A stretch of 58,687 nucleotides of DNA, taken from the NCBI GenBank assembly GCA_049684675.1, contig JBAVGF010000308.1, positions 1 through 58,687 on the forward strand. The letters run 5' to 3'. Both the position numbers and the translations under genes were made by a program. The notes below the pieces were generated by a model. It did no database searches. It saw only the letters and a list, made by a program, of their open reading frames with translations, and was not told where the DNA came from. Within the stretch, counting starts at the first letter, position 1, and the number at the start of each line of letters is the position of its first letter. Shown in pieces: positions 1-58,687 of this stretch. The DNA comes from Thermodesulfobacteriota bacterium (GTDB taxonomy: Bacteria; Desulfobacterota; BSN033; UBA1163).

Positions 1-3000
1 TTTGGAGGAAGTCCTTTTTCTTGTTTTGTATAGGTGCTTTGGCGATCTCTGAGGAAGTGGCAGAGGTATTTTCTTGCCCCCAAGTTTCACTCCATCGCAC
101 CAAGCTCTTGCATTTTGAAACATTTGAATCCATGGGGATTCCTTGACCCCATCGTTCAGATCACCGGGACACCACGGCCATTGCCATTTCAAGAAGGATC
201 GCTCCGGATGCGGCATCATTGCCAGATGTCGCCCGTCGGGCGTACAAAGTCCCGTTATACCGAAAGGTGATCCATTTGGATTAAAAGGATAGCCTTTTGA
301 AACCTTTCCATCCATCCGACCTTCATCATCGACGAAGGCGACCGGAATAAGTTTTCGGCTGATGACCTCGTCCATCAAGGCTGGGTCGGGGAAATGAAGT
401 CTGCCTTCGCCGTGGGCGACCCATATTCCGAGTGTCGAATCGGTCATGCCTTTAAACATGATCGCCGCACTCTCCAAAATCTTGACCGTTACCCAGCGAG
501 ATTCAAACCGGCCGGAGGTATTTTGAACGAACCTGGGTTGCTGAGGATCGGGGATCCCCCGCCAGGGTACCCATCCGAGGAGTGCGAAGAGCTGACAGCC
601 GTTGCACACACCTAAAGAAAATGTATCCGACCTGTGATAGAAATCGTCGAATATTTTCCTCAGCCTTTCATTGAATCGGATCGCTGCAGCCCATCCTTTG
701 GCGCTTTCTGGAACATCGGCGTAGGAAAATCCTCCAACCGAAACGAGCCCTCTGAAGCGGTCGAGCGTCATTCGTCCACTAATCAGGTCGGTCATGGTGA
801 CGTCCCAAGGGCTGAACCCTGCCTGATAAAAAGCAGCCGTCATCTCACGGTCACCATTGCTTCCTTCTTCCCGGAGAATGGCAACTGCCGGCTTGTTCTT
901 GGCCTCGAGAATAGGTCGTGGTGTCGGTTTGGGCTTAAAAGGAATCACATATCTTGGTCCTTTGCGGTCGAAGATATTTTTTCGCTCCTCGTCCGCACAT
1001 TGAGAATTCATCTGAAGGCGCTCGATGTGATAGGACGTCTCTTCCCACCATCCGCGGATGATACGCATGTCAGACTCAAGAACCTTTTGCGAATGATAGG
1101 TCACAAGAATCTTCTTTTCCTCTCTCGTCTCTCCGATAATGCTCGGGCTTAGATGAAAGGAATAAAGAATTTCCAAGACTTTCCGAACGTCATTCACATG
1201 ACACTCGACGACGGCTCCCAATTCTTCAGCAAAAAGCCTTTCAAGGGGACTCCACGGACCTTCCATTCGGATTCTCAAGCCGCAATTTCCTGCAAAGGCC
1301 ATTTCCAGAAGCGTCGTGATGATGCCTCCATCGCTGATGTCATGTCCTGCGAGAATTAAATTCTCTGAGATCAACTTCTGGATTGCACTGAAGGCATGCT
1401 TCAGCATTTCGGGATCATCCACGTCGGGAGATTCGTTCCCGACTTGTCCATAAACCTGCGCCAGAGCCGAACCTCCAAGCCGGGCTTGTTGCTTGGAGAT
1501 GTCAATGAAAATGAGTTGGCTGTGCCCTGGACCTTTGATATCTGGAGCAACCACCTTCGTGATATCGGGCATCGTCGCATAAGCAGAAATAACAAGCTCA
1601 CGCGGAGATTTCACGATGTCGTCTCCAACACGAGTCGCCATGGAAAGACTATCTTTTCCGCCATCCACTGCAATCCCCAACTGGATCATCAGATCCCGCA
1701 TCGCGCACGCCGCATCGTAAAGGGCTGCCCCTTCGCCGGGAAGTTTGGGTGCCCACATCCAATTGGCCGAACACTTTATATCTTGCAAGCGACTGATTTG
1801 GGCCCACACGATGTTGGTCAGCGCTTCTCCAACGGCCATCCGGGCGCCCGCCTTGGGATCGACCAGCATTTTAACCGGTTGCTCGCCAACCGAAGTCACT
1901 GCTCCCGTCAATCCGAAATGGCTTTGGGCGATCACTGCCAAATCGCCAACCGTGAGTTGAAGCGGGCCGCAACATTGCTGTCGCGCAATCAATCCAGTCA
2001 CACTACGATCCACCTTATTGGTAAGGAATCTCTTTGAACCGACGGCAAGGTTGCGAAGCACGCGGGACAACGCCTCTTCCACCGACAAATCAGCCGGCAA
2101 TTCAAGAGGTGTGAGTGAATGTTCACTCTTCTCATTCTTGAAAGTCTTCTGCGGCATGTTGCCCAGAACTTTGGCCAGATTGAGATTGACGGGCGTTGAA
2201 CCATCTTTCTCATCGTGGACAACGAAGCGGCCGTCTCCTGTCACTTCTCCGAGGATTTCGCAATTGACCTTTTCCCTTTTGCAGACGGATTTGAATTCTT
2301 CCATTCTCTTCGGGTGAATCAAGAAACCGCATCGCTCCTGGTATTCGGCGATCCAAATTTTGAGGACGGATAAGGTCGGATCGCCAAGTTTGATGCGCCT
2401 CAGTTCGATTTTGCCTCCGGCCTTTTCGACAAGCTCCTTCAGGACATTGGCAGGTCCGCCGGCTCCCTGATCGTGGACACTGACGATAGGATTATGATCG
2501 CCCATCTCGATGCAAGCTCTGATGACGCGGTTCATCTTTTGTTCCATTTCCGCATCGCCGCGCTGGACCGCATTAAAATCAAGCTCTTCTTCATTCTCGC
2601 CTTGAAGCTTACTTGAAGCCGAACCTCCGCTGACACCAATACCGTAAGCGGGACCACCCACCTGAACGATCAGCAATCCCTTTTTTGCCTCGCCCTTTTC
2701 AGTATGACTATCATCAATTTGTCCGATGCCCCCTGTGAACATGATCGGCTTGATCCATGCCCACCGCTCGCCACTCGGAAACTTTTGGTCAAAGGATCTT
2801 GTAAAGCCAACAATGACGGGCTCTCCGAACTTGTTACCGTAATCGCTCGCCCCGTCGCTTGCTCTGATTTCGATCGTGAGAGGAGATGCCAGATTCGACA
2901 GATAGACAGAATCCTTGTCTTCCCAAGGAAGATCGTAGCCTGGGATCAGCAAGTTGGCGACACAGTACGCCGCTGTCCCGGCAACCACCAAGCCTCCTTT

Positions 3001-3909
3001 TCCTGTCGCCTGGACATCGCGGATCCGTCCGCCCGTGCCGGTTTCAGCGCCGGGGAAAGGAGCCACGCCAGTGGGAAAATTGTGCGTCTCCGCAGTGAAA
3101 ATGATGTGGTACCGGACCTTCTGCTTCTTGAAGGGCGCTGGTTTCCCGGGTTGTTTTGGGAGAATCGTCCAGCAGTCATATCCCCTAATCCCGCTCGAAT
3201 TGTCGTTGAAGGCGATGATGCTGTTGGATGGATTCGCTTTTAAAGTCGACTTGACGATATCCAAAAGCGTTTCCGGCATCACCACACCGTCGATCACCTG
3301 CTTCCCTTTGAAATAGCCGTGCCGCGAGTGTTCGCTGTTGGCGTTATCCAGATCCCTTATTTCAACAATCGTAGGATTTCTTCCTTCTTCTTTGACAAAG
3401 TAATCATAGTAGAGATTTCTGTCCCACTCATCCATCGCAAGACCCGGTATTTCCAAAAGAGCGTTCGGGCCCTTTTCCAGCATAGGAATCTCGAAAACAG
3501 GTTCCGGCAGAATTCCGGTCTCAAACGTCTGCAAGGGCTGATCATAAAGGCATTCGGTCATCCGATCGTGATGCTCCCGAATAAAACGGCCAATATCAAC
3601 GTCTGAAGAAAGGAGATATCGCCGGGAACGTTCTATACGGGTCACTTTTTCGAGGCCGCAGGTTTGGCAAATGGCGACGATATTGGTTGAATAGGCCGTC
3701 GCGAAATTCATACGCGGGCCGAGTTCCACCACATGGCGTCCATCAGGGTTGACCGGTTTCGTAGATAGGCTTTCCGATACAAAACCGTCGGCTAAGAGCT
3801 GTCCTAAAATCAGAAGCTCATTCGAATTCAAAGGTGCGGAGGTTTCTACATTGAAGCAGTATTGGAGTGTCTCACTTTTGCCCAAGAAAAAGTGTAACAT
3901 CCCTGCCAT
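1..3909 (-). CDS. purL: Phosphoribosylformylglycinamidine (FGAM) synthase, single-chain large PurL; its 3' end runs off the left edge of the window
   Basis: Absent from the ORF track because this reverse frame has no stop inside the window. By hand translation, ATG 3909 gives MAGMLHFFLGKSETLQ; a second ATG at 3900 has AAGGA about 8 nt upstream. The reverse complement of 2641-2700 reads EKGEAKKGLLIVQVGGPAYG (PurL GGPA..IG region). The reverse complement of 601-621 reads FSLGVCN, followed by GCQ (glutaminase catalytic Cys block). The reverse complement of 1-130 reads WIQMFQNARAW... and is still open at base 1. No ORF is listed in this frame over 3.9 kb, which implies no internal stop. Confidence 0.9.
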   Translation of the reverse strand, partial: MAGMLHFFLGKSETLQYCFNVETSAPLNSNELLILGQLLADGFVSESLSTKPVNPDGRHVVELGPRMNFATAYSTNIVAICQTCGLEKVTRIERSRRYLLSSDVDIGRFIREHHDRMTECLYDQPLQTFETGILPEPVFEIPMLEKGPNALLEIPGLAMDEWDRNLYYDYFVKEEGRNPTIVEIRDLDNANSEHSRHGYFKGKQVIDGVVMPETLLDIVKSTLKANPSNSIIAFNDNSSGIRGYDCWTILPKQPGKPAPFKKQKVRYHIIFTAETHNFPTGVAPFPGAETGTGGRIRDVQATGKGGLVVAGTAAYCVANLLIPGYDLPWEDKDSVYLSNLASPLTIEIRASDGASDYGNKFGEPVIVGFTRSFDQKFPSGERWAWIKPIMFTGGIGQIDDSHTEKGEAKKGLLIVQVGGPAYGIGVSGGSASSKLQGENEEELDFNAVQRGDAEMEQKMNRVIRACIEMGDHNPIVSVHDQGAGGPANVLKELVEKAGGKIELRRIKLGDPTLSVLKIWIAEYQERCGFLIHPKRMEEFKSVCKREKVNCEILGEVTGDGRFVVHDEKDGSTPVNLNLAKVLGNMPQKTFKNEKSEHSLTPLELPADLSVEEALSRVLRNLAVGSKRFLTNKVDRSVTGLIARQQCCGPLQLTVGDLAVIAQSHFGLTGAVTSVGEQPVKMLVDPKAGARMAVGEALTNIVWAQISRLQDIKCSANWMWAPKLPGEGAALYDAACAMRDLMIQLGIAVDGGKDSLSMATRVGDDIVKSPRELVISAYATMPDITKVVAPDIKGPGHSQLIFIDISKQQARLGGSALAQVYGQVGNESPDVDDPEMLKHAFSAIQKLISENLILAGHDISDGGIITTLLEMAFAGNCGLRIRMEGPWSPLERLFAEELGAVVECHVNDVRKVLEILYSFHLSPSIIGETREEKKILVTYHSQKVLESDMRIIRGWWEETSYHIERLQMNSQCADEERKNIFDRKGPRYVIPFKPKPTPRPILEAKNKPAVAILREEGSNGDREMTAAFYQAGFSPWDVTMTDLISGRMTLDRFRGLVSVGGFSYADVPESAKGWAAAIRFNERLRKIFDDFYHRSDTFSLGVCNGCQLFALLGWVPWRGIPDPQQPRFVQNTSGRFESRWVTVKILESAAIMFKGMTDSTLGIWVAHGEGRLHFPDPALMDEVISRKLIPVAFVDDEGRMDGKVSKGYPFNPNGSPFGITGLCTPDGRHLAMMPHPERSFLKWQWPWCPGDLNDGVKESPWIQMFQNARAWCDGVKLGGKKIPLPLPQRSPKHLYKTRKRTSSK

Positions 3910-4026
3910 CCTTTCTTAACAAGAAAACAAAAGTGTCAGTGTGAGTGTCAGCAAATAGCTCAAGAAGTATCAGATCCTCGGCAAATGCTAATTTTCATGG
4001 CTCGATGGTGACTGCCGCCACGGGCA

Positions 4027-4692
4027 CTAGTAAAAGAGTCTTCGGGGCGTATCCCCTTTGTAAAGGACGTGACCATTGCTAAGGTAAATATGCCGGTGAG
4101 TGACCAAGTTTAGAATATAACTTTGCCAAGCACGTTCTTTTTCGTTAACCCTTTTAGCCAGTGACTCGGCATCATCCTCCGGTCTAATCAGTACTGGCAT
4201 TTGAAAGATAATCGGACCATGATCATAGGCTTTCTCGTCAACAAAATGCATGGTCACCGCGCTCTGAGTGATTTCGCCTCGACGATAGGCCGCCATGACG
4301 GCTTCGTGGACATAATGCCCGTACATCCTTACTCCGCCAAACCGTGGCAGGGGTCCTGGGTGTATATTTACGGTTCTGGCAGGTTCGAGTCCTCTTACAA
4401 ACTTCAACCACCCGGAGCACATCACAAAGTCAGCTTGATATTTTTCAACGATTGCCCGGTAAGCTTTCGCATCATAGGGTCCTGGCCAATGCTCAAAAGG
4501 AACATGAAGTGCATCCGCTTTTCTGCGAACTCCTCCATTTTCATGGTTAGAAATGACTCCGATGATTTGGGCGTCGAGGACCGGCGGATTCGTTCGGGAG
4601 AATTCGACCAATTCCTGGAACCCGGAGCCTCCCCCCCTGGGATCGCCACTCGCAAAAACTAAGACCTTGACAGTTCCTCCGTTTGACTCCAT
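4027..4692 (-). CDS. purN: Phosphoribosylglycinamide formyltransferase-like protein (formyltransferase N-terminal domain family)
   Basis: 221-aa ORF. The NIHPGPLPRFGG block resembles the NIHPSLLPxFxG formyltransferase active-site block. N-terminal VKVLVFASG.. fold. Lies directly upstream of purL on the same strand. Confidence 0.75.
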   Translation of the reverse strand: MESNGGTVKVLVFASGDPRGGGSGFQELVEFSRTNPPVLDAQIIGVISNHENGGVRRKADALHVPFEHWPGPYDAKAYRAIVEKYQADFVMCSGWLKFVRGLEPARTVNIHPGPLPRFGGVRMYGHYVHEAVMAAYRRGEITQSAVTMHFVDEKAYDHGPIIFQMPVLIRPEDDAESLAKRVNEKERAWQSYILNLVTHRHIYLSNGHVLYKGDTPRRLFY

Positions 4693-4931
4693 AGTCCCTC
4701 CGCTTTAGGAATGTGGATCTTATGGCCATCGACTCACCTTTCCGGTGTTATTAAACGGAAAAAGCTACCCCCCTGTTCCTGCTTCGCTATCCACATAAGC
4801 AGGATAAATCATTTGTGAAAAAAGTCAACCCAGCCGCTACCAGATCGGTGATGCCCAAACCCTCTTCCACATCCGCCGCATAGTAATTCCAAGCATCTAC
4901 GGATTAAGAATTGAGTGAAGATTGGGATTTA

Positions 4932-5036
4932 ACCGGCAGGTGCCCCGCAAGCCCTGCCTTGTAGGCGGGGTCAAGGGGCACAACGAAAATAGTATTTCTT
5001 TTCCGGGAAGCCCCGCCCTGTGGGCGGGGAGCTTCA
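4932..5036 (+). repeat. Intergenic two-hairpin repeat element, copy A (REP-like)
   Basis: Two GC-rich hairpins share a 22-nt core: AAGCCCTGCCTTGTAGGCGGGG at 4949-4970 and AAGCCCCGCCCTGTGGGCGGGG at 5008-5029. The whole ~105-nt unit aligns with 51765-51887: ACCGGCA(G/A)GTGCCCC ... GTAGGCGGGGTCAAGGGGCA(C)AAC ... TTTTC(C)GGGAAGCCCCG.CC.. ..GGGA(A)GCTTCA. Confidence 0.65.
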
Positions 5037-5294
5037 CTATTGACTTTCACGATATCTGTCGACTTTCTATGAATTTTCCAATCTCGAGCGAAGAAGTCTT
5101 TCTATTTTGTGAGACTCAACGAGAAGCCTTAGTCGTTGTGATGTGGGGGGCAGAGTTTGCCTGATTGCCATGAGCGAAGCCGTATACCAAAGAGAAAAAG
5201 AGAAAAAGATGAATTGCAGCTTTGTAAGACTCACTGCCCCTGGGAGGACAGCCTGCTGGACGTCGCAGCCTGTCGTCTTCTCAGAGGCGCTTAT

Positions 5295-5513
5295 TCACAC
5301 CGGACTTCGTCCGAGCCTCAGGTCCTTCAGCATATCTTCGATCATCCTTACATGCTTGTTCTCTTCATCTTTGAGCTTTTCGAGCAATCTCCTTACCGTA
5401 TCGATTCGACACTGCTCTGCGAGTCCAGCGTAGAACTCACGGGACCGCCGCTCCTTTGTTAAAGCGGCGTTCAGTATCTGATCTGGAGTGCTCAAAGGTC
5501 GGGTATGGTGCAT
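5295..5513 (-). CDS. Small ferritin-like / rubrerythrin-like helical protein (weak assignment)
   Basis: 72-aa ORF. The helical E/H-rich pattern REFYAGLAEQ...LKDEENKHVRMIEDML resembles one ExxH half-site of ferritin-like diiron proteins. No other support. Confidence 0.45.
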   Translation of the reverse strand: MHHTRPLSTPDQILNAALTKERRSREFYAGLAEQCRIDTVRRLLEKLKDEENKHVRMIEDMLKDLRLGRSPV

Positions 5514-5816
5514 GCCGTCGCCTCCTTTCGGCTTTTCTTCCGCTCGAACATTGTTTTTTTGTCCTTCTCCAATTTTTCCATAAAGCTCAGATCCCCATTG
5601 GAATAATATTATACAGAATCCATTAAAGATGAATGATTCGGAGGGACCTCGCGCGTATCGTCATGATCAAATATGGCTGGTAATATACACCCTTCTTAAA
5701 GTTTAAGTAAGTGAAATATGAGTCAGAGGATGTCGGTTGATACTCCTTCATTTAACGCGGGAACATCTGCGAAATTTGTGCTTGACATCTTCAAATGAAA
5801 TAGCGAAGGTGTTTCT

Positions 5817-7427
5817 ATGTCTTCATTCCTCGTCCGCGGTGCGTTGGTAATCGATGGTTCCGGGGGAGAACCCTTTCGAAGCGATATCGCCGTTAAGAAT
5901 GGATTGATTACAGAGGTCTCACCGTCAATAAAAGGTGGAGGAAAAGCGGTCATCGAAGCGGATGGGCTCGTGGCCGCCCCGGGTTTTATCGATATCCACT
6001 CCCATACCGATTTCACCATCTTTAAACACCCCCTTGCCGAAAGCAAGGCATTGCAGGGAGTGACGACCGAGGTGATCGGTAATTGTGGAATCGGTGCCTT
6101 TCCCGTGAATCCTGAGCGAAGGGCTGTCCTTTTCGACTACCTGAAAGTGCATGAATTTCATCTCCCTTCCGATGGGTTAAGCTGGAGTAATTTCACCCAA
6201 TACGCAAACCAGTTGGACCGTATCGGTCTCGGGCTAAATTTAGCTCCCTTAGCGGCCCATGGGGCGCTGCGCATAGCCGTTTTAGGCGCGGAAGATCGCA
6301 TCCCTAGTAATGAAGAACTTGAAAGGATGAAGAACCTCCTGGCCGATTCCCTCGAACAGGGGGCCTGGGGACTCTCCACGGGCTTGATCTATCCGCCGGG
6401 AAGTTTTGCCAAGACAGAAGAACTGGAGGCCCTCGCTAAAATCGTAGCCCGTTATGGAGCTATCTACACCAGTCACATCCGAGGCGAAGGGGTCACACTG
6501 ATGGAGGCTCTGGACGAAGCCGTTCGCATCGGAAGAAAAGGGGGTGTCAGAGTAGAAGTCTCTCATTTAAAAGCGCTAGGGAAAGACAACTGGGGCCGGG
6601 GAAGGGAAGCCCTTTTAAAATTAGAAAAGGCGCGTCGGGACGGGGTGGATATTTCCGCCGATCAATATCCCTACGAAGCGACAAGCACTTCGCTGACCGC
6701 TTTGGTTCCCCCATGGGCTCATGCAGGCGGCGTCGGCGAGCTTTTAAAGAGGCTCGCTTCTCCTAAGACGGCAGAACGACTTCAGGCAGAGATTCTTCGC
6801 GAAATCGACCAGCGAGGCGGCCCGAGTCGGATTGTCATTGCCGGAATAGGCTCGGCAAAGAATATCAGTCTCTCCGGAAAAAATGTTGGCCAGATCGCTG
6901 AACTCTGGAATTGCCCACCGGAAATAGCCGTGAAGCGACTTCTCTTGGAGGAAGAGGCAGCCGTGGGAGCGGTCTATTTCTCATTATGGGATGAAGATGT
7001 GGCTGCCATCCTCTCCAGCGATCAGGTGTCCGTCGGTTCGGATGGGATGGGGATGAAAGCAGAAGAAGATTTCGGAAAATCAACCCATCCTCGCTCCTAC
7101 GGGACATTTCCCAGGATACTGGGCGTCTATGTACGGGAAAAGGGAACCCTCTCCATGGCAAGAGCCATTCATAAAATGACAGGACTGGTTGCCGGCCGGG
7201 TGGGATTAAAAGACCGCGGCTTGATCAAACCGGGATTTACGGCAGATCTGGTCTTGTTCGATCCCCTCACGATTCAAGATCGATCGACCTTTGATCGTCC
7301 CCATCAGTACGCTACCGGTGTGGTCTACACATGGGTTAACGGTTGCCCTACCGTTCAAGAGGGAGTCGTCACGGGGAATTCACCGGGAAAGGTTTTGCGG
7401 AAAAGAGGGGTTTCATCCCATTCATGA
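5817..7427 (+). CDS. N-acyl-D-amino-acid deacylase (D-aminoacylase) family amidohydrolase
   Basis: 536-aa ORF. N-terminal metal motif PGFIDIHSHTD. The length and C-terminal GRVGLKDRGLIKPGFTADLVLFDP block are typical of the D-aminoacylase family. Confidence 0.8.
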   Translation: MSSFLVRGALVIDGSGGEPFRSDIAVKNGLITEVSPSIKGGGKAVIEADGLVAAPGFIDIHSHTDFTIFKHPLAESKALQGVTTEVIGNCGIGAFPVNPERRAVLFDYLKVHEFHLPSDGLSWSNFTQYANQLDRIGLGLNLAPLAAHGALRIAVLGAEDRIPSNEELERMKNLLADSLEQGAWGLSTGLIYPPGSFAKTEELEALAKIVARYGAIYTSHIRGEGVTLMEALDEAVRIGRKGGVRVEVSHLKALGKDNWGRGREALLKLEKARRDGVDISADQYPYEATSTSLTALVPPWAHAGGVGELLKRLASPKTAERLQAEILREIDQRGGPSRIVIAGIGSAKNISLSGKNVGQIAELWNCPPEIAVKRLLLEEEAAVGAVYFSLWDEDVAAILSSDQVSVGSDGMGMKAEEDFGKSTHPRSYGTFPRILGVYVREKGTLSMARAIHKMTGLVAGRVGLKDRGLIKPGFTADLVLFDPLTIQDRSTFDRPHQYATGVVYTWVNGCPTVQEGVVTGNSPGKVLRKRGVSSHS

Positions 7428-7457
7428 AAGCTTGTTTGATGAAAGGAGGATGACCCG

Positions 7458-8768
7458 ATGGGAGCAGAAGCTGGATTCAACATATGGTGGGGCTTACTGG
7501 GCCTTTTACCCCTCGTGGTTTATATCATCCTCGTTTTCCGGGATGTGGATCCCCTTCCAGCCACAGCGATTTGCGTCCTGATCGGAGCGATCCTGACGCA
7601 CCAGAGCCTCATTTCCTTTGGTGAGGTCTTGGCCAAGGCGATGGGTTCTTTTCTGGCATTGGTTGGTTTGATTATCATGCTTGGCCGCGGGCTGGGGGAA
7701 GTCCTGACGGAAACCAAGGTCAGTCACACCCTTGTCCATAAGATTATTTTTGGAATCGGGATCGATACGGAAAAGAAGGCCATGCTTGGAATCATGCTCG
7801 CCTGTATGGTGGTCATCGGCCTCTTGGGGACGATGGCAGGAGGCAATGCGATTCTTGCTCCGATCGTCTTGCCCATTGCCGCCTCCGTGGGATTGTCGCG
7901 GAGCACGGTGGCCGTTATCTTTCAAGCCGTGGGAGAGGAGGCCTTGATCCTCGGACCTTTTACACCCCCGGTCGTGACCCTTCTCGGTTTAACCAAAATT
8001 GGCTATGGCGAGATGATATTATTTGCTGCCGGGCCTATTGCTCTGATCACATTGACTGCGTCCTGGTTCATGCTCCAGAGGATCCAGAGGCGAACAAAAG
8101 AGATCAACCCCTATGAACGTTTAGAGGGCGTAGAACGGTTTGTCCCGACCCCCCGGAGCAAGCGGGCGACGAAAACCTTTGCCGTTCTCTTTCTTGCGGC
8201 AGTCGCTTACGGGATCATCGCTAAAGCGGCAACCTCTTATGTGATCGTAGTCATGCTGGGACTTGCCGTGACTACCGGCCTGGTGGGTGGATTAAAGTTT
8301 GATCATATCCTTAAACTGATTGTGAAGGGGATGGCTGGAAATGTGGGGCTCTTCTTTCTCTTCGTGATTCTTGACCCCTTCATCAATTTTATAGAGCTTG
8401 CCGGAGGTTTTAAGGCCCTGACAGTCATTTTTAAACCTTTGGTCGATCTCGGGGGAAAGACAGCCATCGTTATCCTGGGGGGCCTCATCGGAGCTTTCGG
8501 TATTTCAGGAGCCACGGTGGCAACGCTCAATGTGCTCCATTCCATGTTTAACCCATTGCTGAACAAGCTGGGTGTTTCTATGCTGGCCTGGTCCGTGGCA
8601 CTGATCGTCGCGACAAGAGTGAGCAATTTCATTTACCCAGGGGCCAACATGTTCAGCTCCTTGGGATTTGCCGAGACGAAAGACATCAAATCCATGTTGA
8701 AAAACGGCTGGGTCGTCGCGGCTTGCCAGACCCTTTTCTTGGTCATTTACAGCCTGCTTCTTGCATGA
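7458..8768 (+). CDS. Polytopic membrane permease (ion-transporter superfamily, NhaC/GntP/DcuC-like; exact family not resolved)
   Basis: 436-aa ORF, hydrophobic throughout with about 11-12 predicted TM segments. Starts 30 nt after the D-aminoacylase gene, so it is probably co-transcribed. Confidence 0.65.
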   Translation: MGAEAGFNIWWGLLGLLPLVVYIILVFRDVDPLPATAICVLIGAILTHQSLISFGEVLAKAMGSFLALVGLIIMLGRGLGEVLTETKVSHTLVHKIIFGIGIDTEKKAMLGIMLACMVVIGLLGTMAGGNAILAPIVLPIAASVGLSRSTVAVIFQAVGEEALILGPFTPPVVTLLGLTKIGYGEMILFAAGPIALITLTASWFMLQRIQRRTKEINPYERLEGVERFVPTPRSKRATKTFAVLFLAAVAYGIIAKAATSYVIVVMLGLAVTTGLVGGLKFDHILKLIVKGMAGNVGLFFLFVILDPFINFIELAGGFKALTVIFKPLVDLGGKTAIVILGGLIGAFGISGATVATLNVLHSMFNPLLNKLGVSMLAWSVALIVATRVSNFIYPGANMFSSLGFAETKDIKSMLKNGWVVAACQTLFLVIYSLLLA

Positions 8769-9080
8769 ATGAGGGCTTCATACATCTTGGTACCTTCCCC
8801 TCGTCCCCGATCGGCAGAGGCCTTTTTTCCAATTCCCATTTCATCCACTTGCACCGAAGACCTTACGCCGATTAATAGGCCAATTCTGGCTGCAGGTCGG
8901 TTGCCTGTGACAAATTTGGCCACCCTCCTGTAAATATGTCGATCAATATGGAAGGTAGAAATCCACGTAGTTGTATTAAGTCTTTGAAATCATATATGTA
9001 TATTCACGCAGACCCTTTGGCTTAATTTTTGCTTAAATTTAAATAAGGTTCGGATACAAGAATTTTGGGTGGAATCGAAG

Positions 9081-9554
9081 ATGAATCTTAATAGAATTAG
9101 AAAATTGTTTGTTCCTCTTGCAACTATATTCATCCTGCTGTCTATGGGTGGAAATGTTTCGCCCGTCTATGCCTCCCCAACGATTGCAACCGTTCAGAAG
9201 GCGAGTGGAATGGCGGCGATTGTCAGACAAGGGCGGACGATATCTGCAACCGTCGGCCTAAAGATATGGGAAAATGATACACTTCGCACCGGTCCTGACG
9301 GATTCATTGGTGTGATATTTAGTGACGAGACTCTTTTGTCATTGGGACCAGAGAGCGCCTTGGTCATTGATAGGTTTGTGTTTGCTCCAAGGGAAGGAAA
9401 ATTCTCGATCGTTCTCAGGATGATAAGGGGAACTGCAGCCTATCTTTCGGGGCTCATCTCCAAGCTTGCACCGGACTCAGCACATTTTGAAACCCCCACT
9501 GCTTCCATAGGCATTAGAGGAACGAGATTCGTCGTGAGGGTCGAAGGGAAGTAG
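9081..9554 (+). CDS. Secreted FecR-domain protein
   Basis: Signal peptide MNLNRIRKLFVPLATIFILLSMGGNVSPVYA, then a FecR-like block (ATVQKASGMAAIVRQGRTISATVGLKIWENDTLRTGPDGFIGVIFSDETLLSLGPESALVI). I use ATG 9081 rather than the track's GTG at 9069. Confidence 0.7.
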   Translation: MNLNRIRKLFVPLATIFILLSMGGNVSPVYASPTIATVQKASGMAAIVRQGRTISATVGLKIWENDTLRTGPDGFIGVIFSDETLLSLGPESALVIDRFVFAPREGKFSIVLRMIRGTAAYLSGLISKLAPDSAHFETPTASIGIRGTRFVVRVEGK

Positions 9555-9594
9555 GCAAAGAGACGCCCGCCACTCAAGAAAACTGAGAATACAG

Positions 9595-10218
9595 ATGATG
9601 CAGCGGAGAAATGTTCTTTTTGTTTTGATCTTTTTTTGCCTTCTAAGTGGATGTGCTGCACACCGAACGAAGCGAGATCTGATCGTCCTCTTACCTGATC
9701 CGGATGGCAAGGGAGGTGTCATCACGGTGACAACCCAGGGGGGCTCTCAGATACTTGACAAGCCTGGATACGGAATCGAATTTGAAGATCCCAATAAGCC
9801 GCCGGTTGCTCCCAAACCCGTAGAAGAAAAAGAAATCAACGATGTCTTTGCACCAGCCCTCTCGGTGCTACCGGATCCAGCGAGCCGATTTATCTTATTC
9901 ATTCTGTACTTTGAGAGCAATACAACTAAACTCACCCTTGAATCCAACCACTTACTGGCCGAAGTCCAGAAGACTATTAAAAGCCGTCGATCAAACGAAG
10001 TGTACGTAGTGGGTCATACTGATCTTGTGGGAACAGAGGCTTACAACGACAGACTCTCCTCAAGGAGGGCGAACTACGTCCGAGATCTGCTCGTTTCGAG
10101 CGGCGTCAAACCGAAATCGCTGTTCGTTTCATTTTACGGCAAAGCAAGGCCCTTGGTGCCTACCAAAGATGAAGTCCCCGAACCCCTTAACAGGAGAGTC
10201 GAAGTCATTGTCAGATAA
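9595..10218 (+). CDS. OmpA/MotB-domain lipoprotein
   Basis: Lipobox LLSGC near the N-terminus. The C-terminal OmpA-like peptidoglycan-binding domain reads VVGHTDLVGTEAYNDRLSSRRANYVRDLL...NRRVEVIV. Confidence 0.85.
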   Translation: MMQRRNVLFVLIFFCLLSGCAAHRTKRDLIVLLPDPDGKGGVITVTTQGGSQILDKPGYGIEFEDPNKPPVAPKPVEEKEINDVFAPALSVLPDPASRFILFILYFESNTTKLTLESNHLLAEVQKTIKSRRSNEVYVVGHTDLVGTEAYNDRLSSRRANYVRDLLVSSGVKPKSLFVSFYGKARPLVPTKDEVPEPLNRRVEVIVR

Positions 10219-10373
10219 CTGGGGTCAACTCTTTTTTTTGGAAAGGCACACCATTTTTGATTGGAGAAAATTAAGGAGTGGCTCATCGGCCACTCTCTCG
10301 CTATCGATCGTGATTCATTTGGATCGACGTGTTGGAAAATGGTGATCTTGGCTTTTTTATGTAGTCTAAATGC

Positions 10374-12377
10374 ATGGTGGACTCGGAAAGCAGGAAACTT
10401 ATTATTAGGAGAGATCGAAGAAACAGGTCACCCGTCCTACTCTACGGTATCCTTTTTTCAGTTCTACTTTTTTTTATAAATCTTGCCAAACCCACCTTTA
10501 CTGACTTCCTTCATAATCGAGTTTACGACTCCCTGCTGTCCGCCCACACAGGGAAGCCCTCTTCTGTTCCTGTCATCGTTGACATAGATGAAAAAAGCCT
10601 CAAACAATACGGCCAATGGCCCTGGCCGCGCTATCGGATCGCAATCCTGGTGGACAAACTCAGAAATCTTGGGGCTTTGAGCATTGGCCTTGATATGCTA
10701 TTCGCAGAAGAAGACAGAACTTCGCTTTATTCGATAAGAAGGGAGATTCTGCATGACTTTGGAGTCGATCTCGGATTCAAAGAGGTTCCCCAAGGGCTCA
10801 GAGACAATGACCGGAGGCTAGCGGAGGCTCTTTCAAGAGGCCCCCTTCTGTTAGGTTATCAATTCCTCTTCGAAGAAGGTTCTGATTCGGAGGACTGTTT
10901 GTTACATCCATTACGTGTCAACAAAATGGGACACGACAAGGCGGAAAGGGATCCACCGCTGTTCATTCATGCCCGCGGTGTATCCTGTAACCTAAAGATG
11001 TTTTCCGAGGCTGTGGCTGGATCCGGTTTCTTCAATGTTTCGCCGGACTCAGATGGCATCCTGAGACGCGTGCCCTTGATCATTGAACACGGAGGCAAAT
11101 TGTATCCAAGCCTCGGGTTAGTAACACTGATGAAGGCTCTGGGTGTACGTGACGTCCTTCTGAAGACCGGCACGAGTGGTGTGGAGGCATTATATCTAAA
11201 CCAAACGGCTGTCCCCCTTACGTCAAAAGGGAGTATGCTAATCCGTTTTCGCGGGAAAGGTAAAACCTTTGACTATGTCTCAGCGGCAGACATCCTTTCC
11301 GATCGCATCCCGGATGGGAAGATACGAGGGAAAATAGTGTTCGTTGGAACCTCTGCGTCGGGATTGAAAGAGCTCAAGTCCACCCCTTTCGATCCCGTTT
11401 TTCCGGGGGTGGAGGTTCACGCAACCGTTGTTGATAATATCCTAAAAAAGGATTTCCTCTCTCGACCGAAATGGGCCGCGGGCCTGGAGTCTGTTGGAAT
11501 GTTAGTGTTAGGCTTGCTTTCGGCATTTATTCTGGCTTGGACTGGAGCCCGTTGGAGTTCACTTTTCCTTGGAGTCGTCGCAGCGGGTGTGTGGCAGGCC
11601 TCGGTGTGGATGTTTCGAAACGAAGGCATCTTCATTTCACCGGTTTTACCCTTGATCGTCTTGGGGTGTAATTTTTCCTTCATTACTTTCTTCAGATTCT
11701 GGCAGGAGGAGAAGAGGGTGAAAGAGCGAACTCGCGAGCTTGCAATGGTTCAGGAGGCAACCATTGAAAGCATGTCCTCGCTGACCGAAACGCGGGATCC
11801 GGATACAGGTGGGCACATTAAACGGACTCAGAGCTATATCCGGCTTCTCGCCGACTACTTGAAAAAACAACCCAGATTCATTCGATTCCTGGACGATGAA
11901 GCCATCGACCTGTTGTGCAAGTCCGCCCCGCTCCACGATATTGGCAAGGTCGGGGTTTCAGATAGAATCTTGCTGAAGCCCGGCAAGCTGACCGAACAAG
12001 AATTTGAAGAAATGAAACAACATACGGTTTACGGCCGCGATACCATCCTTGTTGCCGAAAGAAAGCTTGGAAATACTTCCTTTCTGCGGATTGCTCGTGA
12101 AATTGCTTACACCCACCATGAACGGTGGGACGGGTCTGGATATCCGGAGGGTCTCAGGGAAGAGCAAATTCCAGTACCAGGCAGACTCATGGCTTTGGTC
12201 GACACCTACGACGCGTTGACGAGTAAACGGGTCTACAAATCTCAGATCCCTCATGAAAAGGCCGTCCAGATCATCATCGAAGCAAAAGGGACACAGTTTG
12301 ATCCAGCCGTGGTTGACGCCTTCTTAGAGGTCAAAGAGGATTTCCGCCGGATCGCGCTGAGATATGCTGACGCTTAG
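10374..12377 (+). CDS. CHASE2 sensor fused to an HD-GYP (c-di-GMP phosphodiesterase-type) output domain
   Basis: 667-aa ORF with an N-terminal TM segment and a periplasmic region carrying CHASE2-like blocks (VIVDIDEKSLKQYGQWPWPR, FFNVSPDSDGILRRVPL). A cluster of TM helices around aa 365-440 is followed by an HD-GYP domain (APLHDIGKVGV ... HHERWDGSGYPEGL). Confidence 0.85.
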   Translation: MVDSESRKLIIRRDRRNRSPVLLYGILFSVLLFFINLAKPTFTDFLHNRVYDSLLSAHTGKPSSVPVIVDIDEKSLKQYGQWPWPRYRIAILVDKLRNLGALSIGLDMLFAEEDRTSLYSIRREILHDFGVDLGFKEVPQGLRDNDRRLAEALSRGPLLLGYQFLFEEGSDSEDCLLHPLRVNKMGHDKAERDPPLFIHARGVSCNLKMFSEAVAGSGFFNVSPDSDGILRRVPLIIEHGGKLYPSLGLVTLMKALGVRDVLLKTGTSGVEALYLNQTAVPLTSKGSMLIRFRGKGKTFDYVSAADILSDRIPDGKIRGKIVFVGTSASGLKELKSTPFDPVFPGVEVHATVVDNILKKDFLSRPKWAAGLESVGMLVLGLLSAFILAWTGARWSSLFLGVVAAGVWQASVWMFRNEGIFISPVLPLIVLGCNFSFITFFRFWQEEKRVKERTRELAMVQEATIESMSSLTETRDPDTGGHIKRTQSYIRLLADYLKKQPRFIRFLDDEAIDLLCKSAPLHDIGKVGVSDRILLKPGKLTEQEFEEMKQHTVYGRDTILVAERKLGNTSFLRIAREIAYTHHERWDGSGYPEGLREEQIPVPGRLMALVDTYDALTSKRVYKSQIPHEKAVQIIIEAKGTQFDPAVVDAFLEVKEDFRRIALRYADA

Positions 12378-12638
12378 AGAGAAAATTGGCAGAGAAAGCA
12401 TTTTCGCAATTTCCATTTTCTCCTTCCAAAAGGATGATCAGGGCAAAACCTCCCGGCTTCACTTTTCGATGAGATGTACAGCGAACGGCCTGCGTCAGAA
12501 AATAGCGAGTCTTGTAAGGATTGGAGAGTTTTTTGCTCATCACGTAAGCAGGCAGAGTCGACCATTTTTTGCGTTCGACGGCAGGGAGAATGCATTGATG
12601 TCCTCCACTCTCTTCATAGCGGGAGGGGAAAAAATTCG

Positions 12639-12812
12639 TTAGTACCTATGGTGCATATCGTCCCGATCGTAATGGTGCGAATCATCCCTATCGTGATAGT
12701 GCCGGTCATCACGATCGCGATAGTAATCCCGATCATGATGTATATAGCATCCGGTCAGAGCTGATATCGAGAACAATACGATGATTAACCATTTTATTAG
12801 CTTAGCGTCCAT
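12639..12812 (-). CDS. 57-aa His/Asp/Arg/Tyr-rich small lipoprotein (below the ORF-track size cutoff)
   Basis: Hand translation gives MDAKLIKWLIIVLFSISALTGCYIHHDRDYYRDRDDRHYHDRDDSHHYDRDDMHHRY*. GGAGGGA lies 5 nt upstream of ATG 12812. Lipobox ALTGC. The mature part is a low-complexity (H/Y)(H)DRDD repeat. Confidence 0.6.
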   Translation of the reverse strand: MDAKLIKWLIIVLFSISALTGCYIHHDRDYYRDRDDRHYHDRDDSHHYDRDDMHHRY

Positions 12813-13081
12813 CGGATTCCCTCCTTAATTATCTAAATATAAGCACGTACGCACAAGCTGTCAAAGTGAGAAGGCGGACGTAGGTTCTGAAATAACTTAT
12901 TTTGCTTGCAAGAAAATCTGGGGGGGAGACTTAACGATTTCCTTTCAGGGGCGCCTCCTTTTATTGGACGAAGTTTCAAACAACCTGTTCCAATCCGATC
13001 TGCCTCTTTAGATCTTTCAGAAAATATCCATTTCTTCTTCTCACCCCCTGATCTGCAGAAAGCGCATTTTTGCGATTCCCC

Positions 13082-13106
13082 AAGAAAACCGGGGTCAGAA
13101 AACCCC
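13082..13106 (-). terminator. Candidate intrinsic terminator after the 92-aa His-rich lipoprotein gene
   Basis: The minus strand reads GGGGT-TTTCTG-ACCCC followed by GGTTTTCTT, 17 nt downstream of the stop at 13123. Confidence 0.5.
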
Positions 13107-13122
13107 TGCCTTCGTTTGGCGA

Positions 13123-13401
13123 TCAAGAGCGCCCCCTCCCGCCGTGACCACCACCGCGGTGACCCCCATCAAAATGACCACTAAAATGACGGCCGCCAAA
13201 GTGACGATCAAAGTGGCCATCATGACGGAAATGATGAAAATCATCGAAATCATGATGGAACGAAAAGGTGCCATAAGGGTAATATCCATAATCGGAATAA
13301 TATGGATAATCAGGATACCCATAGGTGGCATACCCTACACAACCCGACAATGCCAACGCGAACAGAACCATAAGCACCATCAGCATTTTTTTGATATTCA
13401 T
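13123..13401 (-). CDS. 92-aa Tyr/Gly then His/Phe/Asp/Gly/Arg-rich small lipoprotein
   Basis: Signal peptide plus lipobox MNIKKMLMVLMVLFALALSGC. The mature part is YGYPDYPYYSDYGYYPYG followed by HHDFDDFHHFRHDGHFDRHFGGRHFSGHFDGGHRGGGHGGRGRS. Confidence 0.7.
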   Translation of the reverse strand: MNIKKMLMVLMVLFALALSGCVGYATYGYPDYPYYSDYGYYPYGTFSFHHDFDDFHHFRHDGHFDRHFGGRHFSGHFDGGHRGGGHGGRGRS

Positions 13402-13488
13402 AACATCACATCCTTTCTATTCCCTTCCACTTTCGGTATCTTCAAAAATCTAATACCATCCATACTCTCTTTCCCTAATACAAGTTTA

Positions 13489-13524
13489 AAACATTTGTTT
13501 TAACAATTCAAACATTTGTTTTAA
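13489..13524. promoter_or_regulatory. Perfect 15-nt direct repeat AAACATTTGTTTTAA x2 with 21-bp period; candidate regulator binding sites
   Basis: The copies are at 13489-13503 and 13510-13524. Each contains the near-palindrome AAACAT/TTGTTT. They lie in the divergent intergenic region between the lipoprotein gene (start 13401, minus) and the acyl-CoA synthetase-like gene (start 13672, plus). Confidence 0.4.
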
Positions 13525-13671
13525 TGGTCACTCTGATTTTACATATTTGGCCTCTTCGATCGGCAGAGAGAGAGGAAAAGCCTCGGCAAAGCTATTGACC
13601 CTGCCTCCCATATGGGATAAACAATAGAAAGCTGGAATTTCTCAAGAGTGATGTTTCGGGGAGTGAGTCTG

Positions 13672-15060
13672 ATGTCAGCGGGTCACCTAAGGAATTTTTT
13701 TGAACCAAAGGGCGTCGCGATTGTGGGAGCCCGAAGGTCTTTCGGTTTCGGGTATGGTATCCCCCTTTTTCTACAGAAACAGGGCTGGGGGAATCGCCTC
13801 TATCTTGTCAATCCTGCGGGCGGGAAGCTACACGGCCAGAAAGTTTACAACCGAGTTCAGGAAATCCCTGAACTTCTTGATCTGGCCGTTGTGATCGTTC
13901 CTGCTGAGGCCGTTCCTGGCGTGATGGAAGAAATCGGAGAGCGGGGGATCAAACATGTCATCGTCGAGACCGCTGGTTTTGCTGAAACGGGTGAGAGCGG
14001 CATGGCCTTGCAGGCAAGGGTGAAGGCCATTGCCGTTCAATACGGGATGCGGGTCATCGGCCCGAACTGCGTGGGCGTGATCAATACGGAAAATGGATTT
14101 GCCTCAGTGGAACTCATTGAAGAGGCCCTGACTCCGGGACCTGTCTCGGTGATTGCACAGAGCGGAGTTTTCGGGAATATCTTGCTCGACCATCTCCCCC
14201 AGTACGGTCTTTTCGTTTCAAAAGCGGTTACGCTGGGCAATCGTGTGGACGTCGATGAATCGGAAATGCTGGACTATCTCAACGAAGATCGCTTCACACG
14301 AGTCATCATGGTCTATCTTGAAGGAGCCGCGAACGGCCCGCGTTTAATGAAGTCCCTCACCAAGGTGACTCGGCATAAGCCTGTTGTGATATTAAAAAGC
14401 GGCAGAACTCAAACCGGCAAACAGGCGACGGCCTCCCATACCGGGTCCATGTCAGGACAGGATCATATCTATGATGCCGCATTCGCTCAGACCGGGGCGA
14501 TTCGAGCGAAAAGCCTTTCCGAGCTGATCGATCTGGCTCGGGTATTCGCCACCCAACCATTTCCCAGGGGCAATCGCCTTGGCATTATCACGACAAGTGG
14601 AAGCCTGGGAGCTCTGGCAACGGATGCTGCCGTCTCCGGTGGACTCACTGTCCCTCCCCTTTCCTCCTTCACAGTGAATCAAGCGCGAGGCATATCGCCG
14701 GGCTGGATGAATGTCAGAAACCCGCTCGATCTTGGCCCTTCGCAGAACTTCCGTCGACTCTTGCCGATGCTGCTGGCTGATTCACAGATTGATATGGTGC
14801 TTGCGATTATGGTCATCCCGTATGCAGCTGTCAGGAATCTCAAGAGCGCTGGAGTCACTGTCAGGGATTCGTTTGGAGATATCGCATCGATTCGTGACCA
14901 ACATCCGGAGAAGCCTCTGGTCGGTGTGGTCGTCGGTCACCCCCAGTTTGTAGAAGATATCTCTTCCCTTTGCGGCCCGTCCACACCCGTCTTCGATTCG
15001 CCGGAACCGGCAGCGAAGGCCCTCGCGACGATGTGGCGTTATTCAAGAACACATTCGTAG
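13672..15060 (+). CDS. ADP-forming acyl-CoA synthetase alpha-like protein (CoA-binding plus CoA-ligase domains only)
   Basis: FFEPKGVAIVGA CoA-binding Rossmann start. The phospho-histidine loop TASHTGSMSG matches succinyl-CoA synthetase alpha and acetyl-CoA synthetase (ADP-forming). GGGGAG lies about 8 nt upstream of ATG 13672; the track's start at 13648 is an upstream extension. Confidence 0.75.
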   Translation: MSAGHLRNFFEPKGVAIVGARRSFGFGYGIPLFLQKQGWGNRLYLVNPAGGKLHGQKVYNRVQEIPELLDLAVVIVPAEAVPGVMEEIGERGIKHVIVETAGFAETGESGMALQARVKAIAVQYGMRVIGPNCVGVINTENGFASVELIEEALTPGPVSVIAQSGVFGNILLDHLPQYGLFVSKAVTLGNRVDVDESEMLDYLNEDRFTRVIMVYLEGAANGPRLMKSLTKVTRHKPVVILKSGRTQTGKQATASHTGSMSGQDHIYDAAFAQTGAIRAKSLSELIDLARVFATQPFPRGNRLGIITTSGSLGALATDAAVSGGLTVPPLSSFTVNQARGISPGWMNVRNPLDLGPSQNFRRLLPMLLADSQIDMVLAIMVIPYAAVRNLKSAGVTVRDSFGDIASIRDQHPEKPLVGVVVGHPQFVEDISSLCGPSTPVFDSPEPAAKALATMWRYSRTHS

Positions 15061-15063
15061 GAT

Positions 15064-15104
15064 CGGGAAAACCCTCAGTGATCGTGCTGAAGGATATTTT
15101 CCCG
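15064..15104. terminator. Hairpin between convergent genes (possible bidirectional terminator)
   Basis: CGGGAAAA (15064-15071) pairs with TTTTCCCG (15097-15104), and inner CCCTCAG/CTGAAGG pairing is possible. There is no clean trailing T-run. Confidence 0.3.
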
Positions 15105-15146
15105 TCGGAGCATCATTCACAAAAATGCCTGCGAGAGAGCTTTATC

Positions 15147-15347
15147 TTAACTGATTATTCTCACGTTGGTGGCTTGGGGACCCTTGGGGCCCTGGGTCAC
15201 TTCAAATTCAACTTCATCGCCTTCTTTAAGGGATTTGAAGCCCTCTCCCTGAATGGCGGAGTGGTGGACAAACACGTCCTTCTCGCCCTCAACTTCGATA
15301 AATCCAAAGCCCTTTCGATCGTTGAACCATTTAACTTTTCCTGTCAT
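15147..15347 (-). CDS. csp: Cold-shock protein, CspA family
   Basis: [32 protein letters not shown] carries the RNP1 (KGFGFI) and RNP2 (VFVHH) motifs. GGAGG lies 4 nt upstream of ATG 15347. The track's start at 15392 adds 15 unlikely residues. Confidence 0.92.
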
Positions 15348-15476
15348 TGGAACCTCCATTAAGTTAAAAACCGCAGATCTAATGAGACACAAAAATATTT
15401 CCGCCTTTTTTCCGTTGCACTTTAAAAAAACAATAATTTTCGTTCTGCCCGGTATCTGGATCTGGGGGAGACAAAA

Positions 15477-15701
15477 TCAATACAAGCCTCCCCCGCCCGG
15501 ATTATATCCTCCTTTAGGCACGCAAAACGCATCCTGGACAGCAGCCCGCGCCCGCAGGCGGTCTTTTTCCGAAATGTCCTTCAAGTCGTGTATGGCTCGG
15601 GCATGATCGACCGCGGTCTTTAATACCTCCTCCGCATTCTCCCCACATGCCTCGAAGTCGCAATCAACACCTAGATCCCTGCATCTCAGAAGCTTTTCCA
15701 T
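15477..15701 (-). CDS. DUF1059-like small protein
   Basis: From Met31 of the track ORF: MEKLLRCRDLGVDCDFEACGENAEEVLKTAVDHARAIHDLK, the pattern of DUF1059 small Cys-containing proteins. The start choice is uncertain. Confidence 0.55.
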   Translation of the reverse strand: MEKLLRCRDLGVDCDFEACGENAEEVLKTAVDHARAIHDLKDISEKDRLRARAAVQDAFCVPKGGYNPGGGGLY

Positions 15702-15835
15702 CGTAACTCTCTTTCTGCCCCTGACGGCCGAAAAAACGGGGCAAGTCCCATCTTTCAGTGTAAAATTAATCATTCCTTCTCCCGAAGACAAGCTTTAGGA
15801 AGAAGCAACGCCAAAGTGATGATCCTATCCGCCTG

Positions 15836-16846
15836 TCACAGCGGGAAATGACAGGCGACCTGATGGGCGCCGCCTATGTCCTTCAACTGCGGCTCGGTGG
15901 CAGGGTCGGTACAGAGCGCCGGTTTTCCCTTGGACTCGTATACCGGACACCTTGGGGCGAAGCGACAGCCGGAGGTCGGCCGCTCGAAATCGAATACGCC
16001 CCACCGACCCGCCTGGATGCTCCTGGCCTTTTGTGCGGTCTCTATGTTCTGTTTTTCGACCAGCGAAGACCAGAGGATATGGGTGTAGGGGTGCATCGCC
16101 TTATTCGCAATCCGGCCGGAAAGCCCTATCTCCACGATCTTACCCAGATACATCACCGCCACCTTATGGCTGATCAGTTCTACCACCCGAAGGTCATGCG
16201 AGATGAAGAGGTACGAGAGCCCGAGGCGCTTCTGAAGGTCCTGGAGCAGGTTCACAACCTGAGCCTGGATGGATACGTCGAGGGCGCTCGTGGGTTCGTC
16301 GGCAACAATGAATTTCGCGCCGACGGAGAGCACTCTGGCCAAGCCGACCCGCCTTTTTTCGCCGCCCGAGAGCTCATGTGGGAAGTTGGAGAGCTTGCTC
16401 TTTTTGAGGCTCACTTGTTCGAGCAGATCGCTTATACGCCTGTCCGCCTCGGCACCGCCGATCTTATGATGCACGGTGATCGCTTCGGAGAGAATATTGC
16501 GGATACGCATCTTGGGATTGAGCGCCGCGTCCAGGTCCTGGAAGATCATCTGCATCTGGCCCCGGAGCAGCGTGAGTTCGTCAGCCGGGAGGCTAGTGAT
16601 GTCTTTTCCGTCGAAGATGACCTTTCCGGATGTCGGTTTTTCCAACCGCAGGATAGTCCTGCCAACGGTTGTCTTGCCGCAGCCGGATTCGCCGACCAGC
16701 CCCACGGTCTCGTTCTCCTTGAGATAAAAACTCACCCCGTCCACCGCGGGGATGGACTGCTGCCTATCCCTGAAGGAGGAGAAGAGCCCCTTCCGGTGGG
16801 TAAAATGTTTCTTGAGGTTTATGACCTCGAGGATCGTCTTCGGCAT
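15836..16846 (-). CDS. Oligopeptide/dipeptide ABC transporter ATPase (OppF/DppF type)
   Basis: Walker A GESGCGKTT, signature LSGGEKRR, Walker B FIVADEPTSALD, and a C-terminal Opp-type Cys-containing extension. Probable start MPKTILEVINLKKHF at 16846. Confidence 0.88.
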   Translation of the reverse strand: MPKTILEVINLKKHFTHRKGLFSSFRDRQQSIPAVDGVSFYLKENETVGLVGESGCGKTTVGRTILRLEKPTSGKVIFDGKDITSLPADELTLLRGQMQMIFQDLDAALNPKMRIRNILSEAITVHHKIGGAEADRRISDLLEQVSLKKSKLSNFPHELSGGEKRRVGLARVLSVGAKFIVADEPTSALDVSIQAQVVNLLQDLQKRLGLSYLFISHDLRVVELISHKVAVMYLGKIVEIGLSGRIANKAMHPYTHILWSSLVEKQNIETAQKARSIQAGRWGVFDFERPTSGCRFAPRCPVYESKGKPALCTDPATEPQLKDIGGAHQVACHFPL

Positions 16847-16920
16847 AAGAACCTTTATCTCAATGCAGCCGTAAAGCGCCAAAACAGACTTGGCGGATCT
16901 GTTCAATGCGCCGGCAAGGT

Positions 16921-18021
16921 TTAATCAAAATACAACCAGCACCTCACCTTATATCCCGACCCGATCTCTCGAAGATCAGGCTCATGGCGTATGCATTTCT
17001 CTCGAAGCCTCTCCGTCACCCGGCTGCATCGGCTGTAAAACCTGCACCCCTCAGGGATATTGATGGTGTCAAGCACGTCGCCCTCGATGGCCTGGAGATA
17101 TCCCTTCTCCCTGATGTTCTGTGCGCTCGGGATGGATGCGAGGAGCGCCGATGTATAGGGATGTTTTGCCTCCTCCCCTTTTGACAGGATGTGTCTTGCC
17201 GGTCCGTACTCGAACACGGTGCCGCCGTACATGACGGCAACGCTGTCAGAAAGCCGCGAGAGGATGCTGATGTCGTGGCTGATTAGCATGGTCGTGATGC
17301 CAAGCTCGGACTTGAGCTCCCCGAGGAGATCGACGATCTTTGACTGGATCGTGGCGTCGAGGCCTGTTGTCGGCTCGTCCGCGATCAGGAGCGACGGTTC
17401 AGAGGCCAGGGCCATTGCGATCATGATCCGCTGACACATGCCGCCCGAGAGGCCGTAGGGATAATGGTCGAACCTGAGGCGAGGCGAGTCGATCTTCACC
17501 CGGTCGAGCCAGGTGAGGGCGCGCTCCTTAGCCTCCGGCTCGGTTTTTATGGATGTGTGGAGCCGGATGGCCTCGGTGATCTGTTTTCCGACGGGCGAGA
17601 AGGGGTTGAGCGACGACCCGGGATTCTGGAAGGTCATGGCGATCTCCTTGCCCCGCACCTTGTCCATGACGCGCTCGGCCTTCCGCTCCCAACCCACGAC
17701 ATCCTTGCTTACCTCCATGATCTTACCGTCCCTCATCGTGAGCTTCACGAAGTCCTTCAGGTCCTCGAGCAGGTTCTTCTGGATCCGGTCGGACTTGAGC
17801 TCGATCTTCCCGCTGATCACACCCGGCCCCGCGCCGATGAGCCCCAGAACCGACAGGGCGGTGATGCTTTTGCCGCTGCCGCTCTCGCCGACAACACCGA
17901 GCGTCTCCCCTTTCATGATCTCAAGGCTGACCCCATCCACGGAGCGGATGAAGGCCTGCTTGCTGCGGGAGTAGAAATAGGTGCGAAGGTCCTCAATCTT
18001 CAGGATCGGTACCGTTGTCAT
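16921..18021 (-). CDS. Oligopeptide/dipeptide ABC transporter ATPase (OppD/DppD type)
   Basis: Walker A GESGSGKS, signature LSGGMCQR, Walker B LLIADEPTTGLD. The real start MTTVPILKIEDL at 18021 overlaps the upstream permease stop (ATGA). The track's 90-aa N-terminal extension lies inside the permease gene. Confidence 0.88.
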   Translation of the reverse strand: MTTVPILKIEDLRTYFYSRSKQAFIRSVDGVSLEIMKGETLGVVGESGSGKSITALSVLGLIGAGPGVISGKIELKSDRIQKNLLEDLKDFVKLTMRDGKIMEVSKDVVGWERKAERVMDKVRGKEIAMTFQNPGSSLNPFSPVGKQITEAIRLHTSIKTEPEAKERALTWLDRVKIDSPRLRFDHYPYGLSGGMCQRIMIAMALASEPSLLIADEPTTGLDATIQSKIVDLLGELKSELGITTMLISHDISILSRLSDSVAVMYGGTVFEYGPARHILSKGEEAKHPYTSALLASIPSAQNIREKGYLQAIEGDVLDTINIPEGCRFYSRCSRVTERLREKCIRHEPDLREIGSGYKVRCWLYFD

Positions 18022-18911
18022 GAGCTCCTCTTGCCCTCCAGAATGTTGTTCAGCCCATCGCCGAGGAGGTGGAAACCGAGAATCGTGAACAGGATCGCCA
18101 GGGCAGGCGCGGTGGAGGGCCAGAACTTTCCCTGCATGAAGTAATTGGCCCCTGACTGCACCATATTTCCCCATGACGGCGTAGGCTCCTGCACGCCGAA
18201 CCCGAGGTAGCTGAGCGACGTCTCCATCAGGATGGCTTCTGCCATACCCAGGGTTGCCCGGATGATCAGGAGCGACCTGCAGTTTTGCCACAGGATGTGC
18301 TTCAAGATAATGGTGCTCGTAGGCATCCCCAGGGCGATGTCAGCCTCAATGAAATTTTTCTGTTTCAGGAACTGGATCTTGCCCTTGATGAGCGACGCCA
18401 CGGCCGGAACATTGGTGAGACCGACGACGAGCATAATGTAGTAGATATCGGGCTTGAACGCCGCAATGACGAGCAGGATGAGGACGAGGCGCGGGAAGGA
18501 ATCCACTAGGTTCATGAAATAAGTAATACCTGTCTCGAGCTTCTCACCCCGGTAGCCGGACAGGACACCGAGGGCGGTGCCGACGGAGAGGGCGATGAAG
18601 ATGGCGAGCAGGCCTGGCAGAAAGTAAGCCTGGATGCCTACGATCAGTCGAGAGAGCATGTCGCGTCCCATGAAGTCAGTGCCAAGCAAGCGGCCTGCGG
18701 TGCCCGGCGAGGCCATCATGAGCTGGAGGTCGATTTCCTGCGGATCACGAGGCAGGAGATTGAAGGAGCCGAGGAGGTAGGAGACCATGACGAGTGCGAC
18801 AGTGAGCAGCCCGTAGCCGACGTAAGCTAGGTCGACCCCATCCGCTTTTTTCCAGAACGGCAGGTCCGAGAACTCGCCGATCACGCCGGATTTCTGAAAA
18901 TAATGTTTCAT
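18018..18911 (-). CDS. Opp/Dpp-type ABC permease (OppC/DppC-like)
   Basis: 297-aa ORF with six hydrophobic segments, typical binding-protein-dependent permease organisation, and stop/start overlap with the ATPase gene. Confidence 0.85.
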   Translation of the reverse strand: MKHYFQKSGVIGEFSDLPFWKKADGVDLAYVGYGLLTVALVMVSYLLGSFNLLPRDPQEIDLQLMMASPGTAGRLLGTDFMGRDMLSRLIVGIQAYFLPGLLAIFIALSVGTALGVLSGYRGEKLETGITYFMNLVDSFPRLVLILLVIAAFKPDIYYIMLVVGLTNVPAVASLIKGKIQFLKQKNFIEADIALGMPTSTIILKHILWQNCRSLLIIRATLGMAEAILMETSLSYLGFGVQEPTPSWGNMVQSGANYFMQGKFWPSTAPALAILFTILGFHLLGDGLNNILEGKRSS

Positions 18912-19002
18912 ATTGATACCAAGTCTTCTTTACCGCAAAGGCCCCAAAAACCCGAGGACAAAGCCGGGAAGGTGGCTCCTTCTTCTTTGATTCAGTTTTT
19001 TT

Positions 19003-19058
19003 AGATTCCGCATTCTATGCCTGCCGGCAGGCAGGCGCCATTCGCAATCCGAAATCGG
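19003..19058. repeat. Intercistronic palindromic element between the two permease genes
   Basis: A perfect 14-nt palindrome GCCTGCCGGCAGGC (19019-19032) is flanked by ATTCCGCATTC and ATTCGCAATCCGAAATCGG motifs. The same ATTCCG/CGGAAT motif family occurs at 21694-21779. Confidence 0.55.
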
Positions 19059-19066
19059 AGATAAGA

Positions 19067-20032
19067 TCATTCTTTGGAAGCTCTGGGATTCACAGCCACA
19101 TACACCATGCTCTGGAACAGGCTGCCCATGCGCACGAAGACTGCGGCGAGGATCGCAATGCCCATGATCACCGGATAGTCCCGATCCTGTGCCGCCTGCC
19201 ACGCCATCCTGCCCATGCCGGGCCAGTTGAACACCTGCTCGACGATCACGGCGCCGCCGAGGATGAACGGTATCTTCGAGGCGATCATCTCGGTCACGGG
19301 TATGAGCAGGGCCTCCTTGAATGAATGTTTCCACACCGAGCCGCCCTTGGCCCGAGCAGCGCGGATGTAGTCCTCAGCCATCACCCTGCCCATCTCCTGG
19401 CGAAGATAGCGAATGACCTCGCTGATCGTCCCGTTTCCCACGCCAAGTACAAAGATCGGCAGGAGCGGATAGAGCCAGCGGAACTTCTGCCCCGTGCTCG
19501 AGAACCCGAAGGCAAGAGGGAAAAGGCCGAGCTTATGCGTGAAGAAATAAATAGCGATGTAGCCGAGCCAGAAGACGGGTAAGGCAGAGATCACGTAGGA
19601 AAACATCGTCAGGGGCCATGATATTTTGTTCGTTCCGCGCACGGCTGAATAGAGCGCGATGGGCACTGCGATCAGGAGGGTAATGATCAGCGATCCGATC
19701 GTCAGGATAAGAGTGCTGAGCCCGACGCGCAGCACTTGGGAGAAGACCGGCAGGCCCGTGCGGATCGAGGTGCCGAAGTTGCCCGTGAGCATGCCCCCGA
19801 GCCAGGAGAGGTACTGCATATACCATGACCGGGACACGCCCATGGCCTCCCGCATCCCAGCTCTGGCCTCCGCCGAGGACAGTTGTCCTTCGAGGAGTAC
19901 GCTGAAGGGGTCTCCGGGCGATGCGAAGAGGATGACGAAGACCACGAGGCTCACGCCGAGAAGCAAAAGCAGTGTAATCATCAATTCCCTGGACAGCACC
20001 AGGGCTATGGGGCGAATCGCTGAAAGCTTCAT
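19067..20032 (-). CDS. Opp/Dpp-type ABC permease (OppB/DppB-like)
   Basis: Polytopic membrane protein. Probable start MKLSAIRPIALV at 20032; the track's start at 20095 overlaps the upstream binding-protein gene. Confidence 0.85.
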   Translation of the reverse strand: MKLSAIRPIALVLSRELMITLLLLLGVSLVVFVILFASPGDPFSVLLEGQLSSAEARAGMREAMGVSRSWYMQYLSWLGGMLTGNFGTSIRTGLPVFSQVLRVGLSTLILTIGSLIITLLIAVPIALYSAVRGTNKISWPLTMFSYVISALPVFWLGYIAIYFFTHKLGLFPLAFGFSSTGQKFRWLYPLLPIFVLGVGNGTISEVIRYLRQEMGRVMAEDYIRAARAKGGSVWKHSFKEALLIPVTEMIASKIPFILGGAVIVEQVFNWPGMGRMAWQAAQDRDYPVIMGIAILAAVFVRMGSLFQSMVYVAVNPRASKE

Positions 20033-20060
20033 TGGCGGACAATCACTTTGAACTTTGGAC

Positions 20061-21677
20061 TTACTTCTGGTCCTTCTCCTCAATGAACCAATCATCCGCG
20101 TACGAGAAGAACTTGTAAGGATGGATGGCCACGCGTCTCACCTTCTTGTGGTATGCCGCATAGTTGGTGAGAGTCCAGAGAAAAGTGTAGGGGTTCTCCT
20201 CTGCCAGGATCGCATGGAGCTTCCGGTTGATCGTCCGTCGCTTCTCGTGGTCGAGGGTGAGTTTGCTCTCGTTGATCAGGCCGTCCACTTCCGGGTTGGA
20301 GTATCCGCCGAAATTATTCTTCCACGAACCGATCTCACCGGAGTGGAATAGAGAAGAGATGTCCGCCGAATCATCAAAGACCCAGATCGCGAAGACAATG
20401 TCGAAGTCATGCTCGAGGAAGACGTCCTCCTTCCAGGCCTGCCACTCCTTGAACTCGACCTTGATGTCCGCACCGACGTTCTTGAGGTAGTTCTTGAATG
20501 CGAGCACCACGCGTTTCACGGCCTCGCTCTCCTTCTCGATCGGGACCTTGAGCGAGAGTGCCAGCCGCTTTCCGTCCTTCTGCATAAAGCCGTCAGCGGC
20601 GCGGCTGAAGCCCGCTTCTTGAAGGAGGGTTCTTGCCTTCTCAGGATCGAAAGGCAGGGGCTGCACGTCGAGGTTATAGGCCCAGCTCCCGGGCGCGAAG
20701 GGCCCGGAAATAATCGTTCCCTGGCCGTTGAAAAACGAGTCGAGCATTTCCTGACGGTTGACGGCGTGGGTAAAGGCTTTGCGCACGCGCTTGTCCGCAA
20801 GGAGCGGGTTCCGTACGTTGTACCCAAAGAACGAGTACGAAAGCGCATTGTACGGCTGGAGGATGAAGCGCTTGTCGCCCTGGATCTCGGGGAGGTCCCG
20901 CGGGTTCACCAGCACGATCATGTCGACCGCATTGAACATAAGCGCCTGGGTCATGATGTTCTGATCCGCAAAGGGCTTGGCGATGAGCTTGTCGACATGC
21001 GGTCTCCCCTTGAAGTAGTTTTCGTTCGCGCTGAGAATGATCTCACGCTCGGCGGTGATGTTCTTCAATAGATAGGGGCCGGTGCCAATAGGGCTCTGTA
21101 CAAAATGATCGTTCCGCGTGAGGTAGAGCGGGTTGCTCGGCCCGTGCTTCGGGATCACCTTGAAGCTGAACTTGGCCAGGGCGTTCAGGATCGGCCGTTT
21201 CAGCGTGAACTTGACGGTGTAATCATCAAGCTTCTCGGCCGCCAAGATGAACTCGTACCGCACCTTGAGGGGGGTGATGGTCTTGGGATGCATCATGATC
21301 TTGTAGGTGAAGATCACGTCTTCTGCCGTGAAGGGCTTGGGTTCCTCTCCTTCTTTCGGATGCCACGTCACGTCCTTTCGGAGAAAAAAGGTATAGGTGC
21401 GGCCGTCGGCGGAGCAGTCCCATTTTTCTGCAAGCTCCGGGACGATCTCCTGCTTCTCGTTGATCCCGACCAAGCCGTTGAAGATGAGCTCCGTGAGTCG
21501 AAGTGAGATCATCTCGTTACTCGTAACGGGGTCGAGGGTCGCCGGCCTGCCGTACTCGCCGTAGCTCAAGCTGCCCCCGTCCGGCTTGCCGTCCTTCTTT
21601 CGGCCTGCCCCGACAGCAGTCGATGAAGCCATGGCTGTGGCAACAATAAGAAGTAGAACTACCAGTATTCGTTTCAT
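20061..21677 (-). CDS. ABC transporter substrate-binding protein, family 5 (OppA/DppA-like)
   Basis: 538 aa with signal peptide MKRILVVLLLIVATAMASSTAVGA. The length and blocks (e.g. GTGPYLLK, YNALSYSFFGYN) are typical of peptide/nickel family-5 binding proteins. Confidence 0.85.
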   Translation of the reverse strand: MKRILVVLLLIVATAMASSTAVGAGRKKDGKPDGGSLSYGEYGRPATLDPVTSNEMISLRLTELIFNGLVGINEKQEIVPELAEKWDCSADGRTYTFFLRKDVTWHPKEGEEPKPFTAEDVIFTYKIMMHPKTITPLKVRYEFILAAEKLDDYTVKFTLKRPILNALAKFSFKVIPKHGPSNPLYLTRNDHFVQSPIGTGPYLLKNITAEREIILSANENYFKGRPHVDKLIAKPFADQNIMTQALMFNAVDMIVLVNPRDLPEIQGDKRFILQPYNALSYSFFGYNVRNPLLADKRVRKAFTHAVNRQEMLDSFFNGQGTIISGPFAPGSWAYNLDVQPLPFDPEKARTLLQEAGFSRAADGFMQKDGKRLALSLKVPIEKESEAVKRVVLAFKNYLKNVGADIKVEFKEWQAWKEDVFLEHDFDIVFAIWVFDDSADISSLFHSGEIGSWKNNFGGYSNPEVDGLINESKLTLDHEKRRTINRKLHAILAEENPYTFLWTLTNYAAYHKKVRRVAIHPYKFFSYADDWFIEEKDQK

Positions 21678-21693
21678 AATGACCTCCTTATCG

Positions 21694-21779
21694 AAATTTG
21701 GAATTCGGAATGCCGAATGCGGAATATATAAAAATCAGGACTCTGCTTCGGTTCCTTCCGCAGCCCGAATTCCGAATTT
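21694..21779. repeat. Long inverted repeat between the TPR gene and the binding-protein gene
   Basis: AAATTTGGAATTCGG (21694-21708) matches the reverse complement of CCGAATTCCGAATTT (21765-21779) at 14 of 15 positions. The interior carries GAATGCCGAATGCGGAAT repeats. Confidence 0.55.
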
Positions 21780-21786
21780 TCTGTCA

Positions 21787-23277
21787 TTAGTTGATCTTCA
21801 CGTCCCCTGCGCTCTTGTGCTCCATGGCGTAAACGCCCTGCATGGCCTCCTGGATCTGGCGTACCTCCGGGAACTGCTTGCTCATCTCGAAATAGATCTC
21901 GAGGGCCTCGGAAAATTTCTTGGCTCGGTAGTAGGCCTCCGCAAGACCTGTGAGCAGGATAGGGTCATTCGATTCAATCTTGTTCTTATTACTCTTGTCG
22001 CGTCCGGCCTCCAGGTAGGAGATGGCTTTTGCATGATCCAGCCTGCCGAGATAGTAATGGCCGAGGGCGATGTATAGCTGAGAAGACCTTTTGCCCTCTG
22101 CGGCCTCGACCATGGCCGTGGCTTTCTGGAGCGCTTTTGGGGATTCCATTTTTATCCTGCTGCACGCAAAAAGGATCTCTGCGATCAGGTCCGGGTCATC
22201 CGGTTTCTTTTGTAGAAGCCCATCCCACACGGCCATTGCATCGGTCTGGCGGTTCTGCCCGTAGAGGTCGGCACCCTGCCACACCCTGATCCGGTCCTTG
22301 TAAGGCTCCGGCAACGCCGATGTGGCGATGAACGACGCCGCGGCCTTGGAAGACTGTTCGATCGAGGCGAACCGGGCGTATGTCTGACTGAGATAGAAGC
22401 CGGCTGCTTCCTTCACCTTCGGGTCGACGCTGGCCTTCTCCAGGTAGGCCGCGCTCGCCTGGCCGTAGAGGGTCGCCATGTCGTTGAGCAACGAAAGGTC
22501 GTAGAAATGGATCACCTTGGACTTCCCCAGGGTCTCCCGGTAAGAAAACGCTTTCAGATCTGAACCATCGAGCAGTTCCAGGCCCTTCTCGGTCTGCCCG
22601 TTCCCCCGGGCATAGATGGAAACAAGGTTCTTCACCATACGCATCGAAAGGGGTTTCTTGGACCTCTTCATCTCTGAGAGAATCCCTTCTGCGATAAAAA
22701 ATGGGTTCTTGCCCACGAGTCCGGCCTTGCTGAACGCAGCCGCAAGCTCGGCCTTCACTTCGGGATCGGAAGTATCGATTCCTCTCCAGAGTTCGGTTGC
22801 CTTCGCCGGCTCGTTGTTCCGGGAATAGCCAAGCGCGAGGCTGATCTTCGCGATCGCCTGGTACCTCGGTTCCACGCCCCCGTTTGTTGAAAATTTTTTG
22901 AGATAGATTGATGCGGCGCCAGGCTTGCCCGACTCGGCAAGCGCTTGACCAAAGTAGAGGTCCACAAAACGGCTCCGGTCCCTGCCTTGGGCTGTGGAGA
23001 GTTTTTTGAGGTAGTCCTGCGACGCCACAACCGCCGCGTGATAAAGTTCGCGATGCAGCACGGCGTTTTTGAAATAGATCATGCCGAGTGCAAGGTTCGC
23101 GGCCCCCGTCTTGCCCGACTCGACGGAAGCGTTAGCTGCCCGCACCATGCTTGCCGCCTCACCGTAATGCCGCTTTTCATACAGTTTCATCGCCCGCGTC
23201 ACCGCGTCATCGGCGGCAAAGGCCTGCACCGCGGCGATCAGAATGATCGGTGGAAGGAACAACCCGAAACGTCTCAT
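21787..23277 (-). CDS. Secreted TPR-repeat protein
   Basis: 496 aa with signal peptide MRRFGLFLPPIILIAAVQAFA. Repeated A/Y/L helical TPR-like pattern throughout. Confidence 0.7.
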   Translation of the reverse strand: MRRFGLFLPPIILIAAVQAFAADDAVTRAMKLYEKRHYGEAASMVRAANASVESGKTGAANLALGMIYFKNAVLHRELYHAAVVASQDYLKKLSTAQGRDRSRFVDLYFGQALAESGKPGAASIYLKKFSTNGGVEPRYQAIAKISLALGYSRNNEPAKATELWRGIDTSDPEVKAELAAAFSKAGLVGKNPFFIAEGILSEMKRSKKPLSMRMVKNLVSIYARGNGQTEKGLELLDGSDLKAFSYRETLGKSKVIHFYDLSLLNDMATLYGQASAAYLEKASVDPKVKEAAGFYLSQTYARFASIEQSSKAAASFIATSALPEPYKDRIRVWQGADLYGQNRQTDAMAVWDGLLQKKPDDPDLIAEILFACSRIKMESPKALQKATAMVEAAEGKRSSQLYIALGHYYLGRLDHAKAISYLEAGRDKSNKNKIESNDPILLTGLAEAYYRAKKFSEALEIYFEMSKQFPEVRQIQEAMQGVYAMEHKSAGDVKIN

Positions 23278-23331
23278 TCGTGAACTCCTGCTACAATTAC
23301 AGAGGCAATGAATCGTTTTACCGTTTCTTTC

Positions 23332-24510
23332 TCAATCCTTCAGTTTCATCATGTGGATCTGGTCCCACTGGTCGACCTGGGCACGGAAAGCGATCATCCC
23401 GTCCGCGGAGCATGCCACATCATGGTTCATCTTGGTGTCCGTTTTGACGGGCATGACCGTCTTCTCTTTGAGATCCGCTACATAGATCGGATTATATTCC
23501 TGCCGGTCGTTCTTCACAAAGACGATCCGGCTGCTGTCCGGCATCCATGCGGGTCCGACCTCGACGTCCGGAATGACATCCGCAGCCACGACCTTCGCAG
23601 CGAGCCCTTCTCCCTCGGTGGGGTCCGACCCGTCTGCGGCGATCACAACGATGGACCATGCATTGGGATCAGCTGCTAGGTTGTAATTCGAGTAAAAGGC
23701 GATCTTCTTCCCGTCCGGAGACCAGACAGGCCGCAGGTCATCATAGGGCCACGTCGTCAGTATTCTTAGGGACTCCGTGGGCTTCGCCACATCACCGATC
23801 AGGACGATGTGATGGTTCTCATTGCTGCCGTGCATCATCACAAGCCGTTTGCCCTCGGGAGACCACCGGGGATAAAGGTATGTGTCGCCTCCCTGCGTGA
23901 GCCTCGTGAGCACCCGGGTCCCGAGGTCCAGAAGATAGATATCGCCGCTGCCGGTGCGGCCGGACACGAGGACGAGGCGGTCGGCAACCGGAGACCAGTG
24001 GGCCTGTCCATCCTTTTCCTTATGGTGCGTCAGTCGGACGGGGGCGCCGTCACCCAGGTCCCGCAGGTAGATATCGTAATTTCCTTCCCCGCCGTTGCTC
24101 ATGTACACGAACCGGTATTCATCGGGTGACCACGTGATCCCCGCGTTGTAGCTCGTCTCCTCGGACACGCCGGGGAAGAGGAAATTTGTCTCTTTTCCGT
24201 CATCGGAAAGCATGAAATAAACGGTCTGGATCAGCGTGCCATCACGAAGCGTGATGTGGATCTCTTTCTTATCTGCGATGCTCCGCTCGAACGCAATGAA
24301 CGTGCCGCGCGGAGACCAGGCAGGATTCGAGTCGTTCCACCCTGATTCGATTTTCACAAGGGGTCTGACGAACAAGGGCTCGACCGGTTCAGCCTTCTTG
24401 TCCGGCGCCATCGCGTCCGATGTAGGATCGCCGGCTATCCCTGTGCGTGTCACGAGCGACAGAAACAGGATAGCCCAACCCAGAGCTCTGCCATACTTCC
24501 CAACCTTCAC
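23332..24510 (-). CDS. Periplasmic TolB-like beta-propeller protein (PD40/WD40-like repeats)
   Basis: 392 aa with an N-terminal signal. Six repeats of the W(S/M)P motif: WSPRGTFIAF, WSPDEYRFVY, WSPVADRLVL, WSPEGKRLVM, WSPDGKKIAF, WMPDSSRIVF. Confidence 0.75.
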   Translation of the reverse strand: MKVGKYGRALGWAILFLSLVTRTGIAGDPTSDAMAPDKKAEPVEPLFVRPLVKIESGWNDSNPAWSPRGTFIAFERSIADKKEIHITLRDGTLIQTVYFMLSDDGKETNFLFPGVSEETSYNAGITWSPDEYRFVYMSNGGEGNYDIYLRDLGDGAPVRLTHHKEKDGQAHWSPVADRLVLVSGRTGSGDIYLLDLGTRVLTRLTQGGDTYLYPRWSPEGKRLVMMHGSNENHHIVLIGDVAKPTESLRILTTWPYDDLRPVWSPDGKKIAFYSNYNLAADPNAWSIVVIAADGSDPTEGEGLAAKVVAADVIPDVEVGPAWMPDSSRIVFVKNDRQEYNPIYVADLKEKTVMPVKTDTKMNHDVACSADGMIAFRAQVDQWDQIHMMKLKD

Positions 24511-24531
24511 CCAGCCCTCCTCCAGAACGCA

Positions 24532-27105
24532 TCAGAGGTTCCTGATCTGATCCCAGTATTTCTGCGCCGATTCCCTGGTTTGCTCAAAGGTGTTGTTTCC
24601 CTCGAACTTCTTGGGGAAGAAATCGAAGTACTCCCGCCAGGCGAGGTTGGCGTTATTCAAGATGTTGTTCTTCCGGGTGATCAGATAGAGCTTGTGGTAT
24701 GAGAGTGCCGTATAGTAGTAGGTGTCATGCACGGCCTCGTCATAGTGCACGTTCGGGAAGAACCGTGTGTTCTGCTTCGCGATCTGCAGGTTATGGACCG
24801 CCTTGGCGAAGTTCTGCGCCGCCGCATCCTTGTCCTTCTGCACGAGAGCATTGCCCTTCTCATAATAGGCGTGCCCCAGGTTCATAAAAGCCACCGAAAA
24901 CTGCTTGTACACGAGCTGCTGGTTCTCGGGCAGCGAGAGAACGTTCTCGAATTCCTTGATGGCGCTTTCATAGTCGCCCTTCTCGTCGAGGTAAATCCGG
25001 GCCAGGCGGTGGTGCGCCTCGGAGAAGTCCGGGTGCCCCTTCTCGCTACTCTTGTACGCCTGGATCGCCCCGTCGACATCGCCCTTCTGCTCGGACCGTT
25101 GGCCGATCTTTAGAAAGTCCTTGGGCAGAATGATCTTCCGGTCGCCGGTGCGGCTCTCTTCTTTCTTGGAGAACTCCACGACCTCCTCCCAGTCACGGAA
25201 GTCGCCGCCGACGGAAACCTTGACCGTATGGAAGCCGAGGGTCACCGGCTTCCCGTCGAGGATGGGCGTTCGCCCGATCTTGTCGGCGTCCAAGAACACA
25301 TCGGCCGAAGATGGCTCGGAGTCGATCTTGAAGACCGCGTTGTTCACGGCGAGCACAAACTCCCTCGTTTCCTTGCTCTTTTCAATCTTGATCCTCTCGG
25401 TCACCTGCTGGTAGCCATGCCGGTAGAGCATGAGAGTAAAGTTCTTGTTGATGCGCACGGGCACCTCGGCCTTGCCATCGGGCCCCGTCGATCCCAGCCA
25501 CTCATTGTTCACGTAGATATTGACAGCCGCAAGCGGCGATACGCCCGGAGCCAGGCCGCCCTTTGCGGAGAGGGTGAAATAGTTACGGCTTGCCTCTTCT
25601 TCGCCTTCTCGGTAGATGCGTCGAACGACCCTGTCGCCGACCACGATCTTTTCGTTTTTATTCAGCTCCTCGACCTCGGTCCACGAGCCGCTCTCTTCGG
25701 TCTTCTTGACCCTGAGCCTGCCGGTTTCGTGGTACCCCGACACTTTGCCTGCTTGATCGAGACGGGGGGCCATGAGGACGAAATCCGTCCCCTTGGCGAT
25801 GCGGTATCCTGATTTGCCGAGGTTGATCCGGTATCGTTCGCCTTCGGAGGAGACCACCGTGCCCTCGAATGGGAAATGCTCGAGCACGGCATTCGTGATC
25901 TCCTTGGCTGCACTGCCGATATCGCCGGCCCCCTTGGCCCGCGTGATCTGGCTCAGGATGAGCTTACCGCCCGAGGTGTAGAACTTCGTCTCGATCAAGA
26001 GCCCCTTCTCGTCCTTGGCAACGCTGCCGAGGATGATCATGTCTACCTTCTTTTTGAGAGGAGTCTCGCGCCATCCCTTTGCAGTGATTTTTTCAATACT
26101 TAATTTTGCCTCCTTCATATCTGCACGGAGCGTTTCGGACGGCACCTCGCGGAAGCAGGTATGTTTGAAGAGCTGTGCGGCCACGGATGCCTCGGTCTGG
26201 CTGAGCACCTCTTTCAAGTCGGCGTTTGGTGTATTGCTAACGAACCGGTAGATCCCGGTGCGAATCGGTTTGGGGGTGGTGGGATAGAAATAGCGCTGGA
26301 TATGGACCTCCCCTTCCAGGACGATCGAGGTCTTCCAGGTCTCGGGGATATAGCCGGTGGCCGAAAGGGTGAGCGGCACCTTCTTCCCCGGCTCGCCGTC
26401 ATAGGTGTAGACGAGGATACCCTTGGCATCGGTTTTACCCACTTCCCTATTGCTGATGTTTACGGCGATGCCCGAAATACCGCTCGACTGGCCGTAGTCT
26501 TCCATGAGGGTGCTGACCGTGACCATCACACGCCTGGAGAGTGCGGCTTCGAGCTTCTGGCCGGGTTCTACCCGCCCGGTCTTGCGCCACGTCGCATAGC
26601 CCGGCTTGGTCACCGTGAGGTTCACGCCAGACTTGGGCTGGTCCTTAAAGTCGTAGACGAACACTCCCTGGGCGTCCGTCTTACCGATCTCTTTTCCCGC
26701 AGCCTTCACAATAGCGTCGGCGACCGGCGCGCCCTTTTCGGTAGCCGTGATCGTGACGTACCGCGTCGTTGCAAGGTCCGCATCGAACACGTACGTGTCA
26801 ACCGTGCCGGACTTGGGCAACTTCATGACGAACGTACCCTTCCAGGGATTGATCCGGTACCCCGGCATCTCCTTGGAGACGATGACCTCAACCTCGACCC
26901 CCGGCTTCTTTTTTATAATCTTTGAAAAGATACCATCTGCACCGGTGAGGCCCTGCACCTCGTTGTCCACGGTCACCTTGGCCTGTGCCGCCGGCTGACC
27001 GTCCATGCGGGCCTTCACTTGGAGTTTCAGCTTCTCCCCCGAACAGGCAAAGAGCAGAGAGACTGCAAACATTATGAGACCTGTCTTTATAGGCTGCTTC
27101 ATCAT
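24532..27105 (-). CDS. 857-aa multidomain lipoprotein: repeated carboxypeptidase-regulatory-like/PEGA beta-sandwich modules, a central alpha/beta module, and C-terminal TPR
   Basis: Lipobox LLFACSG. At least three N-terminal ~85-aa repeats of the ..V.V......G.TDA.G.F... type. A central VDMIILGSVAKDEKGLLIETKFY block is TolB-N/LpoB/CsgG-like. PEGA-like FKIDSEPSSADVFLDADKIGRTP. C-terminal TPR-like helices. Confidence 0.65.
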   Translation of the reverse strand: MMKQPIKTGLIMFAVSLLFACSGEKLKLQVKARMDGQPAAQAKVTVDNEVQGLTGADGIFSKIIKKKPGVEVEVIVSKEMPGYRINPWKGTFVMKLPKSGTVDTYVFDADLATTRYVTITATEKGAPVADAIVKAAGKEIGKTDAQGVFVYDFKDQPKSGVNLTVTKPGYATWRKTGRVEPGQKLEAALSRRVMVTVSTLMEDYGQSSGISGIAVNISNREVGKTDAKGILVYTYDGEPGKKVPLTLSATGYIPETWKTSIVLEGEVHIQRYFYPTTPKPIRTGIYRFVSNTPNADLKEVLSQTEASVAAQLFKHTCFREVPSETLRADMKEAKLSIEKITAKGWRETPLKKKVDMIILGSVAKDEKGLLIETKFYTSGGKLILSQITRAKGAGDIGSAAKEITNAVLEHFPFEGTVVSSEGERYRINLGKSGYRIAKGTDFVLMAPRLDQAGKVSGYHETGRLRVKKTEESGSWTEVEELNKNEKIVVGDRVVRRIYREGEEEASRNYFTLSAKGGLAPGVSPLAAVNIYVNNEWLGSTGPDGKAEVPVRINKNFTLMLYRHGYQQVTERIKIEKSKETREFVLAVNNAVFKIDSEPSSADVFLDADKIGRTPILDGKPVTLGFHTVKVSVGGDFRDWEEVVEFSKKEESRTGDRKIILPKDFLKIGQRSEQKGDVDGAIQAYKSSEKGHPDFSEAHHRLARIYLDEKGDYESAIKEFENVLSLPENQQLVYKQFSVAFMNLGHAYYEKGNALVQKDKDAAAQNFAKAVHNLQIAKQNTRFFPNVHYDEAVHDTYYYTALSYHKLYLITRKNNILNNANLAWREYFDFFPKKFEGNNTFEQTRESAQKYWDQIRNL

Positions 27106-27218
27106 ATGAGACCTCCTGAAAGAGCTACTTGTTAAAAAACAAAGAGTGATCCATTCGTGAAGATCACCATCTACTGTAACCGTGGCTTCGTGGCGAGACC
27201 GGGATTTTTACAATCCCA

Positions 27219-27668
27219 TCACATCGTGGGCGGCTGGATGTTGACCTCGCCCGGGTTCACGATCTTGTCCTCGTCCGACTTGGAACCTTCAATGGTCTTG
27301 CGCTGACCCTCCGGGATCTTCTTGAGCTTGAACTCTACTTTCTTTCCGCCGAACTTGGTAACTTTGACCGTCTGGGTATCATTCATGTAGCCGATTCTGT
27401 TCGCCTCCACTTTGTACAGCCCCGGGATGATGTAGTCTTTAGCAGATTGGAACTTACCCGCGGGATCCGTGGCGACGGCCTGGGACGCCTTCTCCAGGGT
27501 CGTAGTTGTATTGATCATGTTCACCACGGTCCCCTGTGGGCTTTCTTTAGAAGGCGGAATGGGCTGCAGGTGCGCGTCTACAAGCTGGACCGTGCCGTAG
27601 ATCTTAGGCGAGCAGGCCCCCACTGCCAGTATCATCACGGCAAACAGAACGGTCTTTGCGTAGTTCAT
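27219..27668 (-). CDS. 149-aa lipoprotein with one carboxypeptidase-regulatory-like beta-sandwich
   Basis: Lipobox AVGAC. IYGTVQLVD...ATDPAGKF...PGLYKVEANRIGY is the same module type as in the 857-aa protein. First gene of the co-directional block. Confidence 0.6.
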   Translation of the reverse strand: MNYAKTVLFAVMILAVGACSPKIYGTVQLVDAHLQPIPPSKESPQGTVVNMINTTTTLEKASQAVATDPAGKFQSAKDYIIPGLYKVEANRIGYMNDTQTVKVTKFGGKKVEFKLKKIPEGQRKTIEGSKSDEDKIVNPGEVNIQPPTM

Positions 27669-27877
27669 GTCCCTGTCCTCCTTGAGTATGAGATTGGTTG
27701 CGGTGAAATGCAGGTATGTTCCGCAAATATGCAGTCTAAAGGATTCAACGGGGTTAAAGACGATGCATTTTTTATGCCATTGTCCCTTAGGTGATTTCCC
27801 AGATAACTTCTGTAATTACAGGGGCATATAGGAATAGTCGGAGTGCAGCAACGAGGTTGATTCCAAATTAAAGAGGC

Positions 27878-27907
27878 ATTTTGTCAATTTTTTTGCAATT
27901 TTGTCAA
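27878..27907 (-). promoter_or_regulatory. Direct repeat ATTTTGTCAA x2 (20-bp period); each copy gives TTGACA on the minus strand
   Basis: The copies are at 27878-27887 and 27898-27907, about 210-240 nt upstream of the lipoprotein operon start. No convincing -10 box is found at 17-bp spacing. Confidence 0.25.
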
Positions 27908-27969
27908 ACGCAATAATTGGAGAGGCAGACTTGTTTCAATGAAAAATGAATTCTATTTCCCAAAACCCA

Positions 27970-29775
27970 TTAGTCGGAAAACAGATCAGGCGTTATTTCA
28001 ACCGTCAATCCGTCGCTGTGCATCAACCGAGAGGCCAAACCCTGAATCTTCGGGAGTTCATACTCAAAGAAAAAACGGAAGACAAAAAATTTACCGTTAT
28101 AAAAATTCGCCTCTGCCCCGGCCGGGCTATTCCTCAAGGCCTTCACCACTGCCGTGGCCTGAAGAAGCCATTGCCAGGCCACACTGATGATTCCAAAGAA
28201 CTCTAAGTAGAGGGTGGCGTCAGCTAAGAAGACTTCAGGAGTTTTCTTTTTTTGCACATCCATCAGATAGGCGGTCACCTGCTGAAGCATTTCCAGCGAC
28301 TGTTTGAGTTTCTGCGCATATGACTCAAGTTCCTTAAATTCTTCGGCTTGACGAGTGGTCTTTTGCACTTCCTCCAGATAGAGTTTGTAGGCCTTGCTGC
28401 CCTTCATCATGACGTTTCGACCCAGGAGGGTTAATCCATGTATACCCGTGGTGCCTTCATGGATCGGATGAATCCGTGCGTCCCGATAATATTGTTCTAA
28501 AGGATAGTCATCGCAGTAGCCCGACCCGCCCAGGCATTGTACGCCCTGGCTGATCGAGAGGATACCCATTTCCGATGGGTAGCTCTTGGCCACCGGAGTC
28601 AGGAGGTCTAACAAAAGCTCGTTTTTTTCCTTTTCTTCTCCGGTGAGAACGATGGCGAGATCGGCATATTTCGCACTCTGCATCAGCAAAGAGAGAGCGC
28701 CCTCTATTACGGAGCGTTGAAAAAGCAACATGCGCTTCACATCCGGGTGTTCGATAAGAGGAATTTGAGGCAGGGTGGGATCCTTGGTTGACAGTTTTCT
28801 TCCCTGAAGTCGCGTTTTGGTATACTCTAAGGCCGCATAATAGGCGGCCGAAGCAATGGCTGCAGCCCCTGCGCCCACCCCGATTCGCGCCTCGTTCATC
28901 ATCTGAAACATAAGAAAGAGTCCTTGATGGGGTTCACCCACCAGGTAGCCTCGGCAGTTGTCGCTGTCCCCCATACTGAGTTGGGCAATAGGACATCCTC
29001 GATAACCGAGCTTGTGAAAAACTCCGGAGGTGGCTACATCGTTAAAAACCAATTGGCCTTTCTCGTCCATCCGCTTTTTGGGTACAACGAAAAGCGAAAT
29101 GCCCTTGACACCGGCAGGGGCGCCTTGGATCTTGGCCAGCATGAGATGAACGACATTTTCGACTCCGTCATGGTCTCCAGCCGATATAAATATCTTTTGA
29201 CCCTTAATCTTATAGTAGCCGTGATCCGTGGGTTCGGCCATCGTGGTAATGTCGGCAAGCGAACTTCCAGCTTCGGGTTCGGTTAGGGCCATGGTTCCCT
29301 GCCACTTTCCTGCAAGCATCTTGGGAAGATAGGTTTTCTTCAGGTCCTCTTTTCCAAAGTTTAGAATGAGACGGGCGGCTCCTGTAGTCAACCCGGTATA
29401 GGCCGCAGCGGAATAATTCGCTGCACAAAAAATGAATCTGGACCCCATGGTGATCATTTGAGGAAGCTGCTGCCCTCCCCACTCGAAAGGGATATCGTCC
29501 CCAATCCAGCCACCTGTGCCGGATTCCTCTAAAAGCTTTTTTACCGAGGAGTGAACCTTGATGTGATCACCCACCAATTCCGGGGGATTCTTGTCCATTT
29601 CCTGACAGATAGGCCAAAGAAGCCCCTCGGCCAGTTCCATCGCTGCCTTTAAGACCATATCAAGCATTTTGCCATCGTATTCTTTATAGTATTCGTATTG
29701 GGTCAGCGAGGCGACATCAAAGACTTCATGAAGCAAGAACTTCAAATTCCTTTCGCTGACAAACTTGGATGCCAT
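27970..29775 (-). CDS. Long-form acyl-CoA dehydrogenase
   Basis: 601 aa. Acyl-CoA dehydrogenase blocks include YRDARIHPIHEGTTGI (the conserved catalytic-Glu 'YEGT' region). An extended C-terminal helical domain is typical of ~600-aa FadE-like enzymes. Confidence 0.85.
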   Translation of the reverse strand: MASKFVSERNLKFLLHEVFDVASLTQYEYYKEYDGKMLDMVLKAAMELAEGLLWPICQEMDKNPPELVGDHIKVHSSVKKLLEESGTGGWIGDDIPFEWGGQQLPQMITMGSRFIFCAANYSAAAYTGLTTGAARLILNFGKEDLKKTYLPKMLAGKWQGTMALTEPEAGSSLADITTMAEPTDHGYYKIKGQKIFISAGDHDGVENVVHLMLAKIQGAPAGVKGISLFVVPKKRMDEKGQLVFNDVATSGVFHKLGYRGCPIAQLSMGDSDNCRGYLVGEPHQGLFLMFQMMNEARIGVGAGAAAIASAAYYAALEYTKTRLQGRKLSTKDPTLPQIPLIEHPDVKRMLLFQRSVIEGALSLLMQSAKYADLAIVLTGEEKEKNELLLDLLTPVAKSYPSEMGILSISQGVQCLGGSGYCDDYPLEQYYRDARIHPIHEGTTGIHGLTLLGRNVMMKGSKAYKLYLEEVQKTTRQAEEFKELESYAQKLKQSLEMLQQVTAYLMDVQKKKTPEVFLADATLYLEFFGIISVAWQWLLQATAVVKALRNSPAGAEANFYNGKFFVFRFFFEYELPKIQGLASRLMHSDGLTVEITPDLFSD

Positions 29776-29996
29776 CTTCGTATCCTCCTGTCTCCTTAAA
29801 GAGCAATATTATGAAAATGAATAACGGTTTAAATCCAAAGAGCCCTTCAGGGAGCAAAGACTTTCTCCAGCTGAAAGGCCTTATACCTTCTAACCTTATC
29901 AGGAGTTATTATCAAGAGCCTGCAGGGACCCAAATCCCGATTTAGAAGCCGAAGGCATGACCCCTTCGTGCATGGGTTCGAATTCATCATTTAAAA

Positions 29997-30938
29997 TCAG
30001 ACGGGCTTGAATGCCTCCAGGCCTTCGAGGAAGTCGAGCATCTTGAGGTAGAGAAGATCTCTCTTTCTCAGAATCTCTTCTTCACTCCGTCCGCCATAAT
30101 CATAAATGCCCTTAGAGGTACTTGCACCTAAATGTCCCTGTCTCACCTTTTCTTCGATGAGGGGGTTTTCCGTTGCTGTGCCCTTCGTCATGTCATGGAT
30201 CAAATTGAGTCCGGTAAAATCCAAGCTCTGGACGACGCCCACGATGGGCAGCCGTATTCCGAGACTGGTCTTCACAGCTAAATCGATCTGCTCAGGAGTG
30301 GCCCAGCCGTTCGTAATCATTTCCAGGACAGTTCTGACAATCGCATTCTGGACCCGGTTGACGATGAAGCGCTGAACGAATTGCTTCATGACTAGGGGTT
30401 TTTTGCCGATCCTCTCCATCAATCCTGCGGCAAATTGCAGAACATCGGGAGTGGTCGCCGGTCCGGGAACCACTTCCACCAGGGGAATGATATGAGGGGG
30501 GGCAAACCAGTGGGTGACCACAAGACGGGAAGGATTTTTGACCTCTATGATTTTGAAGATCTCCAGACCTGAGGTGTTACTGGCTAGGACCACGTTTTCG
30601 GGGCATGTGGCTTCCAATTGCGCAAAAACTTTCTTCTTGACTTTGGGAATTTCGGCTACTGCCTCAAGAACGAAATCCACTTCCCTGACTGCAGCGGCCA
30701 GGTCTATCGTCGGACGGATCCGGTCCAGAATTGCCGGGATCTTCTGAGGACTCACCCGTCCGCAATCGGCCAGGGTCTGCAGATTCGACTTCACCAATTT
30801 GAGCGCATGAACCAGAAGGTCATTCTTTAAATCAACCAACTGTACCAGAATGCCCGCCTGGGCGAAGACCTGGGCGATGGAATGGCCCATCACTCCAGCC
30901 CCGATCACAGCGACCCGTTTAACATTTTTGGGATCCAT
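29997..30938 (-). CDS. 3-hydroxyacyl-CoA dehydrogenase (Hbd/FadB NAD-binding type)
   Basis: N-terminal Rossmann VAVIGAGVMGHSIAQVFAQAG. 313 aa with the typical NAD-binding plus C-terminal dimerisation domains. Confidence 0.85.
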   Translation of the reverse strand: MDPKNVKRVAVIGAGVMGHSIAQVFAQAGILVQLVDLKNDLLVHALKLVKSNLQTLADCGRVSPQKIPAILDRIRPTIDLAAAVREVDFVLEAVAEIPKVKKKVFAQLEATCPENVVLASNTSGLEIFKIIEVKNPSRLVVTHWFAPPHIIPLVEVVPGPATTPDVLQFAAGLMERIGKKPLVMKQFVQRFIVNRVQNAIVRTVLEMITNGWATPEQIDLAVKTSLGIRLPIVGVVQSLDFTGLNLIHDMTKGTATENPLIEEKVRQGHLGASTSKGIYDYGGRSEEEILRKRDLLYLKMLDFLEGLEAFKPV

Positions 30939-31023
30939 TTATTTATCGCCTCCTTATCTTCCGTGCATTTTCCGATCTATTCCGGAGAAATTTTCGCTCC
31001 CATGATAACTATATTTTCTCCCT

Positions 31024-31045
31024 TGGTCAACGATCGTGGTCAACG
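31024..31045. promoter_or_regulatory. Direct repeat TGGTCAACG x2 (13-bp period) in the divergent promoter region
   Basis: The copies are at 31024-31032 and 31037-31045, between hbd (minus) and mvhD-1 (plus). Confidence 0.3.
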
Positions 31046-31090
31046 GTCACATGTCGAATGCTGTACCTTGAATTAGAGGTAATTGCAGGT

Positions 31091-31124
31091 TACAATATAT
31101 CATACAAATTCTATGTATATTGTA
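31091..31124. promoter_or_regulatory. AT-rich palindrome, candidate operator upstream of Fdh/Hdr cluster 1
   Basis: TACAATATA (31091-31099) and TATATTGTA (31116-31124) form a perfect 9-bp inverted repeat, with inner CATA/TATG arms. It lies 51 nt upstream of the mvhD-1 ATG. Confidence 0.4.
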
Positions 31125-31174
31125 TGAAATGATAATGACCTGATATTATTTGAGAATTCCTCTATAGATTACAT

Positions 31175-31642
31175 ATGGGCGGCCTGTTTAAACCTATCAT
31201 CCTTGCTTTCTGTTGCCATTGGTGAAGCTATGCAGGTGCTGATCTCGCCGGTTCGGCGAGGCTAAAATACGCTGCTAATGTCTTGCCTATTCGTGTCATG
31301 TGCAGTGGGAGAATATCTCCTCACTTCATCCTCAAGGCTTTCCAGGAAGGGGCGGACGGTGTCTTGATAGCGGGCTGCCATATTGGGAGCTGCCATTATG
31401 GAAAGGGTAATTACATCACGGCCAAGAGAGTGGCGGTGATAAAAGACCTCCTTGGATTTGTTGGCCTTTCTCCTAAACGATTGAGGCTGGAATGGATTGC
31501 AACTTCCGAAAGCAATAAGTTTGCTAATGTCGTTAGTGATTTTACCCGGGAGATTAATGAACTCGGTCCTTCCCCTCTGAGGAAGCTGTCCTTAAAGAAA
31601 AAACCGGAGCGAATGAAGGAACAGCTTGCGTCGCAGCCATAA
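31175..31642 (+). CDS. mvhD: MvhD/FlpD-like [2Fe-2S] electron-transfer protein, selenocysteine-containing (U17)
   Basis: ATG 31175 is in the same frame as track ORF 31283..31642, joined through TGA 31223-31225. It reads [80 protein letters not shown], matching the MvhD blocks FCCNWC.Y.GADLAG, RVMCSGR and GCH.GDCHY. No clear RBS. Confidence 0.8.
31223..31260 (+). other. UGA (Sec) codon plus SECIS-like hairpin
   Basis: TGA 31223-31225, then CTCGCCG-GTT-CGGCGAG (7-bp perfect stem) at 31244-31260. Confidence 0.7.
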
Positions 31643-31650
31643 AGGAATCG

Positions 31651-32457
31651 ATGGATAAGACCAGAGAGAAGATGGCGAGAATGTTGGATGAGGCAGTGGT
31701 CTCCGGAATATTGGGCCTGGGACTGAGACATCGTCATCCTGTCCCTTATCTCTTCACGGATTCAGCCTCTTTGAAGGATTGGGTTGTCGGTGAGACCGAA
31801 CGATATCCCATCACTAAAATTCTCATTCGGATCGCAAAAAAACACCCCGACGAAACCTTTGGGGTTGTGGTCCGGGGATGCGAAGGGCGATCCTTGATCG
31901 AGCTTTTTAAAAACCATCAACTTCGCTCCGAGAAGATAAAGGCGATCGGGATCGTTTGCAGTCAAGAATTGGCAAAACGATGTCGGTGTGATCGGCCGTT
32001 TCCTTCGGAGATGGAGGAGGGCGAGCTGGCCAAACCGATAGAAGACCTCTCTGACATTGCGGAGGTTGAGAGCCTTCCAGAGGAAGAGCGATTTCAATAT
32101 TGGATGAAGCAGTTCGGGAAATGTATCAAATGCTATGGATGTCGTAACGTCTGCCCGGCTTGCTTCTGTCCTGTCTGCACATTGGAGGACCCTTCTCTGA
32201 TCAAACCAGGTGGAATGCCTCCCGAAATTCCAATCTTCCATCTCCACAAAGCTTTTCACATGGCTGACCGGTGCATTGATTGTGGCCTCTGTGAGGAAGC
32301 ATGCCCGATGAGTATTCCGGTGAGAAGGCTCTATCGGAGAGTCCGTAAATCGGTGAAGGATCTTTTTGGATATGTCCCGGGTGAAAAGGAGGATGAGAAA
32401 GGTCCTTTGGAGTTTTTGGGAGACGGCAGTTATGAGCTACCCGGCGCTGGAAGGTGA
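31651..32457 (+). CDS. Iron-sulfur protein with two CxxCxxCxxxCP-type clusters (AsrA/FrhB-C-like; putative Fdh electron-transfer subunit), copy 1
   Basis: 268 aa with CIKCYGCRNVCPACFCPVC and CIDCGLCEEACP motifs. It is a paralogue of 47169..47966 (shared blocks ETF.V..RGC.(E/G)R.L.ELFK and FH(L)..A.HM..RCIDCGLCEEACP) and sits in the same position between mvhD and fdhA. Confidence 0.7.
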   Translation: MDKTREKMARMLDEAVVSGILGLGLRHRHPVPYLFTDSASLKDWVVGETERYPITKILIRIAKKHPDETFGVVVRGCEGRSLIELFKNHQLRSEKIKAIGIVCSQELAKRCRCDRPFPSEMEEGELAKPIEDLSDIAEVESLPEEERFQYWMKQFGKCIKCYGCRNVCPACFCPVCTLEDPSLIKPGGMPPEIPIFHLHKAFHMADRCIDCGLCEEACPMSIPVRRLYRRVRKSVKDLFGYVPGEKEDEKGPLEFLGDGSYELPGAGR

Positions 32458-32486
32458 GTTCAAATGTTGAGACGGTTCAACAGGTG

Positions 32487-32640
32487 GGTGGGCATCCAAA
32501 GTTTTAGAGAGCGATCATTACTTAATTTAATGGATAATCATTGTTGTCGGTTGCAGGTGTGTGTGAAAAATATGTCGGGGCTTCTGAACCCATTCATTCG
32601 AAGGTTCCGCTCTAAAACTTTTTCAGCCCACCGCCTTTTT
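32487..32640 (+). repeat. Long-range inverted repeat / structured element between the Fe-S gene and fdhA-1
   Basis: GGTGGGC (32487-32493) and AAAGTTTTAGAG (32498-32509) pair perfectly with CTCTAAAACTTT (32610-32621) and GCCCACC (32626-32632). They enclose ~100 nt and are followed by TTTTT (32636-32640). The arm sequence resembles that of the element at 48008-48173. Confidence 0.55.
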
Positions 32641-32673
32641 CCGGGACCTTTAAATGCAACGGATGGATAAGCC

Positions 32674-34731
32674 ATGCTGAGTTACGAGACCATTCTAACG
32701 ACTTGTACATACTGTGGTTGCGGTTGTGGCCTTCTTCTCGAGGTCCTCGATGGAGAGGTGGTGGGGACTCTCCCGCAAAAGGATCATCCCGTCAGTGAGG
32801 GGAAGCTTTGCATTAAGGGATGGAATGCCCACGAATTCATCCATGATCAGGGAAGACTGAAGGAACCTCTTTTGAGAAAGGACGGCTTGCTGAAAAAGGC
32901 ATCTTGGGAAGAGGCCTTTGATGAAGTCGCTTTTCGCCTCAAGAGAATCAAGGAAGAAAGTGGGTCAGATAGCATCGCAGGTTTGACCTCAGCCAAATGT
33001 ACCAATGAGGAGAACTATCTTTTTCAAAAGTGGATGAGAGCAGTGATCGGGACAAATAATGTGGATCACTGTGCTCGTCTCTGACACTCCTCCACGGTGG
33101 CTGGTCTAGCCAAATCATTTGGAAGCGGGGCCATGACCAATGCGATTCCGGAGCTGGAAGATTCGGACTGTATCTTAATCACAGGGTCTAACACGACAGA
33201 GGCCCATCCTCTTGTGGCGAGCCGGATCTTGAAGGCAAAAGAAAAAGGTGCGAAGTTGATCGTTATCGATCCAAGAAGGACACAAATGGCCCGTTACGCC
33301 GATGTCTTTGTTCGGCAGCGATTAGGCACCGACGTCGCATGGATCAATGGGATCATGCACATCATTCTTAAGGAGGGGTGGGAGAGTAAAGAATTCGTCG
33401 GAGCCCGTACCGAGGGATTCGATGAACTGAAGAGGGAGCTTGAGAACTATCCTCCGGAAAAGGTCGAAGAGATCACCGGTATCTCGAAAACCGATTTGAG
33501 GGAGATTGCTCGAACCTTTGCGAAAGCTAAAAGGGGGAGTATCGTATATGCGATGGGAATCACCCAGCATGTAACGGGAACCGACAATGTTCTCTCTCTT
33601 GCCAATTTGGCAATGCTCACCGGGAACATTGGAAGGCTGAGCACAGGCGTCAATCCCCTTCGGGGTCAGAATAATGTCCAGGGTGCCTGTGACATGGGTG
33701 GGCTTCCCAATGTTTATACGGGGTATCAGAGTGTGGCCGATGAGGGGGTGGCCAAAAAATTTGAGGAGACCTGGAATACGCGTCTTTCGAGGAAACCCGG
33801 TCTCACCATGATGGAGATCTTTCAGGCCATCGATGAAGGAAAAGTAAAGGCACTCTACATCATGGGTGAAAACCCGCTGGTGAGTGACCCGGATCTTCAT
33901 CATGCGGAGAAGATTTTAAAGAAATTGGAACTGCTGGTTGTCCAGGACATCTTCCTCACAGAAACCGCCAAGATCGGCCATGTCGTTCTTCCGGGGGCAA
34001 GCTTTGCAGAGAAGGAAGGAACCTTCACTTCTACGGATCGCAGGGTTCAGAGGGTTAGAAAGGCGATTGAACCGCTGGGAAAAGCGAAACAGGACTGGCA
34101 GATCATTTCCAGTATTGCCCAGAAAATGGGGGCTCGGGGTTTTGAGCATTCTTGCCCTGAGGAAATCTTCGACGAGATGAGAAAGCTTACTCCTATTTAT
34201 CAAGGAATCACATACGAGAAGGTAGAGAAAGATGGAGTTCAATGGCCCTGTCGAACTCCTGAGGACAAGGGAACTTCATTCCTTCACAAAGATCAGTTCT
34301 CAAAAGGTAAAGGATCCTTCTTCCCGGTCCCGTATCGGGAGCCTGCGGAACTGGTCGATGAAGAGTTTCCTTTCTGGCTGACTACAGGAAGGATGGGTTT
34401 CCACTATCATACAAGGACGATGACCGGAGTTTCTCCATCTTTGCAGAAGGAGGCAGAGGAGGGATTTATGGAGATCAATCCCTTCGACGCCACCCGCCTG
34501 GGAGTTCAAGAAGGGGAGCGGGTAAGAGTCATTTCTCGAAGGGGTGAGATTGAGACCAAGGTGACGTTAACGTTCAGCGTTGGTCGAAATGTCGTCTTCA
34601 TTCCCTTCCATTTTGTTGAAAGCGCGGCCAATGCTTTGACGAATAGAGCCTTCGATCCTGTGGCGAAGATCCCTGAATATAAGGTTTGTGCCGTCAAAGT
34701 GGAGAAGATCGAAGAAAGGATAAATGCCTGA
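32674..34731 (+). CDS. fdhA: Formate dehydrogenase catalytic subunit (Mo/W-bis-PGD), selenocysteine-containing, cytoplasmic type, copy 1
   Basis: Track ORFs 32674..33084 and 33097..34731 share one frame and join through TGA 33082-33084. The junction [30 protein letters not shown] matches the FdhH/FdhA CAR(V)UH..SVAG active-site context. N-terminal [4Fe-4S] motif CTYCGCGCG. No twin-arginine signal. Confidence 0.9.
33082..33112 (+). other. UGA (Sec) codon plus SECIS-like hairpin
   Basis: TGA 33082-33084, then TGGCT-GGTCT-AGCCA at 33098-33112. The GGUC-containing loop resembles that of the E. coli fdhF SECIS. Confidence 0.65.
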
Positions 34732-37700
34732 TGTCAAGAGTCGGTGTTTTTGTCTGCCACTGAGGAACGAATATCGCGTCCGTGGTTGACGTGAAGGCAG
34801 TGGTGGAAGCAGTCAAAGAATTTTCAGAGGTGGCTTATGCCACGGACCTCCCCTATACGTGCTCCAGCCAGGGGCAGGGAGTGATCAAGGACGCCATCCA
34901 AAAGCATCGTCTGGATCGAATAGTCGTTTCGTCCTGCAGCCCGAGGATGCATGAGATTACTTTTCAGCGGTGTATCGAAGCCGGAGGACTGAACCGGTAT
35001 CTCTTTGAAATGGCCAATATTCGAGAGCAGGTCTCCTGGGTGACCTTGGATAAAGAAGAGGCGACCCAGAAAGCAATCCGGTTGACAGAGATGGCTATCT
35101 CAAAGGCTTCACAACTTCAATCCCTGACACCGCTGAAATCTCCCGTAGAAAAACGCGTTTTGGTAATCGGAGGAGGTATCTCCGGCATTCAGGCTGCGCT
35201 GGACGTTAGCCTAGCAGGATACAAAGTCACTCTCGTGGAAAAACTTCCAACCCTGGGTGGGCGGATGGCCCAGCTGGAGAAAACTTTTCCGACCCTCGAC
35301 TGCTCTGCCTGAATACTTGCGCCAAGGATGACGGAGTCATCCAACGATGAAAATATTGAGATTCTTACCTACTCTGAAGTGGTCGATGTGAAGGGCTATG
35401 TGGGCAACTTCGATGTGACCATCCGAAAGAAACCCCGTTATGTGGATATGTCCAAATGCACAGCCTGTGCAGATTGTGTCAGCCAGTGTCCGGTCTCCCT
35501 TTCGAGCGAATTCAATCTGGGACTCGGAAAAAGAAAAGCGATCTATCTTCCTTTTCCCCAGGCGGTTCCTCTCAAATATACGATCGACCGACGCGGCACG
35601 CCTCCCTGTGAAGCTTCCTGCCCGATTCACGTCAATGCTCAGGGATACATTGCTCTTATCTCGGCGGGAAAGTTCGAAGAAGCCCTGGCACTGGTTAGGG
35701 AGAAGAATCCATTTCCGGGCATTACGGGTCGAATATGCACCCGTCCTTGCGAGGGAGCTTGCCGGAGAAAGGAAGTGGATGAATCGGTTGCCATTGACGC
35801 CCTGAAGCGTTATCTCTCAGACCATGACGAAAATGGGAAGATCAATGTTCCCATGCCTGAAGAAAATGGGAAGAAAGTAGCTATTGTAGGATCAGGGCCT
35901 ACTGGTTTGCTCGCGGCCCATGACCTGAGAAAGAAGGGTTACGGTGTCACCCTCTTTGAGGCTCTTCCCGTAGCCGGAGGGATGCTTGCCGTTGCCATAC
36001 CTGAATACCGGCTGCCTCGTACGATCCTGAACAAAGAGGTCGAATATCTTCTTGGAATGGGCGTTCAGTTAAAGCTCAATACCCCGATTGGCCCAGGCCT
36101 CTCCTTGAAAGACCTCAAAACTCGGGGGTATCAAGCCATCTTTGTCGCGACAGGGGCCCATCGGAGCAGAAAGCTTGGCCTCGAGGGAGAGAGTGCCCGA
36201 GGTGTCATCCATGCTGTCGATTTTCTAAAAAGAGTGGCTCTTGGTGAATCGGTGAAAGTAGGAGAGAAGGCGATTGTTGTTGGAGGGGGCAACGCAGCGA
36301 TTGATGCAGCGAGGACTGCGCTTCGTCTCGGTTCACGGGAGGTCACAATCGTCTATCGCCGAACCCGCAACGAAATGCCCGCTCAGATCGAGGAGATTGA
36401 AGAAGCCGAAGAGGAAGGAATTAAGATGGAGTATCTCACCGCTCCAACGCGACTGATCGTTGAAGAGGGAGCTGTTCGAGGAATAGAGTGCTGCCGGATG
36501 GAATTGAAGGAACTGGATGAATCCGGCCGACCCAGACCTGTGCCCATTCTTGGCTCTGAGTTTAGAATCGAAGCGGATACGATCATTCCTGCGATCAGCC
36601 AATCGCCTGATCTGTCTTTCCTTTCCGAAACGGATGGTTTCAGGATGTCCCCTTCGGGAACCATTGAAGCCGACGCTCTCACCCTTGAGACGGGTGTGGA
36701 AGGAATCTTTGCGGGGGGCGATCTGGTAACCGGTCCGCAGACATATATCGATGCCATGGCTGCGGGTCGAAAGGCAGCCATCTCCATTGACCGCTACCTC
36801 AAAGGAGAGGATCTGAACGAGGGCCGAGAAAAGGAAGGGACTCAGAAAGATTATATTCAAATCGATGTCGACGGAGTCGAATACCGAGAGAGGGCCTCCG
36901 TGGTGACCCTCCCCCCCGAAAGGAGAAGAAGAAGCTTTGACGAGGTGAACGCCGGCCTTCGAGAAGACGACGTGATCCGGGAGGCAGAACGCTGCCTCAA
37001 TTGCGGAGGATGCTCAGCCTGCGGAGAATGTTCAAAGTACTGTCAGCCCAAGGCCGTGGATTATGAGATGAAGGAGGAATGGGTTGAACGTAAAGTCGGA
37101 GCCATTATCGTTGCGACCGGCTTTACCCAGTTCGACCTTCGGATGTACGGAGAATATGGCGGAGGCCGCTTCAAGGATGTGATTACAGGTCTTCATCTGG
37201 AAAGAATGCTCGATAGTACGGGGCCTACCGGAGGCCATGTGATTCGGCCTTCCAATGGCAAGGAGGCGAAGCATATCGTCTTCATTCAGTGTGTCGGATC
37301 CAGGGACGAATCAAAAGGCGTTCCCTACTGTTCCAGGGTCTGCTGTATGTACACAGCGAAACAGACGATCCTTCTCAAAGACCATTTTCCAGAGAGCCAA
37401 TCGTATGTTTTCTATATTGATATACGGGCAAGCGGGAAGAATTACGAAGAGTTTGTCAAGCGAGCCCAACGGGAGTATGGAACGATCTATATTCGGGGGA
37501 GGGTTTCAAAAATTTATGAAAAAGGTGACAAGCTCATTGTCCGAGGGGTAGATACCTTAGTGGGAAAACAGGTGGAGGTTGAGGCCGACTTAGTCGTATT
37601 GGCCACCGCTGTCGTTCCCCAGGCCAGTGCCTCAGAGTTGGCGAGGCTCTTGAACATTCCCTCTGATCAATATGGTTTTTATACGGAGTGCCATCCCAAA

Positions 37701-38120
37701 CTTCAACCTGTCGAGGTGGTGACCAAAGGGATCTTCCTGACCGGTTCCTGTCAGTTTCCAAAAGATATTCCTGAATCCATCGCCACGACAGGTGCTGCCT
37801 CGGTCAGAGCCTGTGAGATTCTCTCCAAGGACGAATTGGTTCTCGACCCGAGAATTGCTTTTGTGGATGAGGAGGTCTGTAGCGGTTGTCTCAATTGTGT
37901 TGGAGTCTGCCCCTTCAAAGCCATCCAACCCAAAGAAGTTGAGGGGAAGATCGTTGCGTACGTCCTCCCTACGCTCTGTCACGGCTGCGGAAATTGTGCG
38001 GCCACCTGCCGGACAAGCGCTGCCAATGTCCAGGGGTTTACCGACGACCAGATCAACGCCCAAGTGGCTTCGGTCTTCGAGGTTCTCAGAAAGGAGCACC
38101 TCCTTGAGCTATCTGAATGA
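34731..38120 (+). CDS. hdrA: HdrA-like flavoprotein with an inserted GltD/NfnB-like NAD(P)H-oxidoreductase module (HdrL-type), two selenocysteines
   Basis: ATG 34731 overlaps the fdhA stop (TGATG). The gene uses one frame through TGA 34761-34763 and TGA 35310-35312 into track ORFs 34782.. and 35328..38120 (1129 codons). It reads MSRVGVFVCH-U-GTNIASVVD... and ...EKTFPTLDCSA-U-ILAPRM, matching the HdrA blocks IGV.ICHCG.NI and [15 protein letters not shown]. The GltD-like insert is at about 35589-36985. Confidence 0.85.
34761..34794 (+). other. UGA (Sec) codon plus SECIS-like hairpin
   Basis: TGA 34761-34763, then a 7-bp stem TCGCGTC/GACGTGA (one G-U pair) with loop CGTGGTT at 34774-34794. Confidence 0.55.
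35310..35342 (+). other. UGA (Sec) codon plus SECIS-like hairpin
   Basis: TGA 35310-35312, then GGATGAC-GGA-GTCATCC (7-bp perfect stem) at 35326-35342. Confidence 0.7.
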
Positions 38121-38661
38121 AAAGGGGATTCACGGCTTTAAGGATCGGATACTGAAGCTGAGCGGTGAGGATGTCTCCCGGTGCACCCAGTGCGGAAAAT
38201 GCACTGCCGGATGTCCGATCTCTCCAGAGATGGATCTTCAGCCGAATCAGGTGATTCATCTGATCCAAATCAATGACCCGGAAACCGTGCTCCGATGCCG
38301 AACGATATGGCTCTGCGCTTCTTGTCAGACCTGCTCTGCTCGATGTCCGGACGAGATCGATGTCGCACAAATTATGGATTCACTGAGAAAATTGGCAGTG
38401 GAAGAAAAGGTTTCAATCGGTGAGGGAAACGGAATGAAATTTAATGAGTTCTTTCTCGATTCGATTCGGAAGAGGGGGCGTGTCAACGAAATGGAGATAT
38501 TATTGCGTTATAATCTGGCCACCCATCAGCCCTTCAAAGATTCTCATCTGGGACTGGTGATGCTCGCCAAAAGGAAGTTAAGTTTTTCAAACCGTAAGAT
38601 TAAGGGAGTGGGTCTGATCAAAGAGATCTTTAAGAATAGTAGGCGATTCATTAAGGAATAG
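38104..38661 (+). CDS. hdrC: HdrC-like iron-sulfur subunit
   Basis: CTQCGKCTAGCP and CASCQTCSARCP motifs. Probable TTG start at 38104 with AAGGAG 7 nt upstream, overlapping the hdrA end. The upstream ~104 codons of track ORF 37792..38661 lie inside hdrA. Confidence 0.8.
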   Translation: MSYLNEKGIHGFKDRILKLSGEDVSRCTQCGKCTAGCPISPEMDLQPNQVIHLIQINDPETVLRCRTIWLCASCQTCSARCPDEIDVAQIMDSLRKLAVEEKVSIGEGNGMKFNEFFLDSIRKRGRVNEMEILLRYNLATHQPFKDSHLGLVMLAKRKLSFSNRKIKGVGLIKEIFKNSRRFIKE

Positions 38662-38665
38662 CGCC

Positions 38666-39523
38666 ATGCGGGTAGGATATTATCCAGGTTGTTCCCTTGA
38701 GAGCAGTGCAAAAGAGTTTGATCTCTCCCTTAGGGCGATCTTTGAGGTGATGGAGATATCTCTGCAGGAGATCCCCGACTGGAACTGTTGTGGAGCAAGT
38801 CCGGCTCACTCCCTCAATGAAGAACTTAGTATGGCCTTGCCTTACAGGAACTTGGTGAAGGCTGAAGAGGCCGGTTTAAGGAAGATTCTATCTCCTTGCC
38901 CTGCCTGCTATAGCCATATGAGACACACCCATGAAAAGGTAGCACTGGACCGTTCTCTTGGAGATCGACTTCAGCAGATTGTGGGAAAGGGATATCAAGG
39001 AAGTTCGGAAGCGAAGCATCTTTTGGACTTCATCAAGGAGGACGTCGGACTGGGACAATTGAAGTCGAGCATGAAGCGTTCTCTCAAGGGATTGAGAGTA
39101 GCCAGCTATTACGGGTGTCTGACACGGCTGCCCGGAGTAAACTTAGACGATGTTGAGAATCCGGTGATCCTAGATGAGATCGTGGGAGTCCTTGGAGGAA
39201 AATCACTTGACTGGTCTCATAAGACGGAATGTTGTGGGGCAAGTCTTTCATTGACACAGACAGAGATTGCCCTCAGGCTGGTCCGCTCTATTTTAGAAGC
39301 AGCTGAAGAGAAAGGAGCAGAGTGCATTGCCGTTGTTTGTCCCCTTTGCCAATCCAACTTAGATGCCCGACAGGGCGTCGTCTATAAGAACAAAATGCCC
39401 ATCTTCTACATCACGCAGTTAATCGGGTTAGCTCAGGGACTTGGCTATGCCAAGCTGGGGCTGGACGGACTGATCGTAAGCCCCCGTGACCTCCTTCGGA
39501 AAAGAGGGATCATCGAAAAATAG
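38666..39523 (+). CDS. hdrB: HdrB-like subunit (two CCG domains)
   Basis: 285 aa with YYPGCSL...NCCGA and YYGCLTR...ECCGA repeats, characteristic of the duplicated CCG domain. Confidence 0.85.
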   Translation: MRVGYYPGCSLESSAKEFDLSLRAIFEVMEISLQEIPDWNCCGASPAHSLNEELSMALPYRNLVKAEEAGLRKILSPCPACYSHMRHTHEKVALDRSLGDRLQQIVGKGYQGSSEAKHLLDFIKEDVGLGQLKSSMKRSLKGLRVASYYGCLTRLPGVNLDDVENPVILDEIVGVLGGKSLDWSHKTECCGASLSLTQTEIALRLVRSILEAAEEKGAECIAVVCPLCQSNLDARQGVVYKNKMPIFYITQLIGLAQGLGYAKLGLDGLIVSPRDLLRKRGIIEK

Positions 39524-39773
39524 AACCAGCCAACAGTGGATCCTCACAACTCATCAGTTAAGCTTGCAGTTGCAAAAAAACATTTCTAAAGGCGGTTAGG
39601 TGTGCTGAGAAAGCCTTACAGCGGAACCTTTTAGCAGTTTGCCACTATGCTTCCAACCACATTACAAAAGCCACATTGGGCGAAATTGCATATTACCCAT
39701 AAGAAATAGTAAAGAACCGGTTGGTAAGGGTTTTAGAAGTACACTCAACCGCCTTCTTATTGCAACATTAAGG

Positions 39774-40619
39774 TTAGATATCGTCAACGAGACTCCTGAT
39801 GACCTTCATATTTTTCAGGTCTTCGACAGTATCCTTCCTCGGGGTTTCCATAATCCCGGGGAGGTGCCTTAACAAAAGATGGTTGACCAGATTTCTAAAC
39901 CCTTCTAGTCCGATATATCCCTCACCAATATGCCAATGTCGATCTTTTCTCGACCCCAAAGGAGTCTTTGAATCGTTGAGATGGAGGAGATGGAGTCGTT
40001 TCAGGCCAATCGTTTGATCGAATTTTTCCAGGGTCCTATCCATTCCATTTTTATCAGAGAGGTCATAGCCCGCCTCGAAAGTGTGGGCGGTGTCGAGACA
40101 GACCCCCATTCTTTGATGGTCGTGAACTCCCTCTATGATTTTCTTGATCTGATCAAAGGTGTATCCGATCTCCGTCCCTTGTCCTGCCGTATTCTCCATG
40201 AGGAGAATGACCCCATTCTTCACCTTTTCAAAGGCCTGATCAATCCCCTGTGAGACGGCGTCAATGGCTTGATCTTCTGAGGATTCCATCCGGTGACCGA
40301 TATGCATGATCAGGTATTGGGCTCCCAGTTGTTCCGCCCTTTGAAGGTCTGTGGCGATGGAATGGATTGACCGTTTGTAGAATTTTGACTTGGAGGAAGC
40401 AATATTGGGTAGGTAGGGCATGTGGAGAAAGATGGGGAAAAGGACAGGGGATTGAATAGATGACCGGAATGCTTTTACCTCCCTCTTCTTCAGGGGAGAA
40501 TATTTCCATCCCCTCGGGTTTCTGGAGAATAACTGGATGGTTTCGCAGCCTCTGACATGGGCTCTTTCAACCACCTTTGAAAACCCTCCGGCAATGGAAA
40601 TATGGAACCCAAATCGCAT
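39774..40619 (-). CDS. nfo: Endonuclease IV (AP endonuclease, TIM-barrel)
   Basis: MRFGFHISIAGG, ENTAGQG and HLNDSK..GSRKDRH blocks align with E. coli Nfo. Confidence 0.88.
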   Translation of the reverse strand: MRFGFHISIAGGFSKVVERAHVRGCETIQLFSRNPRGWKYSPLKKREVKAFRSSIQSPVLFPIFLHMPYLPNIASSKSKFYKRSIHSIATDLQRAEQLGAQYLIMHIGHRMESSEDQAIDAVSQGIDQAFEKVKNGVILLMENTAGQGTEIGYTFDQIKKIIEGVHDHQRMGVCLDTAHTFEAGYDLSDKNGMDRTLEKFDQTIGLKRLHLLHLNDSKTPLGSRKDRHWHIGEGYIGLEGFRNLVNHLLLRHLPGIMETPRKDTVEDLKNMKVIRSLVDDI

Positions 40620-40719
40620 CGATGCCCCTTGAAGAAGGATTAATTGGAAGTTACAATAAGATATGTAAATGTTTCACCTATTGTCAATAAGAAATTGAAG
40701 GAAAAGTGTGATTTTTCGC

Positions 40720-40748
40720 TTGACAAAAGTAAGCGCTTAGTTTACGAC
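40720..40748 (+). promoter_or_regulatory. Candidate sigma70-type promoter for Fdh/Hdr cluster 2
   Basis: TTGACA at 40720-40725, a 17-nt spacer, then TACGAC at 43-48 of the same decade (40743-40748). It lies 77 nt upstream of ATG 40825. The -10 box is weak. Confidence 0.3.
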
Positions 40749-40824
40749 GGAAGCGTCCGAATAAAAAAATCCACAAGTGATTTAAGAGCCTTTTTCCCTC
40801 AGTCGAGTCAAGGAATATAGATTT

Positions 40825-42597
40825 ATGTTCCTCAGGGTTTCTTTATACATTTCGTCGGTCATTTTTCTGCTCGGTCTGATTTATAAGGTGGCCGGCTGGT
40901 TCCGATACAGGATCGGGATAAGGGCAGGAGAGATTTCAACCTTCACAAGGGTTCTTTCTGCCGTCAAGGGAATCCTCTCCACACTTTTCAGCGCCAAAAT
41001 TCTTACTCTGTTGAAAGTCTTTGTTCTCGATGTACTGCTTCAATTCAGGATATTGAGGGAGGACTTTCTCAGATGGATCATGCACATTTTTATCTACGGC
41101 GGTTTCATGCTTCTCCTCCTGATGCATGCCTTGGACAAAACCATCACCGTTGCCCTATGGAAAAACTATTACCCCACGGTCAATCCCTTTATGTTTTTGA
41201 GAGATCTATTCGGCGCCATGGTCATCGTTGGAGTGATCATTGCGATTTATCGCCGATTCATCTTGAAGGTGCCCCGGATGTTCAGCAATGCGATGGATGT
41301 TTATGCCATCCTCATCGTGGCCATCATTATGTTTTCCGGTATCTTTTTAGAAGCCACCAAAATGGTTGCCTATTCCGATTATAAGAGGATGGTGGATGAA
41401 TATTCTGGTTTGAGTGATCCCCAAGAGCTCAAGTCTTTGGAAGCCTATTGGGTGAAGGAATTCGGAGTCGTTTCCCCAAATTTGAAAGGGCCCTTTGATG
41501 AAAAGATATTAGGGAAAGGCAAAAAATTGCATCAATCGAGTTGTGAAGGGTGCCATGCCCGGCCCCAGTGGGCATTTACCGGTTATGGAGCGGCCAAGAT
41601 CATCAGCCCTATCGGTCTTGGCATTGACAGGGCCCGTCTGCCCAGTGTGCTTTGGTACATCCATGTCTTAGCCTGTTTGGCAGGTCTTGCTTATCTTCCC
41701 TTCAGCAAAATGTTCCATATCTTTGCCAGTTCGATAAGCCTCCTTGCCAATGGAGTAATCGGAAAAGAAAAATTGGCTCCAGCGAACAGAGCCACTCTCC
41801 AAGCGATGGAGCTGGATGCCTGCACGCATTGCGGAACCTGCAGTTTGAGGTGTTCGGTGATCATGGCCTTTGAAGAAATTGCGAATATGAATATTTTCCC
41901 TTCTGAAAAGATCGCCTCCCTCCAGGCGCTTGCCTCTGGTAAGAAATTGAGCCCGCAGGAGCTGGGGCATATTCAAGAGGGGGTCTATCTCTGTTCCAAT
42001 TGCTACCGTTGCACGGTGGTCTGTCCGGCAGGGATCAACCTTCAGGATTTGTGGTTTAGCGTCAGAGAGACTCTTCTTCAGAAGGGATACCCAGAAGTTC
42101 TCGTTCTCTCTCCGCTCTCTTTCTACCGTGGTTTAATGAAGGAAGAAACGGTTCCGAGAGATTACGAGAAGCCCTTGATCCAGGCGAGAGAGGCCATTGC
42201 CGCTCGATGTGATTTGATGAAGAGGAAGGATAAGGTCTTGCCTCTGACGTCCACGAATAGACAATTACAGAGCGGGCTCAATCTTTCTGCCCAGGCAAAG
42301 ACCTTCTCGGCTTGCTTTGGCTGTCAGACCTGTACGAACGTCTGTCCTGTGGTGGGCAATTATGAAAATCCTCAGGAAGCCCTTGGGCTGCTGCCTCACC
42401 AAATCATGCATGCGGCTGGTTTGGGCTTGAGGGATCTTGCCTTTGGGTCAAATATGCTTTGGGATTGTTTGACCTGTTATCAGTGTCAGGAACAATGTCC
42501 GCAAGGGGTCCACGTCACGGATGTGCTTTACGAACTAAAGAATTTGGCGGTCAAACGAGCGAGGGAGGAGATCCTGCAGCCCGTGGGAAGAAAATAA
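40825..42597 (+). CDS. Membrane cytochrome-b-like (NarI/DsrM/HdrE-like) domain fused to two HdrC-like 2x[4Fe-4S] modules, with a CXXCH motif in the large extracytoplasmic loop
   Basis: 590 aa with about six TM helices in aa 1-300. His pairs lie inside TM helices (MHIFIYGGFMLLLLMH; IHVLACLAGLAYLPFSKMFH). CEGCH is at aa 240-244 (nt 41542-41556). These are followed by CTHCGTCSLRCS / CSNCYRCTVVCP and CFGCQTCTNVCP / CLTCYQCQEQCP. Confidence 0.7.
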   Translation: MFLRVSLYISSVIFLLGLIYKVAGWFRYRIGIRAGEISTFTRVLSAVKGILSTLFSAKILTLLKVFVLDVLLQFRILREDFLRWIMHIFIYGGFMLLLLMHALDKTITVALWKNYYPTVNPFMFLRDLFGAMVIVGVIIAIYRRFILKVPRMFSNAMDVYAILIVAIIMFSGIFLEATKMVAYSDYKRMVDEYSGLSDPQELKSLEAYWVKEFGVVSPNLKGPFDEKILGKGKKLHQSSCEGCHARPQWAFTGYGAAKIISPIGLGIDRARLPSVLWYIHVLACLAGLAYLPFSKMFHIFASSISLLANGVIGKEKLAPANRATLQAMELDACTHCGTCSLRCSVIMAFEEIANMNIFPSEKIASLQALASGKKLSPQELGHIQEGVYLCSNCYRCTVVCPAGINLQDLWFSVRETLLQKGYPEVLVLSPLSFYRGLMKEETVPRDYEKPLIQAREAIAARCDLMKRKDKVLPLTSTNRQLQSGLNLSAQAKTFSACFGCQTCTNVCPVVGNYENPQEALGLLPHQIMHAAGLGLRDLAFGSNMLWDCLTCYQCQEQCPQGVHVTDVLYELKNLAVKRAREEILQPVGRK

Positions 42598-43526
42598 TGG
42601 AATTTGCCTTATTTCTCGGTTGTACCATCCCAGCCCGTCTCAATCAGTACGAATCTTCCTCTAGGGCTGTTCTCAAAAAGCTCGGGGTGGGATTGGTCGA
42701 TATCCGGGAATTTAACTGCTGCGGATATCCCCTGAGGAACATCGACTTCAAAGTATTCCTCCTCTCTTCGGCGAGAAATCTGGCCCTGGCCGAAAAGAAG
42801 AATCTGGATGTGATGACGTTGTGCCAGTGTTGCTACGGCAGCCTCAAAAAGGCAGACTTTCTTATGAAGGAGAATGCTACCTTAAAGAAAGAAGTCAATA
42901 CGACCCTCGAGAAAGAGGGTCTGAAATACGAGGGAAGGAGTGAGGTGAAACACCTCCTCTCCGTTCTTCACAAAGGAATAGGCATCGAATCGATCAAAGG
43001 GAAGATGTCAACGACCTTTAAGGGGCTTCGGATCGCCACCCATTACGGATGCCATGCCCTAAGGCCCAGCCAGGTTGTGGAATTTGATAATCCCCTTGCT
43101 CCTACCCTGTTTGATGAACTGGTTGAAGCGACCGGTGCTGAGAGCGTTGAATGGCAAATGAAACTCGAATGCTGCGGGGCTCCCTTATGGGGAATCAATG
43201 ATCAGCTGTCCATGGATTTGACTTTAAAAAAACTGAAGGATGGCAGGAAATCGGGTGCGGATTATATCTGTGCGGCCTGTCCATACTGCCACATTCAGTT
43301 CGACAAGGTCCAGAAGATGATACTCTCTCAAAGGAATGTGAACCACCCTCTTCCCTCCATTCTCTATACACAGCTTCTTGGCCTGAGCATGGGCGTCGAC
43401 AAGAAGGCCCTTGGATTGGAGATGAACGAGATTCGTATCGGCGGGATTGAAGAATTATTAAAGAGTGAAAGAGATTTAGCCGAGGAGAAAGAAACCAAGA
43501 AGGAGAAAGAATCAACAAAGCAGTAG
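42597..43526 (+). CDS. HdrB-like CCG-domain protein
   Basis: The real start MEFALFLGCTIP at 42597 overlaps the upstream stop (TAATG). FNCCGYP and LECCGAP CCG motifs. Lys/Glu-rich C-terminal tail. The track's start at 42459 is an out-of-context extension. Confidence 0.8.
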   Translation: MEFALFLGCTIPARLNQYESSSRAVLKKLGVGLVDIREFNCCGYPLRNIDFKVFLLSSARNLALAEKKNLDVMTLCQCCYGSLKKADFLMKENATLKKEVNTTLEKEGLKYEGRSEVKHLLSVLHKGIGIESIKGKMSTTFKGLRIATHYGCHALRPSQVVEFDNPLAPTLFDELVEATGAESVEWQMKLECCGAPLWGINDQLSMDLTLKKLKDGRKSGADYICAACPYCHIQFDKVQKMILSQRNVNHPLPSILYTQLLGLSMGVDKKALGLEMNEIRIGGIEELLKSERDLAEEKETKKEKESTKQ

Positions 43527-43556
43527 TTTTTTCGATCGTTGAAGGCAGGAGTCAAG

Positions 43557-46500
43557 ATGACACAGAATAGGATCGGTTCAGTCATGGTGGTCGGTGGGGG
43601 CATCGTCGGGATGCAGGCGGCATTGGATCTTGCCAATTCCGGCTATTATGTCTACCTTGTGGAGAGGTCCTCCTCCATCGGTGGTTTGATGTCCCAATTG
43701 GACAAGACCTTCCCCACCAATGACTGCTCCATGTGAATCCTCTCGCCCAAACTGGTCGAGGTCGGCCGGCATCTCAACATTGAGCTTCTCACCCTCTCCG
43801 AGGTGATAAGCGTTTCCGGGGAAGAGGGAAATTTTGAAGTAAAAGTGGTTCAATCCCCGCGCTATGTGGACATGGCGAAATGCATTGCCTGCGGTCTCTG
43901 CGCTGAAAAATGCCCGACCAAAATCGACAATGAATATGATGCGGGCCTTGCTAAGCGAAAATCGATCCATGTCAAGTACGCCCAGGCCGTTCCTCTGAAG
44001 TATACCATTGACCCGGCAAATTGTATCTTTCTTACCAAAGGGAGATGTAAGGTCTGCGAGAAACTCTGTCCTGCAAAGGCCGTCAATTTCGAAGATAAGG
44101 AAAGAGAATTGACCTTCCAGGTCGGGGCCATCATCCTCTCCACCGGATGCGAGGTTTACGATCCGAAGGTTTATGATGTCTATGGTTACCAGCGCTCCCC
44201 CAATATCGTTACGAGCCTTGAATTTGAAAGAATGCTTTCTGCTTCCGGACCCCTTGGCGGACATCTGGTAAGGTCTTCTGATAAAAAGGAACCCAAAAAA
44301 ATCGCCTGGATTCAGTGTGTGGGTTCGAGGGATATGCACGAAGGAGCGAAGGCTTACTGTTCGGCAGTTTGCTGTACCTACGCCATCAAAGAAGCTCTGG
44401 TTGCAAAAGAGCATGCGAAGGGGGGACTCGATACTGCCATCTTTTACATTGATATGCGTACCTTTGGCAAGGATTTTGAGAGATACTATAACCGGGCCAG
44501 GGAAGAAGCCGGTGTCCGTTTCATCAAATCAAGAATCACCCAGATTTTTCCGATGAGTGATACAGGGGATCTTCTCATTCGCTATACAGACGAGGCCCAG
44601 AAAAGAATTGAAGAAACATTTGATATGGTGGTTTTATCTGTAGGAATTGGCGTCTCCAAGGAAGCGGTAGACTTGGCCAAAAGATTGGATATTGACATTA
44701 ACCACCATCATTTTGCTTCCACGGGCAGCTTTGAGCCTGTTTCAACCTCAAAGCCTGGCATCTTTGCTTCGGGAGCCTTCCAAGCCCCCCAAGATATTCC
44801 TTCCGCCGTAATCGAGTCGAGCGCCTCTGCTGCTATGGCAGAAAGTATCTTAGCCGATTCCCGTTGGACCATGACAAAGAAAAAGGAAATCCCCGAAGAG
44901 ATCGATGTCCGCGGCCAATTCCCCAGAATTGGCGTATTTGTCTGCAAGTGCGGGACAAATATCGCTGGTGTCTTAGATGTATCCGCCATTGCCGAATATG
45001 CTCGGACCCTGCCAGGTGTTATTTTTGCGCAGGAGAATCTCTTTAGCTGCTCTCAGGATACTCAAGAGAAGATGGCCCAGATCATTAAGGAGGAGAAGCT
45101 GAACCGGGTGGTGGTTGCTGCCTGCAGTCCCCTGACCCATGAAGTTCTCTTTCAGGAGACCGTGGTCAATGCAGGCATCAATAAGTACCTCTTTGAGATG
45201 GCGAATATTCGCAATCAATGTTCCTGGGTGCACGGCGGGGATGCAAAGGCCGGCACAGAGAAGGCTAAGGATCTTGTGCGCATGGCTGTGGCGAAAGTCG
45301 CTTTATTCGAACCCATGTCTGATCCCCGAATCACCATTAACCAGACAGCCCTGGTCATCGGCGGTGGGCTTGCAGGCATGAGCGCTGCCAAAAACCTGGC
45401 GGCGCAAGGCTTCCGTACCTGTTTAATTGAAAAGGAAGGGGTCTTGGGAGGTCAGGCTCGAAATTTATATCAAACCTGGAAGGGGGAGAATGTTCAACAA
45501 AATCTGGCGAAACTCGCTCAGGAGGTTCAATCTAATCCGAAAATCGATGTCTACTTGAACACCGAATTGAAACAGGTGGAAGGATTTGTGGGCAATTTTG
45601 AAGCCACCATTCAAACGGATGGAAAAGAGAAGGTATTGGAGCACGGTATCGCCATTGTTGCAACGGGTGCTTCGGAGCTAAAACCCGATCAATATCTCTA
45701 CGGAAAGGATCCCCGTGTTTTGACCAGACTGGAGTTGGACGGTAGATTTATAGAAAATGACGCCTCCCTGGGAAAGATCCGTTCAGCTGTTTTTATTCTG
45801 TGTGTGGGATCGCGAATCAAGGAGAGGCCCTACTGCTCCGAGGTGTGTTGTACCCACTCTGTCGTGAGTGCACTCAAACTGAAAGAGATCAACCCCGATA
45901 TGGATGTCTTCATCGTTTACAGGGATATGCGGACCTTTGGACTGTTCGAGGATCTTTATCGTGAAGCCCGGGCCAAAGGAATATTTTTCATCCATTATGA
46001 TGAACATAAAGAGTTAAAAGTCGCGAAGGATCAGAATGATCTTCAGGTTCTCTTCACCTCCCGTGTGCTGAACCGCGAGATGGAGATTCGGCCGGACTTA
46101 TTGATCCTGGCCACGGCCATCGTGCCACCGAAGGAGAACTCTATTTCAAACTTGTTCAAGGTTCCAGTGAATAATGATGGTTTTTTTGCTGAAGCCCATG
46201 TCAAACTTCGACCCATCGATTTTGCCACGGACGGGGTTTTTCTCTGTGGCCTCGCCCACTCTCCGAAGCCCATGGATGATTCGATTGCCCAGGGTCTGGG
46301 CGCTGCGGCGCGGGCTGTGACGCTCCTCTCTCAGAAGGAGATGTACGGCAATGCCATTGTGGCCTTCATCAATCCGGAAAGCTGTGTGGGCTGCGAGGGA
46401 TGCTTAAAGGTCTGTCCCTATGAAGCCATTCGATATTTAGAAGATAAAGAAATCTGCGAGGTCAACGAGGTGATTTGTAAAGGGTGTGGGGCCTGTGCGG

Positions 46501-46586
46501 CTACGTGTCAATCGGCTAGCGCACAGCTCAAGCGTTTCACCAGCAAACAGATCTACGCTCAGATCGACAAGGCCATGGCTGTCTAA
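43557..46586 (+). CDS. hdrA: Tandem HdrA-like flavoprotein (two HdrA units in one polypeptide), one selenocysteine
   Basis: ATG 43557 has AGGAG 6 nt upstream. It shares a frame with track ORF 43803..46586 through TGA 43734-43736. It reads [17 protein letters not shown]...[18 protein letters not shown]. The first unit has CVGSRD..YCSAVCC. The second unit starts at [15 protein letters not shown] and has [26 protein letters not shown] and a C-terminal 2x[4Fe-4S]. Confidence 0.85.
43734..43760 (+). other. UGA (Sec) codon plus SECIS-like hairpin
   Basis: TGA 43734-43736, then CTCGCC-CAAACT-GG(T)CGAG (6 bp with one bulge) at 43742-43760. Confidence 0.5.
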
Positions 46587-46613
46587 ACAAAAAAACGGAA
46601 AAGGGAGTTTTTG

Positions 46614-47045
46614 ATGTCAGAGGAGTTTCGACCCAAGATCATTGCTTTTTTGTGCACCTGGTGAGCTTATGCTGCCGCTGACCTGGCTGGGGTCAGTAGA
46701 ATGCAGTATTCGACATCGATCCGGGTCATTCGGGTGATGTGTGCCGGGACGATATCACCTCATTACGTCCTGAAGGCCTTGCAGGCGGGGGCCGACGGCG
46801 TCTTTGTGGCTGGCTGACGTCTCGGCGAATGTCATTACCAGTCTGGTAATGTGATGGCCAACAAAAGGATGACCTTTTTGAAGAAGTTGCTGGAGTTTTC
46901 TGGCATTCACCCGGAGCGCCTTAGAACGAGATGGGTCTCTTCTGCCGAGGCGGTGGAATTCGTCCATGAGGTTTCAGCGTTTGCGGAGGAGATTAAAAAG
47001 TTGGGGCCGAATCCTTTGAAAGTGAAAGCAAAGGAAGCCGCTTAA
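46614..47045 (+). CDS. mvhD: MvhD/FlpD-like protein with two selenocysteines (U17, U68)
   Basis: ATG 46614 has AAGGGAG about 7 nt upstream. It shares a frame with track ORF 46851..47045 through TGA 46662-46664 and TGA 46815-46817. It reads [79 protein letters not shown]. Confidence 0.85.
46662..46696 (+). other. UGA (Sec) codon plus SECIS-like hairpin
   Basis: TGA 46662-46664, then CTGACC-TGGCTGG-GGTCAG at 46678-46696. Confidence 0.65.
46815..46851 (+). other. UGA (Sec) codon plus SECIS-like hairpin
   Basis: TGA 46815-46817, then CATTACCA-GTC-TGGTAATG (8-bp perfect stem) at 46833-46851. Confidence 0.75.
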
Positions 47046-47052
47046 TAATTAA

Positions 47053-47136
47053 TAAGGTTAAGGTCGAGGTTCAGGCTGAGATTGGGGTAAATTGAAGGTC
47101 GAGGTTGAGGTGATGAATGATTTCCGCTTAACCTTA
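47053..47136 (+). repeat. Intergenic insert with a 10-bp inverted repeat and a 12-nt direct repeat
   Basis: TAAGGTTAAG (47053-47062) is the reverse complement of CTTAACCTTA (47127-47136). AAGGTCGAGGTT occurs at 47060-47071 and 47095-47106. The equivalent mvhD / Fe-S gene gap in cluster 1 is only 8 nt. Confidence 0.5.
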
Positions 47137-47168
47137 GCTTGATCCTAAACCTTAAGTGAAATGAAGGA

Positions 47169-47966
47169 ATGATGGGCACGAAGATTAAAGAAGCTGTTCA
47201 AGCTCTCCTGATGGAAGGGAAGATCAAGGGCTTTCTGGGTCTAATGGAAGAGAATGGCAACATCATGCCGCACCTCTTCTGCGATCCCAAGGAGCTTGAT
47301 CACCTCTCTGTGGGTGATTGGAAGAAAGCGGGCGACGCCCGTTATCCCCTGAATCAATTGATGATTCGATTAACCACGGAACATCCCGAGGAGACGTTTG
47401 CGGTTCTTATTCGGGGTTGTGATGAAAGGGGACTCAAAGAACTCTTCAAGTGGAAACAGTTGAACGAAGAGAAAGTCATCCTCGTAGGACTGGGTTGTCC
47501 GGATGAGCTGGCCAAGGCTTGTGAATGCGAAAAACCATTTCCGGATAGTCTGATAGAGGGTCCAAAGGGAGCAAAGGCAGACAGCGAGAAAGTGGCTCAG
47601 GTCGAGGCCATGGACCTGGACACAAGACTCCAGTTCTGGAAAGCGGAGTTTGACCGGTGCATCAAGTGTTTCGGCTGCCGCAATGTCTGTCCGATGTGCT
47701 TCTGCAACGAATGTTCCCTGGAGGAAGATCAATTGGTCGGGACGGGAGAGATCCCCCCTGCCAACCCGACCTTCCATCTGGCCCGGGCCATTCACATGGT
47801 GGGTCGCTGCATTGATTGCGGTTTGTGTGAGGAAGCTTGTCCGGCGGATATTCCTCTCAGAACGCTTTATAAGAAGGTGGCAGAGATTATCCACAAGGAA
47901 TTCGGATATAAGACGGGCTTCAGCGTGGATGAAAAATCGCCCTTCAATATCATTGAGGTGAGATAA
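47169..47966 (+). CDS. Iron-sulfur protein with two CxxCxxCxxxCP-type clusters, copy 2 (paralogue of 31651..32457)
   Basis: 265 aa with CIKCFGCRNVCPMCFCNEC and CIDCGLCEEACP motifs, in the same position between mvhD and fdhA. Confidence 0.7.
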   Translation: MMGTKIKEAVQALLMEGKIKGFLGLMEENGNIMPHLFCDPKELDHLSVGDWKKAGDARYPLNQLMIRLTTEHPEETFAVLIRGCDERGLKELFKWKQLNEEKVILVGLGCPDELAKACECEKPFPDSLIEGPKGAKADSEKVAQVEAMDLDTRLQFWKAEFDRCIKCFGCRNVCPMCFCNECSLEEDQLVGTGEIPPANPTFHLARAIHMVGRCIDCGLCEEACPADIPLRTLYKKVAEIIHKEFGYKTGFSVDEKSPFNIIEVR

Positions 47967-48007
47967 CAATTCGGTTTTTCGAAATGGAACGGAATAAAAT
48001 CTCTTTT

Positions 48008-48173
48008 CCCCGCCAAAGGCGGGGCTTCCAAATTTTTAGAATGTGGGTTTTTTTATATTTTATAGTATTGAAATAAAGGAATGAATGAGACGCTGGATTA
48101 CTATTGAGGCAGTTTGAATGACTCGGTAAAAGGTTACCGCCCTAAAAATTTTCCAGTCCCGTCTTTGGCGGGA
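48008..48173 (+). repeat. Inverted-repeat element between the Fe-S gene and fdhA-2; each arm contains a CCCGCC/GGCGGG hairpin
   Basis: Left arm CCCCGCCAAAGGCGGGGCTTCCAAATTTTTAG (48008-48039). Right arm CCTAAAAATTTTCCAGTCCCGTCTTTGGCGGGA (48141-48173). AAATTTTTAG/CTAAAAATTT pair across a ~100-nt AT-rich centre. Confidence 0.55.
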
Positions 48174-48232
48174 TCGGTGTACCGTTGGGGACATTTTGCG
48201 AAGCGTTAAGATGTACGAGGTGAAATAGCTTC

Positions 48233-50302
48233 ATGGAATTCAAGACGGTGTTAACCACTTGCCCCTATTGCGGGTGCGGATGCGGATTGCTCCTGGAGGT
48301 CCTCGACGGAAAGATCGTGGGGACGCTACCTTCCAAAACCAGTCCTGTGAACCGGGGGAAATTGTGTGTTAAAGGCTGGACCGTCCATGAATTTGTCACG
48401 AGCCCCAACCGATTGACCCAACCCATGGTGCGGAAAGGCGATGCCCTACAAGAGGCCTCGTGGAACGATGCGCTCAATCTTGCGGCGGCACGCCTGAAAG
48501 AAATTAAAGAAAAATACGGTCCGGATAGCATTGGTGTCTTAACCTCTGCCAAGTGTACCAATGAGGAAAACTATGTTTTACAGAAGTTTGCCCGGGCCGC
48601 CATCGGGACGAATAACATCGACCACTGTGCCCGTCTCTGACACTCCTCCACGGTGGCCGGGCTGGCCGCAGCACTTGGCAGCGGGGCAATGACCAACTCC
48701 ATTGAAGAGATTGAAGGGGCGGATTGTATCTTGATCATCGGCTCCAATACTTCCGTAGCCCATCCCCTCATCGCCACCCGTGTCTATCGAGCCAAAGCCA
48801 GAGGAGCCAAAATAATCGTCGCAGATCCTCGCAGGATACCGATTGTCCTTCAAAGTGATTTACACCTTCGTCAGAATCTCGGAACGGACGTGGCACTGAT
48901 CAACGGTCTGATGCACATCATTCTGAAGAATGGCTGGCAAGACCAGGCCTTTATCGATGAGAGGACAGAAAACTTTGAGCCACTGAAAAAGGTGGTTGAG
49001 AATTATCCTCCTGAAAAGGTATCGGAAATCACAGGGATCCCGACGGCCGATCTGGAAAAGGCAGCAGAATACTATGCCAAGGCTGAGCGGGCGAGCATTC
49101 TCTACACCATGGGCATCACCCAGCACATCACGGGCGTGGACAATGTCAAGACCCTTGCCAATCTGGCGATGCTCACCGGAAATCTCGGGAAGGAATCGAC
49201 AGGCATCAATCCTCTCCGGGGACAAAACAATGTCCAGGGTGCCTGTGACATGGGCGGGTTGCCGAATGTTTATACGGGTTACCAGGCAGTGACCGACCCT
49301 GCGGTTCGACAGAAATTCGAGGAGGCATGGGGAGCTAAACTTTCAGACAAGATTGGGTTGACCGCAACGGAAATGTTTCCTGCTGTCCTCGACGGGAAAA
49401 TGAAAGCCGTCGTCATCCTGGGTGAGAATCCCATGGTGAGCGATGCCGATTGCCGTCACATAGAAAAGGCGCTCAAGGCCCTCGATTTTCTCTTAGTGAT
49501 CGATATCTTCAATACTCCCACTTCGGATCTGGCCCATGTGGTTTTGCCCGGAGCCGCTTTTGCAGAGAAAGAGGGGACGTTTAGCAACACGGAAAGAAGG
49601 GTTCAGTTACTCCGAAAAGCAGTGGAGCCTCCCGGGGCGTCGAAACCAGACTGGCAGATCATCCAGGAACTGTCGAGCCGTTTTGGTTATGCCATAGATT
49701 ATGCTTCGCCCCGTGCTATCATGGAGGAGATTGCAAAGCTTACCCCATCTTATGGCGGCATCACTTATGACCGACTCCAAGGCGATGGGTTGCAGTGGCC
49801 CTGTCCCAACGCCGAACATCCCGGAACCAAATTTTTGCATCAGGGACGATTTTCCAGAGGGAAGGGCTTGTTTACCGCAATTGAATACAAACCCGCCGCG
49901 GAGACGGCGGATGAAGAATATCCCTTCCAACTCACCACCGGAAGGGTTTATGTCCATTACCACACGGGGACGATGACGAGAAACTCTCCTTCGCTGGAAC
50001 GGGAGATCAGTGAGTGTTTTCTTGAAATACATCCTGAGGACGCTGCTGAAATGAAAGTGGCGGATGGTGATTGGGTGGTCATCGCATCAAGGCGCGGGTC
50101 CGTCTCATCCCGTGTGAAGGTGACGGATGCCTCAGGGAGAAAAACAGTGTTCATGCCTTTCCACTTCCTTGAAAGCAGAGCCAATATTTTGACCAACCCC
50201 GCGTTGGATCCCATTGCCAAGATCCCGGAATTTAAGGTCTGCGCCGTAAGAATCGAAAAGATGGGAACAGAATCGAAGCCTTCTCCTGCCTCGGCCAGTT
50301 GA
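48233..50302 (+). CDS. fdhA: Formate dehydrogenase catalytic subunit (Mo/W-bis-PGD), selenocysteine-containing, cytoplasmic type, copy 2
   Basis: Track ORFs 48233..48640 and 48653..50302 share one frame and join through TGA 48638-48640. The junction reads [30 protein letters not shown]. N-terminal CPYCGCGCG motif. By eye about 60% identical to copy 1. No Tat signal. Confidence 0.9.
48638..48669 (+). other. UGA (Sec) codon plus SECIS-like hairpin
   Basis: TGA 48638-48640, then GTGGCC-GGGCT-GGCCGC at 48653-48669, at the same position as the copy-1 hairpin but with compensatory base changes. Confidence 0.65.
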
Positions 50303-50572
50303 TCAGGCGTGCCGGAATCTGGGGCCTCTTAGCCAGGACCGGATCGATTGGTTATCCGCCAGAATCTCCTCTTCTTGCAAAAAGGAATCCTTGGGAAAGG
50401 TCGCATGCGGTGAGATAAATCTCCCTTGCGGCCTTCAGCTGCGAATCGATGGGGTGCCGGTTAGGAGGGCGATACCCGAAACGAGAATGGAGATGTTAAG
50501 AGAATGGAGGAGGGGTTTAGATCGATTTGCGCCAATGTCCCCGCTGGCACAGAGATTGTGGGGAGCGGTCCG

Positions 50573-51721
50573 TTATGGAGCCGCTAAAGATCCCGTGACG
50601 AACCCCGCCATCGCTCCGCGATTTTTCAGGGACCGTTCTCTCTTCCTTTGCGAAAAATCAAGCACCATTCTTTGGAGCTTGATCAGGTCAGCCCTGGCTT
50701 TTTCACTCGATGAATATCTCCTCTCTTTGACGTAGCCAGCCCTAAGGGCTCCCCGGTAAACCATCTTCCCTCTTTCGGACCTGAGCAGCACGGTGGTATA
50801 TCCCTCCGGAGAACCAAGCCCTCCAAAGGAGATATCCGAGAATTCAGCGGAGAAATCAGGGCACACTAAACAGGCTGGCCGCGCAATGGAGTCGATCTCC
50901 TCAAAGGGGATGTGGATCACCCTGCCATTATTCAGGTAAATAAGGAAGTCCTCCTTCACATTAACCTTTGACACGTGGGCTAAATCAAATCCGTACTGTT
51001 TCTCCAGATGCCTCAGCTGTATGTCATTGAAGGAGAAGTTCTCCATGCAGAAAAGGCCGAAGCAGTACTTGATCACATCGGAGGGAATGATTCCGAGAAC
51101 CTGCATCTTTCGGACGGTATGGATCTGGCAAGGGGTTCCGACCATGGCCACCCGATCGATCACGCCCTTCCGCAAACTCTTGAGCTCTTGCATGGCAGGG
51201 GAATAGGTGGAGTACTGGGAACCCAGCTCGGCGATAGAAAAGGATTCGTCATAATGGGAACCTGAAGCAGAGACGACCTCCTCTCCTGAAGTGGCAAGCA
51301 CCGGACCTCTATGGAAAGGGCCATCGCTCTTAGAGACCAGCGCGCCATCGATCATATGGTTGTCCAGGAGATAGAGAAGAAGGGAAGTCACCACTCCCCC
51401 ATCCGTACACCTTTCACCTACGGTGGAATTTGTGGTCTGGGCGGATACCAGGTCCTTTATCGGGCCAATGGGAGGTTCCCATTTCGTCTTTTTTTTCAGC
51501 TCCTCGTCGAGATCGCGAATATTGGGGCAAATCATGTAACAGATTCCACACTTGAGGCACTTCTCCTCATCCACAAACACAGGCATTCCGTCCGGCCCCA
51601 CTTTCAGCGCCCCGAGGTTGTCAGCAGAACAGAAGGAAACGCAGCCTCCGCACTTCCCGCAAAAATTGTATCTCTGAACTTCTTTTTCCAAATCATGAAA
51701 CGTCTTGACCTCAGAGCCCAT
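50573..51721 (-). CDS. FrhB/FdhB-family protein (coenzyme F420 hydrogenase/dehydrogenase beta-subunit-like flavo-iron-sulfur protein)
   Basis: 382 aa. N-terminal 2x[4Fe-4S] ferredoxin motifs CGKCGGCVSFC and CLKCGICYMICP, followed by an FrhB-like body. Convergent with fdhA-2. Confidence 0.7.
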   Translation of the reverse strand: MGSEVKTFHDLEKEVQRYNFCGKCGGCVSFCSADNLGALKVGPDGMPVFVDEEKCLKCGICYMICPNIRDLDEELKKKTKWEPPIGPIKDLVSAQTTNSTVGERCTDGGVVTSLLLYLLDNHMIDGALVSKSDGPFHRGPVLATSGEEVVSASGSHYDESFSIAELGSQYSTYSPAMQELKSLRKGVIDRVAMVGTPCQIHTVRKMQVLGIIPSDVIKYCFGLFCMENFSFNDIQLRHLEKQYGFDLAHVSKVNVKEDFLIYLNNGRVIHIPFEEIDSIARPACLVCPDFSAEFSDISFGGLGSPEGYTTVLLRSERGKMVYRGALRAGYVKERRYSSSEKARADLIKLQRMVLDFSQRKRERSLKNRGAMAGFVTGSLAAP

Positions 51722-51764
51722 GGGTCACTCTCCTTAAAACCCTCTTTTCTTTGCCGGGCATTTG

Positions 51765-51887
51765 ACCGGCAAGTGCCCCCCGCATACCCCGCCTTGTCTG
51801 CGGTAGGCAGGTAGGCGGGGTCAAGGGGCAACAACTAAGACGATATTTCCTTTTCGGGAAGCCCCGACCTATGGCCGGGAAGCTTCA
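51765..51887 (+). repeat. Intergenic two-hairpin repeat element, copy B (REP-like)
   Basis: Aligns with 4932-5036 in the same orientation, with an ~18-nt insertion in the first hairpin. GTAGGCGGGGTCAAGGGGCAACAAC and TTTTCGGGAAGCCCCGACCTATGGCCGGGAAGCTTCA are retained. Confidence 0.65.
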
Positions 51888-52382
51888 ATCTCCGTATGAG
51901 CAAATTAGAAAGCTTTCTTACGTGCTAATTTTTTGCGATTAATTATAACACAAATATAATACTGAAAATACGGGTCTTGTCAAATTTTTCGATTTATTCA
52001 AGTAATAACAAAGCTGATATGCCGTTTTAATAAAATCATTAAAGGCCAGGGTTTATTACCGATTGCCGATAGTAAATCGGGTTTCAGGTTCGAATTCTGC
52101 CAGATACACTGGACACCGGAAAGAGTAAACAGCGTCCCTTCCTTATTTGGGTCTCACACTCTATATTCCCACCATTATGAAGTTCATTCACATTTCAGGA
52201 TTTACCACGGTGCATTTGGCACCCTCAAGCCCCATGTCAAGCCTTGACCCTGTGGCCTTTCCACGGGAATAGATTGGCACTTGCTTTATCCGACCAAGTT
52301 CTGGTAAGGTTGCCTGGGAAATAATAGCTTGAAGAGGGGCGTGCGCAGGAAAAGAATTCAAGCTTAAAACAGGTTTACCAAA

Positions 52383-53396
52383 ATGAAGAAACTCCTACTT
52401 CTGTTACCTTTGGTCTGCTTGCTCGGTTGTTATGCGGGAAGCGTCAAGCCACTGCTCAACCGTCCCGAATTTAAAGCCGAGAACGAACCGATTCGGACTT
52501 TGAGAATTTTTTTGATAACCGATGATTCTTATCGGAAAGACGAAATTGAGAAATTTGTTTCGAAATGCTCTGACCTTATTGAGATGCAAGTTGGAATACG
52601 GCTTGAAATTGTAGAGGGGTGCCAAATCAAATGGGAAGATGAACTCGATGATATCATCAAGATGGAGATAAGGATTGCCAGGGACACCTGGAGCAAAAGG
52701 GACCAATTTGATATTGCACTCACTTTCGTCCATTTTGCTTTTAATGTTGCAGGGGGTAAATTGCCTCTGGGGGCAACCGACACATTTTTTTGGAGGTATC
52801 TCTTCGTAAGAGAGCTGGATCCCTATATTCTTTTGCACGAGCTATTCCATGCCCTTTCGTTCAACAGAGGTCATTCAGAGGAGTGGGTCATGAGGGGTGG
52901 AAGGCCCGCTTACGGTAACGAATGGTACTGGCTTACTCCGGAAGATAGGAAAGGGGTTCTTCGTAATAAATGGAGAGACTTCAATGTCATGCCAGCTATC
53001 GAGGAAGAAAAGGAAAGGAAATCGAGCGAAAGTTGGTTTTACTATAAGGTTGGGTTAGCCTATCTCAAAAAGCGAGAAATTGACGAGGCCATTTTGTTAC
53101 TTAACAAGTCTCTTGAGACAAACCCAAAGTACGCCGCAGCCTACGAAACTCGAGGGGTCATTTATAGTCGTAGAGAACAATACGATCAGGCCATTTCTGA
53201 TTTCAATAAGGCCATTGAGATAGACCCAAGTCTTGCCGAGGCTTACTTCAGTCAGGGCAGGGCTTATTACTTTAAAAAGGAATACGACAAATCGTGGGAG
53301 GATATTAGAAAGGCACAAGATCTGGGTTACAAGATTCCCGCTGAATTTCTTGACGATCTTCGTAGAGCTTCTGGTAAGAATAGGAGTCAACATTGA
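52383..53396 (+). CDS. Lipoprotein with an N-terminal HExxH putative zinc-peptidase domain and C-terminal TPR repeats
   Basis: Lipobox LLGC. LLHELFHALSFNRGH (HExxH plus a downstream His). The C-terminal repeats AAAYETRGVIYSRREQYDQAISDFNKAIEIDPSLAEAYFSQGRAYYFKKEYDKSWEDIRKA are classic TPR. Confidence 0.6.
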   Translation: MKKLLLLLPLVCLLGCYAGSVKPLLNRPEFKAENEPIRTLRIFLITDDSYRKDEIEKFVSKCSDLIEMQVGIRLEIVEGCQIKWEDELDDIIKMEIRIARDTWSKRDQFDIALTFVHFAFNVAGGKLPLGATDTFFWRYLFVRELDPYILLHELFHALSFNRGHSEEWVMRGGRPAYGNEWYWLTPEDRKGVLRNKWRDFNVMPAIEEEKERKSSESWFYYKVGLAYLKKREIDEAILLLNKSLETNPKYAAAYETRGVIYSRREQYDQAISDFNKAIEIDPSLAEAYFSQGRAYYFKKEYDKSWEDIRKAQDLGYKIPAEFLDDLRRASGKNRSQH

Positions 53397-53464
53397 GTGT
53401 CCCTCAGGATAAGGGTTCCTCTAAATAAGGCGGGACAGGACTTTCTGGGAGGCGGCAAGCGGTC

Positions 53465-53854
53465 ATGCAGATTCTGAAAGCTGGCATCATTTATTTCGCG
53501 CTCGTATTCGGTGTGGGCTTCGTGCTTGGATCCGTTCGCACACTGTGGGTCGTGCCTCGTTTTGGTGCGAGAACGGCTGAGCTGATGGAAACGCCCATCA
53601 TGTTCATGGTTACGATTGTCGCAGCGCGGTGGGTAGTTCGACGTCTCGCCGTACCGCCCAAACCGTCTAACCGACTTGGTATGGGTTGCATCGGCCTTGG
53701 CCTAATGCTGGTTGCGGAATTTACGCTTGTGCTCTGGCTTCGGGGTGTATCGATCAATGAGTATCTTGCAAGCCGAGACCCTGTGTCGGGAACGGTCTAC
53801 TATTTAATGCTTGGGGTGCTTTGCATCATGCCGCTTCTCGTGGCTCGAAAGTGA
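53465..53854 (+). CDS. Small integral membrane protein of unknown function
   Basis: 129-aa ORF with four hydrophobic segments and no recognisable motif. Confidence 0.5.
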   Translation: MQILKAGIIYFALVFGVGFVLGSVRTLWVVPRFGARTAELMETPIMFMVTIVAARWVVRRLAVPPKPSNRLGMGCIGLGLMLVAEFTLVLWLRGVSINEYLASRDPVSGTVYYLMLGVLCIMPLLVARK

Positions 53855-53920
53855 ATACGCCTTCGATCAATGACCTATTCCGGGAGGCCCCGGACGAGAA
53901 GGAGGAGCATTTAAAGCGAA

Positions 53921-55606
<1,686 letters not shown>

Positions 55607-55827
55607 AAAGCGAAGCGCCCATCCGGTATGAAGCAATCTCCTCCCTTTTCGGGTTTCTAAAAATCTTGGGGGATTGGCTTAAAGCCTACTCCCGCCTTAT
55701 GTTAAATTTCCCTGTCTCAGGAATCAAAAACATCATCCAGCCCATCATTGAACCTCAATCCATACTCTGTTACGATTGCGTAATCCGAAGTCTCCGCACT
55801 CTGTTTGCCATTTTCTTGAGGGAGGTT

Positions 55828-58092
55828 ATGAACGAAGCCCATATTCCTAAGATTGCCCAAGAGCTGAGTCTCACCCAGAAACAGGTCCAGGCCACGGCAG
55901 ACCTTTTGAATGAAGGGGCTACGGTCCCCTTTATCGCCCGATACCGAAAGGAAGCCACAGGCTCCCTGGATGAGGTTGCCATCGCAGCGGTTCGCGACCG
56001 GCTCAATCAGCTCATGGAACTGGACAAGCGCCGTGAGGCCATCCTCAAATCTTTAGAGGAACGGGGACAGCTCACCGATGAGTTAAAGGAGAAGATCCTT
56101 TCGGCGGAGACCATGGTCGTTCTGGAAGATATCTATTTGCCTTACCGGCCGAAACGACGGACCCGGGCAACCATCGCCAAAGAAAAGGGACTGGAACCTT
56201 TGGCCCAGCTTCTTTTTGCACAGGGTGATATCGACCCGTTGGCCGAGGCAGCTGCTTTCGTCGATCCTGAAAAAGGGGTTGATTCCGCGGAGGACGCCCT
56301 CGCAGGAGCCTGTGATATCATCGCAGAATGGGTGAATGAAGATCAGACGGCCCGGGCTAGGATGCGTGATTTCTATTCATCAAAGGCTGTTTTTAAGTCA
56401 AAGGTTATTCCGGAGAAGGAGTCTGAAGGAATCAAGTACAGGGATTACTTTGACTGGGAAGAGCCGGTGAACACAGCGCCATCCCACAGGATTCTTGCTA
56501 TGAGACGAGGGGAGAAGGAGGGTTTTCTCACGCTGAGGGTTATACCCCCCGAAGAGGAAGCCCTGGAAATCCTCGATGGTCTTTTTGTGAAAGGGGAAGG
56601 GCCTGTATCCCAGCAGGTCAGGATGGCCGTGCACGATAGCTACAAGAGACTTCTCTCTTCTTCCATGGAGACTGAGATTCGGTTGGCAACAAAGGAGCGG
56701 GCAGATGAGGAAGCGATCAGGGTCTTTGTCGAGAACCTCCGTCAACTTCTTCTTGCTCCGCCCCTCGGCCAGAAGAATGTCCTTGCCATCGATCCCGGTT
56801 TCCGGACCGGTTGCAAAGTGGTCTGTCTCGACCGCCAGGGGAAGCTCTTACATACCGAAACCATTTATCCCCTGCAGTCCGAAAAGGCTGCAGCCGAGGC
56901 AGGCTCTAAGATCCGTGAGATGTGCGAGCGCTTCGGCATAGAGGCCATTGCCGTGGGGAACGGCACAGCAGGAAGGGAGACGGAAACTTTCATCCGCAGC
57001 CTCGATCTCCCGAAGAACATTCAGCTGGTGATGGTCAACGAGAGTGGCGCATCGGTTTATTCAGCGTCGGAGGTGGCAAGGGAGGAGTTTCCTGATCAGG
57101 ATGTGACCGTGCGCGGAGCGGTATCTATCGGCCGGAGGCTGATGGACCCTCTGGCAGAGTTGGTCAAGATCGACCCGAAGTCGATCGGCGTTGGCCAGTA
57201 CCAGCACGATGTGGACCAGGGAGCGTTGAAGAACAGTCTTGATGATGTGGTGGTCAGCTCTGTGAACCGTGTGGGCGTGGAAGTCAATACGGCCAGTAAG
57301 CAACTTCTTACCTATATCTCGGGGTTAGGGCCCCAGCTTGCAAAGGGGATCGTGGAGTACCGGAATGGATACGGTCCGTTTCAATCGAGAGAAGGATTGA
57401 AGCAGGTACCCCGTCTGGGACCCAAAGCCTTTGAGCAGGCCGCGGGTTTTTTGCGGATCAGGGATGGAGAAAACCCGCTGGATCGAAGTGCGGTCCACCC
57501 GGAAAGCTATCCCATTGTTGATGCCATGGCAAGGGATCTGGGCTGCTCGGTGCTGGATTTGATGCGTGAGGAGAAGCTCCGGGAGAGAATCAATTTGAAA
57601 CAATATATCTCGGAGAAGGTGGGCCTTCCTACCTTAAATGATATCCTGTCGGAACTCTCCAAACCCGGCCGCGATCCGCGTGAGCAGTTTGAAGCCTTCC
57701 GATTCGCAGAAGGGGTTGAAAAGATAGAGGACGTAAAACCCGGGATGAAGCTTCCTGGAATTGTGACGAATCTTACGGCGTTTGGTGTCTTCGTCGACAT
57801 CGGCGTCCATCAGGACGGGCTGGTCCATATCAGCGAACTTTCCAACCGTTTTGTGAAAAACCCAGCGGAGGTCGTGAAGGTTCATCAAAGGGTATTGGTA
57901 ACGGTGCTGGATGTGGACCTCGAAAGAAGGCGGATTTCCCTTTCCATGAAGGACAGTCAGCTCAAACCCAGTGAAGTCCCAAAGGCGGCGGAGAGAAAGA
58001 GGGAAGAGAGGAGAGGGGAAAAAAGGCAGAAACAGAAAAGCACCTTTACAAATAACCCCTTTGATGAAGCTTTCAAAAACAGGAATCAATAG
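55828..58092 (+). CDS. tex: Tex-like transcription accessory protein (YqgF/HhH/S1 domains)
   Basis: Starts MNEAHIPKIAQELSL at 55828, with GAGGGAGG upstream. Contains the PFIARYRKE motif and a C-terminal S1 domain PGIVTNLTAFGVFVDIGVHQDGLVHISEL. The track's TTG start at 55666 adds 54 unlikely residues. Confidence 0.9.
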   Translation: MNEAHIPKIAQELSLTQKQVQATADLLNEGATVPFIARYRKEATGSLDEVAIAAVRDRLNQLMELDKRREAILKSLEERGQLTDELKEKILSAETMVVLEDIYLPYRPKRRTRATIAKEKGLEPLAQLLFAQGDIDPLAEAAAFVDPEKGVDSAEDALAGACDIIAEWVNEDQTARARMRDFYSSKAVFKSKVIPEKESEGIKYRDYFDWEEPVNTAPSHRILAMRRGEKEGFLTLRVIPPEEEALEILDGLFVKGEGPVSQQVRMAVHDSYKRLLSSSMETEIRLATKERADEEAIRVFVENLRQLLLAPPLGQKNVLAIDPGFRTGCKVVCLDRQGKLLHTETIYPLQSEKAAAEAGSKIREMCERFGIEAIAVGNGTAGRETETFIRSLDLPKNIQLVMVNESGASVYSASEVAREEFPDQDVTVRGAVSIGRRLMDPLAELVKIDPKSIGVGQYQHDVDQGALKNSLDDVVVSSVNRVGVEVNTASKQLLTYISGLGPQLAKGIVEYRNGYGPFQSREGLKQVPRLGPKAFEQAAGFLRIRDGENPLDRSAVHPESYPIVDAMARDLGCSVLDLMREEKLRERINLKQYISEKVGLPTLNDILSELSKPGRDPREQFEAFRFAEGVEKIEDVKPGMKLPGIVTNLTAFGVFVDIGVHQDGLVHISELSNRFVKNPAEVVKVHQRVLVTVLDVDLERRRISLSMKDSQLKPSEVPKAAERKREERRGEKRQKQKSTFTNNPFDEAFKNRNQ

Positions 58093-58147
58093 ATGACTTG
58101 ATTAAACTGGAAAGACGATCCAAGAGGAGTTTAGCCTCCTCAATACT

Positions 58148-58687
58148 TCACTCCTTAAAGAACCTCCATAAAGCCTTTGCCTCCAAGCCAAACCATTTCT
58201 CTAAGAGTTTCTCATACTCGCCTGTTTCCTTCATCTTTGCTAATGTTGAATTGATAAAGTCGAGCCATTCTTTATCCCCTTTCCTGACTGCCAGGCCGTA
58301 TCGGGCAGGACGGAACGGTTGCAAACTCGCGATTTTTAAACCCGGATTTTTCTGAAGAAGATTGAAAAGAAGAACATAATCTTGCACAAACGCTTCTACA
58401 CGGCGCTCTTTCAATGCCTGGAGTGCTTCGAAATTACGTTCGAATTTAACCCGCTCAGCAGTTGGAACCAGTTCCCCGATAGCAATATCGCCTGTAGAGC
58501 CTCGGATGGTAGCGACCCTCTTTCCTGCTAAGTCCTGGTATTTTGTAATCTCACTGTCCCCCCTGACCAGGATCAACTGGGCCGTTATGAAATAAGGGAT
58601 ACTGAAATCAACCTGTTCCTTTCTTTCCTCTGTGATGGTGAAGGTGGCCACGATAATGTCAATCTTCTTTGAAGTTAGGAATGCAAT
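58148..58687 (-). CDS. Polar amino-acid ABC transporter substrate-binding protein (family 3); N-terminus lies beyond the right edge
   Basis: The frame remains open to base 58687 (..IAFLTSKKIDIIVATFTITEERKEQVDFSIPY...). DFSxPY and the C-terminal KWFG blocks are typical of SBP_bac_3. Confidence 0.8.
   Translation of the reverse strand: MAFLTSKKIDIIVATFTITEERKEQVDFSIPYFITAQLILVRGDSEITKYQDLAGKRVATIRGSTGDIAIGELVPTAERVKFERNFEALQALKERRVEAFVQDYVLLFNLLQKNPGLKIASLQPFRPARYGLAVRKGDKEWLDFINSTLAKMKETGEYEKLLEKWFGLEAKALWRFFKE

Follow-up and report, generated by a model that had tools for sequence, protein, structure and literature searches.

Two Hdr–MvhD–FdhA gene clusters with eight probable in-frame selenocysteine codons in an uncultured Thermodesulfobacteriota bacterium

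Analysis of a 58.7-kb stretch of DNA (58,687 nucleotides, referred to in its entirety as the window) revealed six redox-enzyme genes that each contain one or two in-frame UGA codons. The eight UGAs are very probably selenocysteine (Sec) codons (estimated probability about 93%), decoded in the standard bacterial manner via in-frame SECIS hairpins. Specifically, a SelB–GTP–Sec-tRNA(Sec) complex would be recruited by the hairpin that begins 10–17 nt past each UGA. These genes belong to two paralogous HdrA/HdrL–MvhD–FdhB–FdhA(–HdrBC) clusters in an uncultured member of the Thermodesulfobacteriota related to Syntrophaceae. Both clusters most likely encode cytoplasmic formate dehydrogenase-linked flavin-based electron bi- or confurcating complexes. 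The Sec of FdhA would serve as a Mo/W ligand and the Sec of HdrA and HdrL would occupy the position of Cys197 in the CxxC pair beside the bifurcating FAD, while the second MvhD site (site b) and the N-terminal Sec of HdrL would replace further conserved cysteines, in the motifs G-C-x-x-G-x-C-H-Y and V-C-H-C-G, respectively. Ordinary gene finders miss Sec codons in these enzyme families, and the fragmentation anticipated by the original prediction is indeed visible in a near-identical public contig (L001) as well as in protein databases.

The interruptions are located at positions 31223, 33082, 34761, 35310, 43734, 46662, 46815 and 48638, with all features described here being encoded on the forward strand. 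As had been proposed, every one is a TGA that shares its frame with the open stretches on either side, and none of the six genes is interrupted by TAA or TAG. Read-through yields six complete proteins based on Pfam: two MvhD, two FdhA, one HdrL and one fused HdrA. Alignment places all eight TGAs on columns that hold a conserved Cys or a known Sec in solved structures. About 3% of the codons in the six genes (102 of 3,685) encode Cys, and the chance of eight random nonsense codons all being TGA and all falling on Cys columns is, by our arithmetic, on the order of 1e-16. The metal-ligand role named in the initial description is documented for FdhA (Sec140 of E. coli FdhH) and HdrA Cys197 (PMC9012536); Cys16 of MvhD is reported to be a conserved non-cluster cysteine (PMC13580544). 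A census of TGA and Cys codons at each Sec column, covering 107 loci from other genomes, confirmed the interchange expected from Cys-containing homologues: the columns switch between TGA (194) and TGC/TGT (256) and contain nothing else except in divergent paralogues. The TGA/Cys counts are 48/69 for MvhD site a, 54/65 for MvhD site b, 46/3 for FdhA, 5/84 for the N-terminal HdrA site and 41/35 for the HdrA-197 site.

All eight UGAs are followed by a stem of 6–8 bp, and the three hairpins singled out in the original prediction are present where it had placed them. However, a hairpin after each UGA is by itself not distinctive, given that a comparable one follows 51 of the 568 open-frame TGAs in the window. 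Downstream folding, proposed as a diagnostic, failed as such, with the minimum folding energy over 63 nt being no different from that after other codons in these genes (p = 0.19). SECIS-specific geometry was defined by an apical loop that begins 16–37 nt past the UGA and has a G as one of its first two bases, criteria that reportedly go back to Zhang & Gladyshev (2005). Ranked by this geometry against 3,647 control codons, every site falls within the top 0.5–8% (p = 1.4e-7). Nothing but this geometry and comparative data sets the eight sites apart from background; plain folding energy does not. In the census, hairpins were counted if they had SECIS geometry and folded at -5 kcal/mol or better. 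They were found at 98% (MvhD-a), 81% (MvhD-b), 100% (FdhA), 80% (N-terminal HdrA) and 100% (HdrA-197) of TGA sites, compared with 25%, 3%, 33%, 21% and 6% of the corresponding Cys sites (p = 5e-58 by Mann-Whitney test, uncorrected for phylogeny and thus ignoring shared ancestry). The two MvhD sites behave independently, each hairpin tracking its own UGA, and all four combinations of states at sites a and b exist (Cys/Cys 51, Sec/Sec 37, Cys/Sec 17, Sec/Cys 12), with both Sec present in 37 of 118 MvhD genes.

The first cluster includes mvhD1 (31175..31642, FlpD/MvhD family, 155 aa, PF02662 E=5e-52). Its Sec codon at site a (31223-31225, CCHW-U-SY) is equivalent to Cys16 of methanogen MvhD; in this column, loci L003–L007 have TGA and loci L008–L016 have Cys. 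The SECIS-like hairpin (31243..31261, UCUCGCCG-GUU-CGGCGAGG, loop start 25 nt past the UGA) has a folding energy of -11.6 kcal/mol (top 0.5% among control codons), and its stem carries a compensatory C-G to U-A change in L004. The 4Fe-4S protein encoded between mvhD1 and fdhA1 (31651..32457, Fer4 families) is labelled an FdhB-like electron-transfer subunit because of the HdrA/L–MvhD–FdhB–FdhA layout described in the literature (PMC2702500, PMC5736913). Pfam and structure alignment identify fdhA1 (32674..34731, 685 aa) as a cytoplasmic FdhH/FdhF-type formate dehydrogenase catalytic subunit. By alignment, its Sec codon (33082-33084, HCARL-U-HSS) corresponds to Sec in E. coli FdhH (1aa6) and 9t1s_L and to Cys in 7qv7_S and 7bkb_D. 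The SECIS helix with its GGUCU apical loop (33095..33115, loop start 18 nt past the UGA) lies within an Rfam SECIS_3 match (33079–33137, 45.7 bits, E=9e-8, under the gathering score of 63). Pfam and alignment show hdrL (34731..38120, 1129 aa) to encode an HdrA with an inserted NfnB/GltD-like NAD(P)H module and two Sec codons. The second of these (35310-35312, DCSA-U-ILAP) is equivalent to Cys/Sec197, with X197 aligning with Cys197 of 5odc_A, and is followed by a SECIS-like hairpin (35326..35342, GGAUGAC-GGA-GUCAUCC, -8.1 kcal/mol) whose sequence is unchanged in 12 of 13 orthologues, even at protein identities as low as 77%, with a synonymous entropy of 0 over codons +5 to +10. Downstream of hdrL are hdrC-like (38230-38661, Fer4) and hdrB-like (38666-39523, PF02754 CCG domains) genes, with starts taken from gene calls on L001.

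The N-terminal Sec codon of hdrL (34761-34763, VCH-U-G) falls into the N-terminal Fe-S domain, where X11 aligns with Cys13 of 5odc_A, and precedes a SECIS-like hairpin (34774..34794, UCGCGUC-CGUGGUU-GACGUGA, -7.6 kcal/mol, top 4%). It is conceivable, if improbable, that only seven Sec sites exist and that this UGA, at codon 11, terminates a short upstream ORF, HdrL starting downstream, for example at GTG 34782, without its first cysteines. The site is the rarest in the census, the UGA lies only 10 codons past the start and a 2026 review table gives a single Sec for HdrA (PMC13188914). Further, the hairpin is less diagnostic here because L009, L010 and L012, whose orthologues have Cys at this position, keep a weakened copy. 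However, the ten codons ahead of the UGA share its frame and can be aligned with the conserved N-terminus of solved HdrA, RIGVYVCHCG, with the TGA exactly on the second Cys of this motif. The five closest relatives (L003–L007) all retain both TGA and hairpin, and truncation would cost the conserved V-C-H-C of the N-terminal Fe-S domain.

Upstream of hdrA2 in the second cluster are genes for an Fe-S/membrane protein (40825-42597) and a CCG-domain HdrB/D-like protein (about 42597-43526), both assigned by Pfam. Also based on Pfam, hdrA2 (43557..46586, 1009 aa) encodes a fused double HdrA. Its in-frame TGA (43734-43736, NDCSM-U-ILSP) is located in the first module; the N-terminal domain of the second module carries Cys (VCKCG), and AAT occupies the column of the 197-type Cys, which this module lacks. 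TGA occupies the orthologous column in at least 20 metagenomic loci. The SECIS-like hairpin (43752..43769, CUGGUCG-AGGU-CGGCCGG, -9.1 kcal/mol, top 1.6%) coincides with a synonymous entropy of about 0 at codons +6 to +9, and in more distant orthologues the hairpin is displaced (GGAUGYC-GGUC-GRCAUCC) and shows a U-A/C-G swap. The following mvhD2 (46614..47045, 143 aa, PF02662 E=2e-52) contains two Sec codons, site a (46662-46664, LCTW-U-AY) and site b (46815-46817, VAG-U-RLGECHY), both aligning with Cys in 5odc_D, 9sw2_D and 8rvu_F. The site a hairpin (GCUGACCU-GGCUG-GGGUCAGU, 46677..46697, -11.6 kcal/mol, top 0.5%) is near-invariant across 38 orthologues while third positions alongside vary. 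The site b hairpin (CAUUACCA-GUC-UGGUAAUG, 46833..46851, -7.1 kcal/mol, top 4.5%), whose outer pair is C-G in 24 and A-U in 10 sequences of alignment A2, is missing from essentially all 65 Cys-type homologues. A second FdhB-like 4Fe-4S protein (47169..47966, Pfam) and fdhA2 (48233..50302, 689 aa) follow. The in-frame TGA of fdhA2 (48638-48640, HCARL-U-HSS) occupies the same column as in fdhA1, and its SECIS helix with a GGCC-GGGCU-GGCC core (48651..48671) is again recognized by Rfam SECIS_3 (48635–48693, 48.1 bits against a gathering score of 63, E=1e-10 for the short stretch searched).

In Sec-type orthologues, codons +4 to +14 have a third-position entropy of 0.36–0.44 bits compared with 1.06–1.22 elsewhere in the genes; in Cys-type homologues, the same codons show 1.17–1.52 compared with 1.14–1.34 elsewhere. 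The loop-closing pair of the fdhA hairpin (alignment A1, both fdhA genes) is C-G in 20, A-U in 14 and U-A in 7 sequences and is never unpaired. The covariation score for fdhA is 0.268, compared with 0.111 in shuffles (reached by 0 of 500) and at most 0.064 in slid controls, and that of MvhD-b is 0.075 compared with 0.027 (0 of 500). The hairpin stretches of Sec-type orthologues are under RNA-level selection, which together with the compensatory changes and the tracking of TGA by hairpin geometry bears out the predicted bacterial in-ORF SECIS layout. Rfam matches fall exactly at both fdhA UGAs, with E values between 9e-8 and 1e-10 across searches; the six non-fdhA sites gave no Rfam match.

Selenium-free read-through, with Cys or Trp inserted by near-cognate or suppressor tRNAs and the hairpins merely slowing the ribosome or release-factor access, is considered very unlikely. 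In other systems, Sec codons can be read through without selenium when the element is limiting. Additionally, selA, selB, selD and tRNA-Sec are absent from the window and every fetched locus, but since these cover only genome fragments, their absence is uninformative rather than negative. Against this explanation, the hairpins have the geometry specific to SelB-binding SECIS elements and, like them, a G in the apical loop, and SECIS_3 fits those of fdhA. The families are established selenoproteins with Sec at the same columns in solved structures (HdrA Sec197, PMC13518236), and related Syntrophaceae possess SelD and large selenoproteomes (PMC1794560). We infer that selenium is actually inserted at the eight UGAs and that selABCD are encoded elsewhere in the genome.

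There is hardly any room for the TGAs being real stops in pseudogenes or products of assembly or sequencing errors. In L001 the pieces are indeed called as separate genes, and both hdrL and the CCG gene contain additional breaks of frame, which shows that assembly errors occur in this population. This reading is, however, already contradicted by homologous-codon TGAs at 194 sites in independent assemblies and genomes, by the restriction of all eight interruptions to TGA at Cys/Sec columns, by frame and protein conservation that run on past every TGA and by the extra RNA-level constraint directly downstream. An alternative code with UGA as Trp (table 4) or Gly (table 25) throughout has nothing but the in-frame TGAs in its favor and virtually no remaining probability, as TGA serves as the stop codon of 12 of the 32 genes with Pfam support in the window, three of them among the six Sec genes, in-frame TGAs fall on Cys and never on Trp or Gly columns, and scanning the whole window turned up no other credible in-frame TGA.

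Returning to Sec decoding, its occurrence in these enzyme families is well described for anaerobic bacteria with a syntrophic or sulfate-reducing lifestyle, as is the HdrBCA–MvhD–FdhBA layout. Sec-containing FdhA, HdrA/HdrL and MvhD/FrhD have been catalogued in related bacteria including Syntrophus, Syntrophobacter and Desulfobacterium (PMC1794560, PMC2702500, PMC1976440, PMC13188914). The density of Sec codons, originally called very high, is indeed high but has precedents: Syntrophobacter fumaroxidans, with its 31 selenoproteins, has operons in which four genes encode selenoproteins, and Syntrophus aciditrophicus encodes four each of FdhA, FrhD and HdrA (PMC1794560). Loci V–VIII of Desulfobacterium autotrophicum HRM2, S. 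fumaroxidans, S. aciditrophicus and the HdrBCA-MvhD-FdhBA cluster of Desulfobacula toluolica share the families found here, the order hdrA/hdrL, mvhD, 4Fe-4S fdhB-like and fdhA, plus hdrBC, and Sec in HdrA/HdrL, MvhD and FdhA. Deltaproteobacteria likewise possess HdrL, a fusion of HdrA with an NAD(P)H module, as well as fused hdrA–hdrA genes (PMC2702500, PMC1794560, PMC5947623, PMC5736913). In contrast to these known clusters, MvhD2 contains two Sec and HdrL has a second, N-terminal Sec in addition to the single one listed for HdrA (PMC13188914); both details, the former with respect to bacterial MvhD, appear to be under-reported. Similar to the E. coli FdhH/fdhF type (SECIS_3, RF01989), the fdhA genes carry UGA at the Mo/W-ligand column and a GG(U/G)CU apical loop 18 nt after it, match the full-length model from 3 nt before the UGA and encode cytoplasmic proteins with an Fe4S4 domain from residue 6 and no signal peptide. 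They differ in poorly matching the outer model helix, with scores below gathering, and in being part of an Hdr–MvhD cluster rather than a formate-hydrogenlyase context. Archaeal VhuD/FrhD (two Sec) and Methanococcales HdrA Sec197 share both MvhD columns and the HdrA CxxU column with the proteins found here (PMC13188914, table; PMC13518236), and MvhD likewise hands hydrogenase or Fdh electrons to the HdrA FAD. However, archaeal SECIS elements are located in untranslated regions, unlike the synonymous-site-constrained in-ORF hairpin found here for each UGA. The lineage studied here is uncultured; among reference genomes, a Thermodesulfobacteriota MAG (JAPVTA01) comes closest, with 91% HdrL identity.

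The eight positions at which the original prediction had placed in-frame UGA codons all hold TGA, the open stretches on both flanks of each TGA share one frame as claimed, and neither TAA nor TAG interrupts any of the six genes. Reading through the TGAs results in six continuous proteins whose Pfam domains span the UGA positions. The proteins encoded by mvhD1 (31175–31642; TGA at 31223) and mvhD2 (46614–47045; TGAs at 46662 and 46815) belong to the FlpD/MvhD family (PF02662, E about 1e-52), the former with predicted selenocysteine (Sec) at MvhD site a only and the latter at both sites, a and b. The fdhA1 (32674–34731; TGA at 33082) and fdhA2 (48233–50302; TGA at 48638) products contain the Pfam domains Molybdop_Fe4S4, Molybdopterin and Molydop_binding. 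HdrA-like flavoprotein and ferredoxin domains are found in hdrL (34731–38120; TGAs at 34761 and 35310), named for its inserted Fer4_20/Pyr_redox_2 (NfnB/GltD-like) module, and in hdrA2 (43557–46586; TGA at 43734), which encodes a fused double HdrA. In hdrA2, the Sec197-type site (NDCSM-U) lies in the first module, which lacks the N-terminal Fe-S domain; that domain (VCKCG) is part of the second module, where the 197 column is Asn. Fused HdrA proteins with this complementarity have been described in ANME and Moorella, their modules being in the reverse order (PMC9012536). Adjoining genes encode HdrC-like and HdrB-like (CCG domain) proteins as well as two FdhB-like 4Fe-4S proteins.

With each TGA translated as X, the read-through products were aligned with solved structures. 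All aligned TGAs fall on Cys, or on the Sec of FdhH, in agreement with the conserved Cys/Sec positions originally proposed. Both X positions of MvhD2 correspond to Cys in the motifs CCNW-C-TYGG and GG-C-HLGDCHY of 5odc_D, 9sw2_D and 8rvu_F, and those of HdrL to Cys13 (VCH-C-G) and Cys197 (DCSI-C-ILAP) of 5odc_A. In the NDCSM-U motif of hdrA2, the second Cys of the HdrA-family D-C-S-x-C motif would be replaced by Sec, as at X197 of HdrL. The FdhA position is Sec in E. coli FdhH (1aa6) and 9t1s_L and Cys in 7qv7_S and 7bkb_D; this residue would serve as the Mo/W ligand. Both mvhD1 and mvhD2 combine a FlpD domain with Sec at C-x-x-C(16), as expected of MvhD/FrhD/VhuD selenoproteins, for which Sec at the second column, G-C-x-x-G-x-C-H-Y, is optional, and both hdrL and hdrA2 show the CxxU beside FAD, with Sec at Cys/Sec197, that defines HdrA selenoproteins. 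Of the 3,685 codons in these genes, 102 (about 3%) encode Cys, and eight random nonsense codons would not be TGA throughout and lie on Cys columns every time.

The hairpins that had been quoted downstream of the UGAs are found where they were reported, but their presence alone is not distinctive. Over the 63 nt that follow each UGA, the minimum folding energy did not differ from that after all codons (p=0.19) or all Cys codons (p=0.22) of the same genes, and a comparable hairpin follows 51 of 568 open-frame TGAs across the window. Plain folding energy was therefore replaced by a SECIS-geometry score requiring an apical loop that starts 16–37 nt downstream of the codon, a G within the first two loop bases and a stem of at least 4 bp, features reportedly laid down for bacterial SECIS (bSECIS) elements by Zhang & Gladyshev in 2005. 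Scored in this way, every one of the eight UGAs is followed by a stem of 6–8 bp with its loop at 17–25 nt, and in comparison with 3,647 control codons each site lies in the top 0.5–8% (p=1.4e-7). Searching the window against Rfam at gathering thresholds returned no match; at permissive thresholds, SECIS_3 (RF01989) matched at the two fdhA sites only, and the HdrA and MvhD elements matched no family. The two fdhA matches are full-length and start 3 nt before the UGA, with 45.7 and 48.1 bits (E=1e-8 to 1e-10), short of the gathering threshold of 63 bits. The fdhA elements thus resemble SECIS_3 without formal membership by the Rfam cut-off.

The sites were also compared with homologous loci. The window is of metagenomic origin; a public contig (L001) is 98% identical to it, and among reference genomes it is matched most closely by MAGs of Thermodesulfobacteriota and Syntrophaceae (HdrL identities of 91–79%). 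A metagenome scan anchored on MvhD2 yielded 80 further loci. Five homologous columns were then surveyed in 107 loci outside the window's own population, giving 194 TGA and 256 Cys codons: 48 TGA and 69 Cys codons at MvhD-a, 54 and 65 at MvhD-b, 46 and 3 at FdhA, 5 and 84 at HdrA-N (the N-terminal HdrL site), and 41 and 35 at HdrA-197. The columns hence behave as the Sec/Cys positions they were claimed to be, alternating between TGA and TGC/TGT; codons of any other kind are confined to divergent paralogues and, in fused HdrA proteins, to the second module. Hairpins of SECIS geometry are present at 80–100% of TGA sites vs 3–33% of Cys sites (p=5e-58, a statistic that ignores phylogeny). MvhD represents a natural experiment in this respect, as its two sites (a,b) occur in the states CC (51), UU (37), CU (17) and UC (12), and each hairpin is present together with its own UGA, site by site.

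Constraint on the RNA is also visible at synonymous positions. Third-position entropy in Sec-type orthologues drops to 0.36–0.44 bits at codons +4 to +14 compared with 1.06–1.22 elsewhere in the same genes, whereas Cys-type homologues show no dip (1.17–1.52 vs 1.14–1.34 elsewhere). The second hdrL hairpin, GGAUGAC-GGA-GUCAUCC, is retained unchanged by 12 of 13 orthologues, whose protein identities reach as low as 77%. Third positions within the fdhA hairpin covary, the loop-closing pair being C-G, A-U or U-A in 20, 14 and 7 distinct sequences, respectively, and never unpaired; its covariation score is 0.268 vs 0.111 in shuffles (0/500 reach 0.268) and at most 0.064 in slid controls. In the MvhD-b hairpin, the outer pair alternates between C-G and A-U (score 0.075 vs 0.027 in shuffles; 0/500).

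Taken at the sequence level, the Cys/Sec columns, hairpins tracking UGA, synonymous constraint and covariation support the Sec interpretation of the original prediction, and the eight UGAs are very probably genuine Sec codons with bacterial SECIS elements (probability roughly 0.93). The UGAs could also be read through without selenium, but the SECIS features and the known Sec residues at the same columns make this unlikely.

The weakest of the eight sites is the N-terminal hdrL UGA at 34761. As codon 11, it might act as a stop, with HdrL translation starting downstream, and the rarity of the site would fit such a scenario: apart from the window's population, TGA is found there in the five closest relatives alone, and some Cys orthologues retain the hairpin in weakened form. 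However, the ten codons before it can be aligned with the conserved N-terminus of HdrA and the TGA lies exactly on the second Cys of V-C-H-C-G, making a downstream start very improbable. With the codon read as Sec, a small clade has gained another HdrL Sec, located in the N-terminal domain, in addition to the single Sec (CxxU) listed for HdrA in a review table (PMC13188914). The weakened hairpins, corresponding to window positions 34761-34794, are retained in Cys-type HdrL orthologues of about 67% identity (L009:4196, L010:7625, L012:8580) and could represent fossil SECIS elements or a pre-existing hairpin easing the Cys-to-Sec change.

Genome-wide reassignment of UGA as a sense codon is excluded because TGA terminates 12 of the 32 Pfam-supported genes in the window, three of which belong to the six genes in question; further, in-frame TGAs are confined to Cys columns, with no other credible case in the window. 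Pseudogenes or sequencing errors are likewise excluded, the TGAs being conserved between genomes and protein conservation continuing past them. A scan of the whole window for UGA-plus-hairpin combinations that might mark further Sec genes returned off-frame or short-ORF matches only. Two same-frame ORF pairs on the minus strand, joined by TGAs at 23334 and 24534, were considered as Sec genes and rejected; their flanking ORFs are unrelated adjacent genes (PEGA/TPR, PD40, TPR), so both TGAs are real stops. None of the 36 Pfam-scanned window ORFs encodes SelA, SelB or SelD, and the window contains no tRNA. In the fetched loci, too, selA, selB and selD were not found, nor was a tRNA-Sec in any of the 109, which, these all being genome fragments, says nothing either way.

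FdhA, HdrA and FrhD/MvhD proteins with Sec rank among the most abundant selenoprotein families of bacteria. Syntrophobacter fumaroxidans encodes 31 selenoproteins, including 6 FdhA, 8 FrhD and 7 HdrA proteins, and the cultured Syntrophaceae member Syntrophus aciditrophicus encodes SelD and 19 selenoproteins, with 4 of each of the three families (PMC1794560). Desulfobacterium autotrophicum HRM2 likewise has 31 selenoproteins, among them Sec-HdrA, Sec-HdrL, Sec-MvhD and Sec-FdhA in hdrA/hdrL–mvhD–fdhB–fdhA loci (PMC2702500), and an HdrBCA–MvhD–FdhBA arrangement has been described in Desulfobacula and marine Chloroflexi (PMC5736913). Proteomes of S. fumaroxidans contain HdrABC/HdrL complexes in abundance (PMC5947623). 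The density originally emphasized, eight Sec codons in 19 kb, is thus high but has precedent, and in light of this catalogue the finding is a known phenomenon, correctly recognized, in a new uncultured lineage.

Two details depart from the catalogue: the second Sec of HdrL and the double-Sec MvhD. Bacterial FrhD/MvhD homologues were reported by Zhang & Gladyshev in 2007 to hold only one of the two archaeal Sec residues (PMC1976440), and a 2026 review cites multi-Sec FrhD/VhuD for archaea only (PMC13188914). In contrast, 37 of 118 MvhD genes analyzed here have Sec at both sites, all with in-ORF hairpins, as does MvhD2 of the window. Double-Sec MvhD with two independent in-ORF SECIS elements 153 nt apart is common in bacterial-type genes. 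Our literature search, of incomplete coverage, returned no report of a double-Sec bacterial MvhD or a second HdrL Sec, and both are accordingly taken as under-reported details, not discoveries.

HdrA Cys197 has been described as a ligand of the N-terminal [4Fe-4S] cluster of the partner protomer (PMC9012536), and in Methanococcus maripaludis HdrA, Sec197 is documented and may take part in a selenylsulfide relay beside FAD (PMC13518236). MvhD Cys16 and the HdrA CxxC pair are conserved non-cluster cysteines between the MvhD [2Fe-2S] cluster and FAD whose role was left open by the authors (PMC13580544), and the electron step at this junction is left unsettled in two 2026 structural papers (PMC13518236, PMC13580544). 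For the HdrA N-terminal and MvhD cysteines, the open papers contain cluster-ligand statements on Cys197, the Cys202/205 pair and MvhD Cys16 only. Rather than being scattered, the Sec sites of the window appear to be concentrated at the MvhD [2Fe-2S]–FAD junction. Sec is typically found in place of redox-active, not purely structural, cysteines. If that applies here, the natural Sec/Cys mosaic, consisting of the four MvhD states, the double-Sec bacterial MvhD and the second HdrL Sec, might mark the extra MvhD and HdrA cysteines as a chalcogen-based electron relay, an idea we consider rather doubtful. If it were true, the mosaic would offer natural variants for testing the relay.

The expectation that gene callers would fragment these genes holds for L001, where the genes are split at every TGA into calls such as pieces of 176, 59, 58 and 135 aa. 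Mis-calling of Sec-HdrA by gene finders has been noted before (PMC12054007). In a collection of 5.8 billion proteins, the Sec-type MvhD2 clade is represented by truncated calls only; two close relatives, P0001 and P0037, are N-terminally truncated and start after the first UGA. The best full-length MvhD2 protein match is about 60% identical, compared with orthologues of 85–96% identity that are abundant in metagenomic DNA. With Sec genes annotated as fragments, Hdr/Fdh bifurcating complexes will be under-counted in metabolic reconstructions of syntrophic and sulfate-reducing Thermodesulfobacteriota as long as Sec is left out of the models. The main value of the finding lies in annotation quality, with multi-Sec MvhD and HdrL as a minor lead. 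The window contributes two selenium-rich Fdh–MvhD–Hdr clusters of a Syntrophaceae-like lineage that is uncultured, implying that the formate and electron-bifurcation metabolism of this lineage is strongly selenium-dependent. L001 also contains frame breaks that the window does not have, in hdrL (L001:2433-5226) and a CCG-domain gene (L001:9704-10634), which are probably assembly indels of that contig.

The fdhA leaders (32458–32673, about 215 nt, and 47967–48232, about 265 nt) show no Rfam match and no mutual likeness. A conserved regulatory RNA upstream of fdhA was rejected, both leaders being unconserved beyond near-identical relatives, and a 68-aa ORF in the fdhA1 leader (32464–32670) looks non-coding. 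A frameshifted CoA-ligase gene suspected at 13.6–15.6 kb was also unsupported, as the downstream ORFs have no Pfam match. Convergent to fdhA2, an FrhB/FdhB-type gene of the F420 hydrogenase/dehydrogenase beta subunit family is located on the minus strand (50573-51721). Upstream of the cluster, acyl-CoA dehydrogenase, 3-hydroxyacyl-CoA dehydrogenase and CoA-ligase-like genes are found (27970-30938, minus strand; 13648-15060). As context only, these would fit a syntroph that oxidizes fatty acids or aromatic acids and disposes of its reducing equivalents through Fdh–Hdr complexes.

Follow-up and report, generated by a model that had tools for sequence, protein, structure and literature searches.

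Genes and selenocysteine codons of the operon

The window, that is, the whole stretch of 58,687 nt analysed here, comes from an uncultured syntroph-like bacterium. On its forward strand, positions 31175–39523 hold an operon whose six genes were all confirmed: mvhD (31175–31642; 155 aa; [2Fe-2S] connector subunit, Pfam FlpD, 175 bits), an fdhB-like iron-sulfur gene, hereafter fdhB′ (31651–32457; 268 aa), fdhA (32674–34731; 685 aa; Molybdop_Fe4S4, Molybdopterin and Molydop_binding domains), hdrA (34731–38120; 1129 aa), hdrC (38104–38661; 185 aa) and hdrB (38666–39523; 285 aa; two Pfam CCG domains). Spacing is tight (8, −1, −17 and 4 nt) everywhere but between fdhB′ and fdhA, which are separated by a gap of 216 nt. 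An earlier note, which had described six packed co-directional genes, was therefore right about their presence and strand, but the packing is broken by this gap and the repeat element within it. As the note had also observed, fdhA and hdrA share a TGATG stop/start overlap (34729–34733), so that these two genes, at least, are coupled in translation. The reported overlap between hdrA and hdrC exists as well (17 nt), with the hdrC start corrected to an in-frame TTG at 38104 that is preceded by AAGGAG; an ATG at 38117 was rejected as a start because it is out of frame. A weak promoter-like sequence, TTGAAT-17-TACAAT (31068–31096, forward strand), lies ∼80 nt upstream of mvhD and counts only as a candidate, as the number of such sites across the region equals that expected from shuffled sequence.

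The long gap contains an inverted-repeat element of ∼146 nt (32487–32632, forward strand) followed by TTTTT, which is absent from the 91%-identical related locus L001. A second copy lies in the opposite orientation between hdrB and nfo (39589–39755, reverse strand); it is present in locus L034 and again absent from L001. The first copy is possibly a mobile insertion and might serve as a partial terminator; the hairpin and T-run in the gap could uncouple transcription of mvhD-fdhB′ from that of fdhA-hdrACB.

On TIGR01591, a curated model of formate dehydrogenases, FdhA scores above the cut-off (880 against 666 bits); its best solved relatives are 9t1s_L (2e-242), 7qv7_S, 7bkb_D and 1aa6_A, and its N-terminal sequence lacks a signal peptide; it is a predicted cytoplasmic Mo/W-bisPGD formate dehydrogenase. 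MvhD matches the NCBIfam VhuD and HdrA2 C-terminal models. The fdhB′ product, with 15 invariant Cys, retains the N-terminal and C-terminal cluster domains of FdhB, while the central FAD/F420 domain is absent: in a PDB sequence search, residues 146–251 matched residues 274–377 of FdhB 9t1s_M (whole-protein E 2e-31) and residues 11–108 weakly matched FdhB residues 32–129, and an AlphaFold model (pLDDT 80.5) reached query-normalised TM-scores of 0.71–0.72 to 8rvu_E and 7bkb_E. The gene derives from methanogen FdhB by loss of the FAD/F420 domain, so the claim that the operon has no F420-type FdhB stands with respect to function but is wrong in ancestry. HdrC carries two CxxCxxCxxxCP motifs and matches the NCBIfam HdrC models below their cut-offs. 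In HdrB, both CCG motifs are complete (C9-x31-CC-x35-CxxC and C151-x37-CC-x34-CxxC) and the closest solved relative is methanogen HdrB; the score on the NCBIfam CoB-CoM HdrB model was 146 bits (cut-off 345).

Three of the genes appear split in the mechanical ORF list because they are read through in-frame UGA codons, of which there are four, all on the forward strand: Sec17 of MvhD (31223–31225), Sec137 of FdhA (33082–33084, in the motif CARL-U-HSS), and Sec11 (34761–34763) and Sec194 (35310–35312) of HdrA, which align to Cys13 and Cys197 of 5odc_A, respectively. Such stops could mark a decayed or misassembled locus, and the folding energies of the SECIS regions were indeed no better than those of shuffled sequence (z −1.3 to +0.2). 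We nevertheless regard a pseudogene as very improbable. The reading frames run unbroken on either side of each codon, every TGA is followed 13–38 nt downstream by small hairpins whose loop contains a G, and selenoproteins of the FdhA, HdrA and MvhD (FrhD) families are well established for this group (PMC1794560, PMC2702500). Across 27 related loci, moreover, the four positions, which correspond to known redox or ligand cysteines of the orthologues, are occupied exclusively by UGA or Cys codons, except in five distant loci (among them L022, L023, L025 and L026), which have a different residue or a gap there. The MvhD codon is retained as UGA in L001–L005 and replaced by Cys in most of the others, and the FdhA codon is UGA in all bacterial loci of this type that we compared (L001–L010, L012 and L014) and Cys in the archaeal locus L018. 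This Sec/Cys pairing shows that the genes are under selection, and the alignments mark the four UGAs as selenocysteine codons rather than breaks.

An NfnB-type module within HdrA

HdrA has an HdrL/type III architecture with internal Fer4_20 and Pyr_redox_2 domains. It matches 5odc_A over its full length (residues 3–287 to 5odc_A 5–290, and 761–1116 to 293–650) except for an insert of 473 residues (288–760; 35592–37010, forward strand) that carries both of these Pfam domains. The insertion site is two residues ahead of the second Cys motif of the inserted ferredoxin domain of HdrA; HdrA retains its C-terminal ferredoxin domain as well as the two Cys motifs of the inserted one. The insert is circularly permuted relative to NfnB: its end aligns with the N-terminal segment of NfnB. 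Its two ends, starting PPCEASCP and finishing CLNC, combine into one NfnB-type cluster motif, which sits two residues before the CSACGECSKYCQP motif of HdrA itself, making a continuous cluster chain plausible. An AlphaFold monomer model of HdrA 200–1129 was poor (pLDDT 64.5, pTM 0.43).

In PDB searches the insert was closer to the bifurcating NfnB and Stn modules (9bov_A, 9e-138; 8oh5_C, 1e-113; NfnB 4ylf_B, 7e-106) than to GltD (2vdc_G, 7e-68), and its GGGNAA and IVYRR motifs match those of NADPH-binding NfnB 4ylf_B. The extra NAD(P)H module that the earlier note had placed inside HdrA is therefore borne out; it is predicted to be an NfnB/GltD-like NADP(H)-FAD-2×[4Fe-4S] module with NADPH-type motifs.

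Among loci with this single-hdrA gene order, the insert is confined to the narrow clade of the window operon. It shares 74.7–76.4% identity with the inserts of tandem HdrA proteins (HdrL), 53% with P0111 and 46% with a stand-alone NfnB-like gene (L004), and its clade is nested within the HdrL inserts in 200/200 bootstraps. The flavin domain of the host HdrA, on the other hand, is 84–90% identical to insert-less orthologues and 38–52% identical to HdrL, and the host is nested within the insert-less, Fdh-linked clade. Since insert and host have these different affiliations, the comparison indicates that the NADPH module was probably copied recently from a tandem-HdrA paralogue into an ordinary Fdh-linked hdrA. 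In one Syntrophaceae assembly (GCA_013388645.1), a donor-type HdrL occurs alongside an operon without the insert.

Conservation and relation to described systems

The order mvhD-fdhB′-fdhA-hdrA-hdrC-hdrB, with a single hdrA, is kept in 22 loci from Thermodesulfobacteriota and one Dehalococcoidia MAG, confirming that fdhA and hdrABC co-occur in relatives. The beta-oxidation genes remarked upon earlier, for an acyl-CoA dehydrogenase (27970–29775) and a 3-hydroxyacyl-CoA dehydrogenase (29997–30938), both on the reverse strand, are real, but their link to the operon is not conserved: both adjoin it solely in L001, and L002 has the acyl-CoA dehydrogenase alone. In three loci (L003, L005 and L032), NfnAB-like gene pairs sit immediately upstream of the operon, which shows that its functional association with Nfn chemistry recurs. 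HdrL-HdrCB operons without fdhA occur at L028, L029 and L031. The window also contains a second cluster with a tandem HdrA (40825–50302), and a paralogous mvhD-fdhB′-fdhA set lies 7 kb downstream of the operon. A Pfam scan of the window ORFs found no hydrogenase, DsrC, GcvH or CoM/CoB genes, in agreement with the earlier observations that hydrogenase genes are missing and that the HdrB acceptor is not identifiable from the window, and no candidate thiol carrier or substrate for HdrB is conserved beside the 22 loci.

The idea of such an arrangement is not new, as cluster types of this kind have already been described in genome papers: HdrL, an HdrA/glutamate-synthase fusion beside mvhD, fdhB and fdhA, in 2009 (PMC2702500), bacterial HdrBCA-MvhD-FdhBA in 2017 (PMC5736913), and insertion of GltD/NfnB into the HdrA ferredoxin domain in 2022 and 2025 (PMC9012536, PMC12054007). 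What is unusual about the window operon is an NADPH-binding module at the HdrA ferredoxin site that is a recent paralogue copy. All six subunit types are shared with the Fdh-MvhD-HdrABC(-Fmd) complex of Methanospirillum hungatei (PDB 7BKB), and subunit types are likewise shared with the related Elp-Hdr supercomplex of Methanothermobacter marburgensis (PDB 8RVU); the closest solved relatives all come from such Fdh/Elp-MvhD-HdrABC bifurcating complexes, each methanogen subunit being the best or near-best match, as the earlier note's comparison implied. The likely route to the HdrA flavin also appears to be common to both (PMC12350162). The window operon differs in being bacterial, with four selenocysteines, an FdhB lacking the FAD/F420 domain, an NADPH module at the ferredoxin-exit domain, and HdrB and HdrC that fall below the curated CoB-CoM reductase cut-offs and have no CoM/CoB context.

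The HdrL systems of Desulfobacterium autotrophicum HRM2 and Syntrophobacter fumaroxidans (HdrABC/HdrL cluster Sfum_0819-0824) likewise combine a fused NAD(P)H-binding GltD-like module with selenocysteine and adjoin mvhD and an FdhB-like Fe-S gene, some with fdhB/fdhA (PMC2702500, PMC5947623). HdrL proteins of 1482 aa have an insert junction identical to that of the window HdrA. Here, however, the host is a single-unit HdrA of the Fdh-linked clade, not of the tandem HdrA or P0111-type lineage, and fdhA directly precedes and overlaps hdrA, whereas donor-type HdrL operons have gcvH, Fer4_22 and FNR-like genes in place of fdhA. Type III HdrA and HdrA-NfnB fusions of ANME-1 and Bathyarchaeota, for which recurrent independent insertions were inferred and the ferredoxin site was read as repurposed (PMC9012536, PMC12054007), are archaeal and reportedly carry the NAD-type GXGXXG; the bacterial window insert has GXGXXA and YRR (NADPH type) and an identifiable donor lineage. 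The HdrBCA-MvhD-FdhBA clusters of Chloroflexi DscP3 and Desulfobacula toluolica Tol2 similarly group a Sec-FdhA with mvhD, hdrA and hdrBC, and formate-driven bifurcation was proposed for them; they were published with the order hdrBCA-mvhD-fdhBA and without report of an NAD(P)H insert (PMC5736913). The Dehalococcoidia locus L039 has the gene order of the window operon. The insert resembles NfnB and the Stn large subunit in its two [4Fe-4S] clusters, its FAD, and its fold and motifs for NADPH binding; unlike in NfnAB/StnABC, it has no NfnA partner, shows the circular permutation relative to NfnB and lies within HdrA.

A putative formate-, NADP(H)- and disulfide-coupling complex

We consider it somewhat probable (roughly 55%) that the operon encodes one soluble, selenium-dependent Fdh-MvhD-HdrABC-like complex in which the recently transplanted module couples formate, NADP(H) and a disulfide. 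FdhA would interconvert formate and CO2 at its Sec137 Mo/W-bisPGD site, and electrons would pass through the clusters of the trimmed FdhB, which offers no FAD/F420 site, to the [2Fe-2S] cluster of MvhD and on to the HdrA flavin. Solved complexes support this path: the FdhB/ElpB clusters connect via HdrA clusters to the MvhD [2Fe-2S] and the HdrA flavin, and the polyferredoxin MvhB docks at HdrA's inserted ferredoxin-like domain (PMC12350162), the exact domain that the insert interrupts here. From the flavin, one branch would lead via HdrC to HdrB, whose two non-cubane clusters would reduce or oxidize a putative thiol/disulfide couple. The other, which usually leaves through the inserted domain to ferredoxin, would here be hard-wired to the spliced-in module with its two [4Fe-4S] clusters, FAD and NADPH site. 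This path predicts coupling of formate/CO2, NADP+/NADPH and R-S-S-R/2 R-SH, with a possible stoichiometry and direction of, for example, 2 formate + NADP+ + RSSR → 2 CO2 + NADPH + 2 RSH, or the reverse.

Less probable is that ferredoxin remains a partner and that the NfnB-type flavin might itself be a second bifurcation site, as in NfnAB/Stn, so that four couples (formate, NADPH, ferredoxin and disulfide) are linked; NADPH and formate could then jointly drive ferredoxin reduction, or the module could perform an Nfn-like function inside Hdr. The proximity of the insert to bifurcating modules, the retained C-terminal ferredoxin domain and Cys motifs, the upstream NfnAB-like pairs and an equal proposal for the ANME-1 fusions (PMC9012536) all favour this. 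Against it, neither operon nor window encodes an NfnA-like partner that would give the NfnB flavin its high-potential exit, the operon has no ferredoxin gene, and a module at the ferredoxin/MvhB docking domain (PMC12350162) would likely occlude it. We think it unlikely that the genes encode separate enzymes, with FdhA, FdhB′ and MvhD acting alone or feeding another Hdr such as the tandem HdrA of the second cluster, and HdrL-HdrCB forming an NADPH:disulfide oxidoreductase. The interrupted spacing, the fdhA-less operons and the downstream paralogous set would fit such a division, but the gap element appears to be a recent insertion missing from L001, fdhA and hdrA are coupled in translation, the full order persists in 22 loci from Thermodesulfobacteriota and one Dehalococcoidia MAG, and the methanogen homologues assemble as one complex (PDB 7bkb).

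For the single formate-, NADP(H)- and disulfide-coupling complex, the formate-dependent bifurcation proposed in the earlier note holds insofar as the parts match a bifurcating complex, but it is one possible direction, and direction is not readable from sequence. The energetics would differ because NADP(H) replaces ferredoxin. NADP+ has an E0′ of about −320 mV. That of formate is −430 mV (PMC5861303; textbook value). With formate as donor and NADP+ as acceptor, both branches would thus run downhill under standard conditions, and obligate bifurcation would not be required.

Operon layout, in-frame TGA codons and flanking repeats

The six genes of cluster 1 (31175-39523, +) begin with mvhD (31175-31642; 155 aa; Pfam FlpD, 175 bits), followed by a gene for an Fe-S protein whose Pfam matches were 4Fe-4S models only (31651-32457; 268 aa), fdhA (32674-34731; 685 aa; Pfam Molybdop_Fe4S4, Molybdopterin and Molydop_binding), hdrA (34731-38120; 1129 aa; Fer4_20 and Pyr_redox_2 embedded at about residues 290-680), hdrC for a two-cluster ferredoxin (38104-38661; 185 aa) and hdrB with two CCG domains by Pfam (38666-39523; 285 aa), all on the forward strand. 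Gene content and coordinates agreed with the earlier note, which needed correction in the selenocysteine (Sec) codons, the hdrC start and one wide gap. The genes are indeed packed tightly, with 8 nt between mvhD and the Fe-S gene, a TGATG stop/start overlap of fdhA and hdrA (-1 nt), an hdrA/hdrC overlap (-17 nt, with the hdrC start TTG at 38104 behind AAGGAG) and 4 nt between hdrC and hdrB, except for the 216 nt that separate the Fe-S gene from fdhA. Counts from promoter and terminator consensus scans equalled the shuffle expectation, and the operon boundaries were therefore drawn from gene spacing alone. A whole-window Rfam search at the gathering threshold gave no match, and a tRNA search found none.

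Four in-frame TGA codons, at MvhD 17 (31223), FdhA 137 (33082), HdrA 11 (34761) and HdrA 194 (35310), split mvhD, fdhA and hdrA in the mechanical ORF list. Across 27 related loci, these positions held either TGA or a Cys codon, the exception being five distant loci with another residue or a gap, and for this reason all four are assigned as Sec codons. The related loci L001-L005 kept all four TGAs, and FdhA-137 and HdrA-194 were still TGA out to L014; in HdrA, Sec11 and Sec194 correspond to Cys13 and Cys197 in the alignment with the solved methanogen HdrA (5odc_A). For this group of bacteria, selenoproteins are well established in the FdhA, HdrA and MvhD (FrhD) families (PMC1794560, PMC2702500). 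A small hairpin was present at the expected distance 3′ of each TGA. Minimum free energies computed for the 60 nt that follow the UGAs were not distinctive compared with shuffled sequences (z -1.3 to +0.2), and we relied on the Sec/Cys alignment, setting folding-energy SECIS prediction aside as uninformative.

Two inverted-repeat elements of about 150-170 nt, with the common core AAGGTTCCGCTnTAAnnCTTTnTCAGCnCAC, flank the fdhA-hdrA-hdrC-hdrB block. Copy 1 (32487-32632, +; 146 nt) lies in the gap between the Fe-S gene and fdhA and is followed by a T-run; the related copy 2 (39589-39755, -) has the opposite orientation. Neither was present in L001 (91% identical), where this gap is 80 nt, and copy 2 recurred in L034, a 98% relative. 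An exact-match search of the genome collection with a 23-nt arm of the gap element gave no match, and a degenerate core pattern recovered relatives of the element, three more copies being in further MAGs of Thermodesulfobacteriota (L115-L117). Aligned together, all five had 76% mean column identity, and they fold into one long hairpin with 12 compensatory pairs. The element, for which Rfam held no match, could be either a MITE-like mobile element or a structured RNA.

The formate dehydrogenase and HdrC-HdrB arms

FdhA scored 880 bits against the formate dehydrogenase alpha model TIGR01591 (curated cut-off 666), and its closest solved relatives were the F420-type FdhA 9t1s_L (2e-242), the HDCR FdhF 7qv7 and the Hdr-bound FdhA of M. 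hungatei, 7bkb_D. The alignment to 9t1s_L kept Sec-His in CARL-U-HSS together with PLRGQNNVQGACDMG. The active-site elements Sec-His and LRGQNNVQG (Arg) are conserved, as is the UGA in relatives; the N-terminal [4Fe-4S] motif is present, and a signal peptide is absent from the protein.

The statement that the operon has no F420-type FdhB held for the FAD/F420 domain only, since the Fe-S gene itself encodes a trimmed FdhB, best read as an electron wire without an F420/FAD site. Similarity to methanogen FdhB covers its C-terminal cluster region (residues 146-251 of the Fe-S protein; whole-protein E 2e-31) and, weakly, its N-terminal domain (residues 11-108); the ~140 central residues that form the FAD/F420 domain are missing, and Pfam FrhB_FdhB did not match the protein. 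An AlphaFold model from 45 homologues (pLDDT 80.5, pTM 0.79) had ElpB/FdhB chains as its sole strong fold matches (8rvu_E, E 3e-12; 7bkb_E, 2e-11; TM 0.71-0.72 on the query), and FrhB N-terminal domains ranked next. Four [4Fe-4S] sites have been described in FdhB/ElpB (PMC12350162), and the 15 Cys invariant in the trimmed family would be enough for most of them. This reading corrects frequent automatic annotations, such as 'coenzyme F420 formate dehydrogenase beta subunit'.

Many sulfate reducers and syntrophs carry a trimmed FdhB, with 233 confirmed matches. Among the best 80 of these 233, which we retrieved, the usual gene order was tandem hdrA, mvhD, trimmed fdhB and fdhA, likewise found in cluster 2, the second Hdr/Fdh cluster downstream in the window. 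The tandem HdrA carries a GltD-like module in some of these loci (e.g. L044, L070, L102 and L110), so the window is not alone in associating an Fdh arm with an NAD(P)H-module HdrA. Cluster 2 (40825-50302, +) itself encodes MvhD2 (two Sec, 17 and 68), a paralogous trimmed FdhB (265 aa), FdhA2 (Sec136), HdrB2, a 590-aa membrane protein with two HdrC-like ferredoxin domains, and a tandem HdrA (1009 aa, Sec60) that is colinear with the 1482-aa HdrL, an HdrA with a GltD-like module, but has no NADPH insert. Just after fdhA2, a convergent gene (50573-51721, -) encodes a full-length FrhB/FdhB-family protein (Fer4, FrhB_FdhB_N, FrhB_FdhB_C), thus with a flavin/F420-type domain.

The two CCG motifs of HdrB and the two CxxCxxCxxxCP motifs of HdrC are complete, and both proteins match methanogen subunits (PDB HdrB chains at 1e-35). 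These motifs, the HdrA domain layout and an MvhD-type connector encoded with hdrA are what cluster 1 has in common with methanogen Fdh/Mvh-HdrABC. It differs in that HdrB and HdrC fall below the cut-offs of the curated CoB-CoM reductase models (146 bits versus 345 and 61 versus 160, respectively), in an FdhB without the FAD/F420-binding domain, and in an inserted ferredoxin domain that is not free but split by a 473-residue module. As the earlier note had reported, neither DsrC nor CoM/CoB genes were found among the window ORFs scanned, nor were GcvH or thioredoxin-like genes, and no conserved thiol carrier (DsrC, GcvH, thioredoxin-like) adjoined the 22 loci of cluster 1 type. Elsewhere, two tandem HdrL operons of the kind taken as module donor (L029, 6108-15771; L031, 3392-13233) run in the order gcvH, hdrC, hdrB, hdrL, mvhD and FdhB-like, Fer4_22 and FNR-like genes. 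Because gcvH, which encodes a lipoyl carrier, sits directly upstream of hdrCB, this arrangement suggests protein-bound lipoamide as a possible thiol/disulfide substrate of these HdrL complexes, a lead that applies to them and not to cluster 1. Sulfur-oxidising Hdr-like systems, with their lipoate-binding proteins, offer the parallel (PMC6067878).

The NfnB-like module in HdrA and its origin

All HdrA domains are present, namely the N-terminal cluster, the thioredoxin-reductase-like FAD domain, the inserted ferredoxin and the C-terminal ferredoxin domains, and residues 3-287 and 761-1116 are colinear with residues 5-290 and 293-650 of 5odc_A (E 1e-204). Between them, the 473-residue module (residues 288-760; 35592-37010, +) replaces two residues directly before the second Cys motif of the inserted ferredoxin domain, at a site where insert-less orthologues read ...VIDxE(H/N)C-x7-C-x2-C-x3-CP. 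The Pfam matches to Fer4_20/Pyr_redox_2 and the NfnB-type motifs bear out the extra NAD(P)H module proposed from the sequence. Its closest solved relatives were the NfnB-like modules of 9bov_A (9e-138), 9n5u_A and the Stn subunit 8oh5_C, followed by NfnB 4ylf_B (7e-106) and GltD (7e-68). Aligned to 4ylf_B and 5jca_L, the insert has both [4Fe-4S] motifs, the FAD motif GXGXXG and the NADPH motifs GXGXXA and YRR, as in NfnB. Since its GGGNAA (GXGXXA) and IVYRR match NADPH-binding NfnB, NADP(H) is the favoured nucleotide at the level of motifs.

The insert differs from NfnB by a circular permutation of the chain: its end (…RRSFDEV…EAERCLNC) corresponds to the N-terminal segment of NfnB (…RRNFEEV…EAQRCLQC), and its start is PPCEASCP. 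Each end of the insert thus holds part of one NfnB-type cluster motif, which adjoins HdrA's own CSACGECSKYCQP motif; on our reading, this is the geometry called for by a domain insertion with an unbroken cluster chain. An AlphaFold model of residues 200-1129 was of low confidence (pLDDT 64.5, pTM 0.43), and neither the operon nor the window contained a gene for an NfnA-like partner.

The operon order with a single-unit hdrA was kept in 22 loci including the window, mostly in Thermodesulfobacteriota/Syntrophaceae MAGs and once in a Dehalococcoidia MAG; fdhA and hdrABC therefore co-occur in relatives, a test that the earlier note had set. Among such loci, the insert was confined to the window, L001 (91% identity), L002 (87%), L032/L033 (82%) and L034 (98%). 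Samples ERZ27247945, ERZ27247850 and JGI 3300027896 contained close relatives. Loci without the insert (L003-L014, L035 and L038-L042) were 70-90% identical outside the insert. In L002 (12629-13948), a ~1.9-kb insertion interrupts hdrA inside the C-terminal linker of the NADPH module; this insertion, probably a group II intron, carries a gene for a reverse-transcriptase/maturase-like protein of 439 aa with a YIDDFVV motif.

The flavin-domain parts of HdrA were 84-90% identical to the insert-less L003/L004 and 38-52% to the tandem HdrL proteins P0058/P0010, whereas the insert, not present in L003/L004, was 74.7-76.4% identical to the latter. The ferredoxin-domain halves flanking it appeared remodelled, with 38-61% identity to L003/L004 and about 47-48% to tandem HdrL. 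Identity of the insert was lower to P0111, a single-unit fusion (53%), and to a stand-alone NfnB-like gene near the L004 operon (46%). In simple distance trees (neighbour-joining), the insert clade nests within the tandem-HdrL inserts (200/200 bootstraps) and the host HdrA within the insert-less Fdh-linked clade. The donor-type HdrL P0058 and the insert-less operon L004 share one Syntrophaceae assembly.

On the simplest reading of these patterns, a recent ancestor of the window clade acquired nothing but the module, copied from a paralogous HdrL into its hdrA. The module lies inside the inserted ferredoxin domain, as in HdrL and type III HdrA (archaeal HdrA-NfnB fusions), its junction is shared with the 1482-aa HdrL proteins and P0111, and mvhD and an FdhB-like Fe-S gene are present here and likewise in L028, L029 and L031. 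The whole protein does not share common descent with the described HdrL lineages: only the insert groups with HdrL, and the host HdrA with its insert-less Fdh-linked counterparts. Co-transfer of HdrB and HdrC with the insert was rejected, the donor-operon proteins being only 29% and 38% identical, respectively, to those of cluster 1. Nor did the tandem HdrA of cluster 2, which has no insert, qualify as donor, and the insert of the tandem HdrL neighbouring L001 is only 51% identical. In archaea, NfnB/GltD insertions in the HdrA ferredoxin domain were described as independent events and as a 'repurposed ferredoxin site' (PMC9012536, PMC12054007). In bacteria, HdrL is known as a heterodisulfide reductase/glutamate synthase fusion beside mvhD, with fdhB and fdhA at some loci (PMC2702500), S. 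fumaroxidans expresses an HdrABC/HdrL cluster that includes MvhD together with an Fe-S protein resembling FdhB (PMC5947623), and HdrBCA-MvhD-FdhBA has been proposed for Chloroflexi and Desulfobacula (PMC5736913). Cluster 1 is a particular combination of known features with a traceable module transfer, and no new class of system.

Gene neighbourhood, proposed electron path and implications

Comparison of the neighbourhoods rejected the suggested link to beta-oxidation as a conserved feature of the operon. Recurrent neighbours of the 22 loci were endonuclease IV (nfo), acyl-CoA dehydrogenase (5 loci), NfnAB-like genes and indolepyruvate:ferredoxin oxidoreductase genes. Immediately upstream of mvhD, we found indolepyruvate/2-oxoacid:ferredoxin oxidoreductase genes in the insert-less L006-L012 and an NfnA/NfnB-like pair in the insert-less L003 and L005 as well as in the insert-bearing L032/L033. 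These neighbours suggest ferredoxin and Nfn as working partners of the insert-less enzyme. In the window, the gene convergent with hdrB (39774-40619, -), a 'xylose-isomerase-like TIM barrel' at first sight, is nfo (TIGR00587, 273 bits versus cut-off 130), unrelated in function to the operon; it stays beside the operon in L001, L004, L005, L034, L035 and L038. After nfo, L034 (7327-14292) encodes an HdrC-like protein, HdrA (951 aa), MvhD and the small and large subunits of a [NiFeSe] hydrogenase, in the place of the Fdh-type cluster 2, and the region downstream of nfo is therefore plastic between near-identical genomes. Elsewhere in the window, 16000-27000 has a G+C content of 0.55-0.58 versus 0.46-0.52 in the remainder and carries, on the reverse strand, genes for an oligopeptide ABC transporter and for TPR, PD40 and PEGA-domain proteins.

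In solved methanogen complexes, electrons pass from the FdhB/ElpB clusters over the HdrA clusters and the MvhD [2Fe-2S] cluster to the HdrA flavin, and the inserted ferredoxin-like domain is where the polyferredoxin MvhB docks (PMC12350162). On this basis, we propose that the cluster 1 products form one soluble complex, in which the Fdh arm would link formate/CO2 to the HdrA flavin, the HdrC-HdrB arm would serve a disulfide/thiol couple and the former ferredoxin arm would be wired to NADP(H). Subunit homology and gene order partly support the formate-linked Fdh-HdrABC interpretation of the earlier note, although the arrangement itself was not new; formate-dependent bifurcation is one possible direction of the reaction, and the NfnB-type flavin might be a second bifurcation site. 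With textbook potentials of -320 mV for NADP and -430 mV for formate (the latter cited in PMC5861303), both acceptor branches would be downhill from formate under standard conditions. Only where formate is scarce and the NADPH/NADP ratio high, as expected in syntrophy, would coupling matter.

A bolder reading, to which we give roughly a one-in-five chance, is that the NfnB-type module in the ferredoxin exit of an Fdh-linked HdrA places two bifurcation-competent flavins in series, which would give a syntroph a direct route of interconversion between formate, NADPH and a thiol/disulfide carrier that avoids free ferredoxin and NfnAB. The module would then be a cassette that moves between paralogous Hdr enzymes, held by the Fe-S cluster motif split over both its ends. 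If true, bifurcating enzymes would have a natural plug-and-play means of re-specifying their low-potential partner.

Syntrophs and sulfate reducers are rich in bacterial Hdr-like complexes, few of whose partners and substrates, to our knowledge, have been identified. The same Fdh-MvhD-HdrABC operon with and without the NADPH module is a clean natural experiment, and comparing both forms would test the inserted ferredoxin domain of HdrA as a specificity switch for the low-potential partner. The locus also documents domain-level exchange between paralogous bifurcating enzymes.

Follow-up and report, generated by a model that had tools for sequence, protein, structure and literature searches.

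The closest described counterparts of an Fdh-Hdr assembly are the solved FdhAB-MvhD-HdrABC complexes of methanogens (7BKB, 8RVU and 9T1S). Fused HdrA dimers are known from the BamDEF part of the class II benzoyl-CoA reductase of Geobacter metallireducens, where an HdrBC-like subunit carries the high-potential electron on towards the menaquinone pool (bioRxiv 10.64898/2026.04.10.717634). The MetVF-HdrCBA-MvhD complexes of Moorella thermoacetica and Sporomusa ovata are further relatives. The acetogen MetVF-Hdr complexes contain no subunit with transmembrane helices; the S. ovata complex is membrane-associated, and reduction of a quinone analogue has been seen with it. Among the membrane-bound systems, HdrDE, DsrMK, EMO (EtfD) and HdrF form one class, and HdrF of Desulfobacterium autotrophicum is a fused transmembrane-HdrC-HdrB protein. 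QmoABC and the TmcABCD, HmcABCDEF and Geobacter CbcL systems have to be considered as well.

The window of the present study is the whole stretch of 58,687 nucleotides of contig JBAVGF010000308.1 (assembly GCA_049684675.1, Thermodesulfobacteriota bacterium). Cluster 2, at 40825-50302 on the forward strand, contains six co-directional genes in the order membrane protein, hdrB, hdrA, mvhD, FdhB-like Fe-S gene and fdhA. The identities given to the six genes in an earlier note on this DNA were borne out by Pfam, NCBIfam and PDB matches. In agreement with the same note, which did not recognise the combination as a described complex, a literature search found no published description of it, and the membrane-anchored Fdh-Hdr combination appears to be a new variant built from known parts. 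With a probability of roughly 0.6, cluster 2 encodes one membrane-anchored, selenium-dependent complex for bifurcation or confurcation among formate/CO2, ferredoxin and a transmembrane haem wire. The general idea of the earlier note, that a membrane module of the Qmo/DsrMK/HdrDE kind is combined here with Fdh-MvhD-HdrA bifurcation, is upheld.

The membrane subunit (40825-42597, +; 590 aa) was analysed by Pfam/NCBIfam matches, hydropathy, invariant residues and AF2/Foldseek. Its residues 1-312 make up a NarI/HdrE/EMO-like cytochrome b domain with five hydrophobic helices, matched by Pfam Nitrate_red_gam at residues 78-189 (23.4 bits, cut-off 22.9). H87, H101, H280 and H298, together with 16 Fe-S cysteines, vary little or not at all among the homologues, and the conserved histidines show the 18-residue spacing of NarI and of S. 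aciditrophicus EMO (H233/H251), whose histidine pattern is shared. The four histidines are probably the ligands of two b haems. The best Foldseek match of the AF2 model (mean pLDDT 75.6) was 9OJN, the EtfD (ETF:menaquinone oxidoreductase) of M. smegmatis, followed by HdrC of 8RVU. Helices, conserved histidines and fold thus agree with the membrane anchoring suggested before. Pfam finds two Fer4_8 dicluster stretches in the subunit, both of which had been described as HdrC-like. This stands for residues 464-578, which match PDB HdrC at E 9e-15; by such matches only this second module is a true HdrC. For residues 317-420 (dicluster domain 1) the assignment was rejected, as they are closer to SdhB/DsrK/GlpC-type dicluster domains and resemble the N-terminal domains of DsrK/TmcB/HmcF. 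The scores of the subunit for the DsrK, TmcB and HmcF equivalogs are far under the cut-offs, and the QmoC match is weak (75 bits, cut-off 300).

In the HdrDE/DsrMK/EMO/HdrF class, too, a NarI-like domain of five helices with conserved haem histidines precedes a cytoplasmic dicluster domain. However, in cluster 2 HdrB, the CCG part, is a protein of its own, a true HdrC domain comes as a second Fe-S module, an invariant CxxCH loop is added, and a bifurcation module of HdrA and MvhD takes the place of ETF, GlpAB or DsrC as partner. The inventory is also that of QmoABC, namely a pair of flavoprotein units related to HdrA, a domain like MvhD, a dicluster domain of HdrC type and a di-haem membrane domain of NarI type. 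In QmoC the Fe-S part comes first and the membrane part second, whereas this order is reversed in cluster 2, where moreover the HdrA units are fused, MvhD is separate, HdrB is present and there is no aprBA neighbour.

The CxxCH motif (C240-E-G-C243-H244; 41542-41556, +) is a candidate covalent haem c site in a 90-aa loop joining helices IV and V. The loop is predicted to lie on the periplasmic side from the NarI-type topology and the cytoplasmic Fe-S C-terminus, and no Pfam cytochrome c family matches it. CxxCH, like M189, a methionine of the same predicted outer loop, and W209, is invariant in an alignment of 62 full-length genome copies and also among 52 representatives that are 30-60% identical. 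In sister loci, fused 7-haem and 6-haem cytochromes c stand in place of CxxCH on the same kind of anchor; those of L070-L074 combine a Ni_hydr_CYTB domain with a 7-haem domain and are CbcL-like. Tmc, Hmc and CbcL likewise join periplasmic c-type haem(s) and membrane cytochrome b to cytoplasmic Fe-S/CCG parts, but the haem c predicted here would be a single one in the loop of a NarI-type domain, and the partner in the cytoplasm combines HdrA-type bifurcation with a dehydrogenase. Because of the invariant CxxCH and the multihaem anchors of the sister loci, a periplasmic cytochrome c is at least as strongly indicated as quinone. Quinone coupling, as proposed earlier, therefore survives as one option, and the outward partner may be a cytochrome c, not quinone alone.

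The hdrA gene (43557-46586, +) codes for a fused, BamE-like HdrA dimer of 1009 aa with two FAD/TrxR units, which aligns with PDB 5odc_A in three permuted pieces. The N-half comprises a TrxR-FAD domain and an inserted ferredoxin domain and carries C57-x-x-U60, E224 and K278; the C-half comprises an HdrA N-domain, the second TrxR unit (D728, V770) and, at the C-terminus, another ferredoxin domain. E224 is invariant in 53 homologues and K278 in 51, and the C-half counterparts vary. The two residues match E356/K409 of M. thermolithotrophicus HdrA, and K278 also matches K280 of BamE, in which Cys59-x-x-Cys62 corresponds to C57-x-x-U60. Judged from the alignment, the bifurcation Glu/Lys is kept at the N-terminal flavin only, the second flavin being clearly of a non-bifurcating type. 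BamDEF similarly has a bifurcating FAD in the N-terminal unit only, and the two-flavin HdrA of S. ovata has bifurcation residues at one flavin only. The MvhD [2Fe-2S] adaptor (46614-47045, +; 143 aa; Pfam FlpD 176.6 bits) carries U17 (TGA 46662-46664) and U68 (TGA 46815-46817), comparable to BamF with its Sec19 beside the cluster. In contrast to the Bam system, cluster 2 lacks both the BamBC tungsten reductase and BamGHI, its HdrB and HdrC are on separate proteins and not fused as in BamD, and its high-potential branch leads directly into a membrane cytochrome whereas Bam uses soluble ETF and EMO. MvhD, HdrB and HdrC are shared with MetVF-HdrCBA-MvhD, but the partner in this window is Fdh.

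The FdhB-like Fe-S subunit (47169-47966, +; 265 aa) has Pfam matches to Fer4 families only and PDB matches to 9t1s_M (E 1.4e-31), 8rvu_E (2.6e-29) and 7bkb_E (1e-23). Since its residues 154-258 align to residues 276-377 of methanogen FdhB, it can be read as a truncated FdhB that has kept the C-terminal dicluster part without the FrhB/F420-flavin domains. The last gene, fdhA (48233-50302, +), codes for a catalytic subunit of 689 aa (TIGR01591, 877.9 bits, cut-off 666) with Molybdopterin, Molydop_binding and Molybdop_Fe4S4 domains. A twin-arginine leader was not seen in the FdhA N-terminus (MEFKTVLTTCPYC), and the protein is predicted to be cytoplasmic. FdhA, truncated FdhB and MvhD correspond to the input arm of the solved methanogen complexes. 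Sec/Cys FdhA, the FdhB dicluster module, the MvhD adaptor, the bifurcating FAD of HdrA (Glu/Lys), HdrC and HdrB are all recognisably homologous to those of methanogens. The differences are that the F420/flavin domains are missing from FdhB, that HdrA is a fused dimer in permuted order, that HdrC is part of one protein with a dicluster domain and a membrane cytochrome, that the host is a bacterium without CoM/CoB, and that the proteins score under the curated equivalog cut-offs for HdrA, HdrB and HdrC.

Cluster 2 contains four in-frame TGAs, one in hdrA (43734-43736, U60), two in mvhD and one in fdhA (48638-48640). All four positions are occupied by TGT/TGC Cys codons in part of the homologous loci, the pair in HdrA thus being Cys-x-x-Sec/Cys, and this alternation marks them as selenocysteine codons and not frame breaks. 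A SECIS_3 match is present in fdhA at 48635-48693 (E 2e-9, under the gathering score).

In the proposed complex, the electron pair of formate would pass from FdhA over truncated FdhB and MvhD to the N-terminal FAD of HdrA. The low-potential electron would leave through the ferredoxin domains of HdrA to ferredoxin. The high-potential electron would travel through HdrC (with HdrB), dicluster domain 1, the proximal haem b and the distal haem b, and from there to menaquinone or through the covalent haem c to periplasmic cytochromes. The chain could be reversible, operating in bifurcation or confurcation. The earlier note favoured formate oxidation, a direction that the sequence does not tell from CO2 reduction. 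In the host, a Syntrophales-like oxidiser of fatty acids, the chain may physiologically run from CO2 to formate, with reduced ferredoxin and menaquinol or cytochrome c as electron donors.

It could also be that the complex is a disulfide reductase, a reading that we regard as unlikely. HdrB would then reduce a protein or small-molecule disulfide or trisulfide, with a DsrC-like carrier as high-potential acceptor as in HdrABC and DsrMK, and the cytochrome domain would be a second input (menaquinol or cytochrome c) to the HdrB site and not a bifurcation outlet. HdrB (42597-43526, +; two CCG domains, Pfam CCG 89 bits) matches methanogen HdrB (PDB 5odc_B) over its full length at E 2e-62. Of its ten motif cysteines, nine occur in every aligned homologue; the tenth, C79, is conserved in 55 of 75, and the Gly read in 20 is possibly an alignment offset. 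By these features HdrB is canonical, in contrast to BamD and EMO, in which the distal cluster or substrate pocket is changed, and because of its full cysteine set a thiol/disulfide substrate could be the high-potential partner instead of the membrane. The likeness of dicluster domain 1 to DsrK, TmcB and HmcF points the same way, and DsrC was earlier proposed as partner of Hdr-like complexes in Syntrophobacter. Against this, no DsrC-like or thiol-carrier gene occurs in cluster 2 or in the syntenic loci examined, HdrB is under the curated HdrB equivalog cut-off (TIGR03288, 257 vs 345 bits), HdrB-like domains are pure electron relays in EMO and BamD, and the family is also present in Syntrophaceae-like genomes, a group not known for sulfate reduction.

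Less probable still is a non-bifurcating cytoplasmic formate:menaquinone (or formate:cytochrome c) oxidoreductase, in which HdrA and MvhD would be a mere wire from Fdh to the membrane haems and ferredoxin would play no part. Electron transfer from formate to menaquinone is exergonic by itself, and since formate oxidation with ferredoxin and menaquinone as joint acceptors is strongly exergonic, the oxidative direction needs no bifurcation thermodynamically. With the related S. ovata MetVF-Hdr system no co-reduction of ferredoxin or NAD(P)+ was observed, and the character of the second HdrA flavin also fits a wire. However, every homologue has the N-terminal flavin Glu/Lys and the Cys-x-x-Sec/Cys of bifurcating HdrA/BamE, HdrA keeps both ferredoxin-type domains, and a 1009-aa selenoprotein with a double-Sec MvhD would be costly for a simple wire.

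The spacing of the six genes is operon-like. The hdrB ATG overlaps the stop of the membrane-protein gene (ATGA), and further gaps are 27-123 bp except for 266 bp between the Fe-S gene and fdhA. This spacer contains an inverted-repeat hairpin element (48009-48172; arms of 31 nt, 84% complementary; fold z-score -4.0), with a second copy at 32487-32632 in cluster 1, where mvhD (from 31175), Fe-S gene, inverted repeat and fdhA follow in the same order. The duplicated module described earlier is confirmed as to gene order, and the two FdhA proteins, put at about 60% by eye, are 60.3% identical; the Fe-S proteins are 45% identical, and such values speak for an old paralogy and no recent duplication. 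The repeat itself does not belong to the module. It is absent from homologous loci L002-L008, has no Rfam match and is found beside unrelated genes in metagenomes, in at least 120 copies; it is an independent dispersed repeat inserted here. Its arms look like bidirectional terminators and part fdhA from the other five genes, so that it could uncouple fdhA transcription in this window. That fdhA and the FdhB-like gene are mere neighbours of a separate membrane subunit-hdrB-hdrA-mvhD unit, as this spacer and the many core loci without Fdh might suggest, is very improbable, since the junction is 8 bp in close relatives, more than 15 genomes have the six genes side by side, Fdh stays adjacent even where gene order is permuted (L050, L051, L053, L056 and L063), and methanogen structures have established MvhD-FdhB-FdhA as an arm that docks on HdrA.

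The single-unit claim of the earlier note also agrees with the strong synteny of the core (membrane subunit, hdrB, hdrA and mvhD), which persists at identities as low as 43%. Of the 80 loci fetched, 41 have the complete core within their contig, and every homologous sequence found is metagenome-derived. The idea that Fdh is the defining partner did not hold, as the core adjoins MetVF in many loci. Fdh is nearby in 19 of the 41 complete core loci and MetVF in 12, one locus among the 19 having both, and in relatives of cluster 2 MetVF lies directly 3' of mvhD. Because relatives attach MetVF in place of Fdh, the four-gene core can be seen as a general platform, one that is common, with Fdh or methylene-tetrahydrofolate reductase, among uncultured relatives of sulfate reducers and syntrophs.

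The membrane-associated Fdh/Hdr locus, cluster 2, comprises six genes on the forward strand (40825-50302). The first (40825-42597) encodes a 590-aa membrane subunit with a Nitrate_red_gam match and two Fer4_8 stretches. It is followed by an HdrB homologue (42597-43526; Pfam CCG twice) whose start ATG overlaps the stop of the preceding gene, by a 1009-aa HdrA (43557-46586) with two Pyr_redox/FAD units and ferredoxin domains, and by MvhD (46614-47045; Pfam FlpD, 177 bits). The last two genes encode a truncated FdhB-like Fe-S protein of 265 aa, FdhB' (47169-47966), with Fer4-type Pfam matches only, and FdhA (48233-50302), which is recognised by TIGR01591 at 877.9 bits (cut-off 666.25) and by three Pfam domains. 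HMM searches with Pfam and NCBIfam thus upheld every gene identity proposed in the earlier note. Intergenic gaps are 0-123 bp, with the exception of 266 bp 5' of fdhA. The mvhD-FdhB' spacer (47046-47168) holds a short direct repeat, AAGGTCGAGGTT, in two copies. A promoter and terminator consensus scan of 39400-51000 gave match counts not above those of shuffled sequence, and the whole window, scanned against Rfam, gave zero matches at the gathering threshold. Upstream lies an endonuclease IV gene on the opposite strand. Downstream, a gene convergent on fdhA (50573-51721, reverse strand) encodes a 382-aa FrhB/FdhB-family protein with two 4Fe-4S, FrhB_FdhB_N and FrhB_FdhB_C domains. It was considered as a seventh subunit and dropped because among the related loci it is kept only in L002; it is probably not a fixed subunit of the complex.

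A genome scan yielded 80 related loci (L001-L080), all from metagenome-assembled Thermodesulfobacteriota/Deltaproteobacteria (Syntrophaceae, Desulfobacteraceae, Desulfatiglandales and Syntrophobacteria), the closest being 85-90% identical. When a cultured or named member was sought, all 80 loci and all named matches proved to be MAGs; the scan patterns came from close relatives, and distant isolate copies may be missed. The gene order membrane subunit-hdrB-hdrA-mvhD persists down to 43% identity, and 41 of the 80 loci have all four genes within the contig. Among these 41, the partner is Fdh (FdhB' and FdhA) in 18, MetV and MetF directly after mvhD in 11, and both in 1; four have neither within reach and in seven the contig is too short to tell. 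MetVF also occurs in nine further partial loci. The MetV-like (MIVAERKP...CNECVTVC) and MetF-like genes directly after mvhD (L025, L027, L035, L046, L048, L055, L077, L078 and others) are often followed by response-regulator, ACT-domain and histidine-kinase genes. From this tally it follows that the conserved unit is a four-gene core and that the dehydrogenase is exchangeable. The family is large, with at least 2,931 90%-identity clusters and 177 50%-identity clusters at E <= 1e-30; the only names among the matches listed are '4Fe-4S dicluster domain-containing protein', 'hypothetical protein' and 'HdrC/nitrate reductase gamma'.

The membrane subunit was described in the earlier note as a NarI-like domain joined to two HdrC-like modules. 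Hydropathy and an AF2 model place five membrane helices at residues ~2-27, 81-102, 121-146, 156-181 and 272-312, with two connecting helices after helix I and a 90-residue four-helix loop joining helices IV and V. The model, built with 73 more diverse sequences, has a mean pLDDT of 75.6; an earlier 35-sequence alignment (at least 68% identity) had given 53 and was unusable. Conservation was read from 62 aligned full-length genome copies and 52 representatives at 30-60% identity. It was found that H87 and H101 in helix II and H280 and H298, 18 residues apart in helix V, are invariant or nearly so, an arrangement that by its sequence is the NarI/HdrE pattern. The ligands of the ETF:methylmenaquinone oxidoreductase (EMO) of Syntrophus aciditrophicus are H87, H233 and H251. 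The Nitrate_red_gam match is marginal in the 590-aa protein (23.4 bits, cut-off 22.9) and clearer in sister proteins (33 bits). Pfam score, five helices and two histidine pairs together assign the domain to the NarI/HdrE/DsrM-type di-haem cytochromes b, with haem binding predicted; the membrane helices and candidate haem histidines, whose lack would have spoken against the proposed membrane role, are thus both present by prediction. The top Foldseek match in the PDB was Mycobacterium smegmatis EtfD 9OJN (E 1e-4, probability 1.0), with HdrC chains next. Residues 464-578 are a genuine HdrC (PDB HdrC, E 9e-15; TIGR03290 86.4 bits, cut-off 160) in which the cysteines of two CX2CX2CX3C motifs are invariant. 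Residues 317-420 score with SdhB, GlpC, DsrK, TmcB and HmcF-type domains. The NarI-like domain and one HdrC module therefore stand, and the other module is better described as SdhB/DsrK/GlpC-like.

The loop between helices IV and V contains C240-x-x-C243-H244, each of the three residues being 100% conserved in the 62 aligned genome copies. Among the full-length 50%-identity representatives (500 aa or longer), a scan found a CxxCH near the same position down to 34% identity, with a single exception. Alongside it, M189 and W209 do not vary, and CxxCH and M189 hold across 30-94% identity. Since the Fe-S domains after helix V must be cytoplasmic and helix V crosses once, the loop with its CxxCH is expected on the periplasmic side, which makes the motif a candidate site for a covalent haem c, with Met as the possible distal ligand. 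The Pfam scan of the membrane subunit gave no cytochrome c family match, and the only cytochrome c match in the PDB was a weak one, to a flavocytochrome c haem subunit (E 0.17). The haem c reading is strengthened by five sister loci (L070-L074) in which the anchor carries a multihaem cytochrome c instead of the loop CxxCH. In these loci the anchor is split (~7500-11640; in L074 7744-8592, 8600-10756 and 10759-11634). A six-haem cytochrome c precedes a ~720-aa protein in which the NarI-like domain is fused to Ni_hydr_CYTB and to a cytochrome c7/c3-like domain with seven CxxCH motifs; the dicluster-HdrC part forms a protein of its own, 292 aa long. In L073 and L074, hdrB, hdrA, mvhD, the Fe-S gene and fdhA are still present and 75-85% identical to those of the window; thus the same core uses anchors differing in the number of c haems predicted on the periplasmic side. 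This split arrangement suggests a tie to periplasmic or extracellular electron transfer. A few rare members of ~710 aa (P0167, P0178, P0217 and P0219) couple the CxxCH membrane domain with one dicluster domain and a pair of CCG motifs, in the manner of HdrD/HdrF. A CxxCH embedded in a NarI-type cytochrome, and its exchange for multihaem domains in sister loci, appear to be new to the literature searched.

HdrA aligns to the HdrA of Methanothermococcus thermolithotrophicus (5ODC) as three permuted pieces. Residues 10-379, a TrxR-FAD unit with an inserted ferredoxin domain, correspond to 147-510; residues 455-626, the N-terminal cluster domain, to 3-174; and residues 869-1004, the C-terminal ferredoxin domain, to 510-647. 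The residues by which the bifurcating HdrA flavin is recognised are E356 and K409. Their counterparts in the N-terminal half, E224 and K278, are kept and are invariant in 53 and 51 homologues; D728 and V770 of the second half stand at sites variable in the family. Some tandem hdrA genes (L045, L049, L050, L051, L053, L056, L070-L072, L078 and L080) carry an insertion of ~1.4 kb at residues ~165-173, within the inserted ferredoxin domain. FdhB' corresponds in alignment to the C-terminal dicluster part of methanogen FdhB, mainly residues 276-377, and its PDB matches come from solved Fdh-Hdr complexes (9T1S, E 1e-31; 8RVU; 7BKB). The FrhB_FdhB_N and FrhB_FdhB_C flavin/F420 domains are absent from it in Pfam. 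FdhA has no twin-arginine leader and is therefore cytoplasmic; its active-site motif is ...CARL-U-H....

Four in-frame TGAs occur in cluster 2, and every one falls on a conserved Cys position. TGA against TGT/TGC was tallied at each site across the 80 related loci: hdrA codon 60 is TGA in 30 and Cys in 27, mvhD codon 17 TGA in 34 and Cys in 14, mvhD codon 68 TGA in 25 and Cys in 23, and fdhA codon 136 TGA in 19 and Cys in 5. A SECIS_3 match follows the fdhA TGA (E 2e-9). Folding of the 60 nt 3' of each TGA gave hairpins with z-scores without significance, and the assignment of Sec (U) is based on the TGA/Cys alternation and the SECIS_3 match. On this basis the double-Sec MvhD of the earlier note, with alternation at both codons, and a Sec-HdrA are real.

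Upstream of cluster 2 lies a second Fdh/Hdr gene group, cluster 1 (31175-39523, forward strand), which reads from its translations alone as mvhD (one Sec), an FdhB-like gene, a repeat, a Sec-fdhA, HdrL (one Sec), hdrC and hdrB. Its HdrL (34782-38120) is an HdrA with, from the sequence, an apparent GltD/NfnB-like NAD(P)H domain insert, located at the same place as the insertion in the tandem hdrA genes, which for those versions hints at an additional pyridine-nucleotide input. Cluster 1 is of the soluble Fdh-HdrL type found in Desulfobacterium autotrophicum and partly resembles Sfum_0819-0824 of Syntrophobacter fumaroxidans. The two FdhA paralogues, earlier estimated by eye at about 60% identity, are 60.3% identical and the Fe-S proteins 45%, which indicates that the paralogy is old.

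The two groups also share a hairpin element between the Fe-S gene and fdhA, which had been taken as a piece of a duplicated module. In cluster 2 it is ~170 nt long (48009-48172, within the 266-bp spacer; fold z-score -4), with a related copy in cluster 1 (32487-32632), and its core reads TCCAAAKTTTTAGA ... CTAAAAMTTTT. That proposal does not hold, since in the close relatives L002-L008 the junction measures just 8 bp and, by pattern scan, at least 120 metagenome contigs (L081-L200) carry the element, mostly between co-directional genes. The flanking genes there are unrelated, Fdh/Hdr genes being present on only 6 of the 120 contigs. Mean identity among the 108 distinct copies is 62%, and their outer stem is kept through many double or compensatory substitutions. 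The element, a repeat dispersed through intergenic DNA, does not belong to the enzyme module and could be MITE- or REP-like or an undescribed structured RNA. A Moco/Tuco riboswitch was also considered and dropped, as there was no Rfam match in E-value mode and unrelated genes adjoin the other copies. The terminator-like arms might affect fdhA expression in this genome.

Compared by sequence, the parts of cluster 2 are each of a known kind and the whole architecture is unlike all the systems compared. The kinds represented are methanogen Fdh-MvhD-HdrABC, BamDEF, the HdrDE/DsrMK/EMO class, Qmo, MetVF-HdrCBA-MvhD and the Tmc/Hmc/CbcL conduits. Cluster 2 is distinguished by a single chain that runs from membrane cytochrome through dicluster domain to HdrC, by the loop CxxCH, by a separately encoded HdrB and a fused HdrA, and by swappable Fdh or MetVF. 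The Glu/Lys pair, the HdrB cysteines and the HdrC motifs are like those of methanogen HdrABC, but the cluster 2 proteins attained none of the curated equivalog cut-offs for Hdr, QmoC, DsrK, TmcB and HmcF (HdrA2 969 against 1100; HdrB TIGR03288 256.8 against 345; QmoC NF038018 75.3 against 300). Synthesis of CoM/CoB would not be expected in this bacterial host. QmoABC has the Fe-S part before the membrane part, separate QmoA and QmoB, and a link to aprBA, whereas in cluster 2 the membrane domain is N-terminal and the HdrA units are fused; the neighbourhood examined in the window has no apr genes. In HdrD, DsrK and EtfD a dicluster and two CCG motifs share one polypeptide, whereas the 590-aa protein has no CCG motif and CCG sits in the separate HdrB. 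With class II benzoyl-CoA reductase, the likeness of HdrA and MvhD to BamE and BamF is one of architecture only, and the AOR-family gene (BamB-type) is absent from cluster 2. BamE is a fused HdrA dimer in which only the TrxR1 flavin is bifurcating (K280) and Cys59-Cys62 form a redox pair, and the MvhD-like BamF carries Sec19 (bioRxiv 10.64898/2026.04.10.717634); cluster 2 has C57-x-x-U60 and U17 in their place. A further likeness of its HdrA is to the two-flavin HdrA (101 kDa) of Sporomusa ovata. 'HdrF' of Desulfobacterium autotrophicum was ruled out as the same thing, being a fused transmembrane-HdrC-HdrB protein beside glpAB or etfAB. A description of this complex was not found in the literature searched; an earlier mention is possible in Pereira et al. 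2011 (Front Microbiol 2:69) or Appel et al. 2021 (BBA 1862:148379).

From the cofactor inventory and the homology of the parts to structurally defined relatives we infer the following wiring. Formate would be oxidised at the Sec-Mo/W FdhA and its electrons would pass through FdhB' and the [2Fe-2S] cluster of MvhD to the N-terminal FAD of HdrA, which would bifurcate them. The low-potential electron would leave through the HdrA ferredoxin domains to ferredoxin. The high-potential electron would go through HdrC (with HdrB) and dicluster domain 1 to the proximal and distal b haems, and from the distal haem to menaquinone, or to the loop haem c and periplasmic cytochromes. Every step should be reversible. 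Textbook potentials are ~-430 mV for formate/CO2, ~-500 mV for ferredoxin and ~-75 mV for menaquinone. By these values the oxidative direction is strongly exergonic and the reverse feasible only at micromolar formate, as in syntrophy. Genes for an acyl-CoA dehydrogenase (601 aa, Acyl-CoA_dh_C extension) and a 3-hydroxyacyl-CoA dehydrogenase (27970-30938, reverse strand) lie just upstream of cluster 1 and are consistent with a fatty-acid-oxidising (syntrophic) lifestyle. Together with the Syntrophaceae-labelled nearest relatives they make a CO2-reducing role, re-oxidising menaquinol or cytochrome, plausible but unproven. For the MetVF versions, with methylene-THF at ~-200 mV, thermodynamics naturally favours confurcation, with electrons drawn from ferredoxin and menaquinol.

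Other arrangements of the same parts have to be weighed. As in DsrMK, a disulfide carrier may be the substrate of HdrB, and the cytochrome would then be a second source of electrons. This is favoured by an intact HdrB, which aligns end to end with 5ODC HdrB (E 2e-62) and in which nine of the ten motif cysteines are invariant in all homologues, the tenth, C79, being Cys in 55 of 75. HdrA may also do no more than conduct electrons, as a wire, within a formate:quinone or formate:cytochrome oxidoreductase. That the cluster 2 genes do not form one complex is the weakest alternative, as synteny speaks against it. The boldest reading compatible with the data, to which we give a probability of roughly 0.4, is that the four-gene core could be an unrecognised, widespread membrane-integrated bifurcase with swappable Fdh and MetVF heads, whose high-potential branch would cross the membrane via two b haems and a loop c haem.

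Two long-standing questions are touched by such a bifurcase: how methylene-THF reductase is connected to the membrane in Wood-Ljungdahl organisms, a link explicitly marked unknown for Sporomusa, and how syntrophs raise electrons from the level of menaquinone to formate or H2. Cluster 2, every component of which has a relative that is solved or characterised, is a naturally occurring assembly: its HdrA-type bifurcating module would be physically joined through HdrC to a haem wire across the membrane, and across the related loci the construct bears either Fdh or MetVF. If the reading is true, flavin-based bifurcation or confurcation would have a direct tie to the pool of quinone or of periplasmic cytochromes and, through it, to proton-motive force or extracellular electron exchange. 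The core would then supply the membrane link that is missing both for methylene-THF reductase of Wood-Ljungdahl Desulfobacterota and for formate-forming reverse electron transport in syntrophs.

Follow-up and report, generated by a model that had tools for sequence, protein, structure and literature searches.

A NarI-type cytochrome b subunit with a predicted c-type heme loop and two HdrC-like modules leads an Hdr-MvhD-Fdh operon in Thermodesulfobacteriota

Introduction

One bioenergetic question for sulfate reducers and syntrophs is how the HdrA-type bifurcating modules of bacteria are connected with the membrane, with quinones of the pool and with electron carriers in the periplasm. To our knowledge, Qmo and EMO are the only well-studied bacterial membrane links of HdrA modules. 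A gene in a 58,687-nucleotide stretch of a Thermodesulfobacteriota genome (the window, meaning the whole stretch analyzed) encodes a protein with a CXXCH motif in a loop of a membrane domain that is fused to HdrC-like iron-sulfur modules. Its family would be a third such link, distinguished by a predicted c-type heme within a NarI-type cytochrome b, and a complete Hdr-MvhD-Fdh set is encoded alongside. Confirmation of the heme c would call for metabolic reconstructions of the carrier organisms to contain an Hdr complex that is membrane-bound, linked to formate and ferredoxin and possibly pmf-coupled.

Results

Gene and domain assignment

The target gene occupies positions 40825-42597 of the forward strand, on which all features described here lie, and encodes a protein of 590 aa. 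The open reading frame starts with ATG and is preceded by an AAGGAA ribosome-binding-like site ∼9 nt upstream. Translation, domain searches and structure modelling identified a predicted cytochrome b/c membrane domain, followed in the same chain by two dicluster modules of the HdrC-like kind. Pfam placed Fer4_8 over two 4Fe-4S dicluster stretches (E 2.5e-21), and PF02665 (Nitrate_red_gam, NarI) scored 23.4 bits, a marginal pass over its gathering score of 22.9. E. coli NarI chains were also matched when the family profile was searched against the PDB (E 1.3e-5), and many homologues carry a precomputed PF02665 assignment. No Pfam or NCBIfam model covered the CXXCH loop or named the protein. Proteins of this type are labelled only '4Fe-4S dicluster domain-containing protein' in the sources searched, and automatic annotation of the family gives either that name or 'HdrC/NarI'.

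A structure model was generated with AlphaFold from an alignment of 150 sequences spanning 30-90% identity, giving a mean pLDDT of 87.9 and a pTM of 0.82. An earlier model, built from 44 close homologues (68-94% identity), had a pLDDT of 53 and returned meaningless Foldseek matches; it was discarded.

Membrane domain and topology

The AlphaFold model and the alignment to NarI gave five transmembrane helices, rather than the six or so hydrophobic helices counted in the initial annotation. TM1 (aa 2-27, 40828-40905) is an uncleaved N-terminal anchor, with its N-terminus predicted to be periplasmic from the model helix, the Arg/Lys-rich segment that follows and the NarI/EMO topology. Amphipathic connecting helices follow on the cytoplasmic face (aa 39-79, 40939-41061; model helices 39-54, 58-71 and 74-79), and were probably counted as the sixth hydrophobic helix. 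A sixth transmembrane helix at aa 49-77 was rejected in view of the short surface helices of the model and the charged residues. TM2 (aa 81-102, 41065-41130) was assigned from the model and conservation, and contains H87 (41083-41085) and H101 (41125-41127). TM3 (aa 122-147) and TM4 (aa 156-181), together spanning 41188-41367, were assigned from the alignment to NarI 95-142 and the model, and are joined by a short Arg/Lys-rich cytoplasmic turn in which K and R make up 27% of residues. TM5 (aa 272-312, 41638-41760) aligned to NarI 171-217 and contains H280 (41662-41664), H298 (41716-41718) and an LPFSKMFH motif.

The four histidines, which had been described as pairs within helices, are all present inside TM2 or TM5 and are near-invariant across the family: H101, H280 and H298 were invariant in family alignments and H87 was at least 90% conserved. 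H280 and H298 correspond to H187 and H205 of E. coli NarI, in the PFSK-x-F-H motif. On this sequence evidence the histidines most likely ligate two bis-His hemes b, with H87/H298 as predicted ligands on the cytoplasmic (proximal) side and H101/H280 on the periplasmic (distal) side. Conserved polar residues (Y115, T118, R126, E176, K179 and S182) are located at the periplasmic ends of TM2-TM4.

With five transmembrane helices, the loop at aa 182-271 must sit between TM4 and TM5. It is hydrophilic as first described and close to the proposed ∼95 residues in length at ∼90, but it does not lie between helices 5 and 6. In 55 diverse members of the family, the TM1-2, TM3-4 and post-TM5 segments carried a net positive charge and the loops TM2-3 and TM4-5 a net negative one, with a mean of -7.3 for the CXXCH loop. 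The NarI alignment, the confidently predicted five-helix model and the charge bias therefore place the N-terminus outside, the C-terminus inside and the loop in the periplasm, where it had been expected. The Fe-S modules must be cytoplasmic, and TM5 therefore runs from outside to inside.

An inverted topology or a cytoplasmic loop would make the motif irrelevant to heme c and leave an ordinary di-heme b anchor. The moderately hydrophobic stretch at aa 49-77 might cross the membrane and so shift the N-terminus, but an extra helix before TM2 would shift the N-terminus alone, and aa 39-79 were modelled as short surface helices, as in EMO. The NarI alignment of TM5 and the charge bias in all five segments contradict this arrangement, which is very improbable.

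Iron-sulfur modules

The four CX2CX2CX3C motifs reported initially were located at aa 333, 390, 497 and 548; the additional Pro follows the last three, while the first is followed by Ser. They form two-motif [4Fe-4S] units at aa 333-400 and aa 497-558, in which all 16 Cys are invariant. The first dicluster module (aa 329-404, 41809-42036) holds C333-C343 and C390-C400; it matched Fer4_8 (E 2.5e-21), and its eight Cys are invariant. The second (aa 495-579, 42307-42561; C497-C507 and C548-C558) is more HdrC-like: the best stretch of TIGR03290 was 495-579, and the HdrC chains 8rvu_c, 5odc_C and 7bkb_C of the PDB matched this module at E 1e-12 to 3e-11. The Pfam, NCBIfam and PDB chain matches show the two HdrC-like units to be real. 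Scores were below the HdrC equivalog cut-offs (TIGR03290, 86.4 bits against 160; NF041779, 24.4 against 350), and the Fe-S part is HdrC-like, not a CoB-CoM HdrC equivalog.

The CXXCH loop

The CEGCH motif was confirmed at 41542-41556 and corresponds to aa 240-244. It lies in a periplasmic helical insertion of ∼90 residues (aa 182-271, 41368-41637) that is predicted, from conservation, the model and profile matches, to be a c-type heme domain; pLDDT in the loop was 90-97. C240, C243 and H244 were found in 80 of 80 species-level loci covering the site (57-90% identity), so the suggested heme attachment motif is conserved among them. Of 95 representatives of clusters formed at 50% identity, reaching down to ∼31% identity, 91-94 have the same three residues, which were also invariant in the 55-sequence diverse alignment. 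The two X positions varied freely. Loop length was 88-92 residues in 81 of the 95 representatives and the alignment was nearly gapless. The only loop invariants were M189 (41389-41391), W209 (41449-41451), C240, C243 and H244; the motif, M189, W209 and the four heme b His showed conservation as strong as that of the 16 Fe-S cysteines. About 0.01 CXXCH would be expected by chance from the composition of the protein. A second CXXCH near aa 390, inside an Fe-S motif, was seen in 7 of the 95 representatives and 16 of the 80 loci and is not conserved. The CXXCH of the loop is more than chance.

When a profile of the loop was searched against the PDB, the best 60 of 78 matches were all c-type cytochromes. 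The best match was 3vrd_A, the heme subunit of flavocytochrome c (E 2.5e-5), with CcoP at 1.3e-4 and further matches to cytochromes c1, c6 and c550 (top E 2.5e-5 to 1e-3). The alignment with the heme-binding site of flavocytochrome c spans the helix before the motif and the CXXCH itself. The single target sequence searched against the PDB returned HdrC only, plus one insignificant cytochrome c match.

From the invariance and the profile alignment, we infer a covalent heme c at C240/C243 with H244 as proximal axial ligand. M189, which is invariant and the sole conserved candidate for the sixth heme ligand, would probably be the distal ligand. H236 was rejected in this role because roughly one representative in three has Asn or Ser at that position. 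The Met ligand of class I cytochromes c comes after the heme motif. M189 sits 51 residues before the CXXCH, and the domain would therefore be permuted or have a distinct fold. One family member, P0154, has no loop at all, and the core of b hemes and Fe-S clusters can thus apparently exist on its own.

The motif might instead act without covalent heme, as a periplasmic metal site, as a redox-active or structural disulfide with a conserved His after it, or as ligands of a non-covalent cofactor. The Met upstream of the motif, unlike that of class I cytochromes, would suit such a site. All cytochrome c Pfam models were under threshold, PF13442 (Cytochrome_CBB3) matching weakly in 30 of 40 loops with a best E of 0.0014 and every score below the gathering value of 27. 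No ccm or ccs cytochrome c maturation genes were found within the 58.7-kb window, and CXXCH can arise by chance in Cys-rich proteins, as with CPYCH in the neighbouring HdrB. Against this stand the invariant C, C and H with free X positions and an invariant Met and Trp, which is the usual signature of a His/Met heme c, together with the periplasmic location of the motif and the alignment of both helix and CXXCH to heme c proteins throughout the best 60 of 78 profile matches. Related Desulfobacteraceae encode ccsAB (PMC5109826), which also argues against a site lacking covalent heme. We regard such a site as improbable and retain the covalent heme c.

Operon and distribution

The target gene leads an operon that continues with HdrB, Sec-HdrA, Sec-MvhD, FdhB-like and Sec-FdhA genes. 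The HdrB-like subunit (42597-43526, 309 aa) has two CCG domains (E 2.1e-25) and scored 256.8 bits with TIGR03288, below the cut-off of 345. Its start codon overlaps the target stop codon by 1 nt (TAATG), the two genes are translationally coupled, and HdrB adjoins the target in nearly all related loci whose downstream flank is long enough. The HdrA-like flavoprotein (43557-46586), assigned from domains and synteny, has an in-frame TGA at 43734-43736 in a [14 protein letters not shown] motif. The MvhD-like subunit (46614-47045), read from the translation and from synteny, has in-frame TGA codons at 46662-46664 and 46815-46817. The last segment (47169-50302) was assigned from synteny in closer relatives and comprises an FdhB-like Fe-S protein (47169-47966) and a formate-dehydrogenase catalytic subunit (48233-50302) whose Sec TGA is at 48638-48640. 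The order target-HdrB-HdrA-MvhD(-FdhB-like-FdhA) was kept in most of the 80 loci with downstream flank. A gene for a periplasmic cytochrome c partner was found in none of the 80 loci, which fits a built-in heme c.

The family was found in at least 390 species-representative genomes of Thermodesulfobacteriota and forms 647 clusters at 50% identity. Carriers include Syntrophaceae, Desulfobacteraceae, partners in ethane-oxidising consortia, and peat and wetland lineages. It is thus widespread, yet described by no curated database. Desulfosalsimonas propionicica is a cultured carrier and opens the way to direct testing. Expression has sparse support from short metatranscriptome contigs that are identical to the operon. 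The CXXCH loop also occurs in a sister subfamily whose members show the complete EMO-like succession of TM, dicluster and CCG domains; one locus of this subfamily lies near etfAB.

Discussion

Proposed role of the complex

The target protein is likely to be an Hdr anchor of the b2c-(FeS)4 type. That it further holds an HdrABC-type complex at the membrane and acts as its electron wire, with the heme c as the periplasmic link, is the reading we favour, with more reserve. For the heme c as a periplasm-facing entry or exit port in particular, the chances are slightly below even.

In the favoured arrangement the TM4-TM5 loop would be a compact acidic helical domain holding one covalent heme c at the periplasmic face, and the two cytoplasmic dicluster modules would hold four [4Fe-4S] clusters. 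The second module would dock the co-translated HdrB and, through it, HdrA. Electrons would pass between a periplasmic carrier (the cytochrome c pool) and/or menaquinol, the heme c, the distal heme b (bD) and the proximal heme b (bP), and from there between the four [4Fe-4S] clusters, HdrB/HdrA-FAD, MvhD and FdhAB (formate/CO2), with ferredoxin as a second partner at HdrA. We infer which cofactors are bound, that a Met is a ligand, which periplasmic or quinone partner takes part and which way the electrons flow. Such a path would make the complex a transmembrane conduit of the Tmc/Hmc or Qmo type, differing from those in two ways: the cytochrome b subunit would itself contain the periplasmic cytochrome c, and a flavin-based bifurcating or confurcating Hdr-Fdh module would form the cytoplasmic end.

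The heme c could alternatively serve within an anchor coupled to quinones, of the kind seen in QmoC or EMO, and not as a port to periplasmic proteins. It would then be packed onto the distal heme b, where it would adjust or enlarge a quinol/quinone site; it would be the covalent equivalent of the second distal heme (bD2) of Syntrophus EMO, or comparable to heme ci of cytochrome b6f. The complex would in that case work as a menaquinol:Hdr/Fdh oxidoreductase that either uses or builds up proton-motive force. EMO/EtfD is the closest system in both fold and architecture, the best Foldseek match of the model being 9OJN (EtfD/EMO; E 5.1e-6, probability 1.00), and the number of hemes varies among EMO-type domains, with an extra distal heme in Syntrophus EMO. 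QmoC is the best NCBIfam match of the membrane domain, and quinols reduce the QmoC hemes (PMC3333476). The conserved polar residues at the periplasmic ends of TM2-TM4, the operon without a partner cytochrome c gene, and the EMO-like layout of the same-loop sister subfamily, with its one locus near etfAB, point the same way. However, a folded acidic insertion of 90 residues with a class-I-like heme-binding helix exceeds what a quinone cap needs, the distal heme b keeps its canonical bis-His ligation (H101, H280), whereas the twin-heme site of EMO has a single His, and no quinone-site residue was mapped by the alignment. A quinone-coupled anchor of this kind is possible but the less likely reading, and the periplasmic link through heme c is retained.

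A broader proposal is likewise less likely than not. The target may represent a hitherto unrecognised single-polypeptide b2c class that couples flavin-based bifurcation or confurcation directly to the membrane exterior, with the heme c stacked on bD in a covalent version of the 'twin-heme' of EMO. The covalent heme c would take in electrons from menaquinol or from donors in the periplasm or outside the cell, and at HdrA these would be combined with ferredoxin, driving CO2/formate interconversion. The same b/c module would be reused in the EMO-like protein of lipoate-dependent sulfur-trafficking (sHdr-type) clusters. If true, syntrophs and sulfate reducers of peat and sediment would have direct pmf-coupled reverse electron transport.

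Comparison with known systems

The architecture had been called unfamiliar at the outset. This holds against curated libraries, in which no model covers the loop, but the general plan of a cytochrome b with HdrC-like Fe-S modules and HdrA-like partners is already known from QmoABC and EMO/HdrF. Full-text literature searches, of incomplete coverage, surfaced HdrF, EMO, QmoC and a HotSeep-1 mention, none of which describes the architecture.

EMO joins a NarI-type domain to HdrC-like and HdrB-like ones, and its heme complement varies; in Syntrophus EMO a second distal heme, bD2, gives a 'twin-heme' arrangement with a single-His site (10.64898/2026.08.18.745454). The target shares with EMO/EtfD/HdrF an N-terminal five-helix NarI-type cytochrome b domain with its N-terminus outside and, in the same chain, a cytoplasmic HdrC-like dicluster domain leading to HdrB-type CCG clusters. 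HdrF1/F1' of Desulfobacterium autotrophicum is split over two genes, as here (HdrF: PMC2702500). The target differs in its ∼90-residue periplasmic insertion with an invariant CXXCH, whereas described EMOs bind hemes b only; in having two dicluster modules instead of one; in having four heme b His instead of three; in carrying its CCG domains on a separate HdrB; and in its partners, which are HdrA-MvhD-FdhAB and not EtfAB. As to membership of EMO/EtfD/HdrF, the target chain has no CCG domain and etfAB is absent from the window.

QmoC is an HdrE-HdrC fusion that works with the HdrA-like QmoAB and whose hemes are reduced by quinols (PMC3333476). It likewise has an HdrE/NarI-type di-heme b domain and an HdrC-like Fe-S domain in one protein; QmoABC includes HdrA-like flavoproteins, QmoB has an MvhD-like domain, and a bifurcation or confurcation role has been proposed. 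NF038018 (QmoC) was the best NCBIfam match for both halves of the target (membrane domain E 1.2e-7), at 75.3 and 31.5 bits, far under the equivalog cut-off of 300. The order is reversed in QmoC, which has the Fe-S domain first: target aa 55-182 correspond to QmoC 190-320, and aa 491-579 to QmoC 14-95. QmoC lacks a heme c loop, and the target gene is not beside aprAB/qmoAB.

TmcABCD, HmcABCDEF and DsrMKJOP share the logic of a periplasmic heme c leading to a NarI-type cytochrome b and then to cytoplasmic HdrD-like Fe-S/CCG subunits. There the cytochrome c is a subunit of its own (TmcA, HmcA or DsrJ), whereas the target has a single predicted heme c in a loop of the cytochrome b. The TmcC, HmcE and DsrM models of NCBIfam matched the target only at E 0.015-0.12, with 12-14.5 bits against cut-offs of 240-300. 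We know of no HdrA/MvhD/Fdh module in the Tmc, Hmc or Dsr complexes.

In HotSeep-1, one passage describes a complex of HdrA and a hemes-c-binding CCG-domain protein (AMM42179-AMM42180), proposed to take electrons from cytochromes c and pass them to DsrC or ferredoxin (PMC10553843). A search with the CCG-fused sister variant as query returned no entry named Desulfofervidus.

The operon encodes the same cytoplasmic subunit set (HdrA, HdrB, an HdrC module, MvhD, FdhA and an FdhB-like protein) as methanogen HdrABC-MvhD-FdhAB complexes such as PDB 7BKB, 8RVU and 9SFI. Both HdrB and HdrC fall under their equivalog cut-offs, so CoM-S-S-CoB is an unlikely substrate. The methanogen complexes are soluble, whereas here the HdrC is tethered, via an extra dicluster module, to a predicted cytochrome b/c membrane domain.

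Gene and domain composition

The ORF at 40825-42597 (+), the span given in the initial annotation, begins with ATG, is preceded by a ribosome-binding-like AAGGAA about 9 nt upstream and encodes 590 aa. That annotation had described a cytochrome-b-like membrane domain with a CXXCH loop, fused to two HdrC-like iron-sulfur modules; the observation is real and the reading is supported. The translation contains the claimed His 87, 101, 280 and 298, CEGCH at aa 240-244 (nt 41542-41556) and four CX2CX2CX3C motifs at aa 333, 390, 497 and 548, the first followed by Ser and the other three by Pro.

Pfam placed two 4Fe-4S dicluster stretches in the protein, and PF02665 (NarI) passed marginally (23.4 bits against a threshold of 22.9). 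The best NCBIfam matches were HdrC, over two stretches, and QmoC, both far under their equivalog cut-offs. The protein is named by no Pfam or NCBIfam model, and members of its family are labelled in the sources as '4Fe-4S dicluster domain-containing protein' or 'heterodisulfide reductase subunit C/nitrate reductase gamma subunit'. Long ORFs in other frames or strands, at 41073-41384 (+) and 41668-41976 (minus) over this gene and at 43578-44414 (minus) over HdrA, each lie entirely within a conserved gene. The protein is best placed among the Hdr/EMO/Qmo-type membrane anchors, here with a predicted c-type heme domain built in and with the HdrC module doubled.

Fold and membrane topology

AlphaFold modelling with 44 close homologues gave a pLDDT of 53; this alignment was replaced by one of 150 sequences at 30-90% identity, which yielded a confident model (mean pLDDT 87.9, pTM 0.82). 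The model has five TM helices (aa 2-27, 81-102, 122-147, 156-181 and 272-312) in place of the approximately six first counted, and the hydrophilic loop, formerly assigned between helices 5 and 6, lies between TM4 and TM5. Short amphipathic helices occupy aa 39-79, and aa 183-269 form a compact four-helix domain (pLDDT 90-97).

The top Foldseek PDB match of the model, extending along its entire length, was Mycobacterium smegmatis EtfD/EMO (9OJN; E 5.1e-6, probability 1.00); HdrC chains and NarI came next. A profile built from residues 1-322 likewise matched E. coli NarI (E 1.3e-5), with LWY-H280 ... LPFSK-F-H298 aligned on IFRL-H187 ... FPFSRLI-H205 of NarI. In NarI, H187 and H205 are ligands of the distal and proximal hemes b, respectively, an arrangement also stated for EMO (10.64898/2026.08.18.745454). 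The membrane domain is of the NarI type, with four canonical heme b ligands.

Among 55 diverse members the net charge is positive in the TM1-TM2 segment (+4.4), the TM3-TM4 turn (+2.8) and the segment after TM5 (+2.2), and negative in the TM2-TM3 (-1.5) and TM4-TM5 (-7.3) loops. This bias, together with the cytoplasmic location required of the Fe-S modules, indicates an N-out/C-in topology and upholds the periplasmic side originally assigned to the CXXCH loop.

Conservation and character of the predicted heme c loop

Relatives were sought in one genome per GTDB species and were encoded by at least 390 species genomes, of which the best 80 were taken as loci; these 80 relatives are all from Thermodesulfobacteriota MAGs and share 57-90% identity with the protein. 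An exhaustive search with aa 1-325 returned 647 clusters at 50% identity (E <= 1e-3), 302 of them at E <= 1e-10. The family is widespread yet unannotated. Conservation of the CXXCH motif was borne out in the 80 species-level loci, where C240, C243 and H244 were kept in all 80 covering sequences, as were M189, W209, K179, H87 and H101; H280 and H298 were present in 81/81 sequences, the query included. The X positions of the motif varied (A/M/V/E/I/S, then E/G/D/A/Q/S).

In a broader representative set (95 sequences, each 290 aa or longer, at 31-59% identity), C240 was retained in 91, C243 in 93, H244 in 94 and M189 and W209 in 93 each; H236 was present in only 61, with Asn in 20. Loop length was almost constant, at 88-92 residues in 81 of the 95. 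Across 55 diverse full-length members the essentially invariant columns were H101, M189, W209, C240, C243, H244, H280, H298 and the 16 Fe-S cysteines, and a nearly gapless alignment of 40 loop sequences left M189, W209, C240, C243 and H244 as the only invariant loop residues. Some homologues carry a stray, unconserved CXXCH in the Fe-S region. The protein combines a conserved periplasmic CXXCH domain with four [4Fe-4S] motifs.

One family member of 503 aa, P0154 from the representative search, has TM4 running straight into TM5 (…TKLTSYTHYQK-IWYVH…) with no loop between them. Its four Fe-S motifs and the full set of four heme b His are intact. The sequence is a naturally occurring b-only form or else an artefact of assembly; its clean lack of the loop shows this to be a self-contained insertion.

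A loop profile searched against the PDB matched 78 sequences at E <= 10, the best 60 of which were all heme c proteins. The flavocytochrome c heme subunit 3vrd_A (E 2.5e-5), CcoP (1.3e-4) and 1fcd_C (3.8e-4) ranked first, followed by bc1 cytochrome c subunits and cytochromes c1, c6, c4 and c550. The alignment spans the CXXCH and the helix preceding it ('..ldaelleeGrelheesCasCHakp' against '[24 protein letters not shown]'). Pfam Cytochrome_CBB3 was weakly matched by 30 of 40 loop sequences searched singly and its gathering score was reached by none of the 40. From the PDB matches and these sub-threshold scores, the site is similar to the heme-binding helix of class I cytochromes; taken as a whole, the domain falls outside the curated cytochrome c families. 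The invariant M189 lies 51 residues upstream of CXXCH, a placement unlike that in class I cytochromes. A covalent heme c, the central claim of this analysis, is predicted at this site.

Operon and neighbouring cluster

The stop codon shares 1 nt (TAATG) with the start of an HdrB-like gene (42597-43526; two CCG domains; TIGR03288 256.8 bits, under cut-off). HdrA (43557-46586), MvhD (46614-47045), an FdhB-like Fe-S protein (47169-47966) and a Sec-containing formate dehydrogenase catalytic subunit (48233-50302) follow, and the operon encodes all subunits of an Fdh-MvhD-HdrABC complex. The order target-HdrB-HdrA-MvhD, often continued by FdhB-like and FdhA genes, was found in most of the 80 loci with enough downstream flank. 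No dedicated periplasmic cytochrome c gene, and no gene for a multiheme or any further CXXCH protein, stood beside the operon in these loci (flanks up to 8 kb); the sole ORF with at least two CXXCH there was the family member itself.

Immediately upstream, across a divergent nfo (39774-40619, minus) that also adjoins the gene in its closest relatives (loci L001-L008, L011, L014 and L016), lies a paralogous cluster (31651-39523) comprising an FdhB-like gene, Sec-FdhA, a Sec-HdrA/GltD-like fusion, a 188-aa HdrC and HdrB. The GltD-like part is an NAD(P)H domain, making the fusion 'HdrL'-like. This cluster is apparently soluble and contains a soluble HdrC, whereas that at 40825-50302 has the membrane-anchored cytochrome b/c-HdrC fusion.

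Six in-frame TGA codons at conserved Cys positions are probable selenocysteines. They occur in both HdrA-like proteins (43734-43736, inside the motif [14 protein letters not shown], and 35310-35312), in MvhD (46662-46664 and 46815-46817) and in both FdhA (48638-48640 and about 33094-33096), within FPT-x-DCS-x-U-IL-x-P in the HdrA-like proteins and HCARL-U-HSS in FdhA. The Sec-candidate genes were broken up by ORF callers. Elsewhere in the window, 10374-12377 encodes a membrane signalling protein unrelated to this system, a CHASE2 sensor fused to an HD/HD-GYP-type (HD_5) domain.

Occurrence and expression

DNA runs that contain the region derive from metagenomes of peat, wetlands, freshwater sediment and soil, and a cultured organism, Desulfosalsimonas propionicica (MBA2881571.1), carries a family member. 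Short soil metatranscriptome contigs, 99-100% identical, covered 41915-42091 (within the b/c-HdrC gene), 43586-43773, 46161-46320, 46962-47146, 48045-48200 and 48519-48681; these few contigs hint at expression of the operon.

Proposed electron path

The protein is predicted to bind two hemes b and one covalent heme c, the latter probably His/Met-ligated, and would connect the periplasmic face with HdrB and HdrA in one unbroken wire. Electrons could pass as in a Tmc/Hmc/DsrMKJOP-like conduit, from periplasmic heme c through NarI-type cytochrome b to a cytoplasmic CCG protein, with a bifurcating or confurcating Hdr-Fdh module at the cytoplasmic end. The main rival, which we consider less likely, accepts the heme c and would have it serve internally, as a cofactor within an anchor coupled to quinone; the extra distal heme in Syntrophus EMO offers an analogue (10.64898/2026.08.18.745454).

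Comparison with known systems

A sister subfamily (about 706-716 aa; L081 757-2892, L082 7001-9124, L083 and L084 7001-9130) has the same cytochrome b and CXXCH loop followed by one dicluster and two CCG domains, as in EMO/HdrD. Its neighbours are genes for TusA, GcvH-like lipoate-binding proteins, DsrE/DsrH, lipoate-protein ligase and radical SAM proteins, with ETF alpha/beta also adjacent in one locus (L082). The surroundings are an sHdr/LbpA-type sulfur-trafficking context, so the b/c module has been reused in another setting.

EMO/EtfD/HdrF is the nearest fold; there the heme c loop is absent, a single dicluster module is joined to CCG domains in one chain, and the partner is ETF. In QmoC the same two types of part are arranged the other way round, and the loop is missing. 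TmcC, HmcE and DsrM gave insignificant matches. For HotSeep-1, a passage in PMC10553843 mentions an HdrA complex with a CCG-domain, heme c-binding protein (AMM42179-AMM42180), proposed there to pass electrons from cytochromes c to DsrC or ferredoxin. Qmo combines an HdrE-HdrC fusion with HdrA-like flavoproteins (PMC3333476), and the present system also resembles it. What sets it apart from Tmc/Hmc/DsrMKJOP and Qmo is that the cytochrome b itself houses the putative cytochrome c and that the cytoplasmic end would be an Hdr-Fdh module.
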